Source of the DNA: a virus
Taxonomy: Duplodnaviria; Heunggongvirae; Uroviricota; Caudoviricetes
Length of the DNA: 64,000 nt
Direction: 5' to 3' (one strand)
Virus record (IMG/VR): IMGVR_UViG_3300017987_000047
Shown here: positions 1-64,000 of the stretch, in pieces
Layout: each line of letters opens with the position of its first letter
Numbering within the stretch: position 1 is the stretch's first letter
The notes under the pieces: model-generated
What the model saw: the letters and a program-made list of their open reading frames with translations, nothing else
Databases searched by the model: none
What the model was told of the DNA's origin: nothing
Translations under genes and position numbers: made by a program

Positions 1-324
1 ATTAACAACCTCGGAATTTTGCTCAAGGCTAGCTAATTTGCGAGAGAGGCTTTCAAAAAAAACTAGACGAACATCTAAAAAGTAATACCTCTTAGGGGGT
101 CATCCTTTGAATCCCTACCTTATATTATATATATTATAAGCGTCATTAAAAACATAATAATTTCGAAAGCTTTTGGAGATATTGATCTCGCCCTTGAATT
201 TTCTAGAGAGAAAAACCCTTCTTTATTCAATTCGCCTTATCGATGGTATCCTTTTTTAACTAATACCTTTCCAGGGATTCGGATCTTAGCCAGAAAACTA
301 ATCGGGAATTAATTAAAATTCCTA

Positions 325-351
325 CGTTTTTCAATTTAATTCCGCTATATT
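325..351 (+). promoter_or_regulatory. putative phage promoter, CG-N5-CAA-N11-TATATT
   Basis: cg-ttttt-caa-tttaattccgc-tatatt; same spacing recurs in several intergenic gaps. Confidence 0.55.
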
Positions 352-372
352 TTTTAAGGTAGCAGTTTTAAT

Positions 373-1443
373 TTGCCGGAGAGATTAATGAGTTCTATAA
401 ATTTAGAAAAAAAAGAAAGACTTCCTCTTCCTCCTTCAAACTATATCCAAAAAATTAAGCGGCTAAAAGCAGGGAAAAAAGTTAATATAAAGCTCCTCTT
501 AAAACGTCATACTTTATCTAGCGATCAAATACTCGGGTTTCTTGAAATCCAGCAGCAAGCTTTTATTGAGGAATTTGCTGCCTATGCTAAAACGGATTCT
601 TACGATGGAAGGGTAGCTCTAAAGTTTTATCTTGCAGGGACACTCCAGGACTTAAGTCCCTACAATACCTGGGAATACATTTTCAAAAACTTCCAACTAT
701 TGCCCACGCACCATAAGTTAGAGCAACTTCAGAAAATGCTAGCAGCGGCTAAGGCACATATTAAGAACAAGTATAGTTATACAGCAGACAAAGCTAAGGC
801 CCGTCTTACTGTTATTACCTATTGGTATCCTGATTTACTTAATCAGGGGATGATAGAAGAATACCTAGAGCTGGGGCTAGCGATTGGGAATCCTCTAAAT
901 TATAGTGGCGAAACCTTAAAATCTTATATAAAGAACCTCAAAAACTTCCGAGTAAGTTATGATATATCTGAAGAGACCCTCAAAAGCTTTGCGGAGTCCC
1001 TAGCCAACCAAGGAACGGACTTTATTGAAGGCTGTTTAGAAGAGGGCGCAATTCCTTCCGATATTCTAAAATTCCGAAGGACATTATCCCCAAAAGAAAT
1101 ATCATTATTATTAAAAAGCACCTGGTGGGAGGAGAGGCGAACGTTTGAGGGAACAGTTTGCAATTCAATGTACTATTCCCCTCTAGATAGGCTGTTGGAG
1201 CAACCCTTAGAAAAAGAACAGTTTAACGAAATTTTATGTTCCTACATAATGGAAAAGAAGGAGGAATCAAGAATACAGTTAAGTGCGCATTCAACTGTTC
1301 AAGTGCTTTACCACCTTGATCGGACAAATTTAACCAAGCTTTTAACTCATAAAGATCCGAGCTTGCGTAAAGCCGCTAAGTTTTTCTACGAGAAATGTCC
1401 TGAAAAAGAGGACCTCGCAAAACTCTTGGAAGGGGGTTCGTAA
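373..1443 (+). CDS. hypothetical helical protein with C-terminal LTH-R-AK motif
   Basis: 356-aa ORF; LLTHKDPSLRKAAK encoded at 1339-1380. Confidence 0.8.
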   Translation: MPERLMSSINLEKKERLPLPPSNYIQKIKRLKAGKKVNIKLLLKRHTLSSDQILGFLEIQQQAFIEEFAAYAKTDSYDGRVALKFYLAGTLQDLSPYNTWEYIFKNFQLLPTHHKLEQLQKMLAAAKAHIKNKYSYTADKAKARLTVITYWYPDLLNQGMIEEYLELGLAIGNPLNYSGETLKSYIKNLKNFRVSYDISEETLKSFAESLANQGTDFIEGCLEEGAIPSDILKFRRTLSPKEISLLLKSTWWEERRTFEGTVCNSMYYSPLDRLLEQPLEKEQFNEILCSYIMEKKEESRIQLSAHSTVQVLYHLDRTNLTKLLTHKDPSLRKAAKFFYEKCPEKEDLAKLLEGGS

Positions 1444-1566
1444 TATCGGGGAACAGTTCGGAAAAACTCTTACTGGTTTTTAATTTTTATTCGTTTTTCT
1501 AGGGTATTCCTTATTATAATGGGAAGCCCACACTTGGTTGGTTCCGTTACAAAAGGAGAATGTAAC

Positions 1567-2265
1567 ATGGCACGTAAGAAGAGCAAGAAGGCTGCAAGCA
1601 AAAAGGCATCGCGGAAGAACGCAACGGCAGTCGAGGTTGAAGAAAAAACGGAGGAAGTGGACGAGGACCAAGAAGTCCTAGAGGCCATCAAGAAGGCCGA
1701 GGAGGCTGTGGAGAAGTCCGAAGCTCGGAAGGTTGAAGACCTTGATGAGGTCGAGGAGACTGAAGCAGAGGTCGAGGAGGCTGAAGCAGAGGTCGAGGAG
1801 GCTGAAGCAGAGGTCGAGGAGGCTGAAGCAGAGGTCGAGACTGAGCCAGAGGAGGAGCTTGAGCCAGAGGAGGAGCTTGAAGCAATCAGCGAAATCGAGG
1901 AGGAAATTGACGGTGTCGCTTCCGATAAGGAAACTGACGAGGACACCATCGGGATCACCGAGATGAGCCAGCTTCTCCAGCGGAGTGAGATGCGTTGCAA
2001 GAAGTTCTGCCGGGATGAGCTTTCCAAGAACGATGGCGCGAAGAAGGAAGGCGGGAGTTGGAAGATTAGCCGCAAAGCGGTTGAGGAACTGAGCACGCAA
2101 ATCGAGCGTTATACGCTTACCCTCGAGGATGTCGCCAAGCGGCTGGAGCTCAGCGAGAAGGAAGTCCAGGAGCTAATTGACGCTGGAACGCTCAAGGCCG
2201 AAACGAAGGAAGATAAGACGCTTATCAGCAAGAAGAGCGTGTCTTTCTTCCAGAAGGGCAGCTAA
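1567..2265 (+). CDS. basic N-tail + Glu-rich repeat + two excisionase/MerR-like HTH domains (DNA-binding protein)
   Basis: AGGAGA SD before ATG 1567; ITEMSQLLQRSE..WKISRKAV and LTLEDVAKRLELSEKEVQELIDAGTLKA resemble HTH_17; GC-rich codons. Confidence 0.7.
   Translation: MARKKSKKAASKKASRKNATAVEVEEKTEEVDEDQEVLEAIKKAEEAVEKSEARKVEDLDEVEETEAEVEEAEAEVEEAEAEVEEAEAEVETEPEEELEPEEELEAISEIEEEIDGVASDKETDEDTIGITEMSQLLQRSEMRCKKFCRDELSKNDGAKKEGGSWKISRKAVEELSTQIERYTLTLEDVAKRLELSEKEVQELIDAGTLKAETKEDKTLISKKSVSFFQKGS
1747..1880 (+). repeat. 21-bp coding tandem repeat (EAEVEEA x~4) plus 18-bp EPEEEL x2
   Basis: gaggtcgaggaggctgaagca units; gagccagaggaggagctt twice. Confidence 0.9.
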
Positions 2266-2320
2266 ATCCTTCCATCCGCAAAATAGAATCAGCATCTTTT
2301 GGTTTAAGGATTTAGCGTCT

Positions 2321-2419
2321 ATGGGAACCCGTAAAACTAATATGAGTATCCAATCTCTGAAACGCAAGCTAGAAAAAACAAAAAAGGGTTCAAAAACTAA
2401 GAACCAAAAAAAGAGATAG
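2321..2419 (+). CDS. 32-aa Lys/Arg-rich peptide
   Basis: TAAGGA upstream of ATG; MGTRKTNMSIQSLKRKLEKTKKGSKTKNQKKR; lies just before a terminator. Confidence 0.4.
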   Translation: MGTRKTNMSIQSLKRKLEKTKKGSKTKNQKKR

Positions 2420-2439
2420 CAGGCGTTTAGAGTGGGAGG

Positions 2440-2473
2440 AAAAGGGGGCACAAATTGTGCCCCCTTTTTCTTT
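2440..2473 (+). terminator. intrinsic terminator
   Basis: aaaagggggcacaa-a-ttgtgccccctttt followed by T-rich run. Confidence 0.85.
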
Positions 2474-2595
2474 CGTTTGGTTTTTTCTTGGTTTTCCCTC
2501 GTTAAACTTTTAGCTTTCCTCCTATAATTATACCAGGTAGTTAATCCCTGGGCAGAAGCTCCGCGCAACTCTAACAGCCCTTAAAGGAAAAAGAA

Positions 2596-2916
2596 ATGGC
2601 TAAAGCCTGGGAAGAGGTTGAGTTTGAGGAAGTATCGGCAAGACTAACTTCTAATAGCCGTGATTCCCGGAATATCGCAAAAGCCGTAATTACGTTTATA
2701 CGAAACAAGAGCGAGGAGAAGCCAGTTATCCAAACTAAGGGAGGGAATATTCATGTGAAAACATACTCCACTTCCCTTTTAATTGTTCGGCCAGAATCAG
2801 GGGATCTCGTTACTCTAATTATCGCGAAAGCCAATAAACCTCTAGGGGAGGTTCATAACGTAATTCCGTCTTCCCTTTCCCTAAAAGTTTCCGAGATTTT
2901 AAAACAATGGGTATAG
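2596..2916 (+). CDS. hypothetical protein
   Basis: ORF with AAGGA SD. Confidence 0.7.
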   Translation: MAKAWEEVEFEEVSARLTSNSRDSRNIAKAVITFIRNKSEEKPVIQTKGGNIHVKTYSTSLLIVRPESGDLVTLIIAKANKPLGEVHNVIPSSLSLKVSEILKQWV

Positions 2917-3143
2917 TTATTTTTATTATCTTTCCCATTTTTGTAGCTTACTTTGCTATAGGGTCAGGGATTCTTGCGCTTCTTATTACTCAACGATATA
3001 AAGTTTGGGAAGAAAAGAATTTCCAGATTCGAAGGAATCAGGAAATTTCGAAAAAAGAAAAAGAAAAACTTCTTAAGAAAAATACACACCCCTCTCAACT
3101 TCCGAAACCTGTGTGGTGGAAAATACTAAATCCTTTTGTATGA
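2907..3143 (+). CDS. small membrane protein
   Basis: N-terminal hydrophobic helix; overlaps neighbours in operon fashion. Confidence 0.65.
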   Translation: MGIVIFIIFPIFVAYFAIGSGILALLITQRYKVWEEKNFQIRRNQEISKKEKEKLLKKNTHPSQLPKPVWWKILNPFV

Positions 3144-4282
3144 AACCGATTAAAGTTAAATTAAATGTTCCTTCGGGAAAGATTGTTTTCGAAAACGATC
3201 TAAGAGATTATTTCCCGATTGCGGGGGACACAGACCCCGAGGATTTATTTTTAAATAACTATTTCCTTGCAAAACAATACGCAAACGCAGGAATGGTACA
3301 TTTCTACGTCGGAAATACCTCTCCTTGTGTGCGACAATACTCAAAGAAAAAGTTACAAGTTGCGCAGAAAAAAACTGGGAAAAGCCTCGGAGTTATTTAT
3401 ACCAATTTGTGGTGGTATTGCGCGGCAGACTATGATGAGCTTGCAAAACGGCTTGACGTTAAAAAATTTAAGGACAACCCCAGTTTTATTATTGCCGATG
3501 TAGAACCTGGCGTTTACGAGTTTTCATATTTAACAGAAACTTTTAATAAGATAAGGGACTATTCTGAAACGAATCTAATTTTTACTGAAATTAAATGGTT
3601 GAGCCCTCCTGGTCCCATCATCGATTTTCGTGCCGGGTATGAGCAACTTAATTTTACAGCTGGGCAAATCGCTTATAGAGAAATGACTGATTGGCCGGGG
3701 CTCTATAAACATCGGGGCGAAGCTGAAAAAGCAATACCAGAAATTTTTCATAGTGGTGGCAAAATAAACCATGTTGCCTTTGAGGAGGAATGCACAAGAA
3801 TTAGAAGGTTGCATGCTGATTTCCCAATAAAAGCTCTCACAAAAGACGAATTAAAGTTTTCTACGTGTTTCATAGCAAGAGGCGTTTTTCTAGGCGAAGA
3901 CATATCCTGGCATGAAAACGGATGGCCAATAACATGTGCCGAAATCTCTCTTCATGATCCGGATTTAGAGCTTCCCCAGTTAACACAAGCTTTTCATTGG
4001 GATTTACAAGAAGACACCCCTCTCTGGAACGCAGCAGGTCTGGGCAAAAAAGAGATAAACCTCAATCCTTCATTCCAGGCACTAGCTTTTAATGTTTGTT
4101 ATAGTGCTTTAGAGTATGGAGTTTTACAACCATCTAAGTTTGATAAAAGAATAGTTGGGGACAACGTAAAGGTTAGAGAAAGGTTTAACCGAGTTCTACT
4201 TGGATTATCCGAGAGATACCCGGATAGTATTCCATCCTTCTGCCGTGGATTAATCGAAAGGGAAAAGAAAAATGGATCTTAA
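3140..4282 (+). CDS. hypothetical protein
   Basis: long ORF; ATGA overlap with upstream stop. Confidence 0.75.
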   Translation: MKPIKVKLNVPSGKIVFENDLRDYFPIAGDTDPEDLFLNNYFLAKQYANAGMVHFYVGNTSPCVRQYSKKKLQVAQKKTGKSLGVIYTNLWWYCAADYDELAKRLDVKKFKDNPSFIIADVEPGVYEFSYLTETFNKIRDYSETNLIFTEIKWLSPPGPIIDFRAGYEQLNFTAGQIAYREMTDWPGLYKHRGEAEKAIPEIFHSGGKINHVAFEEECTRIRRLHADFPIKALTKDELKFSTCFIARGVFLGEDISWHENGWPITCAEISLHDPDLELPQLTQAFHWDLQEDTPLWNAAGLGKKEINLNPSFQALAFNVCYSALEYGVLQPSKFDKRIVGDNVKVRERFNRVLLGLSERYPDSIPSFCRGLIEREKKNGS

Positions 4283-4856
4283 TCAATTCAAGCAAACATT
4301 TGGGGACCTTAAACTTACTTTAGCCCTGGGAGATTTTGACCCTGACCAGGGAAAAATCTCTTGGGAACAGGAACTTTCGGTTGAAGAAATCTTTCAAATA
4401 CTGGAAAGAGATACTTTCCTTGATTGGGCAGATATAAAAACTCTCACAGATGTTAAGGAACGGGTGGAAAATGATTTTTGTGATGTAGCTGTTTGTTTCA
4501 TTGGGACTCCTAAAGAAGCCCAGGCTCGCAAGGAAGAAAAAGAGAGGGATCGCTTACAAAATCTTGCGGCTGAGTTCTGTGCCCAGCACAATGTCAAAAT
4601 TAACTCTCCTGAGTTTTTTGAACGGCTTGAAGGGTCTTTAGGGGCAGAAGAGGATTATCGCCACGGCCTTAAAGAAGACGGTTTATGTGCTACGGCCTAT
4701 CCTTTCTCTTCTGCTGGATACGACCAATGGAATGAGATGAATGACATGTCTCGCGGCCGCGAGGCCTCTCTTCAAGAATTATGGGACCACATCGTTGAAA
4801 CTTATCCCTTAACGTTCCTTGCCTACCAAGAGCAGATTGCAAGAGAAAATGTCTAG
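4272..4856 (+). CDS. hypothetical protein
   Basis: 194-aa ORF in operon. Confidence 0.7.
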   Translation: MDLNQFKQTFGDLKLTLALGDFDPDQGKISWEQELSVEEIFQILERDTFLDWADIKTLTDVKERVENDFCDVAVCFIGTPKEAQARKEEKERDRLQNLAAEFCAQHNVKINSPEFFERLEGSLGAEEDYRHGLKEDGLCATAYPFSSAGYDQWNEMNDMSRGREASLQELWDHIVETYPLTFLAYQEQIARENV

Positions 4857-5430
4857 GACAAAAACAATCATCACGAATTTTAGGGAGTTAATAGAAAAAC
4901 GCCCTGACCTAAAAAAAGAACTTAAAACATTATCAAAAGAAGACCTTTTTAGTATAATAACTGAGCGAGAACATTTGTTTGTCGGATCACCTTCGACGAT
5001 CCTTTCGGGTTTAAGGAAAGAAAAAGGGATTTACATTGAAAAACTTAAACCTTTTTCACTTATAACGCCTTTTCAGGAATCCTGTTATTATTCTGGTATC
5101 TATTTCCTTGGTTCCTCTAGGTATGCTCTAATTCCAACCTCTTCTGGTGATTCTAGATTTCTTGATCTGAGCCTTAAGAAAGTAGAAAAATGTCCTGCGG
5201 GGGTTGAAGATTTAATTGAAGATTTAGAATGCTGCTTTAGGGCAACGGTTCGCGAAACCGAGGAGTTCCTAACTTCAGAGATTCCTCAGCTACAAGCGTT
5301 GGCAAAACTTGTTCAGGGTTACAAATTTTCGGTATACTGGGGTTTGATAAAATCGCGTGCGACCCTTGACACCTATGCGGCTTTTCAGGGAAAATTCAGC
5401 TATAAACTAAAACAAAGGACGCGAAAATGA
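4849..5430 (+). CDS. hypothetical protein with degenerate LTH-R-AK motif
   Basis: FLTSEIPQLQALAK. Confidence 0.7.
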   Translation: MSRTKTIITNFRELIEKRPDLKKELKTLSKEDLFSIITEREHLFVGSPSTILSGLRKEKGIYIEKLKPFSLITPFQESCYYSGIYFLGSSRYALIPTSSGDSRFLDLSLKKVEKCPAGVEDLIEDLECCFRATVRETEEFLTSEIPQLQALAKLVQGYKFSVYWGLIKSRATLDTYAAFQGKFSYKLKQRTRK

Positions 5431-6062
5431 GACTCTACCCAAAAATAGATGGACCTACTTCTGGTCCTCTTGGAAAGCAGATGATTGCTTTCTATAAATA
5501 CGATGGTTCTAATTTGAGATTTGAGTGGGACAGAAGGAAACGAAAGAAGAAAAAAGAGGGGTGGTGTAAATTCGGAACCCGAACTCAACTTTTTGACGAA
5601 TCCCACCCGGTCTTTGGCGAAGCAATCCCAGTCTTTTTCGAAACTTATGCCGAGGATTTAGAGAAAATCTTCTTAGATAAATATCGGGATATTAAAAAGA
5701 TAACTGCCTTTGCTGAGTTCTTTGGCCCTAATTCTTTCGCCGGTTGGCACGATCCAAAGGATGCTAAAGAATTAATGTTATTTGATATTCATCTCGATAA
5801 AAAAGGTTTTCTTCCTCCTGGGGAATTTGTGAAAAATTTCGGGCACTTGAAATCCGCACAAATTGTTTATTCTGGAAATCTAAATAAAGAGTTTATCCAG
5901 AGTGTTAGAGATAATAAATTCAATCTTTTTGAAGGGGTTGTATGTAAAGGGGGAAACCGCCCGGCACAAATCTGGCGGTGTAAAATTAAAACGAGTGAGT
6001 ACTTAAAAACTCTGAAGGAACGTTTCTCAAAGGATTGGGAAAAACATTGGGATAACGCTTAA
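5427..6062 (+). CDS. RNA ligase-like covalent nucleotidyltransferase (Rnl2-type adenylation domain)
   Basis: motif I KYDGSN, AEFFG, LFDI, EGVV, KIK. Confidence 0.75.
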   Translation: MRLYPKIDGPTSGPLGKQMIAFYKYDGSNLRFEWDRRKRKKKKEGWCKFGTRTQLFDESHPVFGEAIPVFFETYAEDLEKIFLDKYRDIKKITAFAEFFGPNSFAGWHDPKDAKELMLFDIHLDKKGFLPPGEFVKNFGHLKSAQIVYSGNLNKEFIQSVRDNKFNLFEGVVCKGGNRPAQIWRCKIKTSEYLKTLKERFSKDWEKHWDNA

Positions 6063-6076
6063 AATTAAAAGTCTAA

Positions 6077-6103
6077 CGAAGTTCAAAAAGATTTCGCTAT
6101 ATT
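6077..6103 (+). promoter_or_regulatory. putative phage promoter, CG-N5-CAA-N11-TATATT
   Basis: cg-aagtt-caa-aaagatttcgc-tatatt. Confidence 0.55.
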
Positions 6104-6174
6104 TTTATTAGCGAATAAAATAGGAGTGCCCAATATCTTTGGGCTTTGTAGTCACGCAACCAGAGGAGCAGAGA

Positions 6175-7380
6175 ATGTTCAACTCATTCGACAGAGCGGT
6201 TAACGGGCTGATTTGCCAGGAGCCTTTTTATGGGCACCTAATCGCTCAGATGAATAAGATTTGCACAGAGAAGATTCCTACGATGGGGGTTGGCCTGCGT
6301 GGATCGAAAATCGAGTTGTTTTGGAATCCTAAGTTTTTTGGAACGATGAAAAAGTTCGACCATAAGCTAGCGATTCTCAAGCACGAGATCCTGCATATTA
6401 TCCTGCAGCATATCACACGCGGCGTCTCAATGCGGGATAAGCAGCGAGCAAACATCGCTATGGATCTGGTCGTCAACCAAATTATAGGGGAAGATCAGCT
6501 TCCGAAGGACGAAGGGCATAAGGGAACTTATATCCGGGAGTTCCAAGGAAAGTATGGGGCAGAGAATTTCCCAACAAACGAAACGGTTGACTTCTACTAT
6601 AAGAAGTTGAAGGATGTCTCCAACGAGGACTTGGGAATGGCACCCGAGCACCATTGGGTTATTGTCGGGGATGGCGAGGGGGATAGCGAAGGCGAGGGGA
6701 TGAAGATGAAGGTCATTTCAGACCAAAATCTCTCCGACGCACAAAAGACCATGCTGGAGGCTCAAGCAAAAGAAATGGTCGAACGCGCAAAATCCCAAGC
6801 GAGCGATTCCTGGGGTAACCTGCCAGGGAATCTCAAGTCGTTGCTGGATGATCTACTCTCAAAGCAAAAGCCGCAATTGCCGTGGAAGGTTATCCTTAAG
6901 CGGTTTGTTGCAAAGGCAAATAAGTCCTGCACAACTTTCACGATGAAACGTTTCTCCCGGCGTTTCGGTGTGCGGCCTGGCCTGAAAAAGCAGCAGAAAT
7001 TGCATCTCCTACTGGCGGTGGATACCTCGGGGTCAGTCGCGGATGATCAATACGTTGCATTCTTTGGGGAGATTAACGGGATGCATCGGGCTGGGTGCGA
7101 TGTTACAGTGGCAGAGTGTGACCACGGCATCCAAGCGGTTTACCCCTATAAGCCCAAGATGAAGCTTGAGCGGTCGGGGTATGGGGGCACTTCGTTTGAC
7201 CCGGTATTCTCTTGGGTCAACGAGGAGAGAATGGCCCGTAAGATTGATGCTATTCTCTATCTCACGGATGGCTACGCTTGCGAACCGACAATCAAGGTTA
7301 AGGTCCCGGTACTGTTTGTCTTGACAACCGATGGCGCAAAGGTACCAGGGTTTAAGAACCTCGTCCTGCCGAACGTTTAG
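6175..7380 (+). CDS. DUF2201-type metallopeptidase (HEXXH) + vWA protein
   Basis: HEILH, NIAMDLVVNQ, MIDAS DTSGS, GGTSF, YLTDG; GAGGAG SD. Confidence 0.85.
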   Translation: MFNSFDRAVNGLICQEPFYGHLIAQMNKICTEKIPTMGVGLRGSKIELFWNPKFFGTMKKFDHKLAILKHEILHIILQHITRGVSMRDKQRANIAMDLVVNQIIGEDQLPKDEGHKGTYIREFQGKYGAENFPTNETVDFYYKKLKDVSNEDLGMAPEHHWVIVGDGEGDSEGEGMKMKVISDQNLSDAQKTMLEAQAKEMVERAKSQASDSWGNLPGNLKSLLDDLLSKQKPQLPWKVILKRFVAKANKSCTTFTMKRFSRRFGVRPGLKKQQKLHLLLAVDTSGSVADDQYVAFFGEINGMHRAGCDVTVAECDHGIQAVYPYKPKMKLERSGYGGTSFDPVFSWVNEERMARKIDAILYLTDGYACEPTIKVKVPVLFVLTTDGAKVPGFKNLVLPNV

Positions 7381-7436
7381 GCAACCCATTATATAATATA
7401 AGGTATAGGCTCAAGCGCACTTTTAGGAGATCCTCC

Positions 7437-9743
7437 GTGAGACTTAAAAAAGAAGACAGGACATTTGTAAGCTCCGAGCCAAAAAAGAAGCAACGATTCC
7501 GGATTGGGGACGAGAGTGTTATCCTTAGGATTATCCGAGGAAAATTGTACTCGGACCCAATCCGGATCATCGTGCAAGAGTATGCATCTAATGCGAGAGA
7601 CGCACACCGGGAAGTTGGCAAAGCAGATGTCCCAATTGAAATCAAGCTTCCTAACAGGATGGAGTCAACCTTAGAGATTAGGGATTGGGGGCCGGGGATC
7701 TCTCCAGAAAGGATGGATGAGATCTTTACCCAATATGGAAAAAGCACAAAACGGGATTCCGACGAACAAACTGGGGGCTTTGGAATTGGCGCAAAATGTG
7801 CTTGGGCCTACACTGACCAATTTTCAATCACAACTACCGTCGACGGCGTCAAATACTTTTATATTGCAACCCTCGACGAACAGAGTGACGGAGCACTATT
7901 ACTCCAACATCAGGCAGAAACTGACGAACCAAACGGGACATCCATCTTAGTCCCGGTTAAGCATATGGATTTTAGAGAGTTTGAGAAAAATGCTTTTTGG
8001 GTAACTCAATATTGGGACCCAAGGCCTACAATCAAAAATTCGCAATCTTATTCTTACAACGAACCTGAAAAATCTGAAATCTTATTAGAGCATGAGCACT
8101 TCACATTATTTAATACCCGGAACTATTACGGCGGTGGAGATCAGTATGCAATCCTGGATGGTATCCCATATAAGCTAACCCAAAACTCAATTGCTGACCT
8201 AACACAAGAACAGAAACAATGTTTTAATTATCGGTTTAACTTAAAATTTAGTATTAATGATGTTACTGTTTCTGCCAATAGGGAAGCATTGTTTTATGAC
8301 GCACACACACAAAAAACAATTCGGGATGCCTTAGACTTTATTCTACAAAAAATTAAGGAACAGGCGGAAGAGATTTTATCGAATGCAAAATCTTATTGGG
8401 AAGCTTTAGAAATCTTTGCATACCTCAAGAATTCCTTTATCTATCAATATACCTTACCTAAGGCGGATTGGCGTGGTGTAAAAATAGAAGACTTTAATAT
8501 TTCTATACCGTATTCCTCGGAATGGAAAACTATAGTACACGCCACTAACTATAGGGAGTGGGAATCCGAACTAGATGGAGGAGGTAAAGAAAAATTTGAG
8601 AAGTTGAAGTTGACGGAAGTCTCTCATGGAATTACGCCGAATCGGTATTCTTCCTTACCTATAACTGCCTCAACGCTTTTTGTTTTGAACGATACTGGGA
8701 AAGAAAAACCCTGTAGAAGAAGGTTGCGAACGCTTCTTCATGAACATAAAAAGGATGACATTTTCCCAGATATCTATATTTTTACGTTTTATAAAGCTAA
8801 GCCAGGCCAAAAGGATAAGAAAAGGTGGCAGGAGGTTGAGTTTGAGTTGGGGGAAACGAAGGAAACAAAAAAATGGAAGAAAAACGTTAACTTTTCTCTC
8901 CTGAACGCAACTAAACTAAGTACGGTCGCCCCAACAAATATAAGAAGAAAATCCGGAAAATCGGGAACTAATAAATCTACTGTCGAAGCATTTTCAGTAT
9001 CAAAAATACATAGGATTAACTCAAATACTGTAGACAGATCGCCGGTTAAAGTTAATTTGAAAGAGGTGACGGGGTATTATATCCTTTACCAGGAGAAGAC
9101 TTTCTTATTGGGAACGGGAATAGACGACTCCTACAAATATGGAGCGGCAAGATCGCTCAAGGCACATTTAGACTTTATGGAGATTGATTGGACAAAAACA
9201 GGAATTTACGTTTTTCCAATTAGGTCCAAAAAGAGAGCGGTAGAATCAAAATTAAAGTCCCTTGACCTTGCCGTAAGAAGAAAGATTAAAACTTTTGATA
9301 TGACGGAGATCGCAAAATTCCAGCAGATCTCCAAGGGAAAGATAGAGTCGCATGATTTCCCAAACTGCCTTAGGACTCTTTCCCCAAGATTTGAGGAGAT
9401 AGAGGATAAAGAAAGTTCAATTTTTAAGGCTTTAAAAAGTTATAGAACGGTGCTAGCCGGAGAACGAAGGGAAGAGCCGCAAGGGTATAGTTTATATAAG
9501 CTGAGGTCTTCAGCTTTCCCAAAGTTGCCTGATCTTAAGAAGGATGATGTGGACGAAATCACAGAGGTTAGGGCTCTGATAAGGTCTTTCACCCACACTT
9601 TTCCTTTACTCTATTCTCGCTATGATTCTTATGAATCCCGTAGCACTGCTTTTGTAAGCGATGCTATCCTTTATATCAATTTGAAAAACAAACTTTTAAG
9701 AGAAGAGGAGGAAAGAAAGAAAAAGGCCGGGGGTAACGATTAA
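7437..9743 (+). CDS. rIIA: rIIA-like protein with N-terminal GHKL/Hsp90-type ATPase
   Basis: LYSDPIR..EYASNARDA, IRDWGPG, GGFGIG; directly followed by rIIB-like gene. Confidence 0.8.
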   Translation: MRLKKEDRTFVSSEPKKKQRFRIGDESVILRIIRGKLYSDPIRIIVQEYASNARDAHREVGKADVPIEIKLPNRMESTLEIRDWGPGISPERMDEIFTQYGKSTKRDSDEQTGGFGIGAKCAWAYTDQFSITTTVDGVKYFYIATLDEQSDGALLLQHQAETDEPNGTSILVPVKHMDFREFEKNAFWVTQYWDPRPTIKNSQSYSYNEPEKSEILLEHEHFTLFNTRNYYGGGDQYAILDGIPYKLTQNSIADLTQEQKQCFNYRFNLKFSINDVTVSANREALFYDAHTQKTIRDALDFILQKIKEQAEEILSNAKSYWEALEIFAYLKNSFIYQYTLPKADWRGVKIEDFNISIPYSSEWKTIVHATNYREWESELDGGGKEKFEKLKLTEVSHGITPNRYSSLPITASTLFVLNDTGKEKPCRRRLRTLLHEHKKDDIFPDIYIFTFYKAKPGQKDKKRWQEVEFELGETKETKKWKKNVNFSLLNATKLSTVAPTNIRRKSGKSGTNKSTVEAFSVSKIHRINSNTVDRSPVKVNLKEVTGYYILYQEKTFLLGTGIDDSYKYGAARSLKAHLDFMEIDWTKTGIYVFPIRSKKRAVESKLKSLDLAVRRKIKTFDMTEIAKFQQISKGKIESHDFPNCLRTLSPRFEEIEDKESSIFKALKSYRTVLAGERREEPQGYSLYKLRSSAFPKLPDLKKDDVDEITEVRALIRSFTHTFPLLYSRYDSYESRSTAFVSDAILYINLKNKLLREEEERKKKAGGND

Positions 9744-9776
9744 GCGTTTTATTTCTTTGTTACGAGGAGACGAAAA

Positions 9777-10757
9777 ATGTCCGAGTCCATTCCTTACACT
9801 ATGACATCCGATAGCTTGTCTGCCTTTGTTAACAACAAGCAAGTTGTTATCCGAAAAGGGGACGATCATTTCGATCTAATCGTGGAAGCGATCAAACAGG
9901 AAAATTGGGCCGAAGTTGCTAAGCTGGTAGATAAAGCTGAAGCAATTGCGAAGTACGGTGGCGATAGCTTTGAGGTCAAGGATGGTGTAATTAAAATTGA
10001 CGGGGAGGAGATCCCCCCAGTTCTAACAACACGTATCCTTGAGTTTATGAAAGATAAGATCGACGCAAACCGTCTGATTCTTTTCTGGCGCAGCCTCAAG
10101 AAGAACCCTAATCACGAAGCGGTAAAGGACCTTTACGCTTTTCTTGAGAAGAATGGCCATCCCATCACGGAAGACGGGTGTTTCATTGCGTACAAGCGAG
10201 TTCAGGAGGACTTCACTTCGGTACATGATAGAAAAACAATGAATGCCGTTGGGACAGAGGTCACAATGCCGCGTGAGGAGTGCGACTCCAACCGGGACAA
10301 AACTTGCTCTACCGGTTTACACGTGGCAAACTTCAATTACGCAAAGTCTTTCTATGCGGGAGGGAGACTTCTAAATGTTAAGGTCAACCCTGAAGATGTC
10401 GTAGCAATCCCCGTTGATTACGACCAAGAAAAGATGCGGGTATGCAAATACTTTATCGTGTCTGAAACTGAAGAGGAGTACCGGAAACCTTACGTAGATA
10501 CTTCGGACATCACTCAGAACGATGATGACTACGATGATGACTACGATGATGACTACGATGATGATGACTATGATGATGATTACGACAACGATGCAGCCGA
10601 GGAAGAAGAAGGCGCCGACGCGGAAGAAGAACTCTCTTCAGGAGAGATCCAAGAAGCCTTAGATCGTAACGAAGGCGCAGTTCAGCAAACGGCGGAGGAG
10701 CTTGGAATCCATCGCTCAACCCTATATCGGCTTCGGAAGAAGCACGGCTTACTCTAA
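9777..10757 (+). CDS. rIIB: rIIB-like protein with Asp-rich linker and C-terminal Fis-type HTH
   Basis: LYAFL..ITEDGCFIAYKRV, CSTGLHV, VKVNPEDVVAIPVDY..KMRVCKY; TAEELGIHRSTLYR. Confidence 0.85.
   Translation: MSESIPYTMTSDSLSAFVNNKQVVIRKGDDHFDLIVEAIKQENWAEVAKLVDKAEAIAKYGGDSFEVKDGVIKIDGEEIPPVLTTRILEFMKDKIDANRLILFWRSLKKNPNHEAVKDLYAFLEKNGHPITEDGCFIAYKRVQEDFTSVHDRKTMNAVGTEVTMPREECDSNRDKTCSTGLHVANFNYAKSFYAGGRLLNVKVNPEDVVAIPVDYDQEKMRVCKYFIVSETEEEYRKPYVDTSDITQNDDDYDDDYDDDYDDDDYDDDYDNDAAEEEEGADAEEELSSGEIQEALDRNEGAVQQTAEELGIHRSTLYRLRKKHGLL
10521..10590 (+). repeat. 12-bp coding tandem repeat (DDDY)
   Basis: gatgatgactac units. Confidence 0.85.
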
Positions 10758-10780
10758 GATTCCCTAGCGTTTGAGTAGTT

Positions 10781-10821
10781 CTGGGGGGAGGATTTTTTTC
10801 CTCCCCCCAGTCTGCTTTTTT
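10781..10821 (+). terminator. intrinsic terminator
   Basis: ctggggggagga / tcctccccccag hairpin, then T-run. Confidence 0.75.
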
Positions 10822-10842
10822 GAATTCTTTTCGGAGAAAACA

Positions 10843-11022
10843 ATGCCTCAAATCGTTATTAGGACCGATAGCGGCAGAGTTTTGGGGGAGTTTGTCCAAT
10901 GTAAGGACAATGGAAAACAATTCTTTATTGTTACCTATAAAACCGACAAGAATAAGTATGGGAAAATCCAAGTCGAGAAAGTTACTTTTATCCGAGCAGA
11001 GAATAAAACATATGAAGCTTAG
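10843..11022 (+). CDS. small hypothetical protein
   Basis: GGAG SD, ATG at 10843. Confidence 0.6.
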   Translation: MPQIVIRTDSGRVLGEFVQCKDNGKQFFIVTYKTDKNKYGKIQVEKVTFIRAENKTYEA

Positions 11023-11947
11023 CAAACAACAAAGATTCATCAACCAGGTTCTTGGGGATTGCGGCGCGCTCGTAAATAATTTAGTGGTAAGTTGCTTTGA
11101 AGATGAATTCGAAGATATTGAAAAATTAGATGAATTTATCTTCTCCTTAGAAGATTCGTATCTCCAAAAACATCGGTTTGGGCGATTTAATGATAACGTT
11201 ACCCGAATAGCGGCTTACCTCCTAAAGGGATCTAAAGAAATCTTATCCGACACCCAAGCGCGGCGGCTAGTCCTTTTATTTCGGAATAACCTAGATTCGA
11301 CCTTGGTCATTCCTGCTGTGTTAGGGTATTATGATGGAAAAATTCCGGATGACCCATTCTTTAATTTTCTAATTCCTTGTTTACAAACCTTGCGAGATGG
11401 CGACTTAAAAATCGAATTATCTTCTGCACAAGGAAAAGAATTAGCGCGGCAACTCCACAGATTTGAAAGTTACGAGGCACTCCAAAATATTTCTTTTATG
11501 GATGCTTCCGTAGCTAGGCGTTTCTTAGATACGGTTTTAGAGAAAAAACTACCTTCCCCTGCTTACTTTAGGATTGTTTCAAATTGGGATATCCCAATAC
11601 CACACTCTTGGTTCCTAAGGCTAATTGAGCTTTACCCAGAATCCTACCAATGGGTAGAGACGAAAAGATCTTCTTTGCTTCGGGATATGAATTTACGGGA
11701 TTCCTTACTTATTAAGTATATCGGAAACCTAGTTTCTACCCCCGCCCTTGATAAGTGGGTTAAGAATCTTTCAAATCCTAAGTTAATGAAAATTTACCTC
11801 ACACACAAAAATAGTAAGTTACGTAGGTACGCTAAGAAATACCTAGAGAAACAGAAGAAAGCAGAGACAGACGGAACTGATAGAATAATTGATTTCATTA
11901 AATCAAACTCTTCCTTAACTTGGTTATCATTATTGGATTGGGAGTAA
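11012..11947 (+). CDS. hypothetical helical protein with C-terminal LTH-R-AK motif
   Basis: YLTHKNSKLRRYAK; ATG 11012 preferred over the TTG start. Confidence 0.75.
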   Translation: MKLSKQQRFINQVLGDCGALVNNLVVSCFEDEFEDIEKLDEFIFSLEDSYLQKHRFGRFNDNVTRIAAYLLKGSKEILSDTQARRLVLLFRNNLDSTLVIPAVLGYYDGKIPDDPFFNFLIPCLQTLRDGDLKIELSSAQGKELARQLHRFESYEALQNISFMDASVARRFLDTVLEKKLPSPAYFRIVSNWDIPIPHSWFLRLIELYPESYQWVETKRSSLLRDMNLRDSLLIKYIGNLVSTPALDKWVKNLSNPKLMKIYLTHKNSKLRRYAKKYLEKQKKAETDGTDRIIDFIKSNSSLTWLSLLDWE

Positions 11948-11952
11948 GATTC

Positions 11953-12180
11953 ATGCCTAGTTTAATTCCTCACTGGAGACCAGTTGAAGAAAAAGATAAA
12001 AAGGCTACAGGGTACCTGCTAGGGACAGATGGCAAAATTGTCGCCGCTGTTCGGTTTTTCATGGGGGGCTGGCATTATGATGATTACGAGGACGATGGGG
12101 GTTGGGCAGGAATAAACATTACGCATGTCCTTGACCCCGCGCTGCTTCTTAACCTACCTAAGGTAAGGCCCCTAAAGTGA
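11953..12180 (+). CDS. small hypothetical protein
   Basis: GGAG SD; common phage W-x-P..W..ITH-type small protein. Confidence 0.55.
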   Translation: MPSLIPHWRPVEEKDKKATGYLLGTDGKIVAAVRFFMGGWHYDDYEDDGGWAGINITHVLDPALLLNLPKVRPLK

Positions 12181-12258
12181 AAAATAAAACTCTCGTTTAA
12201 CTTTAAGTATTCGTTATATATTTAATAGAGGCCAAAAGGGAAAACGGGAGAAACAAAG

Positions 12259-13158
12259 ATGGCATTTGAACCAACGTATAGCTCTCCAATCTTTACCTTA
12301 AAAGAGCTCCCCCAACGTAAAACTGCTCTAGAAGTAGATTCCGTTGCCCTGGGGAAGACGCTTTTTTCGTTTGAATGCCCTTTATACGTTCTACGGCGCG
12401 AATGTGCATATATTTTTGGTGGCTTCATTCGGGACGCCTACCACCATGACTCCTTTGATGATCTTGACCTCTCGGTCTCTAAGAAACAGCAATTTTTTAG
12501 CCTGATTCGGGAATTAAGGGATGGCTGGGGATGGGAGATCGAGTTTATTAGATCTGCTTCCAACTACTACCGGGCGCATTCTAAATGTCGCCACTGTAGA
12601 CTTGTTAAGGACGATGGAAGGCAAATCGATATCATTATCCGGGGGGACTATGATGAACTTGACCTCTCTTGTAACTCTATTGTTCTAGATACTGCAACCT
12701 TAAAAGCAGGTATTCCAAATCACGATATTACAACGGATTCTTTTAGTTCCATTCTCTCGCCTTGGGGTAATGTAGACGAAATTTCCAATGCTATTTACTC
12801 TGATTTAGCCTCAAAAACTCTTCGGATCCTAAGGCCATTAGATGAAAAACGTCAAGAGAAATATTTCAAACTTGCTCGGCAAAAAGGATGGAGATACCAC
12901 CTAAAATCAATCCAATATCATTTAGAGGGAAATCGTGTAGAATTATACAGGTTTCTCCGAAACTTTACTTCAGCGGAACTCAAGTCGTTTATTTCGCCTC
13001 TCATGCTTCATAGGGATATAATCCTGCAAAATTTCGCGGCTGCGATTCTTAAAAAGGAGAAAAAATTTAATCTCGCTTTGGGTCTTTCGATGATACTCCT
13101 AGACCCAGGAAATAAAAGGCGTATCTTTGCATCCCCAGAATTGGCCTGGAAGGATTAA
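12259..13158 (+). CDS. tRNA nucleotidyltransferase / poly(A) polymerase head-domain protein
   Basis: FGGFIRD, DDLDL, IDII, DLSCNSI; degenerate motif LMLHRDIILQNFAA. Confidence 0.7.
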   Translation: MAFEPTYSSPIFTLKELPQRKTALEVDSVALGKTLFSFECPLYVLRRECAYIFGGFIRDAYHHDSFDDLDLSVSKKQQFFSLIRELRDGWGWEIEFIRSASNYYRAHSKCRHCRLVKDDGRQIDIIIRGDYDELDLSCNSIVLDTATLKAGIPNHDITTDSFSSILSPWGNVDEISNAIYSDLASKTLRILRPLDEKRQEKYFKLARQKGWRYHLKSIQYHLEGNRVELYRFLRNFTSAELKSFISPLMLHRDIILQNFAAAILKKEKKFNLALGLSMILLDPGNKRRIFASPELAWKD

Positions 13159-13159
13159 A

Positions 13160-13504
13160 ATGGAAAAGAAATGGGCACTTGTCGTTTATAACGACGACTT
13201 ACACACTTTTGAAGAAGTAATTGATGCTTTTACTTCTGTCTTAGGTATAGAACAAGAAGGAGCAATTGCTTTAGCCTCTATGATCTCTTCCCCAATGGGG
13301 TTCGCTCCTGTTGCCCTCTTTCCTGAGGAAGAAATAGCACAAAAAGTTGCTCAGGAATTAAGGTACGCAACGGCAAAGGGCAATGCTCAGCAGGCTCTTG
13401 CCGGAATCCAGGTTGAAGTAGACGACGAAATTGCTAAAAAAATTGTGGAATCGGAAGATTCCTCCGACGATTCTCAGCCGTTTGATACACCTGACTTTCT
13501 TTAA
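13160..13504 (+). CDS. clpS: ClpS-like N-degron adaptor
   Basis: ALVVYNDDLHTFEEVI..L..E.A..A...G.A.V..EE.A fits the ClpS core. Confidence 0.7.
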   Translation: MEKKWALVVYNDDLHTFEEVIDAFTSVLGIEQEGAIALASMISSPMGFAPVALFPEEEIAQKVAQELRYATAKGNAQQALAGIQVEVDDEIAKKIVESEDSSDDSQPFDTPDFL

Positions 13505-13521
13505 CCCCAGGAGAAAAAAGA

Positions 13522-13803
13522 ATGCCGGAAACTACTACTCTTGATGTCCCTATTTCAGCAAACCGTCTTGTCTATATCGCCCGGCTTTGGGACCAAAATC
13601 TTTTTCTCATCTTTGATGGGGAATTATTGCATCTCAAAGAAAAAACTTTCAACTGGAAGACGGGGTCTGAGGTGGAAGCTGTTCCAGGGACCAAAAAGAT
13701 GCCCAACCCCGAAAAAGTAAATGAGTTAACTAAACCCGACATGGAAAGGGTGCAGCACTTGTTAACTCAAATTAACAAAGAATATGAGAACGACAAGCGA
13801 TAA
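13522..13803 (+). CDS. hypothetical protein
   Basis: AGGAG SD. Confidence 0.65.
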   Translation: MPETTTLDVPISANRLVYIARLWDQNLFLIFDGELLHLKEKTFNWKTGSEVEAVPGTKKMPNPEKVNELTKPDMERVQHLLTQINKEYENDKR

Positions 13804-13820
13804 AAAACGGAGAAGTTTTA

Positions 13821-14030
13821 ATGTATAAACACATCAATGAGGTCCAACCGGGCGATGTGGTCGTTGATCCTCTGGACGGTGTACCACGCACCGTATGCTG
13901 CTGTGACCTCAAGCAAGACGAGTTCTTTGGCAGAACCCTTTGGGGGGACTGCTACCGTCTCGGGACGGTCCCGGTCGAAGTCGTTACCCCTCCACATATC
14001 CGCCCGTGCTTGCGGGCAGAAAAACCTTAA
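13821..14030 (+). CDS. small hypothetical protein
   Basis: GGAG SD. Confidence 0.5.
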   Translation: MYKHINEVQPGDVVVDPLDGVPRTVCCCDLKQDEFFGRTLWGDCYRLGTVPVEVVTPPHIRPCLRAEKP

Positions 14031-14057
14031 GCAATTCAAGGAAAATATAATTTCTTA

Positions 14058-14084
14058 CGTAGCACAAAGGTAGTTCCCTATATA
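14058..14084 (+). promoter_or_regulatory. putative phage promoter, CG-N5-CAA-N11-TATATA
   Basis: cg-tagca-caa-aggtagttccc-tatata. Confidence 0.55.
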
Positions 14085-14166
14085 TTAATTACCGGGTTTT
14101 TATTACCGGAGTGCAGTTTTGCCCCAAGCGGGCAGTATCCCTCAAAGCCCTGCAAGGAGAAGAGGA

Positions 14167-15360
14167 ATGTCGAAGGTTGAAGCAAGCAAAGTCCAAGCAG
14201 TGGAGTACGGGATTGTCGCTTCTGCTACGCGAGTGAAGCGATTCCTGGACTTGAACATGGAGCTGAATAGTTTGGCTCGCGAGGCTGGAAAACACGGGCG
14301 TGTCCCTTTCATCTGGGGCCCGAAAGGTATCGGAAAGACAGTAACTGTCCGGGACTGGTGTCTCCAGCGTGGGTACGAATGGCGGGAAGTTCCGCTAGCC
14401 CAGTTCGAAGAGATGGGGGATATCAACGGTTTCCCGATCGTCGTCGAGGAAGAGGGCCGGAAAGTCACTCGGACGGCTCCCCCAGACTGGGTGCCCGCAC
14501 AGCCCGCAGAGAAGGGTGGCATTCTTTTCTTCGACGACGCAAACCGGGCAGAGCCCCGAATTCAGCGTGGGTTGATGCAGCTGTACCAAACGTATGGCAT
14601 GGTTTCCTGGAAAATCCCTCCCGGCTGGATGATCGTTTGCACGGGTAACCCGGAAGATGGCGATTACGACGTTAGCGCAATGGATGAGGCGCAGGTCACT
14701 CGTCTAACGCACGTCCGGATGATTCCCAACGTCAAGGCGTGGGCCGAGTGGGCTGAGTGTAACAACGTTCACCCAATCGGGATCAACTACCTCATTCGGC
14801 ATCCCGAGACGCTTGAGACTCCGGGACAGCGCACTTGCCCTCGTACGCTGGTTGAGTTCTTCGATTCGCTTGGCCTGCTAGGGGGCACGACGGAGGCCCT
14901 GAAAGCGAGGCTTGAGGATGTTGAGCTGATGGGCAACGGTTCGCTGGATAGCGAGACGATCACCCAGTTCATCACGTTCCTGAGCTCAGATTCGGACAAG
15001 GTGCTGGAGCCGGAATTTATCCTCAGCAAGCCGAAGGAAACGCTGAAGCACCTCAAGACGCTTTACGGCGCCGGCAAGGATGCGGGTTGCAAATATTATG
15101 ACGTGATGAACGTCATGGCAACTCGCTTAACGAACCACCTCATGAAGGAGGGGGTGTCGAAGGACTTGAAAAAAGACCAGAAGACAGCCTTCCTCTCTTT
15201 CTTGCAGAGTGGGTTGACCCCGAAGGGCCTGCCAAAGGATCACGTATACCTGATTATCAAGACGATCAACGATTCGGGGGATCGGCATCTGATTGATATC
15301 TGGTCCGATAGCGATGAGTTGGTGGAGATGATCTCCGACGGCATCGAAGACGACATCTAA
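14167..15360 (+). CDS. MoxR-type AAA+ ATPase (typical DUF2201/vWA partner)
   Basis: Walker A GPKGIGKT, Walker B ILFFDD, NRA, TGNP, MDEA..TR, PR. Confidence 0.85.
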   Translation: MSKVEASKVQAVEYGIVASATRVKRFLDLNMELNSLAREAGKHGRVPFIWGPKGIGKTVTVRDWCLQRGYEWREVPLAQFEEMGDINGFPIVVEEEGRKVTRTAPPDWVPAQPAEKGGILFFDDANRAEPRIQRGLMQLYQTYGMVSWKIPPGWMIVCTGNPEDGDYDVSAMDEAQVTRLTHVRMIPNVKAWAEWAECNNVHPIGINYLIRHPETLETPGQRTCPRTLVEFFDSLGLLGGTTEALKARLEDVELMGNGSLDSETITQFITFLSSDSDKVLEPEFILSKPKETLKHLKTLYGAGKDAGCKYYDVMNVMATRLTNHLMKEGVSKDLKKDQKTAFLSFLQSGLTPKGLPKDHVYLIIKTINDSGDRHLIDIWSDSDELVEMISDGIEDDI

Positions 15361-15411
15361 TTTTCGAGTTGGTTTAGTTTACGGGATATCCCAGATTGGA
15401 GACACAGAAAA

Positions 15412-15756
15412 ATGGCAAAACGTTTCTTTCCCCTTTATGGGCACAAGTACATCTACTGGGATGAAAAACTTTCCCTGTGGGATGTGCGGGCGTACGACCC
15501 ACGCTCAAGCAAGACGCACACCGTGGGCCGCTTTGAAACCTATAAGGAAGCAATCGAAGCGCAACGCGAGTTCTATACCAAGGAACTGCACTTCGATCTC
15601 TCCTTCCTCAAGACCCTTATGCGGGACGACGCGCGTAAGACTGGGGTCTCGTTCAACGACCATACGAAGCTCTGGGTTGTCCGCAGCACCGGAAAAAACC
15701 AGAAGTATGTCGGAAGCTCGAAAAAATACCAGGAGGCGGTAAAGCTCCTCGGTTAG
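15412..15756 (+). CDS. tandem AP2-like DNA-binding domain protein
   Basis: two units: YIYWDEK..W.VR..VGRF.TY.EA and GVSF....LWVVR..YVGS...Y.EA. Confidence 0.6.
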   Translation: MAKRFFPLYGHKYIYWDEKLSLWDVRAYDPRSSKTHTVGRFETYKEAIEAQREFYTKELHFDLSFLKTLMRDDARKTGVSFNDHTKLWVVRSTGKNQKYVGSSKKYQEAVKLLG

Positions 15757-15777
15757 GGTTTCGTTCCTTGCAGGGAA

Positions 15778-15834
15778 CAGCACGCACCCCCGATAACTTT
15801 TGAATGGTTATCGGGGGTGTTCGTGTTGTTTTTT
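15778..15834 (+). terminator. intrinsic terminator
   Basis: cacccccgataac / gttatcgggggtg hairpin + T-run. Confidence 0.8.
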
Positions 15835-15871
15835 AGAGTTCGCTTGGTATATTATCAAAAACGGATACCAA

Positions 15872-16786
15872 ATGGGCTCTAGAAATAAAACAATCTCTTT
15901 AACAGAGAAAGAGAAACAGGAACTAAAGAAAAGAATACAAAAAGCGACGAAAAAATTAAAGAAAAGCCAGATTCTTAATCAGGTTTTTCAGGGGGATACC
16001 TTTAAGTGTTTGGAATATTTTCCACCAAAATCAATTGATCTCTTTTTTGCGGACCCTCCTTATAACCTAACAAAGACGTTTAATCAGCAAAAATTTAAGA
16101 AATTAACGAATGAATCCTATATTGTGTGGTTGGATTCTTGGATTCGCCAAATTCCTCCTCTATTAAAAGATAATGCTACTATTTATATCTGTGGGGATTG
16201 GAGAAGCTCGTCAGCCATTGAAAGAGTTTGTGAGAAGTATTTCCAGATTCAAAATAGGATCACTTTCGCGCGCGAAAAGGGGAGAGGATCAAAACGGAAT
16301 TGGAAAAATAATTCTGAAGATATTTGGTTTTGTACCGTAGATAAATCCAACTACACTTTTAACGTTGACGATATAAAGAGTAAAAAGAATGTTTTAGCTC
16401 CTTATAGGAAAGATGATAAACCAAAGGATTGGGTTAAAACAGAAAAAGAAAAATATCGCCTGACGTATCCATCTAATATTTGGGATGATTTGACAATACC
16501 TTTTTGGTCAATGGCGGAAAACACCCCCCACCCCACACAAAAGCCTGAAAAGCTATTAGCAAAGATTATTCTTGCTAGTTCGAATCCGGGGGATTTAGTC
16601 TTCGACCCTTTTCTTGGGTCGGGAACAACTGCAGTTGTGGCCCAAAAACTAAACCGTTCTTTTTGTGGAATTGAAACAGATAAGGAATATTGTTATTACA
16701 CCTTAAAGAGATTAGCTCTGGCCCAAGAGAATACTTCAATTCAAGGCTATTCGGGAGAATATTTTTTAGAACGGAATGCTCGCTAA
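15872..16786 (+). CDS. beta-class N6-adenine/N4-cytosine DNA methyltransferase (orphan)
   Basis: DPPY, HPTQKP, DPFLGSGTT in beta order. Confidence 0.9.
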   Translation: MGSRNKTISLTEKEKQELKKRIQKATKKLKKSQILNQVFQGDTFKCLEYFPPKSIDLFFADPPYNLTKTFNQQKFKKLTNESYIVWLDSWIRQIPPLLKDNATIYICGDWRSSSAIERVCEKYFQIQNRITFAREKGRGSKRNWKNNSEDIWFCTVDKSNYTFNVDDIKSKKNVLAPYRKDDKPKDWVKTEKEKYRLTYPSNIWDDLTIPFWSMAENTPHPTQKPEKLLAKIILASSNPGDLVFDPFLGSGTTAVVAQKLNRSFCGIETDKEYCYYTLKRLALAQENTSIQGYSGEYFLERNAR

Positions 16787-16852
16787 CTTCTAAAATTCGT
16801 AATAATAAAGTTGAGTTCGTTTGCTAAGTTGTTTTCTGATTGAAAGGTAACG

Positions 16853-17155
16853 ATGATGTCTGCAAAGATGTTGGTGCTGGATGAACAGCAACAAAAGAAA
16901 ATCGCGCGTAATTTAACTAGAACATTAGGCTATGAGATTCGTTCCACGGATCTCCGTCTTTTCGGAGGAAAACAGATTCGTGTTGTGTCGATTGATGGTA
17001 TTTGCTTCCATAATGGGAGGCCGCAAGAACCGAGATGGGGAACCGAATCCGAACTATCTAAACGATTCGAATCTCCTACGGATGAGTATATAGGAAAAGT
17101 AGAGGACTATGAAGTTCGCTTTGATTCTTCTTTCTTCCCACGGCAAAATTCATAA
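16853..17155 (+). CDS. hypothetical protein
   Basis: AAGGT SD; followed by terminator. Confidence 0.65.
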   Translation: MMSAKMLVLDEQQQKKIARNLTRTLGYEIRSTDLRLFGGKQIRVVSIDGICFHNGRPQEPRWGTESELSKRFESPTDEYIGKVEDYEVRFDSSFFPRQNS

Positions 17156-17186
17156 TATATAGATCTATAACAACTTAGCAAACAGG

Positions 17187-17214
17187 AAAAACCCCGCCTT
17201 GTGTGGGGTTTTTT
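17187..17214 (+). terminator. intrinsic terminator
   Basis: aaaaaccccgc-cttgt-gtggggtttttt. Confidence 0.8.
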
Positions 17215-17465
17215 CAAACCAAAAAAATATAAGGTCAAAAAAGTTTGTATCCTCCCTATATATTTTTAATGCCAGGCCCCTTTGGTTCTTCTTTGTTTGC
17301 CTTTTGTTTTTTATTTACAAGGTTAACAAAAAAGCAAAGGGGCCAGGGGGCCATAATGCTAATGTTTTAAAAGTAAATAAAAGTAAATAGGCAGTTAAAA
17401 AGGTGGAGTTAAAAATATACTAACGTATTACTTTTATATTTCCGGGTATTTTTAAATATAGTTCA

Positions 17466-17927
17466 ATGGCGTTAACCCTTGCTAGGATGCAAATGAAAAA
17501 GAACTTTCAAGTTAATATTTATATTCCAAACAAATACCAGTGCTTTGCTGATCTTTCTCGGGATAAGAACCATTGGGGGGAATGGCTTGACGCTGTCGAA
17601 CGTCTGGTTGGGCACAGAATTGAAAGAGAAGGTCTTGCGTTCATCCGGAATGACTTTTTACGGGGTGATTCCGCCCTTAAGTCTGCTTTAACGCTTCAAC
17701 TTGCGGGTATCCGGGAATACTATAGAAGTATCAATTTTGAGTTTTCCGATGAAAAGATTTGGGACTTTACCCCAGAAATAATGGAACTGCTTTTTGCTGG
17801 GAAAACGATAGAAGAAGCAGCAGAAAGTCTTAAGGGAAAGGTTGCAGCGATAAAAATAAGTATGCTCTTCTACTGTGCTCTTCTTGGTTGTATTACTGGC
17901 CTAATTCTTATCAAAGCATTGGTTTAA
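17466..17927 (+). CDS. hypothetical protein with C-terminal TM helix
   Basis: hydrophobic C-terminus. Confidence 0.65.
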   Translation: MALTLARMQMKKNFQVNIYIPNKYQCFADLSRDKNHWGEWLDAVERLVGHRIEREGLAFIRNDFLRGDSALKSALTLQLAGIREYYRSINFEFSDEKIWDFTPEIMELLFAGKTIEEAAESLKGKVAAIKISMLFYCALLGCITGLILIKALV

Positions 17928-17929
17928 AA

Positions 17930-19003
17930 ATGGAAGAAAACGAAACCCACGTCATCTTTGAAACTTTAACGGGCAGCCGCCTATATGGGACGGACCGGCC
18001 TGGTTCCGATTACGATTATAGAGGAGTCGCGCTGCCCCCATTTAAAACTTTCTTTGGGCAAGGGAAGTTTGAGCAGCTAGAGGATAAAAAATCTGATAGG
18101 GTAATCTACAATTTGGTTAAATTTACCCAACTAGCACTTAATGCTAATCCAAATATTATCGAGTTACTTTTTGTTCCCGAAAAATATTGGAAAACTGCTT
18201 CGCCAATCTGGCGCCATATTCTAAAATTTAGAGAGCTTTTTGTTTCTACTAAATGCAGATTTACTTTCTTAGGCTATGCTTATAGTCAGTTAAACAGAAT
18301 TAAAACGCATCAAAAATGGCTTCAAAATCCTCCGGAGAAGCCCGATCGGAGGGAAATGGGTCTTTCTCTCGAATCCAAGATTCAGGAAGATGCAATTAAG
18401 GCATTGAAAACAATCCCCGCTTCTGTTTTAGGGGACAACTTTACTGTGGCAATTCAAAAGGCCATGGAAGTTTCTTTAAACGCAGAACAGCAAGCTAGTG
18501 GTATTCAAGCGTTGCAAACAATCCCCGCAGAAATTTTGCGGGATTCGCTAAGAAACGTAATTCAAAAAGAGATTGAATACTACGATAAAAAGAAAGCTTG
18601 GGATTCTTATAGGGATTGGAAAGAAAACCGAAACCCAGCCCGATTTAAGCTTGAAGAGCAATTCGGGTATGATACGAAGCACGCAATGCATCTTGTGCGG
18701 CTCCTTCGAATGGGGAAAGAAATTATAAAAACCGGACAAGTTATAGTAGACCGCCGGGAAGTTGATGCTGACGAGCTAAGGGAAATTCTCAAGGGGGCTA
18801 TGACCTATGAGGAGCTAATCGCTTATGCCGCAAAAATGGAAAAAGAAATCGTAGAATATTATGATAAAAGCCCTCTTCCACGTAAACCTAAAATTGAAAA
18901 GGTAGATCGCCTTTTGTTAGAAATCTTTAGCGAATTCTATTCAATTGATTTGGAGTTAGCTGAAACTGCCGTGCGGCGTGCAAACGAGGAATTAGGAAGA
19001 TGA
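17930..19003 (+). CDS. Pol-beta superfamily nucleotidyltransferase (RlaP / T4 nrdC.11-like)
   Basis: GSRLYG..SDYDYRG, NPNIIELL, GYA..Q, GYDTKHAMHLVRLL. Confidence 0.85.
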   Translation: MEENETHVIFETLTGSRLYGTDRPGSDYDYRGVALPPFKTFFGQGKFEQLEDKKSDRVIYNLVKFTQLALNANPNIIELLFVPEKYWKTASPIWRHILKFRELFVSTKCRFTFLGYAYSQLNRIKTHQKWLQNPPEKPDRREMGLSLESKIQEDAIKALKTIPASVLGDNFTVAIQKAMEVSLNAEQQASGIQALQTIPAEILRDSLRNVIQKEIEYYDKKKAWDSYRDWKENRNPARFKLEEQFGYDTKHAMHLVRLLRMGKEIIKTGQVIVDRREVDADELREILKGAMTYEELIAYAAKMEKEIVEYYDKSPLPRKPKIEKVDRLLLEIFSEFYSIDLELAETAVRRANEELGR

Positions 19004-19377
19004 AGAAGGAAGAACCCAAAGATAAAGGAAACCTAAATCACCAATGGACTATCACTGCTAAAATTATAGTGGATTCTAAAGATTCCTTGTTAGATGGGGA
19101 ATCAAACAAGGCTCAAGCGGTTGCTGCCGAGATCGAAAAGCAATTCGCAGCATGGGGGAATAAATTTAAGAAAAGCACCCAAGGGGATACTCTAACTCTA
19201 GAATTCCACATGACCTATACAAACTTAACAAAAGGAAAAGAGATCCCGAAAGAACGAGCCAAGAAAAATCTTTTAGATGGGTTTATTTTTGATCTTAAGC
19301 TGTTGTTTCCAAGGGGAGCGATAGAGAAAGGTTGTACCTTCGAACAATTTTCAAGCGCCTGGGTTTACTTGAAATAA
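19000..19377 (+). CDS. hypothetical protein
   Basis: operonic ORF. Confidence 0.65.
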   Translation: MKKEEPKDKGNLNHQWTITAKIIVDSKDSLLDGESNKAQAVAAEIEKQFAAWGNKFKKSTQGDTLTLEFHMTYTNLTKGKEIPKERAKKNLLDGFIFDLKLLFPRGAIEKGCTFEQFSSAWVYLK

Positions 19378-19386
19378 GGATTAGGG

Positions 19387-19968
19387 ATGGAACTTAAAGC
19401 AACGCAAGAAAATGTAGTTGAGAAACTTAAAACAATTGATACCTTCTCGACGGAAACTCGGGAATACTATCATTTTAAAAGCAAGCTGTGGAAAGCGATT
19501 AGAAAACATATCGAAAGCAAAGAGTGTGTTATTTTGCGGAAGAGGACGGATGCCCGTTTTGCTTACTACCGGGGATCCTCAGCTGTTAAATTAAACAGCG
19601 TTAAATACAGAGAATATTTTAATGTGGGTAAGCCTCCTACAATTTATTTGGAATTTAAGCTAGAAATTGATTATTGTTTTGATCCGATCAATCATTTCGA
19701 GCCCGACCATAGTGCAGACCAAGTTGAGCCCTACTCTTTCTGTATCGACCCAGACCTAGAAACTAATTTTAGTGAGGAAGCCTTTGAGGCGTGGGTTAGG
19801 GAACAAGCAAGGGAGCTCAAAGAAACCAAAGAGAAGAAACTAGAATACTTTGTTCTTGACCTACTTCGCGCTTTTGGGGAGGACGCAAAAGGATTTTTAC
19901 AGGACCCCCAAAAGATTGAAAAAATTCTCAAGCGAGCCGAAAAGCGGGAAAAGGAGCAATGGCAATAA
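19387..19968 (+). CDS. hypothetical protein
   Basis: operonic ORF. Confidence 0.7.
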   Translation: MELKATQENVVEKLKTIDTFSTETREYYHFKSKLWKAIRKHIESKECVILRKRTDARFAYYRGSSAVKLNSVKYREYFNVGKPPTIYLEFKLEIDYCFDPINHFEPDHSADQVEPYSFCIDPDLETNFSEEAFEAWVREQARELKETKEKKLEYFVLDLLRAFGEDAKGFLQDPQKIEKILKRAEKREKEQWQ

Positions 19969-20255
19969 TGAAAGATTACCTCGAAATTGGGTCATCCCCG
20001 GCAGACGAAAATTGTGTTCAAGTAGGGGAGAAAGATTACTCGGGCCGGGCAATAAAGGAGTGTGAACGTTTCATCAAACTAATCCGTGAGGAAATGGGGG
20101 AGGAACCGGAAGGAACAAAATTGGCTGTAAAAGGCTTTCCACACGATTTCGGCCACTATTATGAAGTGGTTTGCTGGTACGACCCCAACCTCCCAGAGAG
20201 TGTTGAATATGCTTTTCGTTGCGAATCAGACGCACCAGTAGCATGGAAATCTTAA
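19959..20255 (+). CDS. hypothetical protein
   Basis: AAGGAG SD; P..E.C.QVG..Y, HDFG.YYEV. Confidence 0.7.
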   Translation: MAIMKDYLEIGSSPADENCVQVGEKDYSGRAIKECERFIKLIREEMGEEPEGTKLAVKGFPHDFGHYYEVVCWYDPNLPESVEYAFRCESDAPVAWKS

Positions 20256-20809
20256 TACTTGTCCTGCTATTTTGTGGTATCCTTAATGTGGTAGCAAGGG
20301 GGCTTTTATTCGAGTTTTCCTGGAAACAGAAGAGCTCTCTTCAACGTTTGCATGCTTTTCTGCGTCTTAGATCCTTAGAACCCTACCGCCTATATAGAAG
20401 TGTAACGTACCGGACCCGAGATTTCGGTGGACATCATATCCAGTTTTTTTACTTCACCGAAACGGAATTTATCGTTTTTGCTGGGCCAGACCGCCACGAC
20501 AAGAAGTCCTCTTTTTATAAGACGTACAATGACGATTCTACGAGGAAGTCTTTCGCATGTTTTGAAATTAGCCTGAAGGAACAAACTTTTCTTAAGAAAC
20601 AAAACACAAACCAACTTTCGAATCGCCGGCATGACCTAATTTCAGTAAAAGATTATGTAAAGAAAACTATACCGGAGCTTTTTCTGTTGGAAGAAGAAAA
20701 AACTCCCATTTCTTACATAACTTCTTCCGTCCCTGCGTTTCGTTCCTTTATCAAAGGATTTATAACAAGAAAGAAGATGCGAGATGGACATCCCAAAAAA
20801 GAAAGTTGA
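20243..20809 (+). CDS. N-terminal TM protein with degenerate C-terminal LTH-R-AK motif
   Basis: YITSSVPAFRSFIK. Confidence 0.65.
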   Translation: MEILILVLLFCGILNVVARGLLFEFSWKQKSSLQRLHAFLRLRSLEPYRLYRSVTYRTRDFGGHHIQFFYFTETEFIVFAGPDRHDKKSSFYKTYNDDSTRKSFACFEISLKEQTFLKKQNTNQLSNRRHDLISVKDYVKKTIPELFLLEEEKTPISYITSSVPAFRSFIKGFITRKKMRDGHPKKES

Positions 20810-21155
20810 TGAGAGTTGGAAAGCTAGGGCCCGGAAAGAAAAAGAAGACCTAACAAAAAAGATAGAAGGAGATTGCCCTGCGGGTCCTCTTGACGAAATT
20901 TTTCTTCAGCTACTCCAGGACTTAATGATGCAGACTATGCAGGCATTACAATCCGGAGACTTGGATACCGCGAAGAAATTTTTAATGTTGTTTGATGCCC
21001 TTGAACACAAAACTCAAAAGACTCAAACTCTCAAGGATAAGGAATTCTTTACTAACATTGCAGAGCTCAAACAGCAGCTCGTGGATTTTGAGCACAAGAC
21101 TGTTGGGTTAAATTCGCTAGATGGTGATATCCAAGAAAATGGAATAATTTCATAA
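20784..21155 (+). CDS. DUF1844-like protein
   Basis: VDESWK.RA.KEKE...F.QLL..L..Q...AL..DL..AK....L..KT. Confidence 0.5.
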   Translation: MDIPKKKVDESWKARARKEKEDLTKKIEGDCPAGPLDEIFLQLLQDLMMQTMQALQSGDLDTAKKFLMLFDALEHKTQKTQTLKDKEFFTNIAELKQQLVDFEHKTVGLNSLDGDIQENGIIS

Positions 21156-21190
21156 ACAAAGTTACATTTTCTGAGTATTATAGAAAATGT

Positions 21191-21272
21191 GCCAGAGTGG
21201 CGAAATTGGCTTACGCGCCGGTCTCAAGTACCGGTTCCTTCGGGAATGTGGGTTCGAATCCCACCTCTGGTA
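21191..21272 (+). tRNA. tRNA-Leu(CAA)
   Basis: GCCAGAG/CTCTGGT acceptor, ccggt-CTCAAGT-accgg, long variable arm, GGTTCGAATCC; no CCA. Confidence 0.95.
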
Positions 21273-21277
21273 TTTAC

Positions 21278-21350
21278 GCACCCGTGGCGCAACTGGAAGG
21301 GCACCGGTCTTCGAAACCGGGGGTTGTAGGTTCAAATCCTACCGGGTGTA
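21278..21350 (+). tRNA. tRNA-Arg(TCG)
   Basis: GCACCCG/CGGGTGT, ccggt-CTTCGAA-accgg, GGTTCAAATCC. Confidence 0.92.
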
Positions 21351-21391
21351 CTAATAATCTGTTTATCTTTCCTACTTGTAGGGAGGTAGTC

Positions 21392-21898
21392 ATGGCAACT
21401 TTAGAAAAAGTTGTTTTCTATTTAAGAGAGCAGCTTCCCATTTGGAAAAGTTCCCCAGCTAGTTTGGGGTTTATTATCGCACTCGTCGAAGCTACCTCAT
21501 ATAATACCCACCAAAAATATATCATACCAAATCTCACTTGGAGCCCCGAATTTGCGGCCCACCTAAAAGAAGTCCGAAAAATTATGATGCGTGAAATTAT
21601 AAAGGAAACTCCCTACGATTATCTAACACACGCAGATTCTCTAATCCGAAGTCTTGCAAAAGGAGTGCTTTCTAAGAAAGGGGGTGATGCGGAGAACCAA
21701 CTGCTCTTAGATTGGGAAAAAAGTATCTTAGATAAGATAATAGATTCTGTTAAAGATCTCAAAGCACAAGTCGAACTACGAAAGTATGTTCGGCAGGAAA
21801 TCCAGTATTTTAGAGGGAAGGACGATGATAGAATCAAGCAGGAATTATATTCCAAAAAAAATGAAAGTAAAAGAGCAAAACGACTGGGAAGAGCTTGA
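21392..21898 (+). CDS. hypothetical protein with internal LTH-R-AK motif
   Basis: GGAGGT SD; YLTHADSLIRSLAK. Confidence 0.75.
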   Translation: MATLEKVVFYLREQLPIWKSSPASLGFIIALVEATSYNTHQKYIIPNLTWSPEFAAHLKEVRKIMMREIIKETPYDYLTHADSLIRSLAKGVLSKKGGDAENQLLLDWEKSILDKIIDSVKDLKAQVELRKYVRQEIQYFRGKDDDRIKQELYSKKNESKRAKRLGRA

Positions 21899-22031
21899 AA
21901 GATTCGAACAGAAACGTATACGAAGGGCACCCCATAAAAGGCATCGCCAAGAAAATAAAGCAATAATTCAAACAGAATTAGAAAACTTAGGCTACCGTAA
22001 ATAAAAAACGGAATAAAAAAAGTTGCTAGGG

Positions 22032-22676
22032 ATGACACAATTATACAAATATCCCCGAACGTACCATCTCCCATATTCTCCTGGGACTACTTCAGATGAT
22101 AGAATTCTGAAAGATATTTCCAGTTTTGAGGCTATGGGAGATGTTGTCGTAACAGAGAAGTTAGATGGGGAAAATACCTCTCTCTATTCCACTGCTCTCC
22201 ATGCTCGGTCTGTTGATAGCCGACATCATCCTTCTCGAGATTGGGTAAAGGGGCTGTGGGGACAAATAGGCCACGAAATCCCACAAGGAATGCGTATATG
22301 TGGAGAAAATGTTTTCGCCCGCCATAGTATTGAGTATAAAGAACTTCCTAGCTATTTCATAGTCTTTGGTATTTACGAAGGAGAAAAATGTTTATCCTGG
22401 GACGAGACGGCAGAATGGTGTTCTCTTTTGAATTTGGAAATGGTTCCGGTTTTATACCGAGGAAAATGGGAGGAAGGTGTAATAAAATCTTGTTATACTG
22501 GTATAAGTAAATATGGAGGAACCCAGGAAGGTTACGTGGTTCGGAATGCTAGGTCTTTTCCAATTAAAGATTTTAGTATTAACGTAACAAAGTATGTTCG
22601 GAAAAACCATGTCCAAACAACAGATTTTTGGATGAACCAACCCATTGTTCCAAACAAGTTAAGAAAGGCAAAATAA
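22032..22676 (+). CDS. RNA ligase family protein
   Basis: KYPRTYHLPYSPG..DD, TEKLDGEN, GEN, EGYVVR, KYVR. Confidence 0.85.
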   Translation: MTQLYKYPRTYHLPYSPGTTSDDRILKDISSFEAMGDVVVTEKLDGENTSLYSTALHARSVDSRHHPSRDWVKGLWGQIGHEIPQGMRICGENVFARHSIEYKELPSYFIVFGIYEGEKCLSWDETAEWCSLLNLEMVPVLYRGKWEEGVIKSCYTGISKYGGTQEGYVVRNARSFPIKDFSINVTKYVRKNHVQTTDFWMNQPIVPNKLRKAK

Positions 22677-22677
22677 A

Positions 22678-23250
22678 ATGGCATTCATACTAATATCCCT
22701 CTCCTTAATAGTTCTCCTCCTGCTTACACAGCTTATTCAGAAAGACCAAGAGGTCGAACACCTTAAAGCGAGGTATGTCGCCCGGGATAGAGGAGCTCGG
22801 CAGGAATATAACGACTTAGAATGTGAAAGATATGCCTTGAAGTGTGACTTAAAGGCAAGCCTTACAGCAGGCGACGGAGCGGTGATGATTGCGGAGAAAC
22901 ACGAAGTTGCCCGGAAGCGTTTGCTTCAAAAGCTAAAGGATTCTCGTAGCTTTGGGAAAGAAGCTCTTGACTCCGTTAAAGCCCTTGATATCCTAATAGA
23001 GAAAGAGCGTGCGGAGCAAAGTAATAAACTTAGCATCTCTCAACAACAGAAGTGTGCCCTAGAGGAAGTTTTGGCAAAGGTCCGACGCGACTTGGATGCT
23101 TCCCAGGCTGAAACATCTGAAGCGGAGGACAGAGCTAGGGCCGCAAACGCCCGTGCTGATATTGCCGTGGAGAATTATAACGAGCTTAGAGAAAAGTATC
23201 AGACTTTGCATCGTAAAATTCAACAATTAAATCAACTCTTTTCAGATTAA
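22678..23250 (+). CDS. membrane-anchored coiled-coil protein
   Basis: N-terminal TM, heptad-rich body. Confidence 0.65.
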   Translation: MAFILISLSLIVLLLLTQLIQKDQEVEHLKARYVARDRGARQEYNDLECERYALKCDLKASLTAGDGAVMIAEKHEVARKRLLQKLKDSRSFGKEALDSVKALDILIEKERAEQSNKLSISQQQKCALEEVLAKVRRDLDASQAETSEAEDRARAANARADIAVENYNELREKYQTLHRKIQQLNQLFSD

Positions 23251-23259
23251 GGGGTTAAG

Positions 23260-23793
23260 ATGTCTTCAACTGCCGAACAGCTTGCTCAGCAGTTTCTAGA
23301 AGAATTTTTTCCTGCAGCGGTCTATAATACTATCTTTAGAAATGGGCGTACAGTTAGTATGCCCATTTGGGTAGCACAAATATACCAACAGGAACCCACT
23401 AGCCTTTCAATTTATTGGGAAAAAGATTTTTTTAAGAAAAACCAGAAGATTGTTGAAACCTTCGCTTCCCATTACAGGCGGGAGGCTGGCGGAAAAAATT
23501 ATACATTTAACCTCCCTTGTGGGAGTTCTCCTATTATTTTGAAGGCAACCTATAAGGATACTGAGCCATGGTTCTTTGCTGAGTCTGATTTCCCAATGCT
23601 TCGCGATCCAAGATTTGGAAATTATCACTTAAATAGAGTACTCTACCCCTCAACAAGCTTTGCTGCGTTTTTAACGTGCAGTGACGGACTTGAAGTCCAA
23701 AATTTAGCAAAAGAGATAGTTAAAACTCAAAGACCGGCAAACGTCTATTTTAATCGTTCCATTAGTGGAGTCCCCCAAAGGTATTGGCCCTGA
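23260..23793 (+). CDS. hypothetical protein with degenerate LTH-R-AK motif
   Basis: FLTCSDGLEVQNLAK. Confidence 0.65.
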   Translation: MSSTAEQLAQQFLEEFFPAAVYNTIFRNGRTVSMPIWVAQIYQQEPTSLSIYWEKDFFKKNQKIVETFASHYRREAGGKNYTFNLPCGSSPIILKATYKDTEPWFFAESDFPMLRDPRFGNYHLNRVLYPSTSFAAFLTCSDGLEVQNLAKEIVKTQRPANVYFNRSISGVPQRYWP

Positions 23794-23796
23794 AAA

Positions 23797-24234
23797 ATGA
23801 CAATTAGTTATAAGACAGCAATTTCAAGACAATCTTTATCTTCCCCAGCAAAGTATTTAGCAAAAGAAAATTTGTTCGTTGGTAGAATCCTGGATTACGG
23901 CTCTGGGCGAGGAGACCTTGCCCGTTTTCTAAAAGTAAAACAACCCATTGAAGAATGGGACCCCCATTGGTCTCCAAAAGAGATAATTGGAAAGTTCGAT
24001 ACAATTTATTGTGGTTATGTCCTGAATGTTCTCCCAAAGAAAGAAAGAGAAAGTGTTGTTGAATCTTGTAAGTCCCTTTTAAACCCAGGCGGAAAAATAT
24101 ATTTTGCGGTGCGAAGGGACCTTAAAGAAAGTGGTAAAACTAAACGGGGCTACCAGTACCTTGTTCGACTTCCCTTCCCGCTAGTCGTCGAGACCTCTTC
24201 TTTTGCGATTTATGTCCTATGCTATTCAAATTAG
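23797..24234 (+). CDS. class I SAM-dependent methyltransferase
   Basis: ILDYGSGRG, WDP, FDTIYCGYVLNV, LNPGG. Confidence 0.8.
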   Translation: MTISYKTAISRQSLSSPAKYLAKENLFVGRILDYGSGRGDLARFLKVKQPIEEWDPHWSPKEIIGKFDTIYCGYVLNVLPKKERESVVESCKSLLNPGGKIYFAVRRDLKESGKTKRGYQYLVRLPFPLVVETSSFAIYVLCYSN

Positions 24235-25139
24235 ACCCACATCGAATAAGGCAGGAAGTCGAAGAGAGATTTAAGATCCCTTTCGACCTATTGCAAAAAC
24301 ATAGCGTCCATCCTTTTGGTGGGATTGTCCGGGATCTTTACCACGGAAAAAGCCCCCACGACCTGGATTTAGTTACAAAGAGCAAGGCTAGAATCTTCCG
24401 TTTCTTAAAAGATTTGACGGCCAACAAAGACCATTATTTGATGTTGTACCCTTCTCAGCATCATAATCCTCCAGGGTATAACAGCGATACGCATTCTAGG
24501 GTCGCATGTCTTAAAACTAAAGAGAACCATAAGATAGATATTTTAAAAATAGATTTTCCTGCGGACCCAATGGATAATCTAGATTTCACAGCTAACGCTT
24601 TTGCTTTTGATTGCCAGGCCTCGGGGATTTTTGCTTGGACGAAGGGTTCAAGCCTTTTTAAAAGGCTTACTAAACATGAGTTTTCTGTTAAAGCGGCAGT
24701 AAAAGACCTTGAAAATAAAAGGCTCATATTTCTTAAACCCCATAGGGGACTAAAACACTTAAAGAAAGTTTTACGGTTGAGGGAGGCAGGGTGGGAAATC
24801 TCATGGAAAAATGTTGTATTGAATTTTTCCCAACCTACCTTAATTGAGGGTATTTATGAGATTTTTTCTTTAGAGGAAAGAAAGGCAATCTTAATATCCC
24901 TCTTAACTCATAAAAATACGTATATTCGTTTGTTGGCAAAATATTTTAGAAAGAATATTGAGAGTTTAGAGTCAATGGATTTTATTGATTTGCTGAAAGA
25001 AAGTATCTACTCTAAATTCGCGTTGTTAGAAAGATTTGCCTGGCCTCTTTGGGATATCTTAAAAGAAGGGACTAATAAACTTCCTGGGAAGGAACAAAAA
25101 GAAATCCGGAGCCACATCCCAGAAGATTTACAATTTTAA
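24219..25139 (+). CDS. tRNA nucleotidyltransferase / poly(A) polymerase head-domain protein with LTH-R-AK motif
   Basis: FGGIVRD, HDLDL, IDI, DFTANAFAFD, DLENK; LLTHKNTYIRLLAK. Confidence 0.75.
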   Translation: MLFKLDPHRIRQEVEERFKIPFDLLQKHSVHPFGGIVRDLYHGKSPHDLDLVTKSKARIFRFLKDLTANKDHYLMLYPSQHHNPPGYNSDTHSRVACLKTKENHKIDILKIDFPADPMDNLDFTANAFAFDCQASGIFAWTKGSSLFKRLTKHEFSVKAAVKDLENKRLIFLKPHRGLKHLKKVLRLREAGWEISWKNVVLNFSQPTLIEGIYEIFSLEERKAILISLLTHKNTYIRLLAKYFRKNIESLESMDFIDLLKESIYSKFALLERFAWPLWDILKEGTNKLPGKEQKEIRSHIPEDLQF

Positions 25140-25207
25140 CCCTCGTATTTCAAAAGAAATTCCATGTATATATATTAATAGGAAAAAACCTTTAACGGGA
25201 AAGAAAA

Positions 25208-25804
25208 ATGGATTCGCTATTAACCCACAAAAATCCTGAGATACGGAAAATTGTAAAACAGGTTATAGTTCATAAAAGAAGAAGATTTTCTGTTGCGAGA
25301 AATAGACGAGTAACTCAAGATTTCCTTAATGCTATTATTAGACTTAACTATCCTTTAGTTCTTATGGGGGATACTTTGTTCGACCAAACAGGCTTAAAAG
25401 AAATTACTGCAGATATCATCTGCACAGGAGTTCTATCTTTTAAGAATTGCAAAGATTTTGAAAGAATCTCGGGGAATATAATCGCTGGGGGCTTGTTAGT
25501 TAAGGATTGCCCCCGGCTAAAAGAAATTACTGGAACATTTGAAGCTGATAAAGAATCTGCAATTATAAATTGTCCGAAATTAAAAGTCTTACCGAAAGTT
25601 CTTAATGGGGTTATCAAACTTAGGCTTGAAGAAGAGAATCAATTAAAAGAAGACCTTTTTGAAAATATTGGAAAGGTAATTAAGCAGACGCTAAGTCAAG
25701 CTGGATACAAAAACTTGGAGGAGCTTGATACCTATTCGAAGGAAATGCTCTCTTCCTACTATAATCTATACTTAACAAGTCGCATATCAATAGGAGACAT
25801 ATAA
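25208..25804 (+). CDS. N-terminal LTH-R-AK motif + LRR-like repeats
   Basis: MDSLLTHKNPEIRKIVK; LSFKNCKDFERI, LLVKDCPRLKEI, IINCPKLKVLP. Confidence 0.7.
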   Translation: MDSLLTHKNPEIRKIVKQVIVHKRRRFSVARNRRVTQDFLNAIIRLNYPLVLMGDTLFDQTGLKEITADIICTGVLSFKNCKDFERISGNIIAGGLLVKDCPRLKEITGTFEADKESAIINCPKLKVLPKVLNGVIKLRLEEENQLKEDLFENIGKVIKQTLSQAGYKNLEELDTYSKEMLSSYYNLYLTSRISIGDI

Positions 25805-26118
25805 TGGCTTATTCCCGTTGGTCAACTTCAGTCTGGTACGTTTATTGGAGAATCCCTGCCCCGATTTGCATCCATAAACATCAAGAAATCTTAGCTTGCC
25901 ACCATTCTGACAACGCAGACGAGGAGCCGCAGGAACTTTCTTTTTTAGACGTTGAGCAGTTTGTTAAAAAACCAAACTGGAATCTTTGGAAACAGGAATT
26001 AACGGATATTGAAAAAGACGAGCTAATTGAGCGGATGCAAGAATGGCTTAAGGACGTAGCGGAAAAATGGAAAAATAAGAAAAATAAAAAATATAACAAG
26101 AAAAAAATAAAAAGGTAA
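25804..26118 (+). CDS. hypothetical protein
   Basis: AGGAG SD; MAYSRWS..WYVYW. Confidence 0.7.
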   Translation: MAYSRWSTSVWYVYWRIPAPICIHKHQEILACHHSDNADEEPQELSFLDVEQFVKKPNWNLWKQELTDIEKDELIERMQEWLKDVAEKWKNKKNKKYNKKKIKR

Positions 26119-26136
26119 AAGCTTGGAGTCTGGAAG

Positions 26137-26604
26137 ATGAAAACCCAATATGTTGAATTCCAACAATTCGAACGGGAATGTGAAAGTTCTGTTCTTCTCA
26201 AGCTTTCGACCCGACAGCATTTTGTTAAATTTAAGGATCCACACGAATTAGCTTTTTTCTGGTATGAGTCTGGCGAGGGTGATGATGCGGAGGATGGCTA
26301 CGATGGTGCTGTTTATTTCGGAATTTATAACCCAAAAACCAAATTTAAAAAAATTGGGTATATTACAGAAAAGTTTTTAAGAGAAACTATTAAGGTGCGA
26401 GGAAAGAAATACTATATTGATAAAACAAGACAAGGCTTCGATTTTGTCGTGCTTAATATCTACAAATATTATTCGATATTTACACTTCAAATACTAGGGG
26501 TGCGGCTAAATGTAAAACCACCAAAAGCTCCAAGAATAACAGAATATTTAACTCATAAAAAAGAATCGATTAGGTTGGCGGCGAAACGAGTTTTAGAATC
26601 TTAA
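26137..26604 (+). CDS. hypothetical protein with C-terminal LTH-R-AK motif
   Basis: YLTHKKESIRLAAKRVLES-stop. Confidence 0.75.
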   Translation: MKTQYVEFQQFERECESSVLLKLSTRQHFVKFKDPHELAFFWYESGEGDDAEDGYDGAVYFGIYNPKTKFKKIGYITEKFLRETIKVRGKKYYIDKTRQGFDFVVLNIYKYYSIFTLQILGVRLNVKPPKAPRITEYLTHKKESIRLAAKRVLES

Positions 26605-26731
26605 AAACCTTCGAAGCTCAAAAGAATTTCCCCATATATTAAATAGGAGAAAAAATAACAAAGGAGTTGTTCTGGCCTAGCTTCTGAGTTTGGTTCGTTT
26701 TTTACCCCCATAGTTGAAAAGGAAAAAAGAG

Positions 26732-27532
26732 ATGCAAAACACCCATCTACTGATTATTGATCCTCAGCATGACTTCTGTGACCCCTCGGGTGCCCTGTTT
26801 GTTCCGGGTGCGGAAAAGGACATGGAACGTCTTGCAGCGTTTGTTGGCCGGGTGGGCGATAAGCTGTCCAAGATCCATGTGACGCTTGATAGCCATCACT
26901 ACGTCGACATCGCACACCCTGTCTTCTGGAAGGACTCTTCTGGAAAACATCCCGATCCTTTCACAATCATCTCCAAGGATGATGTGAAGAATGGGGTCTG
27001 GACAACTACAAAGCCGGGGTGGCACAAGAAGGCGCTTGCTTACGTCGAGCAGCTTGAGGCCAATAACAGGTATCTCCTTTGTGTCTGGCCTCCGCACTGC
27101 TTGATTGGGAGTCGAGGTTACGAAGTCGTTCCCGATTTGATGGATGCCCTTACAAAGTGGACGGATGACCACTTTGGCTTCATTGATTGGGTTGCGAAGG
27201 GGCATAACCCCTTCACCGAGCACTACTCTGGGGTTGCGGCGGAAGTGCCTGACCCGCAAGACCCAGCAACCCAGATCAATACCAATCTGGTCAAAACCCT
27301 CACGGATGCGGATGTCGTTCTGATTGCTGGCGAGGCTAGCAGCCATTGCCTCGCTAACACGGTACGAGACATCGCAAACAACTTCAATGACGACTCCTAC
27401 ATCCAGAAGCTTGTTCTTCTGGAGGACGCAACGAGCCCTGTTCCCTCCTTTGAGAATCTTACTGATGATTTCACCAAAGAGATGACTGGGCGGGGGATGC
27501 AGCTTTCTTCCACAACTGAGTGGATGAAATAA
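26732..27532 (+). CDS. nicotinamidase / isochorismatase-family cysteine hydrolase
   Basis: IIDPQHDF, TLDSH, WPPHC, KG, AGEASSHC. Confidence 0.85.
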   Translation: MQNTHLLIIDPQHDFCDPSGALFVPGAEKDMERLAAFVGRVGDKLSKIHVTLDSHHYVDIAHPVFWKDSSGKHPDPFTIISKDDVKNGVWTTTKPGWHKKALAYVEQLEANNRYLLCVWPPHCLIGSRGYEVVPDLMDALTKWTDDHFGFIDWVAKGHNPFTEHYSGVAAEVPDPQDPATQINTNLVKTLTDADVVLIAGEASSHCLANTVRDIANNFNDDSYIQKLVLLEDATSPVPSFENLTDDFTKEMTGRGMQLSSTTEWMK

Positions 27533-27575
27533 AAGGTTTCTTTCGGCAATTTCAACTCCAAACAAAGGAAGAAAA

Positions 27576-28301
27576 ATGGACACTGAAAGCCAGCCCCTGA
27601 TGGTCTCGAATTTCGGGTTCTCCGCAGTGAATGTCGATGACCTCGGCGCAACGGAATATACCCTCGTAGGAATCGCCTGTGATGTTAGCACAAGCGTTTC
27701 CGGTTTCCGCAAGGAAATGGAAGACTGCCTGAAGGAAATTGTCCGGGCATGTTATTCTAGCCCTCGGGCGGATAACTTAATGCTCCGAACTGTCTTCTTC
27801 AACAGCCGCCTTTCCGAGTTCCATGGCTTTAAGCCGTTGGGAAATCTTAACCCGGATGACTATGATGGAAGCCTCAGCCCAGGAGGGATGACGGCACTCT
27901 GCGATGCCACGGTGAACATCATCGAGTCCCTGGGTACCTATGGTAAAGATCTCGTTGAAAGCGATTTCGATACCAACGGTATTGTGATCGTCATTACCGA
28001 CGGGATGGACAACCATTCAACAAACACGGTCAACCAGGCAAAGGAAGCCCTGGCGAAGATTACCAAGGATGAAAACCTTGAAAGCATCCGAACAATCCTT
28101 GTCGGGGTGGTTCAGGATGACCAAATGATCAAGGATTACCTGGATGATTTCCAGGCTGAGGTCGGGTTTGACCAGTATGTCACGCTAGGAAGTGCCGACG
28201 CGAAGACATTGGCAAAGCTTGCTGACTTTGTTTCGAAATCGATCTCCGCCCAATCCCAGGCTTTGGGAACTGGCGGGCCTTCCCAGTCACTCAGCTTCTA
28301 A
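27576..28301 (+). CDS. vWA-domain protein (TerY/YegL-like)
   Basis: DVSTS MIDAS, GGMTALCDA, VITDG. Confidence 0.8.
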   Translation: MDTESQPLMVSNFGFSAVNVDDLGATEYTLVGIACDVSTSVSGFRKEMEDCLKEIVRACYSSPRADNLMLRTVFFNSRLSEFHGFKPLGNLNPDDYDGSLSPGGMTALCDATVNIIESLGTYGKDLVESDFDTNGIVIVITDGMDNHSTNTVNQAKEALAKITKDENLESIRTILVGVVQDDQMIKDYLDDFQAEVGFDQYVTLGSADAKTLAKLADFVSKSISAQSQALGTGGPSQSLSF

Positions 28302-28322
28302 GTCGCCCCGTCGCCGAATCAG

Positions 28323-28351
28323 AAAGGGGAGGGAAACCTCCCCTTTCTTTT
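28323..28351 (+). terminator. intrinsic terminator
   Basis: aaaggggagg-gaaa-cctcccctttctttt. Confidence 0.8.
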
Positions 28352-28370
28352 CCGCTGAAAAACATAAAAC

Positions 28371-29141
28371 ATGAATTCCGACTCTTATTTCGCCATTGGG
28401 CATAGTCACCATGTATGTGAAGACTATGCTTTTGCCGGGCCAACTGCATGTTCCAAAACCCCTATCGCAGTTGTCTCCGACGGGTGTTCAACCGCACCCA
28501 ATACGGATATCGGGTCCCGAATTCTCACACGGGCAATTTTGTTAAATTATCCTTTAAACCTATCAGAATCAATCCGGGGCGCCTACCAGGCGACTAAAAC
28601 CCTTGGTCTGACATTTGATTCTCTCTTCGCAACGATTTTAACGTTAGAGTTTACCCCCGAGAATCAAATTAAGGCGCAGGTTTCGGGGGATGGTGGGGTT
28701 ATTGCGAGAAAAAGAGAATCTCAAGAATTAGAAGTTTATTGGTTAAATTATTGTTCCAATGCCCCCGAGTACCTTGCTTACTTGCTTCACACCCCTTCAT
28801 ACAGTAGGTTCCTAGATTCTTTTGGGAATCAAAAAGCAGCTGAGATTACGACGCTGGGACCTGACGGAGAGGTTAAGAGCAGTTTTGCTGAATTCCCGGA
28901 GGATTTAGTTTATGAAAGGTACTTCGACCCAGCGGATTACGATCTCATTGCGGTAACATCTGATGGGGTTGATTCTTTTGCTGGCCTCGGGTATATTGAC
29001 GTTATTAAACGTATTATGTCTTTCAAAAATTATAAGGGCGAATTTGTTAAACGGAGAGTCAAACGATTCTTGAAAGAAATTGCAGCTGAAAAAATTAGGC
29101 ACGATGACGATGTTAGTCTTGCTGCGATTTATCTAAAGTAA
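28371..29141 (+). CDS. PP2C-like protein phosphatase (YegK-like)
   Basis: G.SH..CED, VSDGCS, GDG, TSDG, DDVS. Confidence 0.85.
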   Translation: MNSDSYFAIGHSHHVCEDYAFAGPTACSKTPIAVVSDGCSTAPNTDIGSRILTRAILLNYPLNLSESIRGAYQATKTLGLTFDSLFATILTLEFTPENQIKAQVSGDGGVIARKRESQELEVYWLNYCSNAPEYLAYLLHTPSYSRFLDSFGNQKAAEITTLGPDGEVKSSFAEFPEDLVYERYFDPADYDLIAVTSDGVDSFAGLGYIDVIKRIMSFKNYKGEFVKRRVKRFLKEIAAEKIRHDDDVSLAAIYLK

Positions 29142-29464
29142 TGAATATACTTGATAAACTTTTCAAAGTTATTGAGATTTCCCCTGGTGTTTCTGATAGG
29201 CCTTATTTCGTTTGGTTACACCCAACCAAAAAGATTTTTATTGAAATAGACTGTATCGCAGGGGAAATGGATTATAACTCCAGTGAGAATATATATTCCG
29301 AGTGGTATGCTGGTATAAAAGATTTCAAAAATTTTGGGAAAGATGTCGATGTCGAGTGTAAGCAAACTTTTTATTATGAAGAGGTTTCGTTTAAGGTGCT
29401 CCTAACACACGCTTGTCCTGAAACTAGAGCTTGGGCGAAAGAAAAGCTATGGGAATCAAAATAA
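29141..29464 (+). CDS. hypothetical protein with C-terminal LTH-R-AK motif
   Basis: LLTHACPETRAWAK. Confidence 0.7.
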   Translation: MNILDKLFKVIEISPGVSDRPYFVWLHPTKKIFIEIDCIAGEMDYNSSENIYSEWYAGIKDFKNFGKDVDVECKQTFYYEEVSFKVLLTHACPETRAWAKEKLWESK

Positions 29465-31113
29465 CCCTAAAAGGCCAAAACCTAGTCCTTACCGATAGAT
29501 ACTTCGTAGGGCAAGGTGGGGAAGGAAGCATCTATGCCAAAGGTAAAACTGCCTATAAGGTTTACCTTGATTCCAAGAAAATGATTCCCACAGGCAAAAT
29601 TGACGAGTTAGCCGTTATTTCAGATAAGAGGGTTATTAAGCCTGAAGATGTCATTCTTAAGCGGAATAAGCCTGTTGGCTATACAATGCGTTATGTTAAA
29701 AATACTTATGCATTATGTCAACTTTTTACTAAAGCTTTCCGTGATCGTAATTCCCTCTCAACCAATATCTGTTTAAGCCTTGCGCGTGGTATGCAAGACA
29801 CCATGCAGCATATTCACGAAAACGACGTTCTAGTTGTCGATGCAAACGAAATGAACTTTCTCGTTGCAAAGACATTTAAGGAAGTCTATTTCATTGATGT
29901 TGATAGTTACCAGACAAAAAGCTATCCTCCAACTGCTATTATGGAAAGTATTAGGGATCGGCACTCTAGTACCTTCAACGAAAACACTGATTGGTTTGCT
30001 TGGGCAGTAGTTACGTTCCAATTGCTGGTTGGCATCCATCCTTATAAAGGAAAGCATCCTTCTGTTAAAGGGCTTGATGATCGGATGACGAAGAATATTT
30101 CGATTTTCGATAAGCAAGTCCGCGTGCCAAAAGCATGCCTTTCTCCAGATGTCATACCCAAGGTTTTAAGAGACTGGTATTTTGATGTCTTTGAGAATGG
30201 GCAGCGTGGCGCTCCCCCTATCGATCTCAGCAAAGCAGTTCCTATTGTTGCGGCTACTATTTCCTATGTCAATTGGGATGCCTTTAAGGTTGAAGCAGAA
30301 TATACCTACGACTTAGAAGTCCAGGAGTATTTCAGGAAAAACCAAAAGGAATGTGTGGCTGGGGTGAAACAGGTTTGTTTAGATCGACGCCGTTATATAG
30401 ACTTCGAGAAACCGAGTCTTGGAATCTTCGGATCAAATGTATTAGCAGCAAACATTAAAGATGATAAGATAAATTTATTGAGTTTAACATACCAAAAACC
30501 TCTAAAAGCGCCCGAAATTAAGGCAGACAGCCTAATGAGCTACGATGGGCGGTTTTATGTTAAATCTGGCGAAAATCTCCTGGAATTAACATTCCAAGGT
30601 TCTGAGTCTAGCCCACTTGTGGTTTATCAAAAAATCGGGAATGTGATGGAGAATGCAACTCAACTCTTCCCAGGGGTTGCTATCCAAAGCATGCTTGGTT
30701 CTTACTTTGCTTCTGTTTTTCCTGCCCCAAATACTTGTAGCCAAACCCGCTTACCTGACCTTGATGGATATCGTATTCTCGACGCTAAGTACGATAAAAA
30801 TCTATTAATGGTTGTTGGGATAAAGAAAGGCGAGTATGACCGCTTTATCTTTAATCTAAAGGATGGTAAAGTAAAAGAAAGCCGTAAAGTTAAGAACGTT
30901 ATGTATTCTGGCCTTAACTTTACAGTATTAGATAAAGGAATTTGTATTTCCATCACGGAACAGGATAACATTGAAATTTTCCACCAAAATGCTTTAACAA
31001 AAATTAAGGCGATTACGGATAAGAAGATCCACGGTGGAATGCGTCTTACTTCTGATGGGAATAAAGTACTTTTCTTTGATAAGACTAAACTTCATAGTAT
31101 AACAATGAAATAA
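29449..31113 (+). CDS. Ser/Thr protein kinase (YegI-like) with beta-rich C-terminal domain
   Basis: GQGGEG, AYK, H...VVDANEMN, IDVDSYQ, DWFA..FQLLVGIHPY. Confidence 0.85.
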   Translation: MGIKITLKGQNLVLTDRYFVGQGGEGSIYAKGKTAYKVYLDSKKMIPTGKIDELAVISDKRVIKPEDVILKRNKPVGYTMRYVKNTYALCQLFTKAFRDRNSLSTNICLSLARGMQDTMQHIHENDVLVVDANEMNFLVAKTFKEVYFIDVDSYQTKSYPPTAIMESIRDRHSSTFNENTDWFAWAVVTFQLLVGIHPYKGKHPSVKGLDDRMTKNISIFDKQVRVPKACLSPDVIPKVLRDWYFDVFENGQRGAPPIDLSKAVPIVAATISYVNWDAFKVEAEYTYDLEVQEYFRKNQKECVAGVKQVCLDRRRYIDFEKPSLGIFGSNVLAANIKDDKINLLSLTYQKPLKAPEIKADSLMSYDGRFYVKSGENLLELTFQGSESSPLVVYQKIGNVMENATQLFPGVAIQSMLGSYFASVFPAPNTCSQTRLPDLDGYRILDAKYDKNLLMVVGIKKGEYDRFIFNLKDGKVKESRKVKNVMYSGLNFTVLDKGICISITEQDNIEIFHQNALTKIKAITDKKIHGGMRLTSDGNKVLFFDKTKLHSITMK

Positions 31114-31123
31114 CGGAGCAGCT

Positions 31124-31531
31124 ATGTCGATGCGGCCACCAAAAAGACCGGCAGAGTGTGTTTTTACTATTGAACTATATAGTGAAGCATGTAGAACGCC
31201 CGTCAAGAAGTTAATGGATGAAAGCTTAGATAAGCATGAATTTGCGTGCTTATTCAAAAAAGGGCTAGGGCCTTTCAGAGTTGACCTTACTCCCGAAGTA
31301 CCTAAGATAGCTCTCATGTATAAAAATTACCATGATGCACATGGGGTGTTTTGCCAAACGGATCATGGGAATTATTTTAGTAGGTGGGCTGCTGATTTTA
31401 TAGAAAACTTGCCCAAGCATTATTATAAAATCGCACATTTTTATGGGAATGAAGGTTGGGCTAAAAAACCCGAAGAAATAAAAGCCGTTGAATCCCTTGA
31501 AAATAAAGTAATTGAAATCCCAATGCCTTAG
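31124..31531 (+). CDS. hypothetical protein
   Basis: GGAG SD. Confidence 0.65.
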   Translation: MSMRPPKRPAECVFTIELYSEACRTPVKKLMDESLDKHEFACLFKKGLGPFRVDLTPEVPKIALMYKNYHDAHGVFCQTDHGNYFSRWAADFIENLPKHYYKIAHFYGNEGWAKKPEEIKAVESLENKVIEIPMP

Positions 31532-31543
31532 AAGGATTTTTGT

Positions 31544-31957
31544 ATGTTTAAAAAACCTTTAATCGATAAACGCTCCTTAAAAAAAGTAAAAGGGGTAGAA
31601 ACTCCTTTCGGCCAACTTGTTTCAAAAACATTTGGATGGCTTGCTAAGCAAGGCCATAAATCAAATGCGGGGACAGTAGAGGCAAAACTAGAATGGGACT
31701 CTGAAAGGGTGGATAAGAGCCCCAAAGGTAAATATAAAATGGAATTAGTTTATCGTTTAATTACTTATGAAGAAGCAGAATTGAGAGATAAGGAGAAAAA
31801 AGAAGAGGAAGAAAGAGACGGGACCATAAACCTTAACGACAATCCAGAAGAGTTCCTCAAAAAACTTCAACAAATGGACCAGGTTACAGAGGCTGGAATC
31901 CGAATTGTTCGGAAAGGAGATGGGTCGTCAGATTTTGATGCGAAAGTGCGAGGCTAA
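31544..31957 (+). CDS. hypothetical protein
   Basis: AAGGA SD. Confidence 0.65.
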   Translation: MFKKPLIDKRSLKKVKGVETPFGQLVSKTFGWLAKQGHKSNAGTVEAKLEWDSERVDKSPKGKYKMELVYRLITYEEAELRDKEKKEEEERDGTINLNDNPEEFLKKLQQMDQVTEAGIRIVRKGDGSSDFDAKVRG

Positions 31958-31991
31958 CCATTTATTGTTCCTTGTAAGGAGAAAAAGAGAG

Positions 31992-32405
31992 ATGAACGAA
32001 GAGCTACTTAACGTTGATTGGGTAAAGGAAAACGAGGAGGATGCCAAGCAGTTCGTGAAGGAATCTTCTCTTGAAGATTTCTACAAGGCGATTATCTGCG
32101 TCTGGCAGACTAACGAAGACCTCGTGAAGATCTGGCTAGAAACTCCAATTCTGGTTGACGGGGATAATTTCCTCGACTCCGATTGGGTCCTAAAGCAGGA
32201 GAAAAAGAAGATTCACGCTGCATTAGCTGCAGCGGAAGATGTTCTTCTTTACAAAATCGTTGCTGCCTGGAATTCTATGGGCGGGTCGGAAGAAAATTCC
32301 CACACCCTTGTCGACCTTTGGAGCCAAAACTCAGATTTTGTAAATAGGATCGCGGATCTCACCACGCAACTTATGGAAGACGAAGAGGAAAAAGAAGAGG
32401 AATAA
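31992..32405 (+). CDS. acidic hypothetical protein
   Basis: TAAGGAG SD; followed by terminator. Confidence 0.7.
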   Translation: MNEELLNVDWVKENEEDAKQFVKESSLEDFYKAIICVWQTNEDLVKIWLETPILVDGDNFLDSDWVLKQEKKKIHAALAAAEDVLLYKIVAAWNSMGGSEENSHTLVDLWSQNSDFVNRIADLTTQLMEDEEEKEEE

Positions 32406-32423
32406 AGTCTTTTTCGGAACTTT

Positions 32424-32456
32424 AGGATAGGGGTGGTTTTTCCACCCCTATCCTTT
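32424..32456 (+). terminator. intrinsic terminator
   Basis: aggataggggtgg-ttttt-ccacccctatcct. Confidence 0.75.
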
Positions 32457-32915
32457 AAGACAATTCATAATTGGTATTAATAAGATAGCCAACCACTAAG
32501 TAATAAAATTAATTTACTTAATAATTGTTCAATCGAAGCCTAAAAAACTTTGCTAATTAAAAGAAAACCTGATCTCACATCGGTTATTTTTATGATTTTA
32601 CTTTTTCTTTAATAATTGACAATCAAAGACCAAATAAGCTTGTTTAATCATGATTTAGTTCTTTCTTCCATTGATTCCCTAAATCATATAATCCTTATTT
32701 GGGAGAAGGTTGAAAATCTAAAACCTTACTTAAAAATACAAAGGAATTTATGATTTAATAATGAAAATATTTAATAAAAATATGGGTATTAATAAGGACA
32801 CAAAAGCAACACAAAGGTTGTAATTATTTTACATTAGCGACAATTAGTTAATTGGCCCCCAATATTGCCCCTAAATTGGTTACCAATGTAAAATAATTTA
32901 CATCGCGCGAATTTT
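32457..32915. other. AT-rich non-coding region with direct and inverted repeats (origin/control region candidate)
   Basis: largest gene-free gap; ttaataattg..caatc.aag repeated at ~32518 and ~32610; 14-bp inverted repeat 32822-32835 / 32885-32898. Confidence 0.35.
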
Positions 32916-32988
32916 CAGTTGGGTGAGAAGCCTTTTTTAACCACTTGGTGGTCGGTCTGGGGGGACTGTAGCTTCTCACCCAACTTTT

Positions 32989-33062
32989 GCGCCCGTAGCT
33001 CAGCTGGATAGAGCAGCATCCTCCTAAGGTGCAGGTCGTAGGTTCGAATCCTACCGGGCGTA
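32989..33062 (+). tRNA. tRNA-Arg(CCT)
   Basis: GCGCCCG/CGGGCGT, gcatc-CTCCTAA-ggtgc, GGTTCGAATCC. Confidence 0.95.
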
Positions 33063-33112
33063 CTCACTTCACTAGTGCCGCTAAATAATCACTACAAAAG
33101 CACCTTTAACCA

Positions 33113-34027
33113 ATGCAAGAAACGTTAGCAGGAAAGTGGCCTTCCTTATCTGAAAAAGATAAGCAAGAGGAGCTTGAAAGGCTGCCTATAGAAACTCGTA
33201 TGTTACTGGTAGAGTTAGTTTCTTATATAAAAGTTGAGGCTCAAACACCTTCCCACCCTTATTTAGATTTCTTTGAAATTAAAGATATTCAATATACAAA
33301 AGACCTTTTCCAAGTTATATTCGGTGCTTCCATGTTGGATGTTAAAGGGGTTTGGAAAGCAAAAAACCCTTTTCAGCATTCTTTTATTGATATAAATGCT
33401 ATCGATAACTTTCTTATCGCTTGGCTTGACAAAAGCATCATATTCGACGCGATACTTTTATATAAATCAGGATTTCTAAAGGTCACCTTCAAGGAGGATA
33501 TAGAAAGACTTGATTTGTTTTTTAAAACTCCAGAAGGGAAATTCGCTTCAAAACATCTTCAATCGCTGGAAACATTAGCGCAACAAACCACTTCTCATTT
33601 TAAGGAGGTAGAATGCAAAAAGCTTGAAAGGCTTCGATTAGTTCTGAAACGCAGTAAAATAATAAGCGAGGAAGATAGGGAGGAGCTTGAAATAATTGCT
33701 TCTTTAGCCTTGGAAGGAATAGCTACTGCATATGTACCTATTAAGAATTTTGAAGCCGCCGCGTTAAAACGAGCTTTTAAGAATAAACGCCTTGCGTGGA
33801 AAACTTCAAAAGGGTTAATCTATAATTTAGAGTGTAGAAATCCAAAAACAAACCGGATCTTAAAGGGTAGTTGTATCCTTACCTTAAAGGGGTTTCGAAA
33901 GTTTAAAACTTTCTTAAGGTCTTGTTATGTTGTTGGGTGCCCTGACTGTACCCCAACGCTCACGCAGCGAGAGTGGGAAGAAGTAATCAGGGAAGAACAA
34001 AAAGAGGCTCGGGATGTTAACGGTTGA
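33113..34027 (+). CDS. hypothetical protein
   Basis: 304-aa ORF; C-terminal C..GCPDC. Confidence 0.7.
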   Translation: MQETLAGKWPSLSEKDKQEELERLPIETRMLLVELVSYIKVEAQTPSHPYLDFFEIKDIQYTKDLFQVIFGASMLDVKGVWKAKNPFQHSFIDINAIDNFLIAWLDKSIIFDAILLYKSGFLKVTFKEDIERLDLFFKTPEGKFASKHLQSLETLAQQTTSHFKEVECKKLERLRLVLKRSKIISEEDREELEIIASLALEGIATAYVPIKNFEAAALKRAFKNKRLAWKTSKGLIYNLECRNPKTNRILKGSCILTLKGFRKFKTFLRSCYVVGCPDCTPTLTQREWEEVIREEQKEARDVNG

Positions 34028-34811
34028 AACCCTTAGTTACATTGATGAAACATGCCAAAGAGTCTCCCTAGACCAATTAGAAGACGGCGACTTAGTCGTT
34101 GCTTTTAATGTCGGTTTTAGTTCGGCTTTGGTCGAGTTAGCTACCGTATCAGAAATATACCTGGAGTCAGAAAAGGCAGAAATAAGAAAAGGGTTATTTC
34201 GCTTTGCTGATTCACACCCTATTTGGGTCGGGGGAGAAACCACGCTACTTCGGATTTTCGACTCACAGCTTTTCTTTTGCGAGCCTTTTACTTTTATTAA
34301 AGAACTTTGCGAAAAGGCCAGCCTAAGATTTTTAACAGAGCCCCAGTTTAGGGACCGTAATAGGTACAAAACAACTTTCTTATATAATTTTATCTTAGCT
34401 CATTTCCGGTATGCCCAAGAACCTCTTTTTGAAGATTTGTTAGTTAAACAACTCTTGACAAGTGAAAATGCTGCCACCAGAAAATTCTCTAAGGAATACC
34501 TAAAACTTCGTTCCAAGTTTAACTCCTTTAAGGGCAAATCCTATCTAGTTAGGGATCCTGATGGTGAAAAGGTAATACTTGTATGTTTTGATAAACATGA
34601 AACAACATCCTCGGCTATATGTCTAAGAACAAACTACAATTGGCTTCCCTATAGAGACGATGATTATGTAATGAATGTGCGGATAGCGATTTTAGATGAG
34701 GATATGCTTGATAAGTATAACCGAATCTGGGAAGAAGTTTCCCTAACAACTTTTTTAACGAACAAAGATGCAAGAATTCGGAAATTTGCTAAAGAACACT
34801 TAGAAAGGTAA
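34014..34811 (+). CDS. hypothetical protein with two LTH-R-AK motifs
   Basis: LLTSENAATRKFSK and FLTNKDARIRKFAK. Confidence 0.75.
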   Translation: MLTVETLSYIDETCQRVSLDQLEDGDLVVAFNVGFSSALVELATVSEIYLESEKAEIRKGLFRFADSHPIWVGGETTLLRIFDSQLFFCEPFTFIKELCEKASLRFLTEPQFRDRNRYKTTFLYNFILAHFRYAQEPLFEDLLVKQLLTSENAATRKFSKEYLKLRSKFNSFKGKSYLVRDPDGEKVILVCFDKHETTSSAICLRTNYNWLPYRDDDYVMNVRIAILDEDMLDKYNRIWEEVSLTTFLTNKDARIRKFAKEHLER

Positions 34812-34886
34812 TATGGTGCGATAAAAGAAAATTTGTAATAATCCTTTAATATTAAGATTGTACAATAATTAAGGAGTTTTCTAAAA

Positions 34887-34940
34887 ATGTTTACATCTCA
34901 ATACAAACCAACTCCATTGTGGCACGCTTCCCAAGGATAA
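34887..34940 (+). CDS. 17-aa micro-peptide MFTSQYKPTPLWHASQG
   Basis: TAAGGAG SD; upstream cassette shared with the 43900 peptide. Confidence 0.5.
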   Translation: MFTSQYKPTPLWHASQG

Positions 34941-34994
34941 CTCTATATTTCCTTTTCAAAAAATTTTCGTTTTGATTCCCTAGGAGATTGATTC

Positions 34995-35312
34995 ATGAAG
35001 AAGGAAGACCGCGAGAGAAAGACTATAACTGAAACTATCGTAACACCAGAATGGGGGGAAGACTTCTTTGGGGTAGCATCCGTAGTCGAAAAGGTAAAGG
35101 GTAAGTACGATTCAATTAAAATTGAAGATGATGGGTATGGCGAATACTCTGAATTAATAATCAGAGGGTATCGTAAAGAAAACGACGAAGAATATAAGAC
35201 AAGGATTGACAAAATTAAAGAAAAAGAAAAGGCAAAGCGTGAGAGGAAGAGGGCTGCTGAGATTGCTCAGCTAAAGGAATTAGCAAAGAAATACCCAAAA
35301 GAGCTTGGTTAA
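34995..35312 (+). CDS. hypothetical protein
   Basis: AGGAG SD; R.END.EY..R coiled tail. Confidence 0.7.
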   Translation: MKKEDRERKTITETIVTPEWGEDFFGVASVVEKVKGKYDSIKIEDDGYGEYSELIIRGYRKENDEEYKTRIDKIKEKEKAKRERKRAAEIAQLKELAKKYPKELG

Positions 35313-35656
35313 TTTTAAAAGGAAAAATATGAACTTCTTCGATTACACAAACCGGGGACCGCTTCCATGGGGCATTGTTCGCACAAACCGCATTACTTTG
35401 CGAGTAGCTGACGGGTGCGTAGAATACACTCGGCAGTATCATGGTAAGAAAGGCTTATCCTCGGGGATATCACACACATTTGAGCCGTCAGCAAGCGCAG
35501 ATGAGATTGCTAAAGGTATTCACTGGGGTTGTTGTGGGTGGTCCGCTGGAGGACATGAAATCTATACACTGAGGGATAAGGTAACAGAGTTTTTGAGCAG
35601 AGAAGGTCTGTGACGTAGACGCTAGAATAAACTGCGACGCTAATTTATTAGTAATT

Positions 35657-35730
35657 AGGGCACTGGCTCAATTTGGCAGAGCAGCTGATTCCAAATCAGC
35701 AGGTTGGGGGTTCGAGTCCCTCGTGCCCTG
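35657..35730 (+). tRNA. tRNA-Trp(CCA)
   Basis: AGGGCAC/GTGCCCT, gctga-TTCCAAA-tcagc, GGTTCGAGTCC. Confidence 0.95.
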
Positions 35731-35744
35731 TTTAGGAGGTAACG

Positions 35745-36737
35745 ATGAAAATTGAAATCGTTCGAAAATTCGAATTGGATGCTAATTTATTAATCAAGGC
35801 AGTTCAAAAGATAGAAAACCGGGAAATTCATCTTTTGGAATATTGGCTTAACCCCCATCTCGTAGACTTCAACATTGATTTCAATAAAGTCAGCTCAGCT
35901 TTCGCGCCCATATTTTACCGCGTTAATGGTGGGTTATGTCGCTCGGCTCAATTTATTGTAGAGACCGCTGACATAGACGTAGATAGAATACGAGAACAAC
36001 ACCTTGGTTGGTTGGGGTCCCTTAAGAAAAAAGTTTCTTTTCATCAATTTCTTACCTCCGATGACCAAGAGTATCGCCAACTAGCAAAGTTTACACGAAC
36101 AAACGACCCAATTAGAGTTACGCCACCCAGAAGAGAATTCTATAATTTAATCGAGAAGCGAAAAAAAGCAAAAGAGATTTTTGGGGAAGACGTTAAGTTA
36201 TCTCTATATTCTTGGTGTTCCGAGACGCCGGGGGAACGGGCTAGTTTTAGATGGAAAAATATGAATTTTTCTTTTGAATGCGTTTCAATCCCTAAAGCAG
36301 CAACTGCGGAAGAATTCGAAACACAGCTAGTCGGCTATAAAAAGAAACTTGCTCCCTTTCTGCTTACCCCACCACCTCCTAATATCTCTGTATACTTCGT
36401 TTTTCATAAAGATTATTCCCGCTTTTTTTATAACGCAAACGGGAGTAGAATACTTGCTGTTTTAGACCAGCTACAGCCAGAAATGTTTGAGGACAACTCT
36501 GATTTTATAGAAGATCTATTACCATGCTATAGATATTCCATCAAAATTTATAATTTCATTAAAGGCTGGATCTCTAAAAAGCACTTTGAGGAGTTTTATC
36601 TAGGTTTCTCAGTTTTTAGCATCTCTGCTCTTAAAGATAGAATTGATTATGAGATCGGCAAAACTTGCTATTCCCAAAATTTTAACAACTTCAAAAAAAC
36701 ACTTAGAAGAAAATTTCCCAAGGGTGAGAAATGTTAA
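35745..36737 (+). CDS. hypothetical protein with internal LTH-R-AK motif
   Basis: AGGAGG SD; FLTSDDQEYRQLAK. Confidence 0.75.
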   Translation: MKIEIVRKFELDANLLIKAVQKIENREIHLLEYWLNPHLVDFNIDFNKVSSAFAPIFYRVNGGLCRSAQFIVETADIDVDRIREQHLGWLGSLKKKVSFHQFLTSDDQEYRQLAKFTRTNDPIRVTPPRREFYNLIEKRKKAKEIFGEDVKLSLYSWCSETPGERASFRWKNMNFSFECVSIPKAATAEEFETQLVGYKKKLAPFLLTPPPPNISVYFVFHKDYSRFFYNANGSRILAVLDQLQPEMFEDNSDFIEDLLPCYRYSIKIYNFIKGWISKKHFEEFYLGFSVFSISALKDRIDYEIGKTCYSQNFNNFKKTLRRKFPKGEKC

Positions 36738-37231
36738 AACGGTTTAAACTTGGTCGGGTTATGCAAATTACCCATAGAATTCCGAGCCTTCCCGAAGAAA
36801 CTTTTTCTGTTAATTCCCAGGATGGGGCATGGATAAATGCAACTAAAAAAGGAACTTCGGACACCTGGGTAAGCACTGTAAAAGACCTTTACAAATACCA
36901 CGCTCCGCGTCCTCCTGTAACTAGTGAGGCAATGAAAACTTTTCATGGAATTTTAGTTTCTTTTGATTCCCATATAGGGAAAAAGGTTTCCCTGCATTTA
37001 GTTCAGCCAGAGAAAAAAGGCGGACACATTAATTTTAAACATATTGAGGGAAAATTTGAAATAATAACAAGTCAAGAGATTTCTGTTTTTGAAATGCTTG
37101 GGAACCTTCGTCTCCGCCATTATTACGAGTTTGGAAAATCTCCTGAGCTGCTTACGAATAAGAATCTGGCTATCCGATTGTATGCCAAATTTATCCGCAA
37201 CGAGAGAAAAAGGATCAAAAACTTGTTATGA
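36731..37231 (+). CDS. hypothetical protein with C-terminal LTH-R-AK motif
   Basis: LLTNKNLAIRLYAK. Confidence 0.7.
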   Translation: MLKRFKLGRVMQITHRIPSLPEETFSVNSQDGAWINATKKGTSDTWVSTVKDLYKYHAPRPPVTSEAMKTFHGILVSFDSHIGKKVSLHLVQPEKKGGHINFKHIEGKFEIITSQEISVFEMLGNLRLRHYYEFGKSPELLTNKNLAIRLYAKFIRNERKRIKNLL

Positions 37232-37644
37232 ATAAAAACTTTCAAAAACTTGCGAAGAAAATGGAAGCCCTCCCAGGCATCTTTTTTGTTTCTTGTATAG
37301 ACACAGACGACCTAAAATTAATTCTTTTTAGGGTTAACGACCCACGAAGTCTTTTCTTTTTAACAAGAATTTGTGACAAGCGTTATTGGAAATATGGAGA
37401 GAAATGGTCAATCTCTTTATCTGTGGGAGATAGTAGGGAAGCACAGGCTCTCCCAATCTTCTATCATTTACAACCTACAAAAGTTCGCGAGACCTTTGAT
37501 TTAGAGGTACTTTCATTGCTAGAGAACATGCATTGGCATTTAACGCATAAAGCTTTTATTGAAAATTTTGAGTTAGAAGACTTCGTATTGGAGGCTTTTC
37601 GGGCCCGAATATATGATGACTTTAAAACTATCGTTAAACAATAG
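37228..37644 (+). CDS. hypothetical protein
   Basis: operonic ORF. Confidence 0.65.
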   Translation: MNKNFQKLAKKMEALPGIFFVSCIDTDDLKLILFRVNDPRSLFFLTRICDKRYWKYGEKWSISLSVGDSREAQALPIFYHLQPTKVRETFDLEVLSLLENMHWHLTHKAFIENFELEDFVLEAFRARIYDDFKTIVKQ

Positions 37645-37709
37645 GTTTTCCTCATATTTTAATATAAGGTTCCTCTTCGGGATAATATCCCCTTATAAGG
37701 AGTATAACT

Positions 37710-37979
37710 ATGAATTGTGAACGATGTGGCACCAAAATAGATTTAAGTTTCCGGGATGACCCACCTTACCTCTGTTGGCGTTGTGTTAAACTTTTCAACG
37801 AAGATGGGTGGCCTTCTAATTATAGTTATAATAGGATAGGAGGCTCTGATGGCTGTTACGCAAAGAAGCCTGAAGAGACTAGTTCTTCCTCAAGTTCTAG
37901 GATGTGCAGTAAATGTGGGGATTACCCCGTAAGTGGAAGCAGTTCTTATTGCACTTATTGTGATGAGGGGCAATTGTAG
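37710..37979 (+). CDS. double zinc-ribbon small protein
   Basis: four CxxC pairs; TAAGGAG SD; promoter-like motif at 37632-37658. Confidence 0.7.
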   Translation: MNCERCGTKIDLSFRDDPPYLCWRCVKLFNEDGWPSNYSYNRIGGSDGCYAKKPEETSSSSSSRMCSKCGDYPVSGSSSYCTYCDEGQL

Positions 37980-37985
37980 GAGACC

Positions 37986-38369
37986 ATGGAAGAAAAATAT
38001 CTTAAGGTAGTGAAAAAAGAATTGGTTGGGAGAACTTTTGGGTTCTTTGAATTTGGGGATACCCTGAATTTAGTAATTCATTTCACAAAAAACCTAAGTT
38101 ATCTCTTATGCCCATGTACGGGCAACAAGATACCTAGAATACCCGATTCTTCGGGAAAACGGAAAACAGAAGACCCATTACCCCAGATCGGTATTATCCG
38201 GCAATCCTTCAAACATGGAGTTACGGGTTTGCTTGCTCGACGGATCATTTGGTCTTTTGAAAAGGAAGAAGAGGATATTAAAGAGTTATCCTTAGAAGAA
38301 CTACTAACAGCCAAGGAAAATGGTTTTAGAAAAGCGGCAAAGGCACTTCTTAAAGAGTTGCAAGGATGA
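37986..38369 (+). CDS. hypothetical protein with C-terminal LTH-R-AK motif
   Basis: LLTAKENGFRKAAK. Confidence 0.75.
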   Translation: MEEKYLKVVKKELVGRTFGFFEFGDTLNLVIHFTKNLSYLLCPCTGNKIPRIPDSSGKRKTEDPLPQIGIIRQSFKHGVTGLLARRIIWSFEKEEEDIKELSLEELLTAKENGFRKAAKALLKELQG

Positions 38370-38803
38370 AGAAGCTTGTGCAAACTAGGGTTGCTGCTGT
38401 TCTTAAGGTGGAAGAGCCTGGCTTCTCTCCTAGGAGAGAGAGGTCGATAGCTTTTCTCGGCTGGCAAGATTATCCAAAAAATGAAAAAGAGTTAATAGCA
38501 ATCGCTCTAACTTTTTTCGAAAGATTTCCTAACTCTACAGTTTATACGGATCTGATATTTGAGGTTCATAGCTTAACCACATTAACCTTTTATGCAAAAG
38601 CTAGCTCGTATACTAAACACTCTTGCGCAAGACAACCCAAACCAGATTTGCCCATTGCTAACTATGAAAAATATAAGGTTAAGGTTTACGATGTCCATGA
38701 AGACCTTTTGGAAGTCCCAAAACTAGAAGCGTTTATTACCTCAAAACTCCCGCTCCTTAGAGCCACAGCGAAAAAGAAAATCAATGGGAATTCGAGTACA
38801 TAA
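38366..38803 (+). CDS. hypothetical protein with C-terminal LTH-R-AK motif
   Basis: FITSKLPLLRATAK. Confidence 0.7.
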   Translation: MKKLVQTRVAAVLKVEEPGFSPRRERSIAFLGWQDYPKNEKELIAIALTFFERFPNSTVYTDLIFEVHSLTTLTFYAKASSYTKHSCARQPKPDLPIANYEKYKVKVYDVHEDLLEVPKLEAFITSKLPLLRATAKKKINGNSST

Positions 38804-39482
38804 AGTTCTTGGGTACGGCCTGAGTGACATTAAAGTCGAGAAATATAGTTTGGTGGACCCTCGCTTTACCTTACAAGGGGGAGCTTGGGATTATTTCTTA
38901 GAACTTTTAGCCTATGACATAAAACCAGAAGAATATATTTATTGGTTGCGTCACGATTTACTAAAACGGAATGAAGAGGAACTCGCAAGTGTCGGTATCC
39001 ACGATACTATAATGCTAAGATTATTGCTGGGGGAAAGCAAAAGGCGTAAGAAGTTTAAAAACTCTCTTAAGCTCGAAGAATGTTTAACCCACCAAAGCGA
39101 GTTCGGTTTTCCAAACGTAATGCTTTTTACTCCGCCCGATTATTTAGAAGAATGGGTCCAATGCGACTCCACCATGGACTGGGTTTCGGAAACATACGAG
39201 CATTCCCAAGAAAATAGAATTCTAGCTCTTCCAGGAATTTATCCTTACAATTCTTTACAAAATAAGGACGGCATAGTACCAAATAGTATAGAGGCGCAGG
39301 TTTTGTATGATCAAAGGCAAGCTGCCTTTGAAAAAGGGAAACTCCACGAAATAAAAGATACCTGGCCTGAAATCCCTCCCTCCGTTATAGCCTACATCCT
39401 ATTCCTTGGCATCTTTAGGGAAGATGTTTTTAGTGAAGTGGTCACCCAGCTTCGTCCTTATTTCTACGTTTATTGGTCTTAA
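38784..39482 (+). CDS. hypothetical protein
   Basis: MGIRVHKVLGYGL ... LRP..YVYWS. Confidence 0.75.
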   Translation: MGIRVHKVLGYGLSDIKVEKYSLVDPRFTLQGGAWDYFLELLAYDIKPEEYIYWLRHDLLKRNEEELASVGIHDTIMLRLLLGESKRRKKFKNSLKLEECLTHQSEFGFPNVMLFTPPDYLEEWVQCDSTMDWVSETYEHSQENRILALPGIYPYNSLQNKDGIVPNSIEAQVLYDQRQAAFEKGKLHEIKDTWPEIPPSVIAYILFLGIFREDVFSEVVTQLRPYFYVYWS

Positions 39483-39483
39483 A

Positions 39484-39912
39484 ATGAAATCCCCAAACGA
39501 GGATTTTTGGGTTTGGCGAACAAGCCCAAGTTTTGGTAACGGGACTTTTCATTTTCATAGCCTACCGACTCCAGAAGAAATGCTACGCGCATTTTTACTC
39601 CACGTAGAAGAGGAAAGTAATAGGAAAAATTATATCCTAACAAATATAAGAATGACGGCCACGCACTATTTTTATTCGCTGATTACTCAGCAGGCTGATG
39701 CAGATTTCTCTTATTATTTGCGATTGGGCGAATTCCTAAATTATGATCGAATCTTCCCTGATGAGTTTAATGCTCTTCCCCCTAAAGGAACCCTTCTCAC
39801 CTCTTCCCAAAACCTAGTTCGTAAAATTGGCAAAGCTTTGATCCAAGGGGATAAACAAAAACTTGTACGGCTAGGGGTTCAAGAGGAGTTTTTCAAATGG
39901 CTAAAAGAATAG
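39484..39912 (+). CDS. hypothetical protein with C-terminal LTH-R-AK motif
   Basis: LLTSSQNLVRKIGK. Confidence 0.7.
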   Translation: MKSPNEDFWVWRTSPSFGNGTFHFHSLPTPEEMLRAFLLHVEEESNRKNYILTNIRMTATHYFYSLITQQADADFSYYLRLGEFLNYDRIFPDEFNALPPKGTLLTSSQNLVRKIGKALIQGDKQKLVRLGVQEEFFKWLKE

Positions 39913-40319
39913 AAAACTTTGAAGAGACCACTTTTAAAGGAATTAGCAAATACCTAACTCATAGCGATCCCCGGGTTAGGAAAATAGTAAAAGATACATT
40001 AGAGATCCCGATGACTTCTGTCGGGGTAACCCAAAAACGATTAGATTATCTTCAAAAGCACTACAAAAACGCTGGCAAAGCCTATGAGGAAATCACAGAA
40101 AACCCTTCCTCGAGAAAAGAACTCACAGAAGCTTTTAATTACCTTATGGCTGTTGGGAATCTTCTTACGGATTTTCTAATATTCGAAAAAATTCGTCTTG
40201 ATCAAGTTTCTATGGAATTTAAGGAACAAAGGTTAAAGGACGAAAAGAAGTCTAATTATTTGATCCTATTAATTACTACAATCGGTATCCTGAGCATCTT
40301 TCTACTGGAGTTACTATAA
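39897..40319 (+). CDS. N-terminal LTH-R-AK motif + C-terminal TM helix
   Basis: YLTHSDPRVRKIVK; hydrophobic tail. Confidence 0.7.
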   Translation: MAKRIENFEETTFKGISKYLTHSDPRVRKIVKDTLEIPMTSVGVTQKRLDYLQKHYKNAGKAYEEITENPSSRKELTEAFNYLMAVGNLLTDFLIFEKIRLDQVSMEFKEQRLKDEKKSNYLILLITTIGILSIFLLELL

Positions 40320-40615
40320 TGTCAGAAAAGGTCAATAAAGAACAAATTAACAAAGCTTTTGATGCTGTTAAGACAAAACTAGAAAAGGCGATGGGAAAGT
40401 ACGGTAATAAGCCTTTTTCTAGTGTCTATTCGGCAATGGGGGTGCTCCTGGAAGAGTGGAATGAAGTACAACAGGCAATCCACGAGCATAAGGAGATTCA
40501 TCCTGAGGTCCTTTCAGAGTTTGAAGATCTATGTGTTGTTGCTCTTTGGTCTGTCGCATCTTTCCAATCGAAATTAGGTGAGAAGCAACATAGAATTGGG
40601 GACGTACTACCTTAA
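40319..40615 (+). CDS. MazG-like nucleotide pyrophosphohydrolase
   Basis: GVLLEEWNEV...EFEDLCVVA. Confidence 0.55.
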   Translation: MSEKVNKEQINKAFDAVKTKLEKAMGKYGNKPFSSVYSAMGVLLEEWNEVQQAIHEHKEIHPEVLSEFEDLCVVALWSVASFQSKLGEKQHRIGDVLP

Positions 40616-41046
40616 TGTTTAACTTTAGCAAAGACAAGCTTTTCGCGAAACGCAAAAATGTTTTAGTTTGGCTTGGGAAAGAGGATTTTCCTGCAACTGA
40701 AATGATGCAGGAAGAAGCACCAAACCACACAATAACGCCTTGCAAAGCAACTGATGGGCTTTGCCGAGAAAAAGATATTCTCCTTGGTGTTCTAGGAACC
40801 CCTGCCGATACTTGGAGACTCCTGCTGCATGAAGTAGCCCATGCACGTTTGCCGCACATCCCACCACCTGGGCATACTTCCGAGTGGTTATTGGAATATG
40901 TGCGGTTAATTTGTAAATGGGGAATGGGAGTGCTCCCGTCGCATAGCGACTTAATTGCTTATGCAGTCCTTGAGGATATCCCATTGTCCTTTTCAAACAC
41001 CTTAAAGGGGTTAGTGTCTAAGAGGCCGGGGAAAGATAATGATTAA
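40615..41046 (+). CDS. HEXXH (SprT-like) metalloprotease domain protein
   Basis: LLHEVAHA....GH..EW. Confidence 0.6.
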   Translation: MFNFSKDKLFAKRKNVLVWLGKEDFPATEMMQEEAPNHTITPCKATDGLCREKDILLGVLGTPADTWRLLLHEVAHARLPHIPPPGHTSEWLLEYVRLICKWGMGVLPSHSDLIAYAVLEDIPLSFSNTLKGLVSKRPGKDND

Positions 41047-41428
41047 AGTTCATTATGAACCTCATGGAGAAGAAGCCCCTCTTTTCTTTGATAACTCGAC
41101 CTCCCTCGGAGAAATAAAACTTTTTCTCATCGAACGGCTTAATCGAGTCGCGGCCGTGGCGGATCACCAGCCAAAGATAATACAGCTACGGGAAGCAGCG
41201 TCTTCTTCGACAGACCTCTTCAATCCATATTTCTATGATGAGCCGACGTGTGAGCGTTATATCCTGGACTACGATTATTTTGACCTGACTGTAAATGCAA
41301 GGATTAAACATAAGTTCGCTGTCGTAATCAAAAAGGTAGAGGACCCAATTAAAATTCGGGTTAAGAAATATCTCACAAATGCATGCCCAACAATTCGGGA
41401 CATAGCAAAGAAACTAATTGAAAAATGA
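41039..41428 (+). CDS. LTH-R-AK motif protein, tandem paralog A
   Basis: AVVIKKVEDPI...KYLTNACPTIRDIAK. Confidence 0.75.
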   Translation: MIKVHYEPHGEEAPLFFDNSTSLGEIKLFLIERLNRVAAVADHQPKIIQLREAASSSTDLFNPYFYDEPTCERYILDYDYFDLTVNARIKHKFAVVIKKVEDPIKIRVKKYLTNACPTIRDIAKKLIEK

Positions 41429-41820
41429 TTAAAGTATTTTTTGAGATGATGGGGGATGACCTTTTTCTTTTCGATGATTTAACAACCCAGAAAGAAATTG
41501 AACTTTTCTTAGCAGCAACTGCAATAAAATACGTCACGGAGAAAAACATAAAACGGATGGAGCTAAGACCCGCAATGAAAATTGAGGTAGACCCTGACAT
41601 CTCTTTGTCTAATGACTTTGTGACTAACGATCCCGACCTTGAATTTTTTACGGGGGAAAACCTTGAAGATTGTTATGTTTTCGAATGCTTAAAAGCCTGC
41701 GGGGGTTGGAAGTACGCAGTTATAATCAAAAAGGTAGAGGATCCAATCGAAGTGCAGGCTGAGAAGTATCTCACACACGAATCCCCTATCATCCGGAAAA
41801 TGGCTAAGGATTTAGGATGA
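41425..41820 (+). CDS. LTH-R-AK motif protein, tandem paralog B
   Basis: AVIIKKVEDPI...KYLTHESPIIRKMAK. Confidence 0.75.
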   Translation: MIKVFFEMMGDDLFLFDDLTTQKEIELFLAATAIKYVTEKNIKRMELRPAMKIEVDPDISLSNDFVTNDPDLEFFTGENLEDCYVFECLKACGGWKYAVIIKKVEDPIEVQAEKYLTHESPIIRKMAKDLG

Positions 41821-42314
41821 ATAAAGTTTTTGTACAAGCACAACAATTCGAGTACGACTTTTATGACAAATCCTTTGATGCCTTCCAGCCTAGGATACTT
41901 TGCCTTTCTCCAGAGGACGCAAAAAAAGAAGTAATAGCCTTGGATTGGCTGCTTATCGAAGAAGAAGAAAAGCTGTGGGTTGGTTTTTATAACCCAGAAA
42001 AGTTTAAGAAACAAGGCCGAATTACACAACCCTTCCTTAAAAAACTTATTAAATACCAGAAAAAAGAGAAAAAATTCTATATAGGAAAAGAAGTTTTTGA
42101 CCACGTTTTTCTAAGTATCGGCAGGGAGGAGGAATGGGATGGCAAGACGTCTAAGATGCAAGAATTTATTGATGCCCTGGGAATTAATTTTGACCCAGGC
42201 ATCCAAAAGGGTGTAAAAAGACCCCAAGAATATTTAACTCACAAAGACCTAACTATAAGAAGGTTTGCGAAGGAAGTAATCGGAAACTTACCAAGTATCT
42301 CAGGAGGCATTTAA
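41817..42314 (+). CDS. hypothetical protein with C-terminal LTH-R-AK motif
   Basis: YLTHKDLTIRRFAK. Confidence 0.75.
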   Translation: MNKVFVQAQQFEYDFYDKSFDAFQPRILCLSPEDAKKEVIALDWLLIEEEEKLWVGFYNPEKFKKQGRITQPFLKKLIKYQKKEKKFYIGKEVFDHVFLSIGREEEWDGKTSKMQEFIDALGINFDPGIQKGVKRPQEYLTHKDLTIRRFAKEVIGNLPSISGGI

Positions 42315-42315
42315 G

Positions 42316-42654
42316 ATGAGCAACACAACAAGCCCAACAGTAACCATAACTCGTTTAATTGAGCGCGTGGATTATAACGCCGAACCCGATTTGAGAGGAT
42401 ACTACCCAGTTATCAAAGGAGAGTTTCACGAGGACCAAAAAACAGACCAACGTATGGGACACCAAACATTTAAGGACCTCCTTATTACCCTTAAAAGGGT
42501 GAATAAAGAAGCAAAGATAACACTCCGCCCAGATATTACAGAGGTAGAAGACCATACGGAGAGAATTGTTCCATGCCAAGCAGTTCAAGTAGATTATCCC
42601 CCAATAATCGGGATTGCTGAACGCCGTGTCTTCTGTATGCATCTCAAGGAATAA
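42316..42654 (+). CDS. hypothetical protein
   Basis: AGGAGG SD. Confidence 0.65.
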   Translation: MSNTTSPTVTITRLIERVDYNAEPDLRGYYPVIKGEFHEDQKTDQRMGHQTFKDLLITLKRVNKEAKITLRPDITEVEDHTERIVPCQAVQVDYPPIIGIAERRVFCMHLKE

Positions 42655-42675
42655 CAATCGTTGCCTTCTAGTCTA

Positions 42676-42957
42676 ATGTATAAAAGTTATCTTACATCAA
42701 AAGACCCAGACCTCCGAAACCTCGCAAAAGAAATGCTGGAAGAAGAAAAGAAAGAAAAGGCTCGTAGGCTTGGACTTAGAAAAAAGAAAAACCAGGGGTT
42801 TCTTTTATTCTTTGTCGTTTGTTATGTTGCTTTAGGGCTACTAATGCTCGCGGGTAACATTTTTACGGGGATACGGGAAGGTGGGTGGTATGGCACTTTA
42901 GGTTCCATCCTATTTATTCTCCCTTGGGCTGTACTCGGATTTAAGGAAGGGCCATGA
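42676..42957 (+). CDS. N-terminal LTH-R-AK motif + two TM helices
   Basis: YLTSKDPDLRNLAK; hydrophobic C-terminal half. Confidence 0.7.
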   Translation: MYKSYLTSKDPDLRNLAKEMLEEEKKEKARRLGLRKKKNQGFLLFFVVCYVALGLLMLAGNIFTGIREGGWYGTLGSILFILPWAVLGFKEGP

Positions 42958-43451
42958 AACAATTAACTCCATTTCCATCCTTCGATGAAGTTGAAGAGAA
43001 CGATATCCTTTTTATTGGAGGGGAGCTGCTAGATACTTCCGTTGCCCTCTACTATTGGGCCAACTCTGAAAATAGCGAATCCCTTTCCGCCCGCACGTTT
43101 GCGGAGGATCTCTTTTTCAGTAATTGGGTCTATATCCCCAACGAAGGGATTCTAGATTATTTTTCTAAGTTCTTTGATTACCGGCAATATGTTGGGGATA
43201 GTATCTTCGCAACTTCTACTACACGCAATCCCGATGCTTTCCCAATATTTATTCAAATCGAACCTCAAGCCGACGACTACGCTATCATCTGTGTACAAAG
43301 CAAATATATGAAGACAGAGGAACGCCTGTTCCTTCCACCTAAACTAGTTAAAGAAACCGACGTATTCTTAACTCATAACGATCATGCTGTCCGTAGAGAA
43401 ATAGCAAAACTTCATACGGAGAGGATCAATGAGGCAGATGAGGAAGTCTAA
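42954..43451 (+). CDS. hypothetical protein with C-terminal LTH-R-AK motif
   Basis: FLTHNDHAVRREIAK. Confidence 0.7.
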   Translation: MKQLTPFPSFDEVEENDILFIGGELLDTSVALYYWANSENSESLSARTFAEDLFFSNWVYIPNEGILDYFSKFFDYRQYVGDSIFATSTTRNPDAFPIFIQIEPQADDYAIICVQSKYMKTEERLFLPPKLVKETDVFLTHNDHAVRREIAKLHTERINEADEEV

Positions 43452-43836
43452 ACTAAAAGAAGATCTGAAGTTTGGTCTTAAAAAACGTCTTACAGACCCA
43501 GTGCCCGAAATTCGAGAAATATGCAGAATACTCCTCGCTAACCAAAATAAGTGGGATAAAGATTATATCGAACAGGTAGGAGACCTAAGAGTTAAGAAGC
43601 TAAGAAAATTGGTGGAGGATTCTGAAAAAGAGTGGGATAAGAATATAGATAAACTCAGCGAAGAAATTCTCAAAGGAATAAAGCCAAACGACGCTCTTAC
43701 CTGGGCGAAGGCAAGGACCCCCAACCTTAGTCTTCTTCGGGAGCACTTAAATAGGTGTTCTTTTTTTCAACATCTTTTGATAAGCCTTTTTAACGAAGAT
43801 TTTAGAGAGGATGAATCTTTTTTAGATTATATATAA
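43429..43836 (+). CDS. hypothetical protein with N-terminal motif variant
   Basis: RLTDPVPEIREICR. Confidence 0.65.
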   Translation: MRQMRKSKLKEDLKFGLKKRLTDPVPEIREICRILLANQNKWDKDYIEQVGDLRVKKLRKLVEDSEKEWDKNIDKLSEEILKGIKPNDALTWAKARTPNLSLLREHLNRCSFFQHLLISLFNEDFREDESFLDYI

Positions 43837-43899
43837 CAAAAAAGAAAAATTGTAATAATCTATTAATCTAGAATTGGTAATACATTAATGGAGGATAAA

Positions 43900-43986
43900 A
43901 TGTACGTCAGTCAGAATATCACAACCTACCCGACGACAGCCCGACCCGCAGGGGCAACCTCCGCGACACCAGCCCCACGGGGCTAA
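43900..43986 (+). CDS. 28-aa micro-peptide MYVSQNITTYPTTARPAGATSATPAPRG
   Basis: GGAGG SD 5 nt upstream; upstream cassette shared with the 34887 peptide. Confidence 0.55.
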   Translation: MYVSQNITTYPTTARPAGATSATPAPRG

Positions 43987-44039
43987 CATATTTTTCCACA
44001 CATACAATTTGAGTCTTCGAAAAACATTAACAAGGATTA

Positions 44040-44468
44040 ATGCCTATGTTAACGTTTCTTCCAAAAACCGAGACAAAAGAACTTCTCGGAAAAGAAACAA
44101 CCCCAGTAGTCACCTACGTAATTGGCTATAAAAGTTGGGAGAGGGATAGAAAAGAATTAATACGGTTGCAGCAAACTTATGGAAATCTGTTAGCGTGGTT
44201 TCTAAGGCATGGCTTGACAACCAGTGACACGCAAAAAGCACATATTGAGAAAATGAGTTCCCTGTTAGGAGCTTGTCCAAGCCATTCAGCAATATTAGGA
44301 AGTGACCGCTACCGGAACGCTATTTGGGGACTTAAGTGGGAAGGAAACAAAGCATTGCTTTTCCTTTCCATAAAAGGTTTTCAGCTTGAAGTCGACAAGG
44401 ATTTTGATGCAACAAAGATCGAAGAATTCCTTAATTACCTAGCAAGCCGAATTTTAGAGGATAACTAA
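44040..44468 (+). CDS. hypothetical protein
   Basis: operonic ORF. Confidence 0.65.
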   Translation: MPMLTFLPKTETKELLGKETTPVVTYVIGYKSWERDRKELIRLQQTYGNLLAWFLRHGLTTSDTQKAHIEKMSSLLGACPSHSAILGSDRYRNAIWGLKWEGNKALLFLSIKGFQLEVDKDFDATKIEEFLNYLASRILEDN

Positions 44469-44884
44469 TGGATGACGCACTGTTTGAGAAACTGCTAAAA
44501 GAAACAATGGAACCCCAGTTTCGGATGAAGCATCTCGTTAATTATGCCCGGCGAGAAGATATGAGCCCAGAAGGGACCCTATCGCTGATGATGCAAGATG
44601 ATGGAGATATCATATTAGTGGCACGCGGGCAAGATCATCTAGAAACCGAGTATAGAGAAGCACAGGTTGAGTTTTGTACCTGCGGCGCCGGGGGAGGACA
44701 TTCCCCCCGCGTGAGAAAAGCATTAATCGCACTCGCATGTGCCATCACATTAGATAACCAAGAATCGCCAATTGGAAAACCAGACATTGATAGGGCATCC
44801 GAATTACATACGGGGATGCTAAAAGGAGCTTCACAAGAGACCCCAGGACCGTTCACAAAGGATCTACCCGAAAATGAAAGATAA
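44468..44884 (+). CDS. hypothetical protein
   Basis: DGDI...VEFCT.G.GGG.SPR. Confidence 0.65.
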   Translation: MDDALFEKLLKETMEPQFRMKHLVNYARREDMSPEGTLSLMMQDDGDIILVARGQDHLETEYREAQVEFCTCGAGGGHSPRVRKALIALACAITLDNQESPIGKPDIDRASELHTGMLKGASQETPGPFTKDLPENER

Positions 44885-45048
44885 AAGATTAATAAAAATT
44901 GAAGAAGCCCTAAAACTTCCAATAGAAGGGATTAATAAGCAGATTGAAGTGCGAAAGCACCTCATTAACCAAATGGTTGGAACCCTTTATCCTTCGATAC
45001 TGTGGGACGAAATTGAAAAACTTGAAGATTGTCTCGAGGAGTTGAAAA

Positions 45049-45723
45049 ATGAAAGTACTTAAAGTAAAAAAGAATAAGAAAACAGTAGTCACCGAGAAAA
45101 TTATTCACGAAACCGATTTAGGGTTTCTGATGACCGAAACGATTATAAACGGGAAACATAAAGGGGTGACCCTATCCTGTAAAGATAAAGGTTTGGACCC
45201 CTTTGTTCTAGACCTGCCAGAAGATTGGGCCGAAAATTACGAAGATTTTTATGGCCTGCTTGGTTGTTACCAAATCAAGCCTAAAACAGTCGATGAGGTA
45301 GACGAAGATAAAATCTATTTTGTTTATTCGTCCGGGCATATGTTATTTGATAAGAATAGGCGAATTATATCGGTACCTTATCTCTTTAATTATATCGGAT
45401 CCTTACGCGAAAAAGAGCCAAACGATCCGATATATGCGAAGTTAATTAAGCTCCTAAAGAAGCATCCCTATTTTCTATCTCTTGAAGAAGAAGAGATTCC
45501 ATATTATAATTGCAGCTTTTCAGGGCAAAAAGGAATTGCAGAAGCAAAAGTACTTCTTCCTCAAGATAAGTATGAAGAGATATATGAAAAATATAAAGAC
45601 GATGAGTTTTGGTCGTGCCGGTTAACGGACCATCTATCGATGTCCCTCAACTGTGTCGGAATTTATGGGGATGAGGTTGACGCACTTCTTAAAGAGTATT
45701 GGAGGAAGAAAGAAGATTTTTAA
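45049..45723 (+). CDS. hypothetical protein
   Basis: GAGGAG SD. Confidence 0.7.
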   Translation: MKVLKVKKNKKTVVTEKIIHETDLGFLMTETIINGKHKGVTLSCKDKGLDPFVLDLPEDWAENYEDFYGLLGCYQIKPKTVDEVDEDKIYFVYSSGHMLFDKNRRIISVPYLFNYIGSLREKEPNDPIYAKLIKLLKKHPYFLSLEEEEIPYYNCSFSGQKGIAEAKVLLPQDKYEEIYEKYKDDEFWSCRLTDHLSMSLNCVGIYGDEVDALLKEYWRKKEDF

Positions 45724-45762
45724 GTCGCTGGTACTATCTAGCCCATGATTAAGGGATTTAAT

Positions 45763-46071
45763 ATGCAAATCAAAGCTGTTATTAACGTAAAGCACGGAGG
45801 GTTTGGAGTATCAAAAAAAGCTGTTTTACGACTACGCGAATTAGGCCACAAGGATGCTCTAAAAGAAGAAATTAGAGATGATAATTATAACAGCTACTTA
45901 TGGGACACCTGTAGAATTGATCCCCTCTTAGTTCAAGTAGTTGAAGAACTCGGAGAAGAAGCCTACGGGGCGCATGCCGAACTAGAAATAGTCGAAGGAG
46001 ACATAGGGATAGAACTTGATAACTACGACGGTTATGAAAGTAACCCTCGAATCACCGGATGGCTATGCTAA
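45763..46071 (+). CDS. phage-type hypothetical protein
   Basis: VIN..HGGFG.S..A...R.DP.LVQVVEELG. Confidence 0.7.
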   Translation: MQIKAVINVKHGGFGVSKKAVLRLRELGHKDALKEEIRDDNYNSYLWDTCRIDPLLVQVVEELGEEAYGAHAELEIVEGDIGIELDNYDGYESNPRITGWLC

Positions 46072-46418
46072 TGGAACGAAATATACTTGAGGGAGTTTGG
46101 GTCGAAATTATCGACGAAGAAGATTTCAAGTCCTATTTTAGGGATATACGAGTACAGAGAGGAAAATATCTTGGCCCCGGAAAATACTTGAAATTGTATT
46201 ATGAGCAACCTTGTCCCCGCGGTTGTTGTTATGATACCGTAATTGAATTATTGTCCAGCGAGGAAGCAAAAAAGGAAGTCCTTGAGTCCCTAGAAGAACA
46301 TCTATTTTTGTTAGAGCCCCTTTTCGGAGGAGACCTTGCTACTAAATTATTAACACACGAAGACCCGGAAGTACGTTGCTTAGCAGCAAGTCAGATTAAA
46401 GTTTTAGAGGAGTTTTAA
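46071..46418 (+). CDS. hypothetical protein with C-terminal LTH-R-AK motif
   Basis: LLTHEDPEVRCLAA. Confidence 0.7.
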   Translation: MERNILEGVWVEIIDEEDFKSYFRDIRVQRGKYLGPGKYLKLYYEQPCPRGCCYDTVIELLSSEEAKKEVLESLEEHLFLLEPLFGGDLATKLLTHEDPEVRCLAASQIKVLEEF

Positions 46419-47035
46419 TTGAAATGGCCACGCTAAAACAAACAGCAGCTCGAGAAAAAATGACGCCCCACGAACTATTGAAACAATGGGGAAGAGATTC
46501 CTTTGCGAATAATAAGGAATTGCCCTCTCTGCTTGCTCTCCGGTTTACCTGGAAAACAATCCATACCCTATCCCAGCTATGTGAAAAGGATTGGGAAGAT
46601 TTAACGGAAAGTGAGCGAAGTTTAGTTCTTGATGGTTTTTATGAAGCTAAGTATGCGAAAATGGAAGATTAGTTGTGATGACAATACTATATCATAATAA
46701 CGGAGAAGTCTATGGGGAAGTAGAGGAAGTTGATGGGAAAACTCTTGTTACTGTCTATACAAATAAACGTCTATTGCGTGGGGATGTCGCATTTCGTTGG
46801 GTAAACGAGAAAGGACTTCCCTTAGAGATAATACGAGAAACCCTAAATAAATATGATGCTGATGTAGAACTGTTAACCTATACTCTCTCCGGAATACAAC
46901 ATATCTTAAAATCAAAAGGTTTTAAGTTTGAGCAGTAAGTTTTGACTGTAAGTTTGAAGCAGTAAGTTTTGTGAGAGGTTTGACTGTAAGTTTGAAACAG
47001 TAAGTTTTGAAGCAGTAAGTTTTGTGAGACAATAC

Positions 47036-47107
47036 CGGGGTGTAGTCGCGGGGAGCGACGTCTGCTTCGGAAGCAGAAGGCGGCAGGTTCGACCCCTGCC
47101 ACCCCGA
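47036..47107 (+). tRNA. tRNA-Pro(CGG)
   Basis: CGGGGTG/CACCCCG-A, tctgc-TTCGGAA-gcaga, GGTTCGACCCC. Confidence 0.9.
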
Positions 47108-47145
47108 CTTGAGATAGTAAGTTTGAAACAGTAAGTTTTGTGAGA

Positions 47146-47220
47146 GGGCTCGCATGTTCCAAGGGTAGGCGATCTGGACTTGCAATCCGGATGAGGTGAG
47201 TTCGATTCTCACCGGGTCCA
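47146..47220 (+). tRNA. tRNA-Ala(TGC)
   Basis: G3:U70 pair in GGGCTCG/CGGGTCC-A, ctgga-CTTGCAA-tccgg. Confidence 0.9.
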
Positions 47221-47237
47221 TTTGAGTAAGTTTGAAG

Positions 47238-47342
47238 CAGAGCGTGGAGGAGTCTGGATGTCCTCGTCCGCCAAGGACCGTTATATAACGGACGCCACCC
47301 CTTGGACGCGGAAGAACGTGGGTTCAAATCCCACCGCTCTGA
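47238..47342 (+). tRNA. tRNA-Pro-like gene with 29-nt insertion in the anticodon arm
   Basis: CAGAGCG/CGCTCTG-A, GAGG/CCTC D stem, TCCGC/GCGGA stem enclosing 36 nt, GGTTCAAATCC. Confidence 0.7.
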
Positions 47343-47353
47343 TGCAAATAAAT

Positions 47354-47683
47354 GCCAACGTAGCTCAATTAGGCAGAGCAGCTCACTTGTTTGAATACGA
47401 GCGCCTATAATGAAAGTTGTAGGATGAACCGGGTGAATTCAGGGAAGGCTAAGTCTTTTAGGATATGTTAACCCTGAGCCAAGCCAGAAGTACACTTCTG
47501 GAAGGTGCAGAGACTACTGGAGAGGTTCAGCCCTCTTAATAACCAGCTAGAGCGCCCGGCACCCTAACGAGGAAGACGAGGGTGGTGAGATAGTCCAACA
47601 CTTATTGGAAACAATAAGGAAAAAGAGAACAGTTCTCTTTTGTGGTAATGAGCAGGTTGTCAGTTCGATTCTGACCGTTGGCT
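47354..47683 (+). tRNA. tRNA-Thr(TGT) interrupted by a group I intron
   Basis: exon 1 47354-47388, exon 2 47645-47683; spliced loop CT-TGT-AA in GCTCA/TGAGC stem; GCCAACG/CGTTGGC acceptor. Confidence 0.9.
47389..47644 (+). ncRNA. group I self-splicing intron (IC3-like, 256 nt, no ORF)
   Basis: GAATTCAGGGAA (P), AACCCTGAGCCAAG (Q), GTGCAGAGACTA (R), GAGATAGTCC (S); P1 CUU|GU:ACGAG with U.G; terminal G. Confidence 0.9.
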
Positions 47684-47727
47684 CTAACAAGTGCCTTTTA
47701 AGGGCCGATCCTTGGGGCCTAGCGAAG

Positions 47728-47802
47728 CGAAGCGTGGGCTAATTGGGAAGCCGCTTGCTTTGGGAGCAAGACATCATGGGAGTTCAAGTCTCTCCGCCTC
47801 GA
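47728..47802 (+). tRNA. tRNA-Pro(TGG)
   Basis: CGAAGCG/CGCCTCG-A (one mismatch), cttgc-TTTGGGA-gcaag, GTTCAAGTC. Confidence 0.85.
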
Positions 47803-47829
47803 TACTAATAAGTGCCTTTTCGGAGCTCT

Positions 47830-48864
47830 TTAATTATTTTCACATTGTGGGAAATGGTGTTCTCTGTGGCAGGTCGAGCACAATAAAATACATTTTTCTG
47901 CTTCTTTTAAAATTTTCTTCCACGGCCGGCATAACCCTGTTCGGGACAATGAAAAATCTTTTCCTTTTTCATGATGAAATTCTAAGCCTGTAAGATTTTT
48001 TTTATACCCACAAATAGAACATTCCCCTCCCTTCAAACCGATTAACTTTTTCCTTTTAAGAAGGTCTCTTCGTTTTGTTCGGCAGTGGCTATTTTGCTTA
48101 CTTGAAATTTTTAAGTTCCTTAGTAAGCTTTTTAATTTATCTTCATCAAAATCTTTATTATGAATTTCGTGATGGCAATTCGCACAAACTAAAATACATT
48201 TCTTTGCTTCCTCTAGAAGGGTATCCCAGTGCTTTTCAAAGGCAGCGGTATTTAAGTTAAAAGTTTTTTCTTTAACATGATGAAAATCTAGAGCTGCTAA
48301 ATTTTTAGCGTAACCACAAATAGAGCATTTTCCTCCATTAAGTTCTACTAATTTCTTTTTCCTTCTAAGAAGAGAAGCATTTCGTTTTTCTTTAGTCTTT
48401 GCATCCCGGGGAATATTTCTACTTTTCTTTTTACATCTATAGCATGTCCTTGCGTGAAGCTTTTTTCTATCTTCCGGTAGGGGATCGCCACAAACAACAC
48501 AAGTTTCCCAACTACAGTTGCCACAGACTTTAATCGCTGCTTTTTTATGCCCCTTAATTATAAACTCTTCCCCACACCGGGAACAAAGCTTTTTATATTC
48601 TTTAGGCTTCTTTCTTACGTTATTATAAGAAGCTGAACACGACTGGGAGCAAAACTTATCACTTGTTTTAGAGGTTATAATCTCTCCACAATTCAAACAA
48701 TGTTTTATATTTTTAGGATTAAGTTTACATGCTGGTTCGTGTTTAACTAGATTCGGTTTTGTAAACTCCTTACTACAAAACTTACATTTATACCTTTTGG
48801 AATTTATTTTCTTTGCATTTTCTCTACAAATTTCAATTCTTTTTTCTATTCCTGTCTTCTCCAC
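47830..48864 (-). CDS. free-standing HNH homing endonuclease with zinc fingers and two HNH-type domains
   Basis: GGAGGT SD + GTG at 48864; 2x GG.CSICGY.KNL..L.FHH...C.L.C..CH.E.H; FCS.SC; only minus-strand gene. Confidence 0.85.
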   Translation of the reverse strand: MEKTGIEKRIEICRENAKKINSKRYKCKFCSKEFTKPNLVKHEPACKLNPKNIKHCLNCGEIITSKTSDKFCSQSCSASYNNVRKKPKEYKKLCSRCGEEFIIKGHKKAAIKVCGNCSWETCVVCGDPLPEDRKKLHARTCYRCKKKSRNIPRDAKTKEKRNASLLRRKKKLVELNGGKCSICGYAKNLAALDFHHVKEKTFNLNTAAFEKHWDTLLEEAKKCILVCANCHHEIHNKDFDEDKLKSLLRNLKISSKQNSHCRTKRRDLLKRKKLIGLKGGECSICGYKKNLTGLEFHHEKGKDFSLSRTGLCRPWKKILKEAEKCILLCSTCHREHHFPQCENN

Positions 48865-48969
48865 AGACTTACCTCCAATACTTTTTAGTATAATATACAG
48901 GTTATTTTGCGAAAAAATTGTCACATGGGGACTCATTACCCGCATTTAGAGATGGAGAGTTAAGAGATG
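48855..48969 (+). repeat. diverged ~110-bp direct repeat, copy 1
   Basis: tcttctccaca-acttacctcc..gtataatataca..tttgcg..cat.accc..atggag..gatga, shared with 53929-54042. Confidence 0.75.
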
Positions 48970-49686
48970 ACGTTAAAGGGCCGGGTTATTCAAGATTTTC
49001 AAAAGTATATATCAAAAGACTTTTTAGGTAGCCTAGTCCAGCCTTATTTTGATTATGTTTTGGATCTGGACCCTTTTCCGGGATGGAAAGAAACTTGGAA
49101 AAAACTTAATAACTTAGATAATGTTACTATTTCGATGGAGATGGGCTACGCGGATTTCGAAAACCCCACCAGAAGATGCAGTCTTCTTTGTTTCGCTGTT
49201 AACCCTATTTATATTCCCATTCATAAAAAGGATATCCCTAAGAATTGGATTTTCTTTGAAGATGCTATAACACACTACGATAAAAAGATTAATAGACTGT
49301 TATGTAATATAATGGATGGGGTAAGGAGCAGGTGTAAAAAGTTTTTTACTAAACATTTTAATATTCTCTATAAAGCAGACCCGTTTCACTGGTCCTATAT
49401 GACTTACGTAAAAGAGAAAACTAAAGTGGAAGTAGAAGTAGAGGTCCCGTTGAAAAATTCTTGGCAAGACGGGACTTACGTAAGGGAAGAAATGGAAGTG
49501 GAAATGGAAGTAGAGGTCCCGTTGAAAAATTCTTGGCTATACCGAATAGCCTCCCTCTCGGATGATCTTGGATTTGATCTTTCACTATTTGAAGAAATTG
49601 AAGCAGACCTCCCCCGAGAAGCTTATCTAACATCTCAATACCCCTATTTAAGAAATCTTGCAAGAAAAGAGTTAGGATTAAAATAG
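48967..49686 (+). CDS. hypothetical protein with internal 72-bp duplication and C-terminal LTH-R-AK motif
   Basis: EVEVPLKNSW twice (49435-49465 = 49507-49537); YLTSQYPYLRNLAR. Confidence 0.75.
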   Translation: MTLKGRVIQDFQKYISKDFLGSLVQPYFDYVLDLDPFPGWKETWKKLNNLDNVTISMEMGYADFENPTRRCSLLCFAVNPIYIPIHKKDIPKNWIFFEDAITHYDKKINRLLCNIMDGVRSRCKKFFTKHFNILYKADPFHWSYMTYVKEKTKVEVEVEVPLKNSWQDGTYVREEMEVEMEVEVPLKNSWLYRIASLSDDLGFDLSLFEEIEADLPREAYLTSQYPYLRNLARKELGLK

Positions 49687-49737
49687 CACATTAAAATCCC
49701 AGTTAATTACGATTCGCTATTTCTAATCCAATTCTTT

Positions 49738-49764
49738 CGTTATTCAAAATAAAATCGTTATATA
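49738..49764 (+). promoter_or_regulatory. putative phage promoter, CG-N5-CAA-N11-TATATA
   Basis: cg-ttatt-caa-aataaaatcgt-tatata. Confidence 0.55.
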
Positions 49765-49814
49765 TTTAGGGTTGAAGTTGCGCCAAAAGGAAATTACTTT
49801 TAGGAGAATTTGAG

Positions 49815-50759
49815 ATGATTAGGGTCTCAACAAAAACTCATTTTGTTTTATATGCCTATACTTATCCGGATAAAATCAAATTAGCAAAAGCAAATTTGAA
49901 ACTAAAGAAAAAAGAAAAAACAAAACTATCAATTAAAATTGGGGATACAATTCAAGGGGTCGATAAAAAGAAATCTGTAGAAGAATGTGCTTGGCTACGG
50001 ATGAATCAGCAGGGGGATGCTAACGAAAGCCAGAAAAAAATCTTATTTAAGGCATGGTTTATTGAAAAAACTTCGTACTTTCGTAGGGATAAAGATCTTC
50101 ATCGGGTACTTAAACAAAGAGGAATGCAACCAAAAGATGAATATGATGGCAAAGGGTGTGAATGGTTTAATATTTCTTACGACGGAACAAAAGAAAGCAG
50201 TATTAAAGAAATTGAAGAGTTTATAACAAGGGTGCAAAAGAAAAACCCAAGGGAAATTCTCAGACTCGAACCACTTCAAGAGAAAAAGTTAAACCAATGT
50301 CTGCTTCTCATAGACCAATTTATACAAGAAGGCAGAAGTTCCGAAATTTGTAATATCATTGCTAATCTCTGCCCAAGATTTGGAAAAACTCTTTGGGCTT
50401 TACGCCTATTCCAAGAACTTAATAAAAAATACGGGAATAATTTACTCCTTTTACCTGCCTATGCTCTTTCTTCCCATTCTTCTTTCGAGAAAGAAATTGA
50501 TAAATACGAAGATTTCCGTAACATAAGATTTATTGATATTTATGAGGAAAATTATGATTTGAAAATGGAAGATACCCTAAACTCTGGGGACCTAGCAGTT
50601 GTTTCAATTTCTTCTCATATTGATGAAGCTAAAATTGAAAGGTATTTAAAACCCATTAAAGATTACGATGATGATAAAAAGTTTGTTTTTATAGATGAGG
50701 GGGATCTGGGTATTTGGAAAGAACACGGACGCAAAGTCTTCAAGTATCTGTTTAAATAG
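49815..50759 (+). CDS. N-terminal part of a restriction-modification fusion (nuclease-like domain + SF2 helicase motifs I-II)
   Basis: LYAY..IKIGDT..D..LH..L..EWF; PRFGKT; FIDEGD; ends at an in-frame TAG. Confidence 0.65.
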   Translation: MIRVSTKTHFVLYAYTYPDKIKLAKANLKLKKKEKTKLSIKIGDTIQGVDKKKSVEECAWLRMNQQGDANESQKKILFKAWFIEKTSYFRRDKDLHRVLKQRGMQPKDEYDGKGCEWFNISYDGTKESSIKEIEEFITRVQKKNPREILRLEPLQEKKLNQCLLLIDQFIQEGRSSEICNIIANLCPRFGKTLWALRLFQELNKKYGNNLLLLPAYALSSHSSFEKEIDKYEDFRNIRFIDIYEENYDLKMEDTLNSGDLAVVSISSHIDEAKIERYLKPIKDYDDDKKFVFIDEGDLGIWKEHGRKVFKYLFK

Positions 50760-50771
50760 AAAGCGAATTAC

Positions 50772-53375
50772 ATGCCAGCTATCCTTATTAACGCATCTGG
50801 AACAGGTCTTTCGAAATTAGCTCTGGGCCAAGAAGGAAAAACTTATGGGTTAATTGAAACTGCTTATTGCCAGATAGAAAAACTTCATAAAAATAGCGTC
50901 AAACGAGATTTTTACCAATTAAAATTAAACTCCGAAATTCCTGATTTAAAAAAATATATAGAAGACTCTGGAAATTTTAAATGGAAAAGAATGATTGAGG
51001 ACGTCAACAAGAATTCAAGAATTTGGAAAAAACTGTTTAGCGGATTTTTTGATTTAGATGATGAAGATTTTAAGGAGCTATCATTAAATAGAATCCTAGG
51101 AAAAACTCCGCATGTTATAAAAATCGATGTTGGTTTTATTAAAAACGAGGAGCTAGAAAAATTATACAATTTAACAAAGGACTGGTTAAAAAAATATATC
51201 GTTATCCAGCTCCAAGGGGAAGCTAATAACGATTTAAATACAAATAACAGAAACGCTGAAGATATTGTTAAAAATGCGGTTGAGGATGCTAGGGAGAAAG
51301 AAAAGCAGGGGGTGATAATCTTAGCCAGTAGTAGAATGGGTGTGAGAAGCTTCTCTGTTTCCGAAGTTGAAGCTGTTATCGAAATGTATGATAAAGGATC
51401 CCAAGAAGTTGCTTCGCAATTAATGCTTAGAGTTTGTACTCCAGGTACCTGTTATAATGGGGAAACCAAGAAGAGGGGCGCCATTATTACATTATCAATA
51501 GACCCTAATCGGGATGAAACTTTCTTATTAACATTATTGAATGAAGCTAAAATCGTTGCAAATGAAGAAAAAATTTCAATAGCGGACGCTTTAAAAGATT
51601 GGGTTTTAGATTCGATGAATATTTTTAGGGTAAATGAGGTGGGTTCCTATATAAAAATGGCCCCAGAAAAAGTTATCGAGACCCTATTAGAAAAAGAAAA
51701 TCTTTTAAGAATTGCAGAAGTAGCATCAATTTTAAAATTGGAAGATCCGAATCTTGATAAAACTATACTTTCTATTTTAGATAAAGTAAAGGATGAAAAA
51801 ACCAGGAGGAAGAAAAAAGAAAAAGTTTTGAAACCATGTAAAACCCATGGAAAGCCCGGAAATAAAGCTGGAAAAAAATCAGAAGCAGACGAAGACTTAT
51901 TAAAAGAGAGACGGAAAAAACTAGTATTTCTTAATAGACAAACAGGAATAACTGTTGCTGAGCTAGCAAATTGTGGAGCTGGTTATCGCAAATGTATTGA
52001 AATAATCCAAGCTGCCACCCCAATAAAAAAGTATTTCGAAAAATTAACGGGAATTTTAGTTGAAGAGATTATTCAATTAATAGACGCAGAATTTCTAAAT
52101 ACCCACTGGTTAGACCTTATTGTTGCAAAATCCTTTCAAGATTTTGAGCTAGAAAAACAAAGTGGAACAATTCCTTCTTGCGAACGAACAAAAAATAGAA
52201 TTTCTAATAAAAGTAACGCCGTTTTAGGGACTAGGGACGCGGAAAAATTATGGAAAAAAGCTTTAAAAGAAATTTCTTTAAAAAAGAAACAAATAAAGAT
52301 TTTAAATGTTGCTGCGGGGTATGGAACAGAAGCAAATTTACTCAAAAAGGAAATGGAAAAATCCGGATGGAATAATACAGAAATTCAAAACTCTCTATAT
52401 CTACTAGATAATGACCCTGGAATGGTAAAAAGACTTAAGGATCTTGAGTATAATAATATAATAGAAAAGGATTTTGAAAAATGGAAAACTTTAATGAAAT
52501 TCGATTATATTATTGGGAATCCCCCATATAAAAGGGGGCTTCATCTAAAATTTTTGAAGAAGGCAAGAAAACTTTTAAATGATGGGGGAAAAGCAATTTT
52601 TGTTCACCCCGCAACCTGGGTTTTGAACGAGATTCCGGGAAGCGATATTAAAAAATCTAGGGAAGAGATTGAGCCATATACTATAGGGTTTTACTTTTTC
52701 GATGGAAAAAAATATTTTCCTAAAGACGATGCAGATTTAGGAATGACTTTATCTATAACAACTATTCAATCTCGGCAGAGAGATTCAAAAATTAAGGTAG
52801 AATTTGAAGACTTAAAGAAGTATAGTAAATACGAAGTAAATTCTTTCGATGAAATTAATAAATATGGTAATAACCCTTTCTATAAATCCTTAAAAAAGAA
52901 AATTCTAAAAGAAGTAACTAACAAAGGATCCCTAGCTGAAAATTTGAATCGGGGAGGAAAGTATTACGTTTATATTTGCAATATAATTGGAACACAAGAA
53001 AACAACCAGTGGGGAGGAAATTCTAGATTTTTTACTTTCTTCGCAGAGGAGCTCTCAAAAAAAGCAGGAATAAAAGCGAAGGTGTATTTGAAGAAACCAG
53101 ATAAAGCATCAACAAGATATATCGGATTTGAAACTTTGGAAGAAGCTAAAAATTGTATTTCTTATCTTAAGACTTTCTTCGCAAGATTTTGCCTAAGCAT
53201 CGCTAAATTTGATAGAACAATTAATAAAATAACGTTAACTTTAATTCCCTGGCAAAATTTCAAACAGCCCTGGTCCGATGAAAAACTTTTTAATCAGTCT
53301 AATTTATCAAAAAAAGAAATTATTTTTATTAAGAATACAATTCCAAAAGCTTATAATGACGTAGAGCTAAAATGA
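50772..53375 (+). CDS. helicase C-terminal part + gamma-class N6A methyltransferase + Eco57I-like C-terminal domain
   Basis: SGT, Q...R; NVAAGYG, FDYIIGNPPY, SYLKT.F.RF..IPWQ.F...WSDE.L. Confidence 0.8.
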   Translation: MPAILINASGTGLSKLALGQEGKTYGLIETAYCQIEKLHKNSVKRDFYQLKLNSEIPDLKKYIEDSGNFKWKRMIEDVNKNSRIWKKLFSGFFDLDDEDFKELSLNRILGKTPHVIKIDVGFIKNEELEKLYNLTKDWLKKYIVIQLQGEANNDLNTNNRNAEDIVKNAVEDAREKEKQGVIILASSRMGVRSFSVSEVEAVIEMYDKGSQEVASQLMLRVCTPGTCYNGETKKRGAIITLSIDPNRDETFLLTLLNEAKIVANEEKISIADALKDWVLDSMNIFRVNEVGSYIKMAPEKVIETLLEKENLLRIAEVASILKLEDPNLDKTILSILDKVKDEKTRRKKKEKVLKPCKTHGKPGNKAGKKSEADEDLLKERRKKLVFLNRQTGITVAELANCGAGYRKCIEIIQAATPIKKYFEKLTGILVEEIIQLIDAEFLNTHWLDLIVAKSFQDFELEKQSGTIPSCERTKNRISNKSNAVLGTRDAEKLWKKALKEISLKKKQIKILNVAAGYGTEANLLKKEMEKSGWNNTEIQNSLYLLDNDPGMVKRLKDLEYNNIIEKDFEKWKTLMKFDYIIGNPPYKRGLHLKFLKKARKLLNDGGKAIFVHPATWVLNEIPGSDIKKSREEIEPYTIGFYFFDGKKYFPKDDADLGMTLSITTIQSRQRDSKIKVEFEDLKKYSKYEVNSFDEINKYGNNPFYKSLKKKILKEVTNKGSLAENLNRGGKYYVYICNIIGTQENNQWGGNSRFFTFFAEELSKKAGIKAKVYLKKPDKASTRYIGFETLEEAKNCISYLKTFFARFCLSIAKFDRTINKITLTLIPWQNFKQPWSDEKLFNQSNLSKKEIIFIKNTIPKAYNDVELK

Positions 53376-53926
53376 AAACCCCAAAGAGAACACAAGAAAC
53401 CGGAGAAGTTTTTACTCCAAATACCTTAGTCCTGCAAATGTTAAAACAGGATAGTTCAAAAACTTTTCTCGACAACTCCTGTGGCAACGGTCAATTCCTT
53501 ATTCAAATTCTTAAACAAAAACTTAAATACCATAGCATTGAAGATTCTCTTTCAACAATCTATGGCGTCGACTTAATGGCAGATAATATCTGTGATACAA
53601 TTGCACGCTTAATTTTCTATAAAAACCTCCAAGAAGATATTTTTGATGAAAAAGGGCAACCTAATCCAGATTTAGATTTTGATGGGTATGATGATCACAA
53701 TTCATTTGAGATTTTGAGAGATAATAAGTTCAAGCGAAAATACGACTTCAAGAATAATACAATACTTGTCCGGAACAAAAAAAACAAGTGGTGGCTTTTA
53801 GAATATCGCTTTAATAAAGAAAGATGGCAGAATTTACCAAATATTATATGCGCAGACGCCCTAAAATACCATTATCGGTTTGACAACTCCTATCCCTACG
53901 ACGGGGAAGAAGAAGACTTGATTTAA
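53372..53926 (+). CDS. small methyltransferase-like subunit (SAM-binding half only)
   Basis: GEVFTP, FLDNSCGNGQFL, IYGVDL, NIICADAL; no NPPY. Confidence 0.75.
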   Translation: MKTPKRTQETGEVFTPNTLVLQMLKQDSSKTFLDNSCGNGQFLIQILKQKLKYHSIEDSLSTIYGVDLMADNICDTIARLIFYKNLQEDIFDEKGQPNPDLDFDGYDDHNSFEILRDNKFKRKYDFKNNTILVRNKKNKWWLLEYRFNKERWQNLPNIICADALKYHYRFDNSYPYDGEEEDLI

Positions 53927-53928
53927 AC

Positions 53929-54042
53929 TCTTCTCCACAACTTACCTCCTATGGCTTTTGTATAATATACATGCTGCTTTGCGCAAACTGCCACGCAGAG
54001 ACACATCACCCCAACTTAATAATGGAGGATTAGGAGACGATG
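53929..54042 (+). repeat. diverged ~110-bp direct repeat, copy 2
   Basis: aligns by eye with 48855-48969. Confidence 0.75.
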
Positions 54043-55674
54043 AAATTATTAAGTATCCTAAAAAATTGGCTTATTCAAAGAAAAATGAATAACCTAAAAA
54101 CTTGGATTCTAGCTATAAATTCAGCTATAGCTCAACTTGATTGTGTGCGGAGGTCAATTACAATTCAAAACTTATTCCCGGGAGAAACGAAAGAATTTTA
54201 TGAAAAATATTTTCGAGCTGAACTCTCCAATCTTTTTGGAGCTGTGCTTGAAAGCTCTACCTTAAAAAGGATAAAGCACTTAGAATTTATTGATGCTACC
54301 GCCGCTATCAACAATATTAACTTTTGGTTAAGGCATCCCAAATTAAAAGAAATTCTAGAAGAACTTTCGGAATCAGTTATTGATATTTATTTACAAGCAA
54401 AATGTAATGATTTTCTCTATCATTTAACTGGAGACCCTCAAAAGCTTTCAAAAGCAATAAATCAGTATTTAGGTTTGGCAGAAAAAGAGGAAGAAATAGA
54501 AACAAAATATGCTTCTATCTTTAGAGCTCTTAGCCTCGTTTATATTTCTCGGCTAAATCTTTTTGATCTAGATATAAGTATGCTTGAAAAGCTAAAAACC
54601 GCCCTTGAAAAAATTGACCCCGGTCGAATTAAGTCTAATTATTTTGAAGCTCTTTTTGAAGTTGAGATCAAAGACGAATGGGACGGTACTCAGAAAAAAC
54701 TCACACAAATTCAAAGAGCTAAAGACCCCAAAGAAAGGAATACAGCAGAAACTAAAGTTTTGGAAGAATGGAGCGAATGGAAAGCTAAGAAAGCAAAAGA
54801 AACTATTGATAGAGATATCGCTTTTATTGGTGATCTGATAATGCTGTTACAGCAAAAACAGAATATTTTAAAAATGTTAAAAGATAAAACATTTTTTGGG
54901 TTTCTTAAATCGGAAGAATTCCATTTATTAGAAAAGACCTTTACTGGGCCAACCGAGAAGCTCATAATATATGCTTTTATTCTTAAGATTAAAAACCAAA
55001 AGGTTCCGGAGATTTCACAGAGTCGGCTAAGTCACTTATTTCCACTAACGCAATATAAATTGGAAAATTTCTATAACTCTAAAAGACCGAATTCCCATTT
55101 AATTGAAATTTTCCTAAGAGATAGATTTTTAAATTTATCTACGTTTTCAAAAAGAACGGGAATAGCTTTTTTGCAAGGGATAGAGATAGATAGGGAAAAT
55201 CAAACCAATCCTTTGCTTGGTGCCCTAGTCGAAAAAGTTATTGAGCTGGACGCAGGCCACCCAGCATTGGAAAAGTTTTTGCGCTATACCCTATGTAAAT
55301 CGACACAGGATAGTTCCGAGAGCCCTCATATGAATAATTCTTTTACAATGTTGAAAAATATTAGAAATGTTGAAAGCCATGGTTTTGCAATTAATTTGTT
55401 TACAACAAAGCAAATTGTAGAATGGGAAGAGCATGAAATTTTTTCTGCCATAAAACTTATTTTATTTGAACTTAATAAGTTTTTTGCAGAGCAAGAAGAA
55501 GCAAAATTGGGAGAAGCAAAACGTAAAGAAATAGAAGAAATAGAAGAAACAGGAACTTTTTCAAACAGCTCAATCCTTAGTTCAGAAGAAATAGAAAGAG
55601 CTTTAGAGAAATTCTCAACAACTCTCAACAACTCTCTAACAATCTCAAAGACAAACAATCATCAAAATGAATAA
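54040..55674 (+). CDS. hypothetical helical protein
   Basis: 544 aa; IRNVESHG is a possible RxxxxH (HEPN-like) motif, weak. Confidence 0.75.
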   Translation: MKLLSILKNWLIQRKMNNLKTWILAINSAIAQLDCVRRSITIQNLFPGETKEFYEKYFRAELSNLFGAVLESSTLKRIKHLEFIDATAAINNINFWLRHPKLKEILEELSESVIDIYLQAKCNDFLYHLTGDPQKLSKAINQYLGLAEKEEEIETKYASIFRALSLVYISRLNLFDLDISMLEKLKTALEKIDPGRIKSNYFEALFEVEIKDEWDGTQKKLTQIQRAKDPKERNTAETKVLEEWSEWKAKKAKETIDRDIAFIGDLIMLLQQKQNILKMLKDKTFFGFLKSEEFHLLEKTFTGPTEKLIIYAFILKIKNQKVPEISQSRLSHLFPLTQYKLENFYNSKRPNSHLIEIFLRDRFLNLSTFSKRTGIAFLQGIEIDRENQTNPLLGALVEKVIELDAGHPALEKFLRYTLCKSTQDSSESPHMNNSFTMLKNIRNVESHGFAINLFTTKQIVEWEEHEIFSAIKLILFELNKFFAEQEEAKLGEAKRKEIEEIEETGTFSNSSILSSEEIERALEKFSTTLNNSLTISKTNNHQNE

Positions 55675-55945
55675 TACAGAATTGAAAAAATACATTGAAA
55701 AAACGAACATCAGGCTTGCCTTAGGTTACGAAGAAACTATTTTCTTTAATTATGGTTTGTTATTGGGCCTTTTCCATGCTGGGAATATTAACAAATCACA
55801 ATATAAGATGTTCAAAAAAGTCTATGCCAACGAAGAGAACGGAGATCTTAGCTATACAATTGACACTAAAGGAAAACTAATTAAGAATTAACGTATAAAG
55901 GGTCGTGGAAACCCTCTCAAATCCCAAACCATGGAAAATAGCAAA

Positions 55946-56404
55946 ATGAAAAAGCTTAGTTTGATTCTGTTTCTGCTTCTAATTTCTTGCGGGTTTCACT
56001 ACGACTACCACCAGGAAATCCAGATCGACCAACTGTTCTTGGAGGGGGCTAACTTACGTATTGTTCATATGGAAGGGGATCTTCTCCAGACCACGCTTAT
56101 TAGTGGGTGGGGGAATGAACACCACCCCAGGATAAAGTCTGAATTTGATGCTTGCCTAGAAACTATTCCTGCTTCCGTTTTGGAGAAGTTCTCTCAACCT
56201 CCGGCATATTTCGGGTTTATTATCTTAAAGGACCTTGCTGAGGATCAAAAACCTTATGCTCTCATATTACATTTTAGTGGGGAAGGAAAACGCAACTATG
56301 CGGAGATACATCTTCGGGAGGAAGATGCTTTAGAGGGAGGGGTTGCTGGTTATGGTAAATTCGGCTGTGCTCATCTCTCTGAAATTGACCTAGGGGAACA
56401 GTAG
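55946..56404 (+). CDS. putative lipoprotein
   Basis: MKKLSLILFLLLISC lipobox. Confidence 0.65.
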   Translation: MKKLSLILFLLLISCGFHYDYHQEIQIDQLFLEGANLRIVHMEGDLLQTTLISGWGNEHHPRIKSEFDACLETIPASVLEKFSQPPAYFGFIILKDLAEDQKPYALILHFSGEGKRNYAEIHLREEDALEGGVAGYGKFGCAHLSEIDLGEQ

Positions 56405-56909
56405 TCTCCAATAAACACGGAAGGTAAGAAAATGTCTTTGAACAGGGAGAAGCGCCTACCAAAAGAGGTAGGGATAGAGGTTGTGAAAGCCTTTGTGGGT
56501 ACTGGCACAAGGTTTGAGTTTAGTGCCACTGATAGCCAAGCCATCCTTAAGTATAATTCTGGGGATGAATTGTTGTTACGCCATGCTATTGGTAAGACTG
56601 GTTATCGTGATCCTGATGATCCTTCGGATAGATAGGGGGTAACATGCTCTCAAAAACTATCAAGCTTGACCTAGGAAACTTCTCAAAAACTTCTTTAGAC
56701 TCTCAATTCCCTAAAAGAAGAAAAATTCGCTACCTTAGGATTAATCATAATACTTATAGAAGTTTCTTGCTTTTCTTAGGGCCTGAGCTTGACCTTATAT
56801 GTTTACCTCAAAAATATAGGAGAGGGCGTGTTGCACATTATAGGGGAGCGAAGCTTCAGATCGAGAATAATCTTTCTGATGGTGAAATCAATTTCATAGT
56901 ATAAAATTC

Positions 56910-57167
56910 ATGACAAAACTAACAAAGTGTGAAGATTCGCTAATGTTCTTTTGCCCTGGTTGTGGTTCCTACCACTCCTTTCGGGTACCACAATGGAAAT
57001 GGGATGGGGATATGGAGAAACCTACTTTCTCGCCCTCTCTGCTAATCAATAAAAACATTCCGGCGCAAAGATGCCATTTATTTATTGAGAATGGGAAGCT
57101 TCGATTTTTAGAAGATTGTTTCCATCATTTAGCGGGTCAAACTATCGATATGGAAGAAGAGGATTAA
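56910..57167 (+). CDS. DUF6527-like Zn-binding protein
   Basis: CPGC..H..W.WDG...PTFSPSL..CH.FI..G..FL.DC.H.LAGQT. Confidence 0.75.
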   Translation: MTKLTKCEDSLMFFCPGCGSYHSFRVPQWKWDGDMEKPTFSPSLLINKNIPAQRCHLFIENGKLRFLEDCFHHLAGQTIDMEEED

Positions 57168-57393
57168 ATATGTTAAACGAACTGATCGCTGGATTAATTC
57201 TTGGAGTTCTTTGCGTAGGGGTTATCCTACATTTTCTTTGGATGTTATTTTGGTCTAAGGATGCTCGAGCTCTTCGTCGTAAGGCTCAAAGAACTCGTCG
57301 GGCTGAACAACTCTTGGATGAAAAACGGTATCGCGACGCTTTGGTTGAGCTTGGGGTCCTAAACCCCCAAGATTAACTTTTAGGGAGTTAGCA

Positions 57394-58014
57394 ATGTTCG
57401 ACAAATCAAAAGCACATTTACATCTCGACCCTTTTCTTATTCCTACTGAAATCTGTGATTCAGATAACGAATTGATTTTCTGCAAGGCTAAGGATATCAT
57501 AGGGAGGACAAAGGATATCAAAGTTGCGGCAAACCATATTTGTGAGTGGATGCGCGAAGAGATCACATATACTTTCGATTTTTGCTCTGTTAAAGCTAGT
57601 CAAACGCTTTTGAAACGGGAAGGTATGTGTACGAATAAGGCTAACTTGCAGATAGCTTTATTAAGAAGTTTGGGTATACCTGCTGGTTATGGTATTGTTC
57701 ATATCACTAAACAAGTCTTCGAGCGGGACGTAGTGCCTGAGATATATGAAAAGATTTCAGAGCCTACTACGCATGTCTTTGCTTGTGTTTGGGATCCTGA
57801 GTTTGATCGTTTTTGCTATCATGATTCTACGGAGAGGGGAAAGGATTTTCTAGATTTCATGGTAGTTTTGCCTACGGGGGAAATTAGGTACCAGGATCGT
57901 TGGTTAAGGGGAGGTATCCACATTCACTCTAACTTAGATCATTTATTCAAAATGCCCTCGAGATGGTCTCGGGAAGAGTTTGAGAAGCAAAACATTGAAT
58001 ATCGGAAGGGGTAG
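57394..58014 (+). CDS. transglutaminase-like cysteine protease/ligase
   Basis: G.CTNKANL..ALLRSLGIPA, HVF, D triad. Confidence 0.8.
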   Translation: MFDKSKAHLHLDPFLIPTEICDSDNELIFCKAKDIIGRTKDIKVAANHICEWMREEITYTFDFCSVKASQTLLKREGMCTNKANLQIALLRSLGIPAGYGIVHITKQVFERDVVPEIYEKISEPTTHVFACVWDPEFDRFCYHDSTERGKDFLDFMVVLPTGEIRYQDRWLRGGIHIHSNLDHLFKMPSRWSREEFEKQNIEYRKG

Positions 58015-58254
58015 TGAAAAAGATAAGTTTTTGAAAACAGAGTTGCTTTAAGGAAGGTAGAATGAAGTATTATTATTTTGTAAAAGCTTACGAAACTCAT
58101 ACAGAGTGGGTTGTATCTACTCGAAGTCCTTTTTTGCTTATGGCCCAGGATAGAAACAGCAGTAAAACTCCTTATCATATTATTTTTTCTGTAGAGATAT
58201 CTAAAAAAGAATATGAAGCTCTTCGTTCTATAAGGTAGGCTTCAAGGAAAATGA

Positions 58255-58839
58255 ATGGCATTTACCTGCATTAAAATAATTGATAGCCAGGTTAGAATCC
58301 AACATGGCTTTCGGATTCTTCTTTTTTACCAGAACTCCCAAGGCTGGAAGAAACTTTTCGTTAAACTTGACGAGAAAGTGCAATCTTGGGTATATTTAGA
58401 GTTTCAAGCTGGAATCTGCCAACTATTAACTCACTCCTTACCTGAAGTGCGGCAACTAGCAAAGAAGATAAACCAAAGGGGCTTTGAATATTTTGATGCC
58501 TTGTGGGATTTACGCTTTGAATTAGGCCCTCAATGCTATACTCAATTCAAAGCAAGGGGGGATACTCTTCTTTATTACGTGAGGCATAAACAGGAGAAGA
58601 TCTTTTTTGACCCATATTTAGGCCCAGCTTTGACAGGACCGACAGGACTGACAGGTTTGACAGGACCGACAGGACCGACAGGTTTGACACCAACAGGCCG
58701 TCTCAGCTCAAAAACACCTAATCTTTCTCCTCAAATTTTAAAACCCCAGAAAAAACAAAGCCCCTGTCTTCAAAACATTGGCCCTGCAGCCCCTTCACGA
58801 AGTCGGGGAATATGGCAAAAGATATTCCGGAGAAGATAG
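58255..58839 (+). CDS. LTH-R-AK motif protein with short collagen-like G-X-T repeat
   Basis: LLTHSLPEVRQLAK; 9-bp repeats at 58630-58698 (TGPTGLTGLTGPTGPTGLT). Confidence 0.7.
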   Translation: MAFTCIKIIDSQVRIQHGFRILLFYQNSQGWKKLFVKLDEKVQSWVYLEFQAGICQLLTHSLPEVRQLAKKINQRGFEYFDALWDLRFELGPQCYTQFKARGDTLLYYVRHKQEKIFFDPYLGPALTGPTGLTGLTGPTGPTGLTPTGRLSSKTPNLSPQILKPQKKQSPCLQNIGPAAPSRSRGIWQKIFRRR

Positions 58840-58881
58840 TTTCTTGTACTTTGTATATAAAACCAAGGTGAAGCTGAAGCA

Positions 58882-59283
58882 GTGGAAAAACTGATCACGC
58901 CAACAACGATGTACTTACTAACTTTTAAACAAAGCCCCTGTCTTTCCTTGACGGGTTGGGATGAAATCCTTCACTTCTTTAAGGATTATCCGACAAAGGA
59001 CGAAATACGGATTTGTTTTCTCAAGGCATTGAAAGACTACATTCTCTATTATGATATGGATCCAAACAAGGTTGGGATTCGGGAAGATGCTTTTCGTAAT
59101 TCTTTCACTTTAATTAATAAAGACAAAACTGAGAGAGTTTCAGAAGAAGGGGAGATTGTTCTTTTCGGGGATGTTCGCTTCTCAGTTGAAAAGGTTAAAA
59201 CGGAAACATCGAGAAAGTTGGAATCATTTCTCACAGATGATTTTGCTTGTATTCGTAAATTCGTTAAGGGGCTAAAAGATTAG
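58882..59283 (+). CDS. hypothetical protein with C-terminal motif variant
   Basis: FLTDDFACIRKFVK. Confidence 0.7.
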   Translation: MEKLITPTTMYLLTFKQSPCLSLTGWDEILHFFKDYPTKDEIRICFLKALKDYILYYDMDPNKVGIREDAFRNSFTLINKDKTERVSEEGEIVLFGDVRFSVEKVKTETSRKLESFLTDDFACIRKFVKGLKD

Positions 59284-59374
59284 TGAAGATCGAAGCAAAT
59301 GTAAAGTGTAATATAAATTAGGTTAAATGGGTTGCCTTCAAAAACCTAACACACACATACAAAAGGAAAAAATC

Positions 59375-59776
59375 ATGTCAAACTCAGGTAAAACTCCCTA
59401 CGAAATCCGCTTAGAACTACTAAAAATGTCCAAAGATCTCCTCATGGAGGAATTCTATGCTCATCGGGATATCGAAGAGAGAAATTGGACTGCCAGAATG
59501 GACGACTATCATTATTATAGGGAACATGGAGCTGAAGTAGAACGAGCAAAATACCCATTCCCGAAAGACCTTGTTATCCCGAAAGCCCCAACAGAAGCTG
59601 AGATTATCGCTAGGGCTAGGACCTTAAATGAATTTATTGGTGGGGATGGAAAAAACGTACCAAAGGATGAGAACGTAACAAGGGACGAGAATAGGGATGC
59701 TGGAAGAGGAAGAGGCGGCCAAGGGAGAGGTGGACAGGGAAGCTGTGGTCAAGGAAGATGGAGAAATCCTAGATAA
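59375..59776 (+). CDS. phage-type hypothetical protein with RGG-rich tail
   Basis: GKTPYEIRLELLKM.KD...P...EII.RA..LNEFI; GRGRGGQGRGG. Confidence 0.7.
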   Translation: MSNSGKTPYEIRLELLKMSKDLLMEEFYAHRDIEERNWTARMDDYHYYREHGAEVERAKYPFPKDLVIPKAPTEAEIIARARTLNEFIGGDGKNVPKDENVTRDENRDAGRGRGGQGRGGQGSCGQGRWRNPR

Positions 59777-59794
59777 GCTTCAAGGAAGAGTTTT

Positions 59795-59831
59795 AAAATA
59801 ACTACCTAATCATTTGGGTAGTTATTTTTTT
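59795..59831 (+). terminator. intrinsic terminator
   Basis: aaaataactaccta / tgggtagttatttt + T-run. Confidence 0.75.
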
Positions 59832-59860
59832 GCTTTCTTCTCGTAAAACTAAAAATCTTT

Positions 59861-59887
59861 CGTTGGTCAACTTGGGTCGCTTATATA
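59861..59887 (+). promoter_or_regulatory. putative phage promoter, CG-N5-CAA-N11-TATATA
   Basis: cg-ttggt-caa-cttgggtcgct-tatata. Confidence 0.55.
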
Positions 59888-59945
59888 TTAGGTAGGAAAA
59901 ATGCTTTTTAGGAGTCAAGGCTGAAAGGAAACACAAATAGTTCAC

Positions 59946-60494
59946 ATGAAATATAAAACAAACTATCTCATAAGATTTGAATTCCTACTATTTAACCAAA
60001 ACTTTTATTTTTCTAGGTTTCCGAAACAAAGGGATAAACTAGAAGCCGTTTTAACCTTCTGTAATTATCTATCCGGGGTATGGGATAAAAAAATACTTTC
60101 TTTTAATCTTAAGGACTCCAACTTAGAATCTTTTCTTAGCACCCCCACGGTTGGAGCTGGGAAAGTTTACCTAAGACGGCTAGTGCCACCTTTTTATAAT
60201 TATTCTACCAAGATTTCTTGGTCGTTAGAGCTTCGACAAGTTAGCACCGACTCTAGGAACCTTAATCGCCCAGCTTCCTTAAAAACTTTTTTAACCGTTG
60301 GGTCCGCTGAGCTGCGAAAACTTGTTAAATCTTGTATAAGGGGGACGACGATGAAATGTAAAGAGAACCCAAACCAAAGTTATTGGAATCTTCGGTTTAC
60401 CCAAACGAAGCCAAGAGAACAAGGTTGGGGTAAGGATAAGAAAAGTTGGGCGGCAGCCCCTATCCGTAAAAAGGTAAAAAACTTATGTACTTAA
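59946..60494 (+). CDS. hypothetical protein with motif variant
   Basis: FLTVGSAELRKLVK. Confidence 0.7.
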   Translation: MKYKTNYLIRFEFLLFNQNFYFSRFPKQRDKLEAVLTFCNYLSGVWDKKILSFNLKDSNLESFLSTPTVGAGKVYLRRLVPPFYNYSTKISWSLELRQVSTDSRNLNRPASLKTFLTVGSAELRKLVKSCIRGTTMKCKENPNQSYWNLRFTQTKPREQGWGKDKKSWAAAPIRKKVKNLCT

Positions 60495-60519
60495 ACACCT
60501 GTTAGAAAGGGGATAGAAA

Positions 60520-60786
60520 ATGGATCTTATTGAAGCGGTACGTTGGGCATGGGAGCATGATATTTTTCCTTTAGTGAATCGGGATCAAATGTTTGGCGAA
60601 GTTGAAGGTACTGGCAACTGCAGTATCGCTGTTAAAGTGGTGGGGTGCTCTACTGAAAACGCACATGATAAATTCGTTGAGTTTGTGCAGGAAGCCAAAC
60701 GGAGATGGGAAGAACACGAACTTCGTTACGGCAATAAACCCACACGACATCTTGTTATTGGCGACGATTTCAAGATCGGGGATTAA
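60520..60786 (+). CDS. hypothetical protein
   Basis: purine-rich SD, operonic. Confidence 0.6.
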   Translation: MDLIEAVRWAWEHDIFPLVNRDQMFGEVEGTGNCSIAVKVVGCSTENAHDKFVEFVQEAKRRWEEHELRYGNKPTRHLVIGDDFKIGD

Positions 60787-60797
60787 ACCAGCTTGCA

Positions 60798-61355
60798 ATG
60801 AATAAGCATCTCTCAAAATACTTAACAGCGGATAATCCTCTTTTAAGAAACTGGGTTAGGGAGAGAATTCATAGGACTGACCAGAGATACGAAGTTATCG
60901 AAGATGTTATTCATTATATTCCTAAAGAGAATCAGTATGTTTGGGGATGGGTGGATATTCAATTTTTTCGGGTTAGAGAAGAAAAAAAGCAAAAAGTTAT
61001 CTATTGTGATTTCTTGAAATGTAATAATTGTCTTTTAGCTTCTCTTCCGGCTCTTCCGGTTTGTAGGAAATTGCACTGTGATAGTAACCGGCTAACTTCC
61101 CTCCCGGAGCTTCCTGTTTGTGAGATTTTAATCTGCGACTACAACCAATTAACTCTCCTTCCGGCTCTTCCGGCTTGTAGTATTTTGCAATGTGATAGTA
61201 ACCGGCTAACTTCCCTCCCGGAGCTTCCTGTTTGTGTAGAGTTGCATTGCACGGGCAATAAATTAATGAAACTTCCAAAACTTCCCTCGATTAACGAAGA
61301 TCTCTTGTTCTATGGGAATAACCCTGGTTATGGTACTCCGGGGTTTTACAAATGA
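60798..61355 (+). CDS. N-terminal LTH-R-AK motif + bacterial-type LRR protein
   Basis: YLTADNPLLRNWVR; 19-aa LTSLPELP.C..L.C..N repeats; 46 nt identical at 61077 and 61191. Confidence 0.8.
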   Translation: MNKHLSKYLTADNPLLRNWVRERIHRTDQRYEVIEDVIHYIPKENQYVWGWVDIQFFRVREEKKQKVIYCDFLKCNNCLLASLPALPVCRKLHCDSNRLTSLPELPVCEILICDYNQLTLLPALPACSILQCDSNRLTSLPELPVCVELHCTGNKLMKLPKLPSINEDLLFYGNNPGYGTPGFYK

Positions 61356-61780
61356 GCCGACATCTTTCTCTAGAAGCATTTTCTTCCTTCAACTATGGGG
61401 ATTTACTTGTTCTTAAGGGGGAATTGTCCTGGTATCCCCCGAGCATGGATTTTAAGAACATTGAAACGGAGTTGGTTTTCTTTTATTCTTCAAGTACTAA
61501 TATTAAGATAGGTAGTTACCCCACAATTTTCGTTCGTCCTTTCTATCCGCAGCAGAAACATCCGAAACATCCGGATTTAAGGTTATCTGGTTTTGCTAGT
61601 AGGCATTATTCCATAGATATGCTTTCAGAGGTGGAGCTATATGATTTTGATAGGCATCTAGAGGCTAACCAAAGCCTTAAAACCCTTCTCACACAAAATT
61701 TTAAGGAATACCTAACTCACAAACACTTTGATATCCGGAAGTTAGCAAAAAGATACGCAAAGCACGTCTCAACCACTTAA
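61352..61780 (+). CDS. hypothetical protein with C-terminal LTH-R-AK motif
   Basis: YLTHKHFDIRKLAK. Confidence 0.75.
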   Translation: MSRHLSLEAFSSFNYGDLLVLKGELSWYPPSMDFKNIETELVFFYSSSTNIKIGSYPTIFVRPFYPQQKHPKHPDLRLSGFASRHYSIDMLSEVELYDFDRHLEANQSLKTLLTQNFKEYLTHKHFDIRKLAKRYAKHVSTT

Positions 61781-61791
61781 AGGAATTTAAC

Positions 61792-62442
61792 ATGAAACCG
61801 GAATACATCAAGCAAGCAAGGGAAAAGTTTGAGTTGGACCTCGAAAGCATTGAAGATTGGGAAGAGCGGCATAACGACTCTCCAGAAATCTTGAAATTTT
61901 ACAATGAAATTTTGAAATATTACTTTTGGGAGATAGATCATCCGGATGACCATGAAAGTATTGGTGCTCACATGAACACCAGTATTTATAGTCTACTTAA
62001 GAAAGCCGTTGGCCCTCGCTCTTACGAGGACCCGGCAGACTTTATTCTAGGGCTACAATCTTTTTTATCGAATTGCGTCCTGGACGACTCGTATTATAAA
62101 ATCTCTTACGAGCGTTACTATGATACTTCTAGCGAAGAATTTCGTATGCAATATCGGAAGCAATGGCTTCGCATGTTCTTTTTCAGACTTTTCGTCGCCC
62201 GTAAGCGTAAACGGCTTTGGCGTAAACATGGACCATTTATTCCATGTAAGAAAAAGGATTCTGGCGCACATCCTATCCTTGTATGGTCGCATGACATGGA
62301 CCCTGACGCTCGCAATGATATAGAAGGGTTATGGGAAGCATTTAACTTCTATATCGAAAAAGAAGCAAAGGGGGTAGAAATACATAAAACTATCAGAGAA
62401 GAAGTAACGAAAATACGGGAGGCTAAGGATGAGAATAGATAG
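61792..62442 (+). CDS. hypothetical protein
   Basis: AAGGA SD. Confidence 0.7.
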   Translation: MKPEYIKQAREKFELDLESIEDWEERHNDSPEILKFYNEILKYYFWEIDHPDDHESIGAHMNTSIYSLLKKAVGPRSYEDPADFILGLQSFLSNCVLDDSYYKISYERYYDTSSEEFRMQYRKQWLRMFFFRLFVARKRKRLWRKHGPFIPCKKKDSGAHPILVWSHDMDPDARNDIEGLWEAFNFYIEKEAKGVEIHKTIREEVTKIREAKDENR

Positions 62443-62803
62443 AGAAAAGCTGAGGGAAAGGCTTCGTAAACACGATCGAACGATCTTTTTCGTTAAATAC
62501 GACTATCTCCTCGAACATCATTACTACCTCATAAGGAAGGAAAGCATCTATATACTTTGGGCTGGTTGCGATATCTTCGATGACCTTAATAGGAATCACC
62601 TTGGCTCTATTTTCCAGGAAGAACTAATAACTGGACTTGAAAAAGCAAGGTCTTCGGGTTCTTGGGAAGCCCCTAAGGACCCTAGCTATTCACACAGTAT
62701 TGAAAAACTAGAAATTCTAGATCCCAGGGCATGTCTCACAAATAAAAGCAAGGCTGTGCGTAAGGCTGCAAAATATTGCTTAGGAGAAAAAAATTATGAT
62801 TGA
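62429..62803 (+). CDS. hypothetical protein with C-terminal LTH-R-AK motif
   Basis: CLTNKSKAVRKAAK. Confidence 0.7.
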   Translation: MRIDREKLRERLRKHDRTIFFVKYDYLLEHHYYLIRKESIYILWAGCDIFDDLNRNHLGSIFQEELITGLEKARSSGSWEAPKDPSYSHSIEKLEILDPRACLTNKSKAVRKAAKYCLGEKNYD

Positions 62804-63029
62804 GTTAGATGCATTGAAATGCCCAGTTTGTGGATCAAAATTTATTACCACCGCTTTGGGGGAGCCCGCAACCCCAAGTTTCGAACAAACTACATGGTCT
62901 CCTTTTCCCAAAGAGCCGGAGGCGTGCATTAAAGTTGAAAGGTTAAAAAAGCCGGCCGAGCTTCGTCCAAGTTTTGCTTGTACTTGTCAAAATTGCGCCT
63001 ATTCAGCAAGAGTCAAAGATTTTTCATAG
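62796..63029 (+). CDS. zinc-ribbon small protein
   Basis: CPVC ... CQNC; AGGAG SD. Confidence 0.65.
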   Translation: MIELDALKCPVCGSKFITTALGEPATPSFEQTTWSPFPKEPEACIKVERLKKPAELRPSFACTCQNCAYSARVKDFS

Positions 63030-63040
63030 GGGACTTTGTT

Positions 63041-63469
63041 ATGCCATCTGTAAAGACACATTCTTTTATCCAATTTACCCCGATCCAGGTGGAGGGGTTT
63101 AATTGCGCTTGCGGTCCTGTTCCCCAACCTAAAGACTTGCCCAAAGAAGTTTCAGATAATGTTTTAAGGGTTATAAATGAAGAAGTGGCTGCCTTTATGG
63201 AGTGGTCGGGAGTTGAGCGGGAGGAAATCGCGATGGATATGTTCGCGGGGCTTCCTACAGTTTTTCTTTTTTTAGCTACTCGCCAAGACATTATTTCTTC
63301 TGAGAAAGATCAAGAAACTATCGGAAACATGATAAACGAGCTTTCCTATTGTGCTAAAATGGGGGATACCGGAACTCGCCTAGCCTTTAAGGGAGATATT
63401 GAAAAACAATCCTTTAAGTCTCGGTGTCGCTGGGAGGTCCCCCTTAACGAAAGCATCTCAAAAGACTAA
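63041..63469 (+). CDS. hypothetical protein
   Basis: AGGGGA SD, ATG at 63041. Confidence 0.6.
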   Translation: MPSVKTHSFIQFTPIQVEGFNCACGPVPQPKDLPKEVSDNVLRVINEEVAAFMEWSGVEREEIAMDMFAGLPTVFLFLATRQDIISSEKDQETIGNMINELSYCAKMGDTGTRLAFKGDIEKQSFKSRCRWEVPLNESISKD

Positions 63470-63559
63470 ATTTCTTTCGTTAATCAAAGGTATTTCAAAA
63501 TATAAAGGGGGTAGGCAAACGCCTGCTGTGCTTATTTGCTAATCCTAGAGGAAAGAGGC

Positions 63560-63754
63560 ATGACAAAAAAAGAACAGGCAAGATTAACAAAACTTTTTAA
63601 GGTTGAAGTAGTTGATCTCGGGGGTGAAGTCGACCCTGACGATGAAGAGGATTGGAAGTCCCTTACGTTAGGGTGGGTACTAGCCAAGGGAGTATCTCCA
63701 GCTGAAGCTCGAGACTTTGCTTCATATATCCGGTACGAAACTGATTTAGGCTAA
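63560..63754 (+). CDS. small hypothetical protein
   Basis: GAGG SD. Confidence 0.6.
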   Translation: MTKKEQARLTKLFKVEVVDLGGEVDPDDEEDWKSLTLGWVLAKGVSPAEARDFASYIRYETDLG

Positions 63755-63821
63755 GATAAAAAGGGAAAAACGGACGGATATCTTGAAGACTTCGACGAAA
63801 ATATGACTTAAGGAGAAAAAG

Positions 63822-64000
63822 ATGGACGGTTATCTTGGATCAACAGTTGTCACAGATCTCACTGGCACCCCATACGAGGGGTATACAACAAAGGATTGGG
63901 CCGTAGAATATATTCAATATTACGGACAATATGATGGAGGACATCACCGCTTGTGGGTGCTCGACCAAGTCATGCGTATTTTGAAGGGCACTCCCGTTAT
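63822..64000 (+). CDS. phage-type hypothetical protein (runs off the window)
   Basis: TAAGGAG SD; YGQYDGGHHRLWVLDQVMRIL. Confidence 0.65.
   Translation, partial: MDGYLGSTVVTDLTGTPYEGYTTKDWAVEYIQYYGQYDGGHHRLWVLDQVMRILKGTPV

Follow-up and report, generated by a model that had tools for sequence, protein, structure and literature searches.

A HEAT-like tag on about a quarter of the genes in a 64,000-nt stretch of phage DNA: a candidate docking handle

About a quarter of the genes in the window analysed here (a 64,000-nt stretch of DNA from an uncultured giant phage) carry the same module of approximately 22-24 residues, hereafter called the tag, on proteins that are mostly unrelated. The controls described below confirm that the observation is real. 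The most likely explanation is a common reader, that is, the tag would be a docking handle recognised by one protein; we infer both the binding itself and the singleness of the reader, and hold this explanation tentatively, at somewhat less than an even chance. New here are the specificity of the tag across a whole protein database, its occurrence in at least three other phages and a lineage shift from Pro to Glu at one of its positions.

Helix A of the tag is very short and closes with aromatic/Leu-Leu-Thr; it is followed by the turn [HSN]-x-[DN]-P and by an amphipathic, basic helix B with the pattern [ILV]-R-x-hydrophobic-A-K-x-x-[LI]. Thr and Arg are invariant and spaced seven residues apart. 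Relative to Arg, hydrophobic residues occupy positions -1, +2, +3 and +6/+7, while R, K(+1) and K(+4) make up a basic stripe, often with further basic residues downstream.

Census, placement and protein-level conservation

An iterated profile HMM detected 28 copies (19.4-34.6 bits) in 27 of the 109 plus-strand ORFs, the runner-up match among the ORFs of the window reaching 6.1 bits. An additional copy at nt 253-294 lies outside these 28, in a stop-to-stop frame that contains no ATG, GTG or TTG start. All copies are on the plus strand:

253-294, +, tag in frame 79-309, lacking a canonical start codon (28.9 bits)
1339-1380, +, tag of ORF 373-1443 (356 aa), 20 aa short of the C-terminus (31.6 bits); body possibly an alpha-solenoid, low confidence
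11795-11836, +, tag near the C-terminus of ORF 11012-11947 (27.7 bits); P0033 supports the start at 11012
20714-20755, +, tag near the C-terminus of ORF 20219-20809 (22.3 bits); N-terminal TM helix, residues 6-24
21620-21661, +, internal tag of ORF 21392-21898 (26.3 bits); retained in the 76%-identical orthologue P0013
24900-24941, +, tag in a C-terminal extension of the NTase ORF 24219-25139 (27.3 bits); PolyA_pol head domain; paralogue 12259 tagless
25217-25258, +, N-terminal tag of ORF 25208-25804 (32.1 bits); weakly LRR-like, PDB LRR match at E=0.011
26545-26586, +, C-terminal tag of ORF 26137-26604 (25.6 bits)
29399-29440, +, C-terminal tag of ORF 29141-29464 (27.1 bits); gene flanked by those for PP2C and the kinase
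34452-34493, +, first tag (internal) of ORF 34014-34811 (22.8 bits)
34752-34793, +, second tag (C-terminal) of ORF 34014-34811 (29.9 bits)
36048-36089, +, internal tag of ORF 35745-36737 (22.0 bits)
37148-37189, +, C-terminal tag of ORF 36731-37231 (23.6 bits)
38301-38342, +, C-terminal tag of ORF 37986-38369 (23.4 bits)
38732-38773, +, C-terminal tag of ORF 38366-38803 (24.4 bits)
39793-39834, +, tag of ORF 39406-39912, 25 aa short of the C-terminus (19.4 bits)
39951-39992, +, N-terminal tag of ORF 39897-40319, a membrane protein with a tail anchor (29.5 bits); TM helix 119-137; orthologue P0012
41369-41410, +, C-terminal tag of ORF 41039-41428 (30.6 bits); paralogue of 41425
41767-41808, +, C-terminal tag of ORF 41425-41820 (27.2 bits); AF2 helix-turn-helix of low confidence, mixed alpha/beta model
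42231-42272, +, C-terminal tag of ORF 41817-42314 (31.4 bits); no homologue in 5.8 billion proteins
42688-42729, +, N-terminal tag of ORF 42661-42957, a membrane protein (34.6 bits); TM helix 44-62
46347-46388, +, C-terminal tag of ORF 46059-46418 (27.6 bits)
49624-49665, +, C-terminal tag of ORF 48967-49686 (22.1 bits)
58423-58464, +, internal tag of ORF 58255-58839 (28.1 bits)
59227-59268, +, C-terminal tag of ORF 58909-59283 (23.4 bits)
60288-60329, +, internal tag of ORF 59946-60494 (21.7 bits)
60819-60860, +, N-terminal tag of the LRR protein ORF 60798-61355 (26.5 bits); AF2 LRR body, tag a low-confidence helix-turn-helix
61709-61750, +, C-terminal tag of ORF 61352-61780 (31.4 bits)
62732-62773, +, C-terminal tag of ORF 62429-62803 (21.1 bits)

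The comparison with shuffled and off-frame sequence that had been suggested with the original prediction clearly separates the tag from background. When all proteins of the window were shuffled 50 times, no match of 15 bits or more was obtained (maximum 7.1 bits), and neither reversed proteins nor minus-strand frames scored above 3.7 bits. A strict regular expression gave 13 matches, every one in a plus-strand coding frame, and none in the three minus frames. With leave-one-out profiles 26 of the 28 copies still exceeded the shuffled maximum. The roughly 32 carrier ORFs listed in the original prediction were thereby reduced to 27, because 42954 and 43429 possess only degenerate copies and 4849, 12259 and 23260 no copy that the profile recognises. 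The tag is indeed nearly always single (26 of 27 genes), the exception being ORF 34014 with two copies about 100 residues apart. It is also absent, as had been claimed, from the rIIA-like ATPase, AAA ATPase, vWA/DUF2201, kinase, RNA ligase and methylase ORFs, and in addition from PP2C; none of these was matched by the profile.

Seventeen of the 28 copies lie within 10 residues of a protein end (p<5e-5 against uniform placement). A position near the C-terminus, proposed as the most frequent one, applies to the 18 copies found within 20 residues of it, but four tags are N-terminal (25208, 39897, 42661 and 60798) and about seven, approximately a quarter, are internal; a free end is therefore not needed. 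This placement, together with the mostly unrelated bodies described next, shows the tag to be a portable module that can be attached at either end.

The bodies of the carriers differ as originally described. After masking of the tag, relatedness remained in just three protein pairs, and only one of the 27 carriers matched a Pfam family. NTase, LRR and membrane proteins are among them. In the NTase family the tag is present on 24219 and absent from both its paralogue 12259 and a homologue that another phage encodes, while the orthologues P0016 and P0017 of the LRR protein 60798-61355 have retained it. A TM helix was found in five of the 27 carriers and in relatives such as P0012 and P0027. In these membrane carriers the TM helix is C-terminal when the tag is N-terminal and N-terminal when the tag is C-terminal, and the tag is predicted to face the cytoplasm. 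The genes surrounding the carriers are concerned with RNA repair, methylation and signalling rather than with virion structure.

The codon variation reported earlier was confirmed: Thr is encoded by four and Arg by six different codons across the copies, and the same residue is specified by the same codon in just 35% of pairs. Moreover, tag identity exceeded body identity in all six orthologue or paralogue pairs, for example in ORF 39897-40319 and its orthologue P0012 (body 39%, tag 75% identical). Free variation among synonymous codons, together with tags that are more conserved than the bodies, shows the tag to be under selection at the protein level.

Relationship to HEAT repeats and occurrence in other phages

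A search of 1.84 billion representative proteins with the tag profile returned 28 proteins at E<=1e-3, comprising the window's own carriers, other small proteins with a lone tag, and large HEAT arrays. True HEAT arrays were the only multi-unit matches (P0020, P0021, P0025 and P0031, assigned to HEAT_2/HEAT by Pfam with E-values down to 1e-166), which supports the original suggestion that the tag resembles one HEAT unit. HEAT repeats are represented in Pfam by PF02985 (HEAT), PF13646 (HEAT_2) and PF03130 (HEAT_PBS). The features in common are Leu-x closing helix A, the [DN]-P turn, [ILV]-R-x-x-A and a Leu seven residues past Arg; for one tag segment the alignment covers positions 4-20 of the HEAT model, which has 31 positions in all. 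By register, then, the tag is shown to be one HEAT-repeat-like unit. It differs from HEAT in not being repeated in tandem, with a single unit to a protein, in a helix A shortened to about six residues, and in having Thr, [HSN] and Lys where arrays usually show variable residues, Asp or Ala. Pfam assigned no HEAT family to any of the 27 carriers at E<=0.01. When isolated tag segments were compared with PF02985, three of 28 matched (best E = 0.0026), the first segment scoring 12.5 bits against a cut-off of 23.5. In AF2 models of two different carriers the tag forms a helix of 5-6 aa, a turn and a helix of 10 aa, with a pLDDT of just 33-53.

An alternative is that the tag has no common reader. 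It might serve its own protein, as the sole recognisable unit of a degenerate alpha-solenoid or as a stabilising helical cap packed against that protein. Several observations point this way. The Atlas model of carrier 373-1443 resembles HEAT/ARM solenoids (TM 0.54-0.56 over about 280 residues) at a model pLDDT of only 0.49; this carrier may be an alpha-solenoid, for which the label 'lone unit' would be wrong, and it is the possible exception to the absence of arrays of three or more units from the carriers by profile. Cellular HEAT proteins (P0025, P0037) end in or contain units scoring 23-25 bits on the tag profile, and alpha-rod repeats are in general poorly detected from sequence (PMC2647740). 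However, the carriers span an LRR fold, an NTase, a mixed alpha/beta model and single-pass membrane proteins, and the tag occurs at either end and is more conserved than the bodies. In the AF2 model of the LRR carrier 60798 the tag (pLDDT 39-53) stands beside a body with a pLDDT of 80-95, which does not suggest tight packing. We consider an intramolecular role unlikely.

The check for the tag in other phages was positive: it is present in at least three other uncultured phage genomes or contigs. It was found in contigs of 153-283 kb (L003, L017), nine times in a 34-kb contig of 33% GC (L010, L027), and three times in a complete phage of 38,644 bp with terminal repeats, which has no protein besides the tag in common with the window or with the other tag loci. 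Proteins with two tags also exist elsewhere (P0019, P0022). The fourth residue after Thr is Pro in 14 of the 29 copies of the window and Glu in one, whereas in the 34-kb contig it is Glu in eight of nine and Pro in none (Fisher p=1.6e-6 versus the window). Such a lineage-wide shift is the outcome expected from a lineage-specific reader. It could also be a founder effect, the tags having spread within each genome from one ancestral copy.

A proposed common reader and its alternatives

If the tag is a common docking handle, the reader would contact the hairpin by way of its invariant Thr, Arg and Lys and the hydrophobic face of helix B, and all tagged proteins would be brought to one hub in the cytoplasm or at the inner face of the membrane. 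The carriers would be fast-evolving accessory proteins, with the tag mostly C-terminal, sometimes N-terminal and occasionally internal, and each of their variable bodies would contribute a target or an activity of its own, in the manner of F-box or PRANC adaptors. From the approximately 140 kb of phage DNA sampled, the reader could be a host protein, which is conceivable because the tagged 38.6-kb phage has no other detectable protein in common with the window. In the original prediction of a portable helix with a common partner, the portability, the selection at the protein level, the mostly terminal position and the mostly unrelated bodies have all stood up.

The virion was one of the destinations proposed there, beside a compartment and a protease hub, for neither of which a candidate was found. 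The tag might dock on the procapsid interior or on a scaffold, so that its carriers enter the virion and are released from it into the next host. It would then resemble the T4 capsid-targeting sequence, the helix-turn-helix at the C-terminus of the P22 scaffolding protein, or the loading peptides of encapsulins and microcompartments. As a basic, amphipathic helical element at the ends of diverse small proteins, the tag would suit such a role. The principle is established for internal proteins of T4 (PMC3012670), and giant phages package many proteins (PMC5694885). Nevertheless, we regard virion loading as improbable. A TM helix, present in five of the 27 carriers and in relatives such as P0012 and P0027, with the tag predicted to face the cytoplasm, is a poor fit for packaging, and the carriers are located among RNA-repair, methylase and signalling genes, not structural ones. 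In addition, most tags are C-terminal, no pattern of protease sites was seen, and approximately a quarter of the genes of the window would need to be packaged.

Two further explanations appear to us very unlikely, and about equally so. The first is that the tag is a modification or regulatory sequon, its Thr being phosphorylated or glycosylated by a phage enzyme that switches the carriers on or off. Thr is present in 29 of 29 copies in the window and in every relative seen, never replaced by Ser, Asp or Asn. Example enzymes would be the Ser/Thr kinase encoded at 29431-31113 in partnership with the PP2C phosphatase encoded at 28371-29141; one carrier is translationally coupled between their genes, and the C-terminal beta-propeller of the kinase is a common peptide-docking fold. 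On the other hand, no kinase or glycosyltransferase was found in the tagged 38.6-kb phage among the ORFs scanned or with precomputed Pfam matches. HEAT arrays likewise have Leu-Thr at this position, so the Thr can be purely structural, and with 25% of genes being carriers one carrier adjoining the kinase gene is expected by chance. The second explanation makes the tag a generic basic, amphipathic helix with affinity for membrane lipid or for nucleic acid and not for a specific protein, comparable to the targeting helices of MinD and FtsA. Terminal placement, the spacing of hydrophobic residues and the basic stripe would agree with this, but conservation of individual residues is not a feature of lipid-binding helices, whereas T, R and L of the tag are invariant or nearly so and its turn is conserved; nor would carriers that already have a TM helix need one. 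Least probable of all is a self-association module whose copies stack or bundle into one assembly, in the manner of docking domains in assembly-line enzymes. Stacking of HEAT units normally involves their conserved Arg, and a few proteins have two tags (34014, P0019, P0022), but most carriers are single-copy.

Parallels with known systems and significance

The capsid targeting sequence (CTS) of T4 is an N-terminal peptide of about 10 residues that marks packaged proteins and is cut off by the prohead protease (PMC3012670). Like the tag it is one short conserved peptide on highly diverse phage accessory proteins, read by one assembly. The tag, however, is mostly C-terminal, helical and HEAT-like, occurs also on membrane proteins, and is N-terminal in just four of 28 copies. 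In bacterial microcompartments and in encapsulins, unrelated cargo proteins have at one end or the other a short amphipathic helix (encapsulation or cargo-loading peptide), connected through a linker of variable sequence or length. The tag is similarly an amphipathic helix with a bias towards the ends (p<5e-5) of mostly unrelated proteins, N- or C-terminal, but differs in being a two-helix hairpin with invariant polar residues; no shell gene (BMC-H/P, encapsulin) was found among about 50 ORFs of the window scanned with Pfam or PHROGs.

F-box proteins and the ankyrin/PRANC proteins of poxviruses combine a constant small docking module with variable binding domains. The tag resembles them, in architecture only, where it is joined to LRRs (in 60798 by AF2 and orthologues, weakly in 25208), and in the large paralogue-like sets present in a big virus. 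With about 22 residues against 40-50 it is shorter than an F-box and has no sequence likeness to it, no F-box or PRANC family was matched by Pfam in the 27 carriers, and we know of no Skp1-like partner in bacteria. For selective import into the nucleus of chimalliviruses by the PicA pathway, one study reported no conserved linear signal and argued for a surface patch (PMC11087766). That import is a phage-specified sorting of many phage proteins, as docking by the tag would be, but the tag would be a clear linear motif.

A broader version of the docking handle is possible though doubtful. The tag would then be an address label read by one hub, possibly the host's, in unrelated phages of 38 kb to more than 300 kb from the same kinds of habitat. 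A changing repertoire of fast-evolving LRR, NTase and membrane proteins would be plugged into one cellular machine, as a bacterial-virus counterpart of F-box and PRANC proteins made from one HEAT unit, and the shift from Pro to Glu would reflect co-evolution with the reader of that lineage.

The genes of giant phages are mostly small orphans of unknown function. If the docking handle is real, a single label on approximately a quarter of the genes of the window would group such orphans into one functional system, and its reader would be a single experimental handle on dozens of unknown proteins. A repeat unit usually regarded as functional only within arrays would act alone as a portable docking module. 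The tagged 38.6-kb phage offers a much smaller system for finding the reader and, should this prove to be a host protein, the tag would mark a point of attack common to unrelated phages.

Detection and anatomy of the tag

A strict regular expression for the tag gave 13 matches in the window, all of them in plus-strand coding frames; the three minus frames gave none. A profile of 24 columns, built from the clear copies with one iteration, detected 28 copies (19.4-34.6 bits) in 27 of the 109 plus-strand ORFs, while the best match in an ORF without the tag scored 6.1 bits and the best on the minus strand 3.7 bits. When all proteins were shuffled 50 times no match reached 15 bits (maximum 7.1), and reversed proteins gave a top score of 3.7 bits. 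In leave-one-out analysis 26 of the 28 copies were still above the shuffled maximum. The motif named in the original prediction is thus real and above chance. Of the 32 ORFs that it listed, 27 were confirmed and two (42954 and 43429; ORFs are named by start coordinate) carry degenerate copies, but no tag was seen in 4849, 12259 and 23260. In agreement with the original prediction, the tag was absent from the rIIA-like ATPase, AAA ATPase, DUF2201/vWA, kinase, RNA ligase and methylase ORFs of the window; the PP2C ORF has none either.

A further copy (nt 253-294, 28.9 bits) lies in an open frame of 77 codons (79-309) without an ATG, GTG or TTG start. This frame contains an AT-rich promoter-like stretch (about 100-170), and the upstream gene stops at 85 in another frame. 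The frame may represent a gene that uses a non-canonical start, the frameshifted end of the upstream gene or a recent pseudogene.

Residues of the tag, numbered from the invariant threonine (position 0)
Position -2: aromatic or Leu
Position -1: Leu
Position 0: Thr, invariant
Position +1: His, Ser or Asn
Position +3: Asp or Asn
Position +4: Pro in about half of the copies
Position +6: Ile, Val or Leu
Position +7: Arg, invariant
Position +9: hydrophobic
Position +10: Ala
Position +11: Lys
Position +14: Leu or Ile

A Pro-Glu/Lys helix start is frequent 4-5 residues ahead of position -1. AF2 models of two unrelated carriers (tag-bearing proteins) predict, with low confidence (pLDDT 33-53), a helix of 5-6 residues, a three-residue turn and a helix of 10 residues. 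Seventeen of the 28 copies are located no more than 10 residues from a protein end (p<5e-5). The majority are C-terminal, as originally described, but four are N-terminal and about seven internal; a free end is thus preferred rather than required.

Conservation acts at the protein level, as had been proposed: the threonine is encoded by 4 codons and the arginine by 6, only 35% of the pairs of identical residues use the same codon, and the copies have a mean nucleotide identity of 48%. This codon variation argues against conservation at the nucleotide level, such as that of a recombination site. Comparison of tag and body in six pairs, four with orthologues from other metagenomes and two of paralogues within the window, showed the tag to be the more conserved part every time (75 vs 39, 95 vs 79, 60 vs 46, 65 vs 53, 53 vs 36 and 55 vs 33% identity).

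The carriers

With the tag masked, BLASTP linked only three pairs of ORFs: 12259 with 24219, 26137 with 41817 and 41039 with 41425. A Pfam family was matched by only one of the 27 carriers, 24219, which has a PolyA_pol-type NTase head. The claim that the carrier bodies are unrelated therefore holds for most of them, the linked pairs being the exception. The NTase 24219 is tagged, but the tag is missing from its paralogue 12259 and from a homologue on another phage contig; therefore the tag has been gained or lost within the NTase family. Carrier 60798 is an LRR protein whose LRR body is confidently modelled by AF2, and 25208 is weakly LRR-like. Five carriers contain a hydrophobic helix in an arrangement that predicts the basic tag to lie on the cytoplasmic side. 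Among 5.8 billion proteins 41817 had no homologue but itself. Their differing body folds and the presence of the tag at either end argue against descent of all carriers from one gene.

The largest C-terminally tagged carrier (373-1443, 356 residues) deserves separate mention. Its Atlas model aligns with HEAT/ARM solenoids over about 280 residues, at low confidence. On this model the tag may be the last and best-preserved unit of a degenerate array, and the protein would be a candidate source of the tag or a candidate stacking surface for tags.

The only sizeable minus-strand gene of the window (47830-48945, 371 aa) gave a weak match to the DUF2116 treble-clef. It lies at the edge of a low-GC island (33-34% vs about 41%) within 48000-56000, which comprises an 867-aa Eco57I/MTS-like methylase protein and a 544-aa protein without family. 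The island may be a recently acquired or mobile block.

HEAT likeness and occurrence outside the window

Judged by its sequence, the tag resembles one HEAT repeat. None of the 27 carriers reached the HEAT threshold of Pfam, and only three of the 28 isolated tag segments gave a weak HEAT match. In the PDB the tag profile matched nothing but designed repeat proteins and, by chance, the U1-C zinc finger. An exhaustive profile search of 1.84 billion representatives returned only 28 proteins at E<=1e-3: carriers of the window phage itself, further small proteins that have one or two copies, and large proteins with 2-9 matched stretches each. The multi-stretch proteins include four (P0020, P0021, P0025 and P0031) that are HEAT_2/HEAT arrays in Pfam (E down to 1e-166) and whose units can be aligned to the tag in register, which bears out the originally suggested likeness to HEAT. 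What distinguishes the tag from these arrays is the invariant Thr followed by His, Ser or Asn, the Lys at +11 and a very short helix A; Leu-Thr at this position is present also in true HEAT arrays. Judging by their gene neighbours, the high-scoring P0025 and P0037 are cellular HEAT proteins.

Two small proteins from short metagenome contigs carry two tags each. Those of P0019 belong to an internal duplication and are spaced by about 100 residues. The spacing in P0022, about 29 residues, is that usual in HEAT arrays, so that this protein looks like a minimal two-unit array. P0029 (541 aa), a fifth of the large multi-stretch proteins, has eight repeats of about 50 residues that are not HEAT in Pfam. 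In their core (acidic residues, Leu-Arg-Lys-Ile-Ala-Lys) these repeats are similar to the second half of the tag alone; P0029 appears to represent a separate repeat family and not a HEAT array.

In cultured phages tblastn found no match to a near-consensus tag. Degenerate DNA patterns retrieved from IMG/VR only a complete 38.6-kb phage, G001, and one HEAT protein. From the JGI metagenomes they retrieved seven stretches, namely three true lone-tag contigs, three chance matches (Ser codons at the Arg position) and one weak unclassified match of 13.8 bits. Representative prokaryote genomes yielded no lone tag, only a Brocadiaceae HEAT array and an out-of-frame chance match; strict DNA patterns catch only about one tag in 10-30, and not finding the tag elsewhere therefore carries little weight. 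Contigs of 153.7 kb (Ga0180432_10000064) and 283.5 kb (Ga0180431_10000007; loci of the two contigs L003, L016, L017) carry P0027 and further tagged ORFs. Short contigs encode diverged orthologues of three carriers of the window, which also retain the tag. The rIIA-like protein of the window had no close relatives in IMG/VR.

G001 (IMGVR_UViG_3300029258_002841, loci L022 and L023; 38,644 bp, 105-bp direct terminal repeats) has 57 ORFs, among them those for a large terminase, a helicase and two proteins that are collagen-like and cement-like, respectively. Three small ORFs (192, 132 and 62 aa) bear one tag each, and no smaller system with the tag is known. Apart from the tag, G001 has no detectable protein in common with either the window or the other loci.

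Nine tags, six of them C-terminal, were present on a 34.2-kb contig with 33% GC (Logan, SRR23332761; L010, L027). They occur on both strands, and this phage contig is crowded with unusual auxiliary genes, which encode animal-haem-peroxidase-like, OTCase, PTPS, UvdE, DnaJ, NUDIX, NAD-dependent ligase and sulfotransferase proteins. Its carriers are not homologous to those of the window phage. In the window phage 14 of 29 copies have Pro at position +4 and one has Glu, as against eight of nine with Glu and none with Pro on the 34-kb contig (Fisher p=1.6e-6).

Possible function of the tag

The best-supported reading, which we put forward tentatively, is that the tag is a docking handle for one reader, a partner protein that recognises it. 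This reading is based on strong residue-specific selection on a small, exposed-looking module, on the portability of the tag and its preference for protein ends, on its attachment to binding domains as well as enzymes, and on the coordinated lineage shift at +4. Such a uniform change in unrelated proteins would be expected from a reader specific to the lineage. Spread of tags from one ancestral copy inside each genome, a founder effect, would leave the same shift.

It is also possible that the invariant threonine is a modification site. This would be in keeping with the position of one carrier gene between genes for a phosphatase and a kinase:

28371-29141: PP2C phosphatase
29141-29464: tag carrier, 107 aa
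29431-31113: Ser/Thr kinase

The three genes overlap start to stop (28371-31113), and the C-terminal 300 residues of the kinase are a beta-propeller (Atlas model, TM 0.88 to a phage kinase family). Against modification, no kinase was found among the scanned ORFs of G001, and Leu-Thr is not peculiar to the tag but is shared with true HEAT arrays. Virion loading, one of the functions originally suggested, is less likely in view of the membrane carriers and the gene neighbourhood of the carriers.

If the tag is a docking handle, its HEAT-like hairpin would fit onto an alpha-solenoid or helical groove of the putative reader. No clear HEAT array was found among the window ORFs scanned. A complex prediction with four copies of the tag segment scored 0.03 vs a mark of 0.42, which carries no weight either way on self-association of the tag. 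Within the limited sampling, the reader could be a host protein, because G001 has the same tag and no other gene in common with the ~140 kb of large-phage DNA examined.

That many unrelated proteins can share one short tag which is read by a single partner is a known principle. Microcompartment and encapsulin loading peptides and the F-box/PRANC sets are examples of it. So is the capsid-targeting sequence of T4 (PMC3012670). For the phage nucleus no linear import signal has been found (PMC11087766). The literature searched described no case in which a single HEAT-like unit tags a quarter of the genes of a phage, and nothing relevant turned up on lone HEAT tags or on terminal motifs shared among giant-phage proteins, which does not prove that the system is undescribed. 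What our analysis adds is the evidence for HEAT kinship from the exhaustive search, the solenoid caveat for 373-1443, the gain or loss of the tag within the NTase family, the shift from Pro to Glu between lineages and the occurrence of the tag in other phage genomes and contigs, including a complete small phage.

Follow-up and report, generated by a model that had tools for sequence, protein, structure and literature searches.

Why would two different classes of leucine-rich repeat (LRR) protein in one phage begin with the same short tag? The two proteins are encoded by ORFs 25208-25804 and 60798-61355 (hereafter 25208 and 60798) of a 64,000-nucleotide stretch of phage DNA (the window), and each starts with the motif L-T-x5-[ILV]-R-x2-A-K. 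The first-pass annotation had pointed to this shared start, and the statistics bear it out. The called plus-strand proteins of the window contain 25 copies of the motif, against 0.3 expected and a maximum of 3 in residue shuffles; about a quarter of the called ORFs carry it. An HMM built from 22 tags of other proteins scored 25208 at 27.7 bits (its own tag excluded from the HMM) and 60798 at 13.4 bits, a weak score that nonetheless reaches significance within the window; the same HMM recognizes the ortholog of 25208 and the paralogs of 60798 (18-22 bits). We favor reading the tag as a handle by which client proteins are addressed or docked, rather than as an F-box-type adaptor box.

Is the tag a property of the protein or of the DNA? 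The copies are 47% identical to one another at the nucleotide level, and all synonymous codons occur, with L written by 5, T by 4, and R by 6 different codons. Because the synonymous codons are all used, selection on the tag acts at the protein level. We therefore rejected the idea that repeated DNA or chance accounts for the tag and that the "LRRs" are low-complexity sequence: copy number, codon use, and nucleotide divergence all speak against it, as do the retention of the tag by orthologs and paralogs on other contigs, a confident LRR model, and strong YopM/SspH matches. We give this idea practically no chance.

The tag takes different positions in its carriers: 4 copies are N-terminal, ~14 lie near the C terminus, and ~7 are internal. 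When individual motif slots were left free, T was recovered in 25 of 25 copies and R in 25 of 26. The best-conserved positions include T, R, and K, plus L and A, and the conserved T, R, and K hint at a recognition surface. The conserved Arg is structural in canonical HEAT repeats, so R need not belong to a binding surface. From positions -4 to +14 the only helix breaker is the Pro of the turn, and the residues that follow the tag show no significant basicity. Judged from its sequence, the tag is a portable, autonomous module, fused to two unrelated LRR classes and kept by protein-level selection.

How are the two LRR proteins built? The features of the first are as follows.

25208..25804, plus strand: P0001, 198 aa: N-terminal tag, basic linker, short LRR-like solenoid with Cys in its units, and helical C-terminal region
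25217..25267, plus strand: full-strength tag, residues 4-20, LLTHKNPEIRKIVKQVI (tag HMM, ortholog identity)
25268..25339, plus strand: basic linker, residues 21-44 (ortholog comparison; pLDDT <50)
25340..25612, plus strand: 3-4 LRR-like units of 20-23 aa, C-x2-L-x2-I-x-G..., residues ~45-135 (AF2 strands, phmmer, PDB, Atlas)
25613..25801, plus strand: helical C-terminal region, residues 136-198, which the ortholog also has in conserved form

The protein begins with MDSLLTHKNPEIRKIVK, and residues 1-25 are 72% identical to those of its ortholog P0050. Within the linker, only 1 of the 13 residues from 26 to 38 is identical. Tag and repeats are thus retained in the ortholog while the intervening linker is not, a pattern of sequence conservation that fits a tethered handle. 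Assignment of the repeats draws on several weak signals. No Pfam LRR model matched 25208 at threshold; phmmer retrieved 93 multi-repeat proteins, some with sub-threshold Pfam LRR matches; the best PDB match was 4oju, a "hypothetical leucine rich repeat protein" (E 1.5e-3); and ESM Atlas structural neighbors were LRR proteins (TM 0.48-0.56). The single-sequence AF2 model is poor overall (pLDDT 48.7) and its Foldseek matches are meaningless, although the repeat region is modeled as beta strands (pLDDT 60-76). The weak scores lend moderate support to an LRR of the Cys-containing or BspA-like kind.

The second protein is more clearly defined.

60798..61355, plus strand: P0002, 185 aa, with the tag hairpin, a beta N-cap region, five 19-aa YopM/IpaH-type LRRs, and a short tail
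60804..60869, plus strand: tag hairpin, residues 3-24, helices 3-10 and 14-23 (AF2, tag HMM, family conservation)
60870..61007, plus strand: family-specific beta-rich region, residues 25-70, from the hairpin to the first LRR (family conservation, AF2, start of the YopM/SspH alignment)
61008..61292, plus strand: five 19-residue LRR units, xxLxCxxNxLxxLPxLPxC, residues 71-165 (57-bp period, AF2, Foldseek, family profile)
61044..61266, plus strand: two tandem copies, 85% identical, of a 114-bp unit that spans two LRRs

Its tag, which has KYLTADNPLLRNWVR at residues 7-21, is a diverged copy, with A for H and VR for AK. The repeat unit is exactly 19 aa, matched by a DNA period of 57 and by AF2 strands 19 residues apart, and the 85% identity of the tandem copies marks a recent repeat expansion. 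Structure prediction, proposed for both proteins by the first-pass annotation, was confident for this one alone (pLDDT 89.3, pTM 0.85). The top Foldseek matches are SspH1, IpaH (IpaH2.5 and IpaH1.4), and YopM, and the family profile matches YopM at E 8e-41 and SspH2 at 4e-32; NCBIfam models of SspH2 and SlrP match the LRR region only, far below their cut-offs. Profile and model together firmly support the LRR of 60798 as homologous to the YopM/IpaH/SspH type. The ORF ends 20 residues past the last LRR, and Pfam NEL (PF14496) gave no match at E up to 1. Between the helical hairpin (residues 3-23) and the first LRR lies a 45-residue beta region; the YopM and SspH alignments begin only at family profile position 70, and residues 25-70 are probably an N-cap or a set of degenerate first repeats. 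When 25208 and 60798 were compared with hhalign, only the N-terminal tags aligned, in register, so the two repeat classes are unrelated. The earlier observation that two LRR classes carry the tag is confirmed, the LRR being firmly supported in 60798 and moderately in 25208.

Does the LRR part vary on a constant base? There are about five copies of the 60798 family on the 384-kb contig and more in related metagenomic phage fragments; a search of deposited phage records (n = 50,697) returned only two weak matches. Family members share a constant 70-residue N-module, the best-conserved part of which is the tag hairpin (11 of 24 positions invariant). The number of LRRs ranges from 2 to ~10, two Cys per unit are conserved, and entropy is highest at unit positions 2, 4, 6, and 7, which lie on the concave face. 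Here the proposal of a variable domain on a constant box describes the family well. In one related phage fragment, a tag-LRR gene is retained together with an adjoining gene that has a C-terminal tag. The architecture, the LRR homology, the protein-level conservation of the tag, and the modular variation of the LRRs are established by these comparisons.

Could the hairpin simply be part of the LRR fold? It would then be an N-cap, end-cap, or folding nucleus, spread by paralogy and recombination and recognized by no shared partner. Within the N-module of 60798 the hairpin is modeled confidently (AF2 pLDDT 91-96) and runs into the next segment with no variable linker, as an intramolecular cap might, and it has family-specific invariant residues (H4, Y8, W19, and V20). 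Helical N-caps are usual for YopM and internalin LRRs, where they nucleate folding (PMC3986869), and some tag carriers are indeed paralogs (e.g., 26137 and 41817). In sequence, the 60798 hairpin matches neither the YopM cap nor the SspH cap. Only 13 of the 48 LRR relatives, however, have the N-module, which was found in none of the longer relatives inspected; it follows that the LRR fold does not need the hairpin. In 25208, moreover, an unconserved linker separates tag from repeats, and the motif also occurs at C termini and internal sites of otherwise dissimilar proteins, membrane-anchored ones included. When the search was reversed, the best nonfamily matches in the window to an HMM of the 60798 N-module were tag carriers.

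The shape of the tag bears on the same issue, because its conserved pattern matches the structural signature of HEAT-type hairpins. The tag resembles a single HEAT unit: its helix-turn-helix hairpin follows L-L-x-x-x-[DN]-P-x-[IV]-R-x-x-A, and the two AF2 helices of the 60798 tag fit a helix A-turn-helix B unit. In the PDB, the tag profile best matched designed helical-repeat proteins; no score was reported for Pfam HEAT models against the tag. Unlike HEAT repeats, the tag is single at a protein end rather than part of a tandem array (only 34014-34811 has two), and its invariant T and frequent H and K are absent from the HEAT consensus. An invariant polar T, with R nearly so, sits poorly with a purely structural role, which we consider unlikely overall. 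In 60798, where the hairpin is built into the N-module, family conservation and the model suggest that it may also help to cap the solenoid.

What do the other tag carriers do? Two of the four N-terminal carriers are the LRR proteins and the other two have a C-terminal membrane anchor; one neighbor of each LRR gene is a carrier as well.

39897..40319, plus strand: third protein with the tag at its N terminus; residues 119-140, toward the C terminus, are transmembrane-like
42661..42957, plus strand: fourth protein with the tag at its N terminus, followed by hydrophobic transmembrane-like stretches (residues 44-71 and beyond)
24219..25139, plus strand: upstream neighbor of 25208, a nucleotidyltransferase (PolyA_pol head domain) whose tag is internal, at residue 229
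61352..61780, plus strand: downstream neighbor of 60798, an orphan with a C-terminal tag

Recognizable binder domains are present in only 2 of the 25 carriers in the window; the rest are orphans, the one nucleotidyltransferase, and the two membrane-anchored proteins. With so few binders, and with an enzyme and membrane proteins among the carriers, an address or docking label on clients is likelier than a substrate-adaptor box. This bears directly on the F-box-like adaptor logic that the first-pass annotation had read into the two proteins, which is borne out only in part. Taken strictly, that logic would have the tag bind a catalytic hub (e.g., a protease, modifying enzyme, or ligase-like machine) and make the tag-LRR proteins interchangeable receptors for host targets. 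The joining of a constant handle to a variable binder is real and occurs in both LRR classes and in about five paralogs; the 60798 repeats are homologous to the domain with which IpaH, SspH, and SlrP recognize their substrates; and one bacterial relative of the 25208 repeat has a near-threshold NEL match. Neither protein, on the other hand, has an F-box, SOCS-box, NEL, or other catalytic domain, and a scan of the larger window proteins for a hub found no Pfam HEAT, F-box, or NEL domain and no hub candidate. The strict form is, in our judgment, decidedly improbable. We rate just as low the proposal that a hub of the phage or its host uses the lone hairpin as its docking box and that the tag-LRR proteins, as interchangeable receptors, deliver host (e.g., defense) proteins to it; such a counterpart of F-box/cullin or poxvirus ankyrin-PRANC systems would be built from a single HEAT-type unit.

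A handle might also work with no hub at all, if tags self-associated, their hairpins stacking or bundling so that carriers assembled in a factory or condensate, or if they bound a nonprotein ligand such as nucleic acid or membrane, and so concentrated the LRR proteins there. A single hairpin of the HEAT type leaves its stacking faces unsatisfied, one protein (34014-34811) bears two tags, some carriers are membrane-anchored, and the conserved T, H, R, and K may be phosphate-contacting residues, for which they are typical. The lack of significant basicity after the tag goes against such a role, which we hold to be very unlikely.

How, then, might the two LRR proteins work? We give an even chance to their being small, soluble, cytoplasmic addressed binders whose tag is a docking or address handle for a shared partner. 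The N-terminal 17-22 residues of both are the phage-wide lone helix-turn-helix tag, and the repeat domain would be the variable target-binding part. One putative partner would recognize every carrier through a common handle, which would sit on whichever end of the protein is free in the cytoplasm. That would make the LRR proteins clients—much as YopM combines a delivery signal with an LRR scaffold—and not dedicated substrate receptors of an F-box-type machine. We infer binding of the tag to this partner, and of the LRRs to proteins of the host or the phage. Among the carriers, it is in the tag-LRR proteins that the part beyond the tag has a recognizable function, namely, binding another protein, and their paralog series, with its constant handle and variable binder, offers the most practical entry to the partner of the tag.

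How do these proteins compare with known systems? F-box-LRR proteins (FBXL/Skp2 and Ralstonia GALA) and poxvirus ankyrin-PRANC proteins likewise join a short constant box to a variable repeat binder, with paralogs in one genome. The tag differs in having ~20 residues and two helices, against ~45 residues and three helices in the F-box, and neither 25208 nor 60798 matched an F-box family (PF00646/PF12937) in Pfam at E up to 1. Nearly all members of F-box families bear interaction domains, whereas most tag carriers are not binder domains, and no Skp1-like hub is known here. The NEL-type E3 ligases IpaH, SspH, and SlrP share the homologous LRR; 60798, however, has no NEL domain or catalytic Cys module, and its constant module is an N-terminal two-helix hairpin, whereas NEL is C-terminal. 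Short address labels on diverse cargo, such as the T4 capsid-targeting sequence, the MIX markers of type VI effectors, and the C-terminal sorting domain of the T9SS, are, like the tag, conserved elements on many unrelated proteins, repeat-type effectors included. The tag, by contrast, may stand at either end or internally, is also found on membrane-anchored proteins, and gives no sign of being cleaved, packaged, or secreted.

Yersinia YopM is a type III effector that has nothing besides an N-terminal delivery signal, a helical cap, and LRRs of 20-22 residues. LRRs of this class repeat a unit of about 20 residues with the consensus LxxLxVxxNxLxxLPxLPxx, which builds a solenoid of beta strand and extended chain. 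YopM is close to 60798 in LRR class (Foldseek rmsd ~2 A, 38% identity, 113 columns), in small size without a catalytic domain, in having N-terminal helices before the LRRs, and in a repeat number that differs between isoforms, as it does within the 60798 family. The 60798 unit has 19 residues instead of 20, with two conserved Cys, and the first 70 residues of the family have no YopM counterpart; the N-terminal element is a tag found on ~25 unrelated phage proteins, not a type III secretion signal. Because the producer is a phage of a bacterium, the targets of 60798 are not eukaryotic. LRRs of the YopM/IpaH type come mostly from type III effectors and cell-surface proteins; this finding puts them inside an uncultured huge phage (384-kb contig) and lets one ask whether huge phages use modular addressing or adaptors in a way comparable to eukaryotic viruses and secreted bacterial effectors.

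Do the two leucine-rich repeat (LRR) proteins of the window share an N-terminal element? ORF 25208-25804 (198 aa; the 25208 protein) starts with MDSLLTHKNPEIRKIVK, and ORF 60798-61355 (185 aa; the 60798 protein) starts with MNKHLSKYLTADNPLLRNWVR. We built a hidden Markov model (HMM) of the tag—the short phage-wide motif L-T-x5-[ILV]-R-x2-A-K—on 22 copies from other proteins; it scored 27.7 bits on the 25208 protein and 24.9 bits on its ortholog P0050. The 60798 protein scored 13.4 bits, low because of H-to-A and AK-to-VR replacements, and its paralogs and orthologs scored 18-22 bits. In the reverse search, with an HMM of residues 1-69 of the 60798 family, the best nonfamily matches in the window were tag carriers. 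When the 25208 and 60798 families were compared by hhalign, the tags fell into register and nothing else aligned confidently. The first-pass annotation's double occurrence of a tag-plus-LRR architecture, in two different LRR classes, is upheld by these comparisons; the proteins belong to two unrelated repeat classes with one N-terminal element in common.

Is the tag itself more than a coincidence or a DNA repeat? Searching the called + strand proteins of the window with the pattern L-[TS]-x5-h-R-x2-h-[KRAV] yielded 25 copies, vs. 0.3 in residue shuffles of the same proteins (shuffle maximum of 3). For the invariant-like L, T, and R, five, four, and six different codons are used, respectively, and the copies are on average 47% identical to one another in nucleotide sequence. 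Therefore, the tag is not a DNA-level repeat, and the shuffles rule out chance matching; it is a genuine element that acts at the level of the protein. When the T slot was allowed to vary, T was still found in 25 of 25 copies, and R, treated in the same way, in 25 of 26. A Pro stands at +4 from the tag T in 11/25 copies, and the zone from -4 to +14 is otherwise free of Pro and Gly except for Gly once at +2, twice at +12, and once at +14, a pattern that fits a short helix-turn-helix. Accordingly placed helices (residues 3-10 and 14-23) appear in the AF2 model of the 60798 protein. "Single HEAT-like unit" is a good description of the tag rather than a family assignment, because designed helical-repeat proteins are the top PDB matches of the tag profile and the Pfam HEAT models gave no match. 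We also considered a flexible Pro/Gly linker ahead of the tag and a basic tail behind it; neither enrichment was significant, and both ideas were dropped.

Which proteins carry the tag, and do they behave as F-box-like adaptors, as first proposed, with the tag as hub-binding box and the LRR as target binder? Only 2 of the 25 carriers are recognizable binders. The remainder are orphans without a Pfam match, one nucleotidyltransferase, and two proteins with transmembrane-like segments; apart from the nucleotidyltransferase, no named domain was found in carriers with Pfam, PHROG, NCBIfam, or PADLOC. Some carriers are related to each other, since the C-terminally tagged orphans 26137-26604 and 41817-42314 are mutual paralogs over much of their length (common sequence ...YNP..KFKK.G.IT..FL...IK...K.YI.K...). 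The 34014-34811 protein has two good copies about 100 residues apart (residues 144-164 and 244-264). Four carriers are tagged N-terminally: the two LRR proteins and two membrane proteins.

39897-40319, + strand: N-terminal tag carrier with hydrophobic transmembrane-like segment(s) after the tag (Kyte-Doolittle)
42661-42957, + strand: N-terminal tag carrier with hydrophobic transmembrane-like segment(s) after the tag (Kyte-Doolittle)

The post-tag segments of these two are strongly hydrophobic (Kyte-Doolittle 19-residue mean of 2.6); therefore, the tag also occurs on membrane-anchored proteins. In both, the C-terminal part is the anchor, and the tag seems to occupy the protein end that is free in the cytoplasm. 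Most copies of the tag lie internally or at the C-terminus of proteins that have no LRR, which for the tag in general disfavors the possibility that its helix is merely an LRR N-cap.

The adaptor proposal is partly supported: the design at its heart, a constant handle joined to a variable binder, is real. The strict adaptor, however, is quite unlikely: besides the scarcity of binders among carriers, the two LRR proteins contain no F-box, SOCS-box, or catalytic domain (Pfam, NCBIfam, and PADLOC), and no HEAT, F-box, or NEL domain (NEL being the C-terminal catalytic domain of IpaH/SspH-type ligases), nor any recognizable hub, turned up when the larger proteins of the window were scanned with Pfam.

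How is the tag joined to the repeats? A word-index search with the 25208 protein returned only itself. An exhaustive search recovered one full-length ortholog, P0050 (51% identity), and 93 multi-repeat proteins matching residues ~45-145 in several places each, some with sub-threshold Pfam LRR matches (LRR_EndoS and LRR_RPS2) and one also with a near-threshold NEL match. The best solved relative is 4oju, a "hypothetical leucine rich repeat protein" (E 1.5e-3), and the ESM Atlas structural neighbors are LRR proteins (TM 0.48-0.56). Of the two structure predictions suggested at first pass, that of the 25208 protein was poor. The single-sequence AF2 model does have beta strands with a ~20-residue period at pLDDT 60-76, but its Foldseek matches were meaningless. 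With moderate confidence, we take the protein to fold into a short LRR-like solenoid with three to four turns. Identity to P0050 is 72% over residues 1-25, 8% over residues 26-38, and ~55% over the repeats. Because the linker (26-38) between tag and repeats is unconserved, the tag would be tethered rather than packed as an integral cap, and the N-cap reading is disfavored for this protein.

The 60798 protein gave a confident LRR model from its family alignment (pLDDT 89.3, pTM 0.85): residues 3-23 form the hairpin, 32-34 and 46-53 are beta strands, and LRR strands follow from 69-74 on, the later ones exactly 19 residues apart (91-93, 110-112, 129-131, and 148-150). In structural comparison, it came closest to the LRR domains of SspH1, IpaH2.5, IpaH1.4, SspH2, and YopM. 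The family profile matches YopM (E 8e-41) and SspH2 (4e-32) from profile position 70 on only; nothing in these proteins corresponds to the first 70 residues. No NEL domain was found in the 60798 protein (Pfam and NCBIfam). The repeat unit is xxLxCxxNxLxxLPxLPxC (56 units), with entropy peaks at positions 2, 4, 6, and 7, which are the ones exposed on the strand of the concave face. Members have 2 to about 10 repeats, and a two-repeat 114-bp unit is duplicated in the 60798 gene (85% identity). In 61008-61292 and in members P0003-P0016 (L001:254-1099), the unit spans exactly 19 residues and contains two conserved cysteines; the YopM unit, described as one of the shortest LRRs known (PMC3986869), is one residue longer, at 20.

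It is in this family that the hairpin may serve as an N-cap. Conservation in the family is highest in the hairpin, where 11 of 24 positions are invariant; it adds family-specific invariants (H4, Y8, W19, and V20) and in the model is integrated into the N-module—the first ~70 residues—at pLDDT 91-96. LRR folding can be nucleated by helical caps (PMC3986869). For the LRR fold in general, the reading is disfavored because most relatives lack the N-module: only 13 of 48 relatives found by word-index search contain all of it. A purely structural cap is unlikely.

The best 120 longer LRR relatives include Bacteroidota T9SS-sorted surface proteins, SLH proteins, and NEL ligases; no fused tag-LRR form (e.g., with a catalytic domain) was seen among them, and the three inspected lack the tag. 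The nearest cellular relatives (among P0157-P0276) are mostly Bacteroidota T9SS-sorted surface proteins with 45-53% identity over the repeats, a weak hint of the phage host or of the LRR-module source.

What kind of genome carries these genes? The window (40% G+C, nearly all genes on the + strand, seven tRNA genes) covers a non-structural part of the genome of a very large uncultured phage; the contig recorded for its proteins has 384,251 bp. Three relatives with the whole N-module (P0004, P0005, and P0016) and one member of the P0012 cluster (P0156) are placed by their contig records on that contig, outside the window; therefore, the phage would have about five copies of the family. On a metagenomic fragment from a related phage, one gene encodes a 281-aa member with ~10 repeats, adjoining a gene with a C-terminal tag. 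Megablast of 24 kb of the window found no match in deposited phages, and the viral contig collection contained neither the 60798 LRR family nor a window-derived exact 43-mer. Two nucleotidyltransferase-like paralogs are present: 24219-25139 (PolyA_pol head domain, E 1.1e-5), with a good internal tag, and 12259-13158, with a degenerate one only. Accessory enzymes (17888-19003, 22023-22676, 28371-31113, 6139-7380, and 14119-15360) include an RlaP-type RNA-repair nucleotidyltransferase, an RNA ligase, a PP2C phosphatase adjoining a weak protein-kinase match, and a DUF2201 metallopeptidase/VWA protein; a 413-aa protein looks by eye like a MoxR-type ATPase, yet has no Pfam match. Because tRNA-Leu(CAA) and tRNA-Arg(TCG) (21190-21351) overlap the 5' part of mechanical ORF 21197-21898, its real start lies downstream of the called one.

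What, then, might the handle do? Our favored reading, to which we give about as much credence as doubt, is that the LRR proteins are tag-addressed binders with a putative shared partner. Self-association or ligand binding by the tag, with no hub involved, is very unlikely. The handle is new. Literature searches on LRRs in huge phages and on a HEAT-type targeting tag yielded nothing relevant. The range of carriers fits an address or docking label, shared by many clients, better than it fits a substrate-receptor box. Tag carriers read as addressed clients would resemble type III effectors such as YopM, which combine a delivery signal with an LRR.
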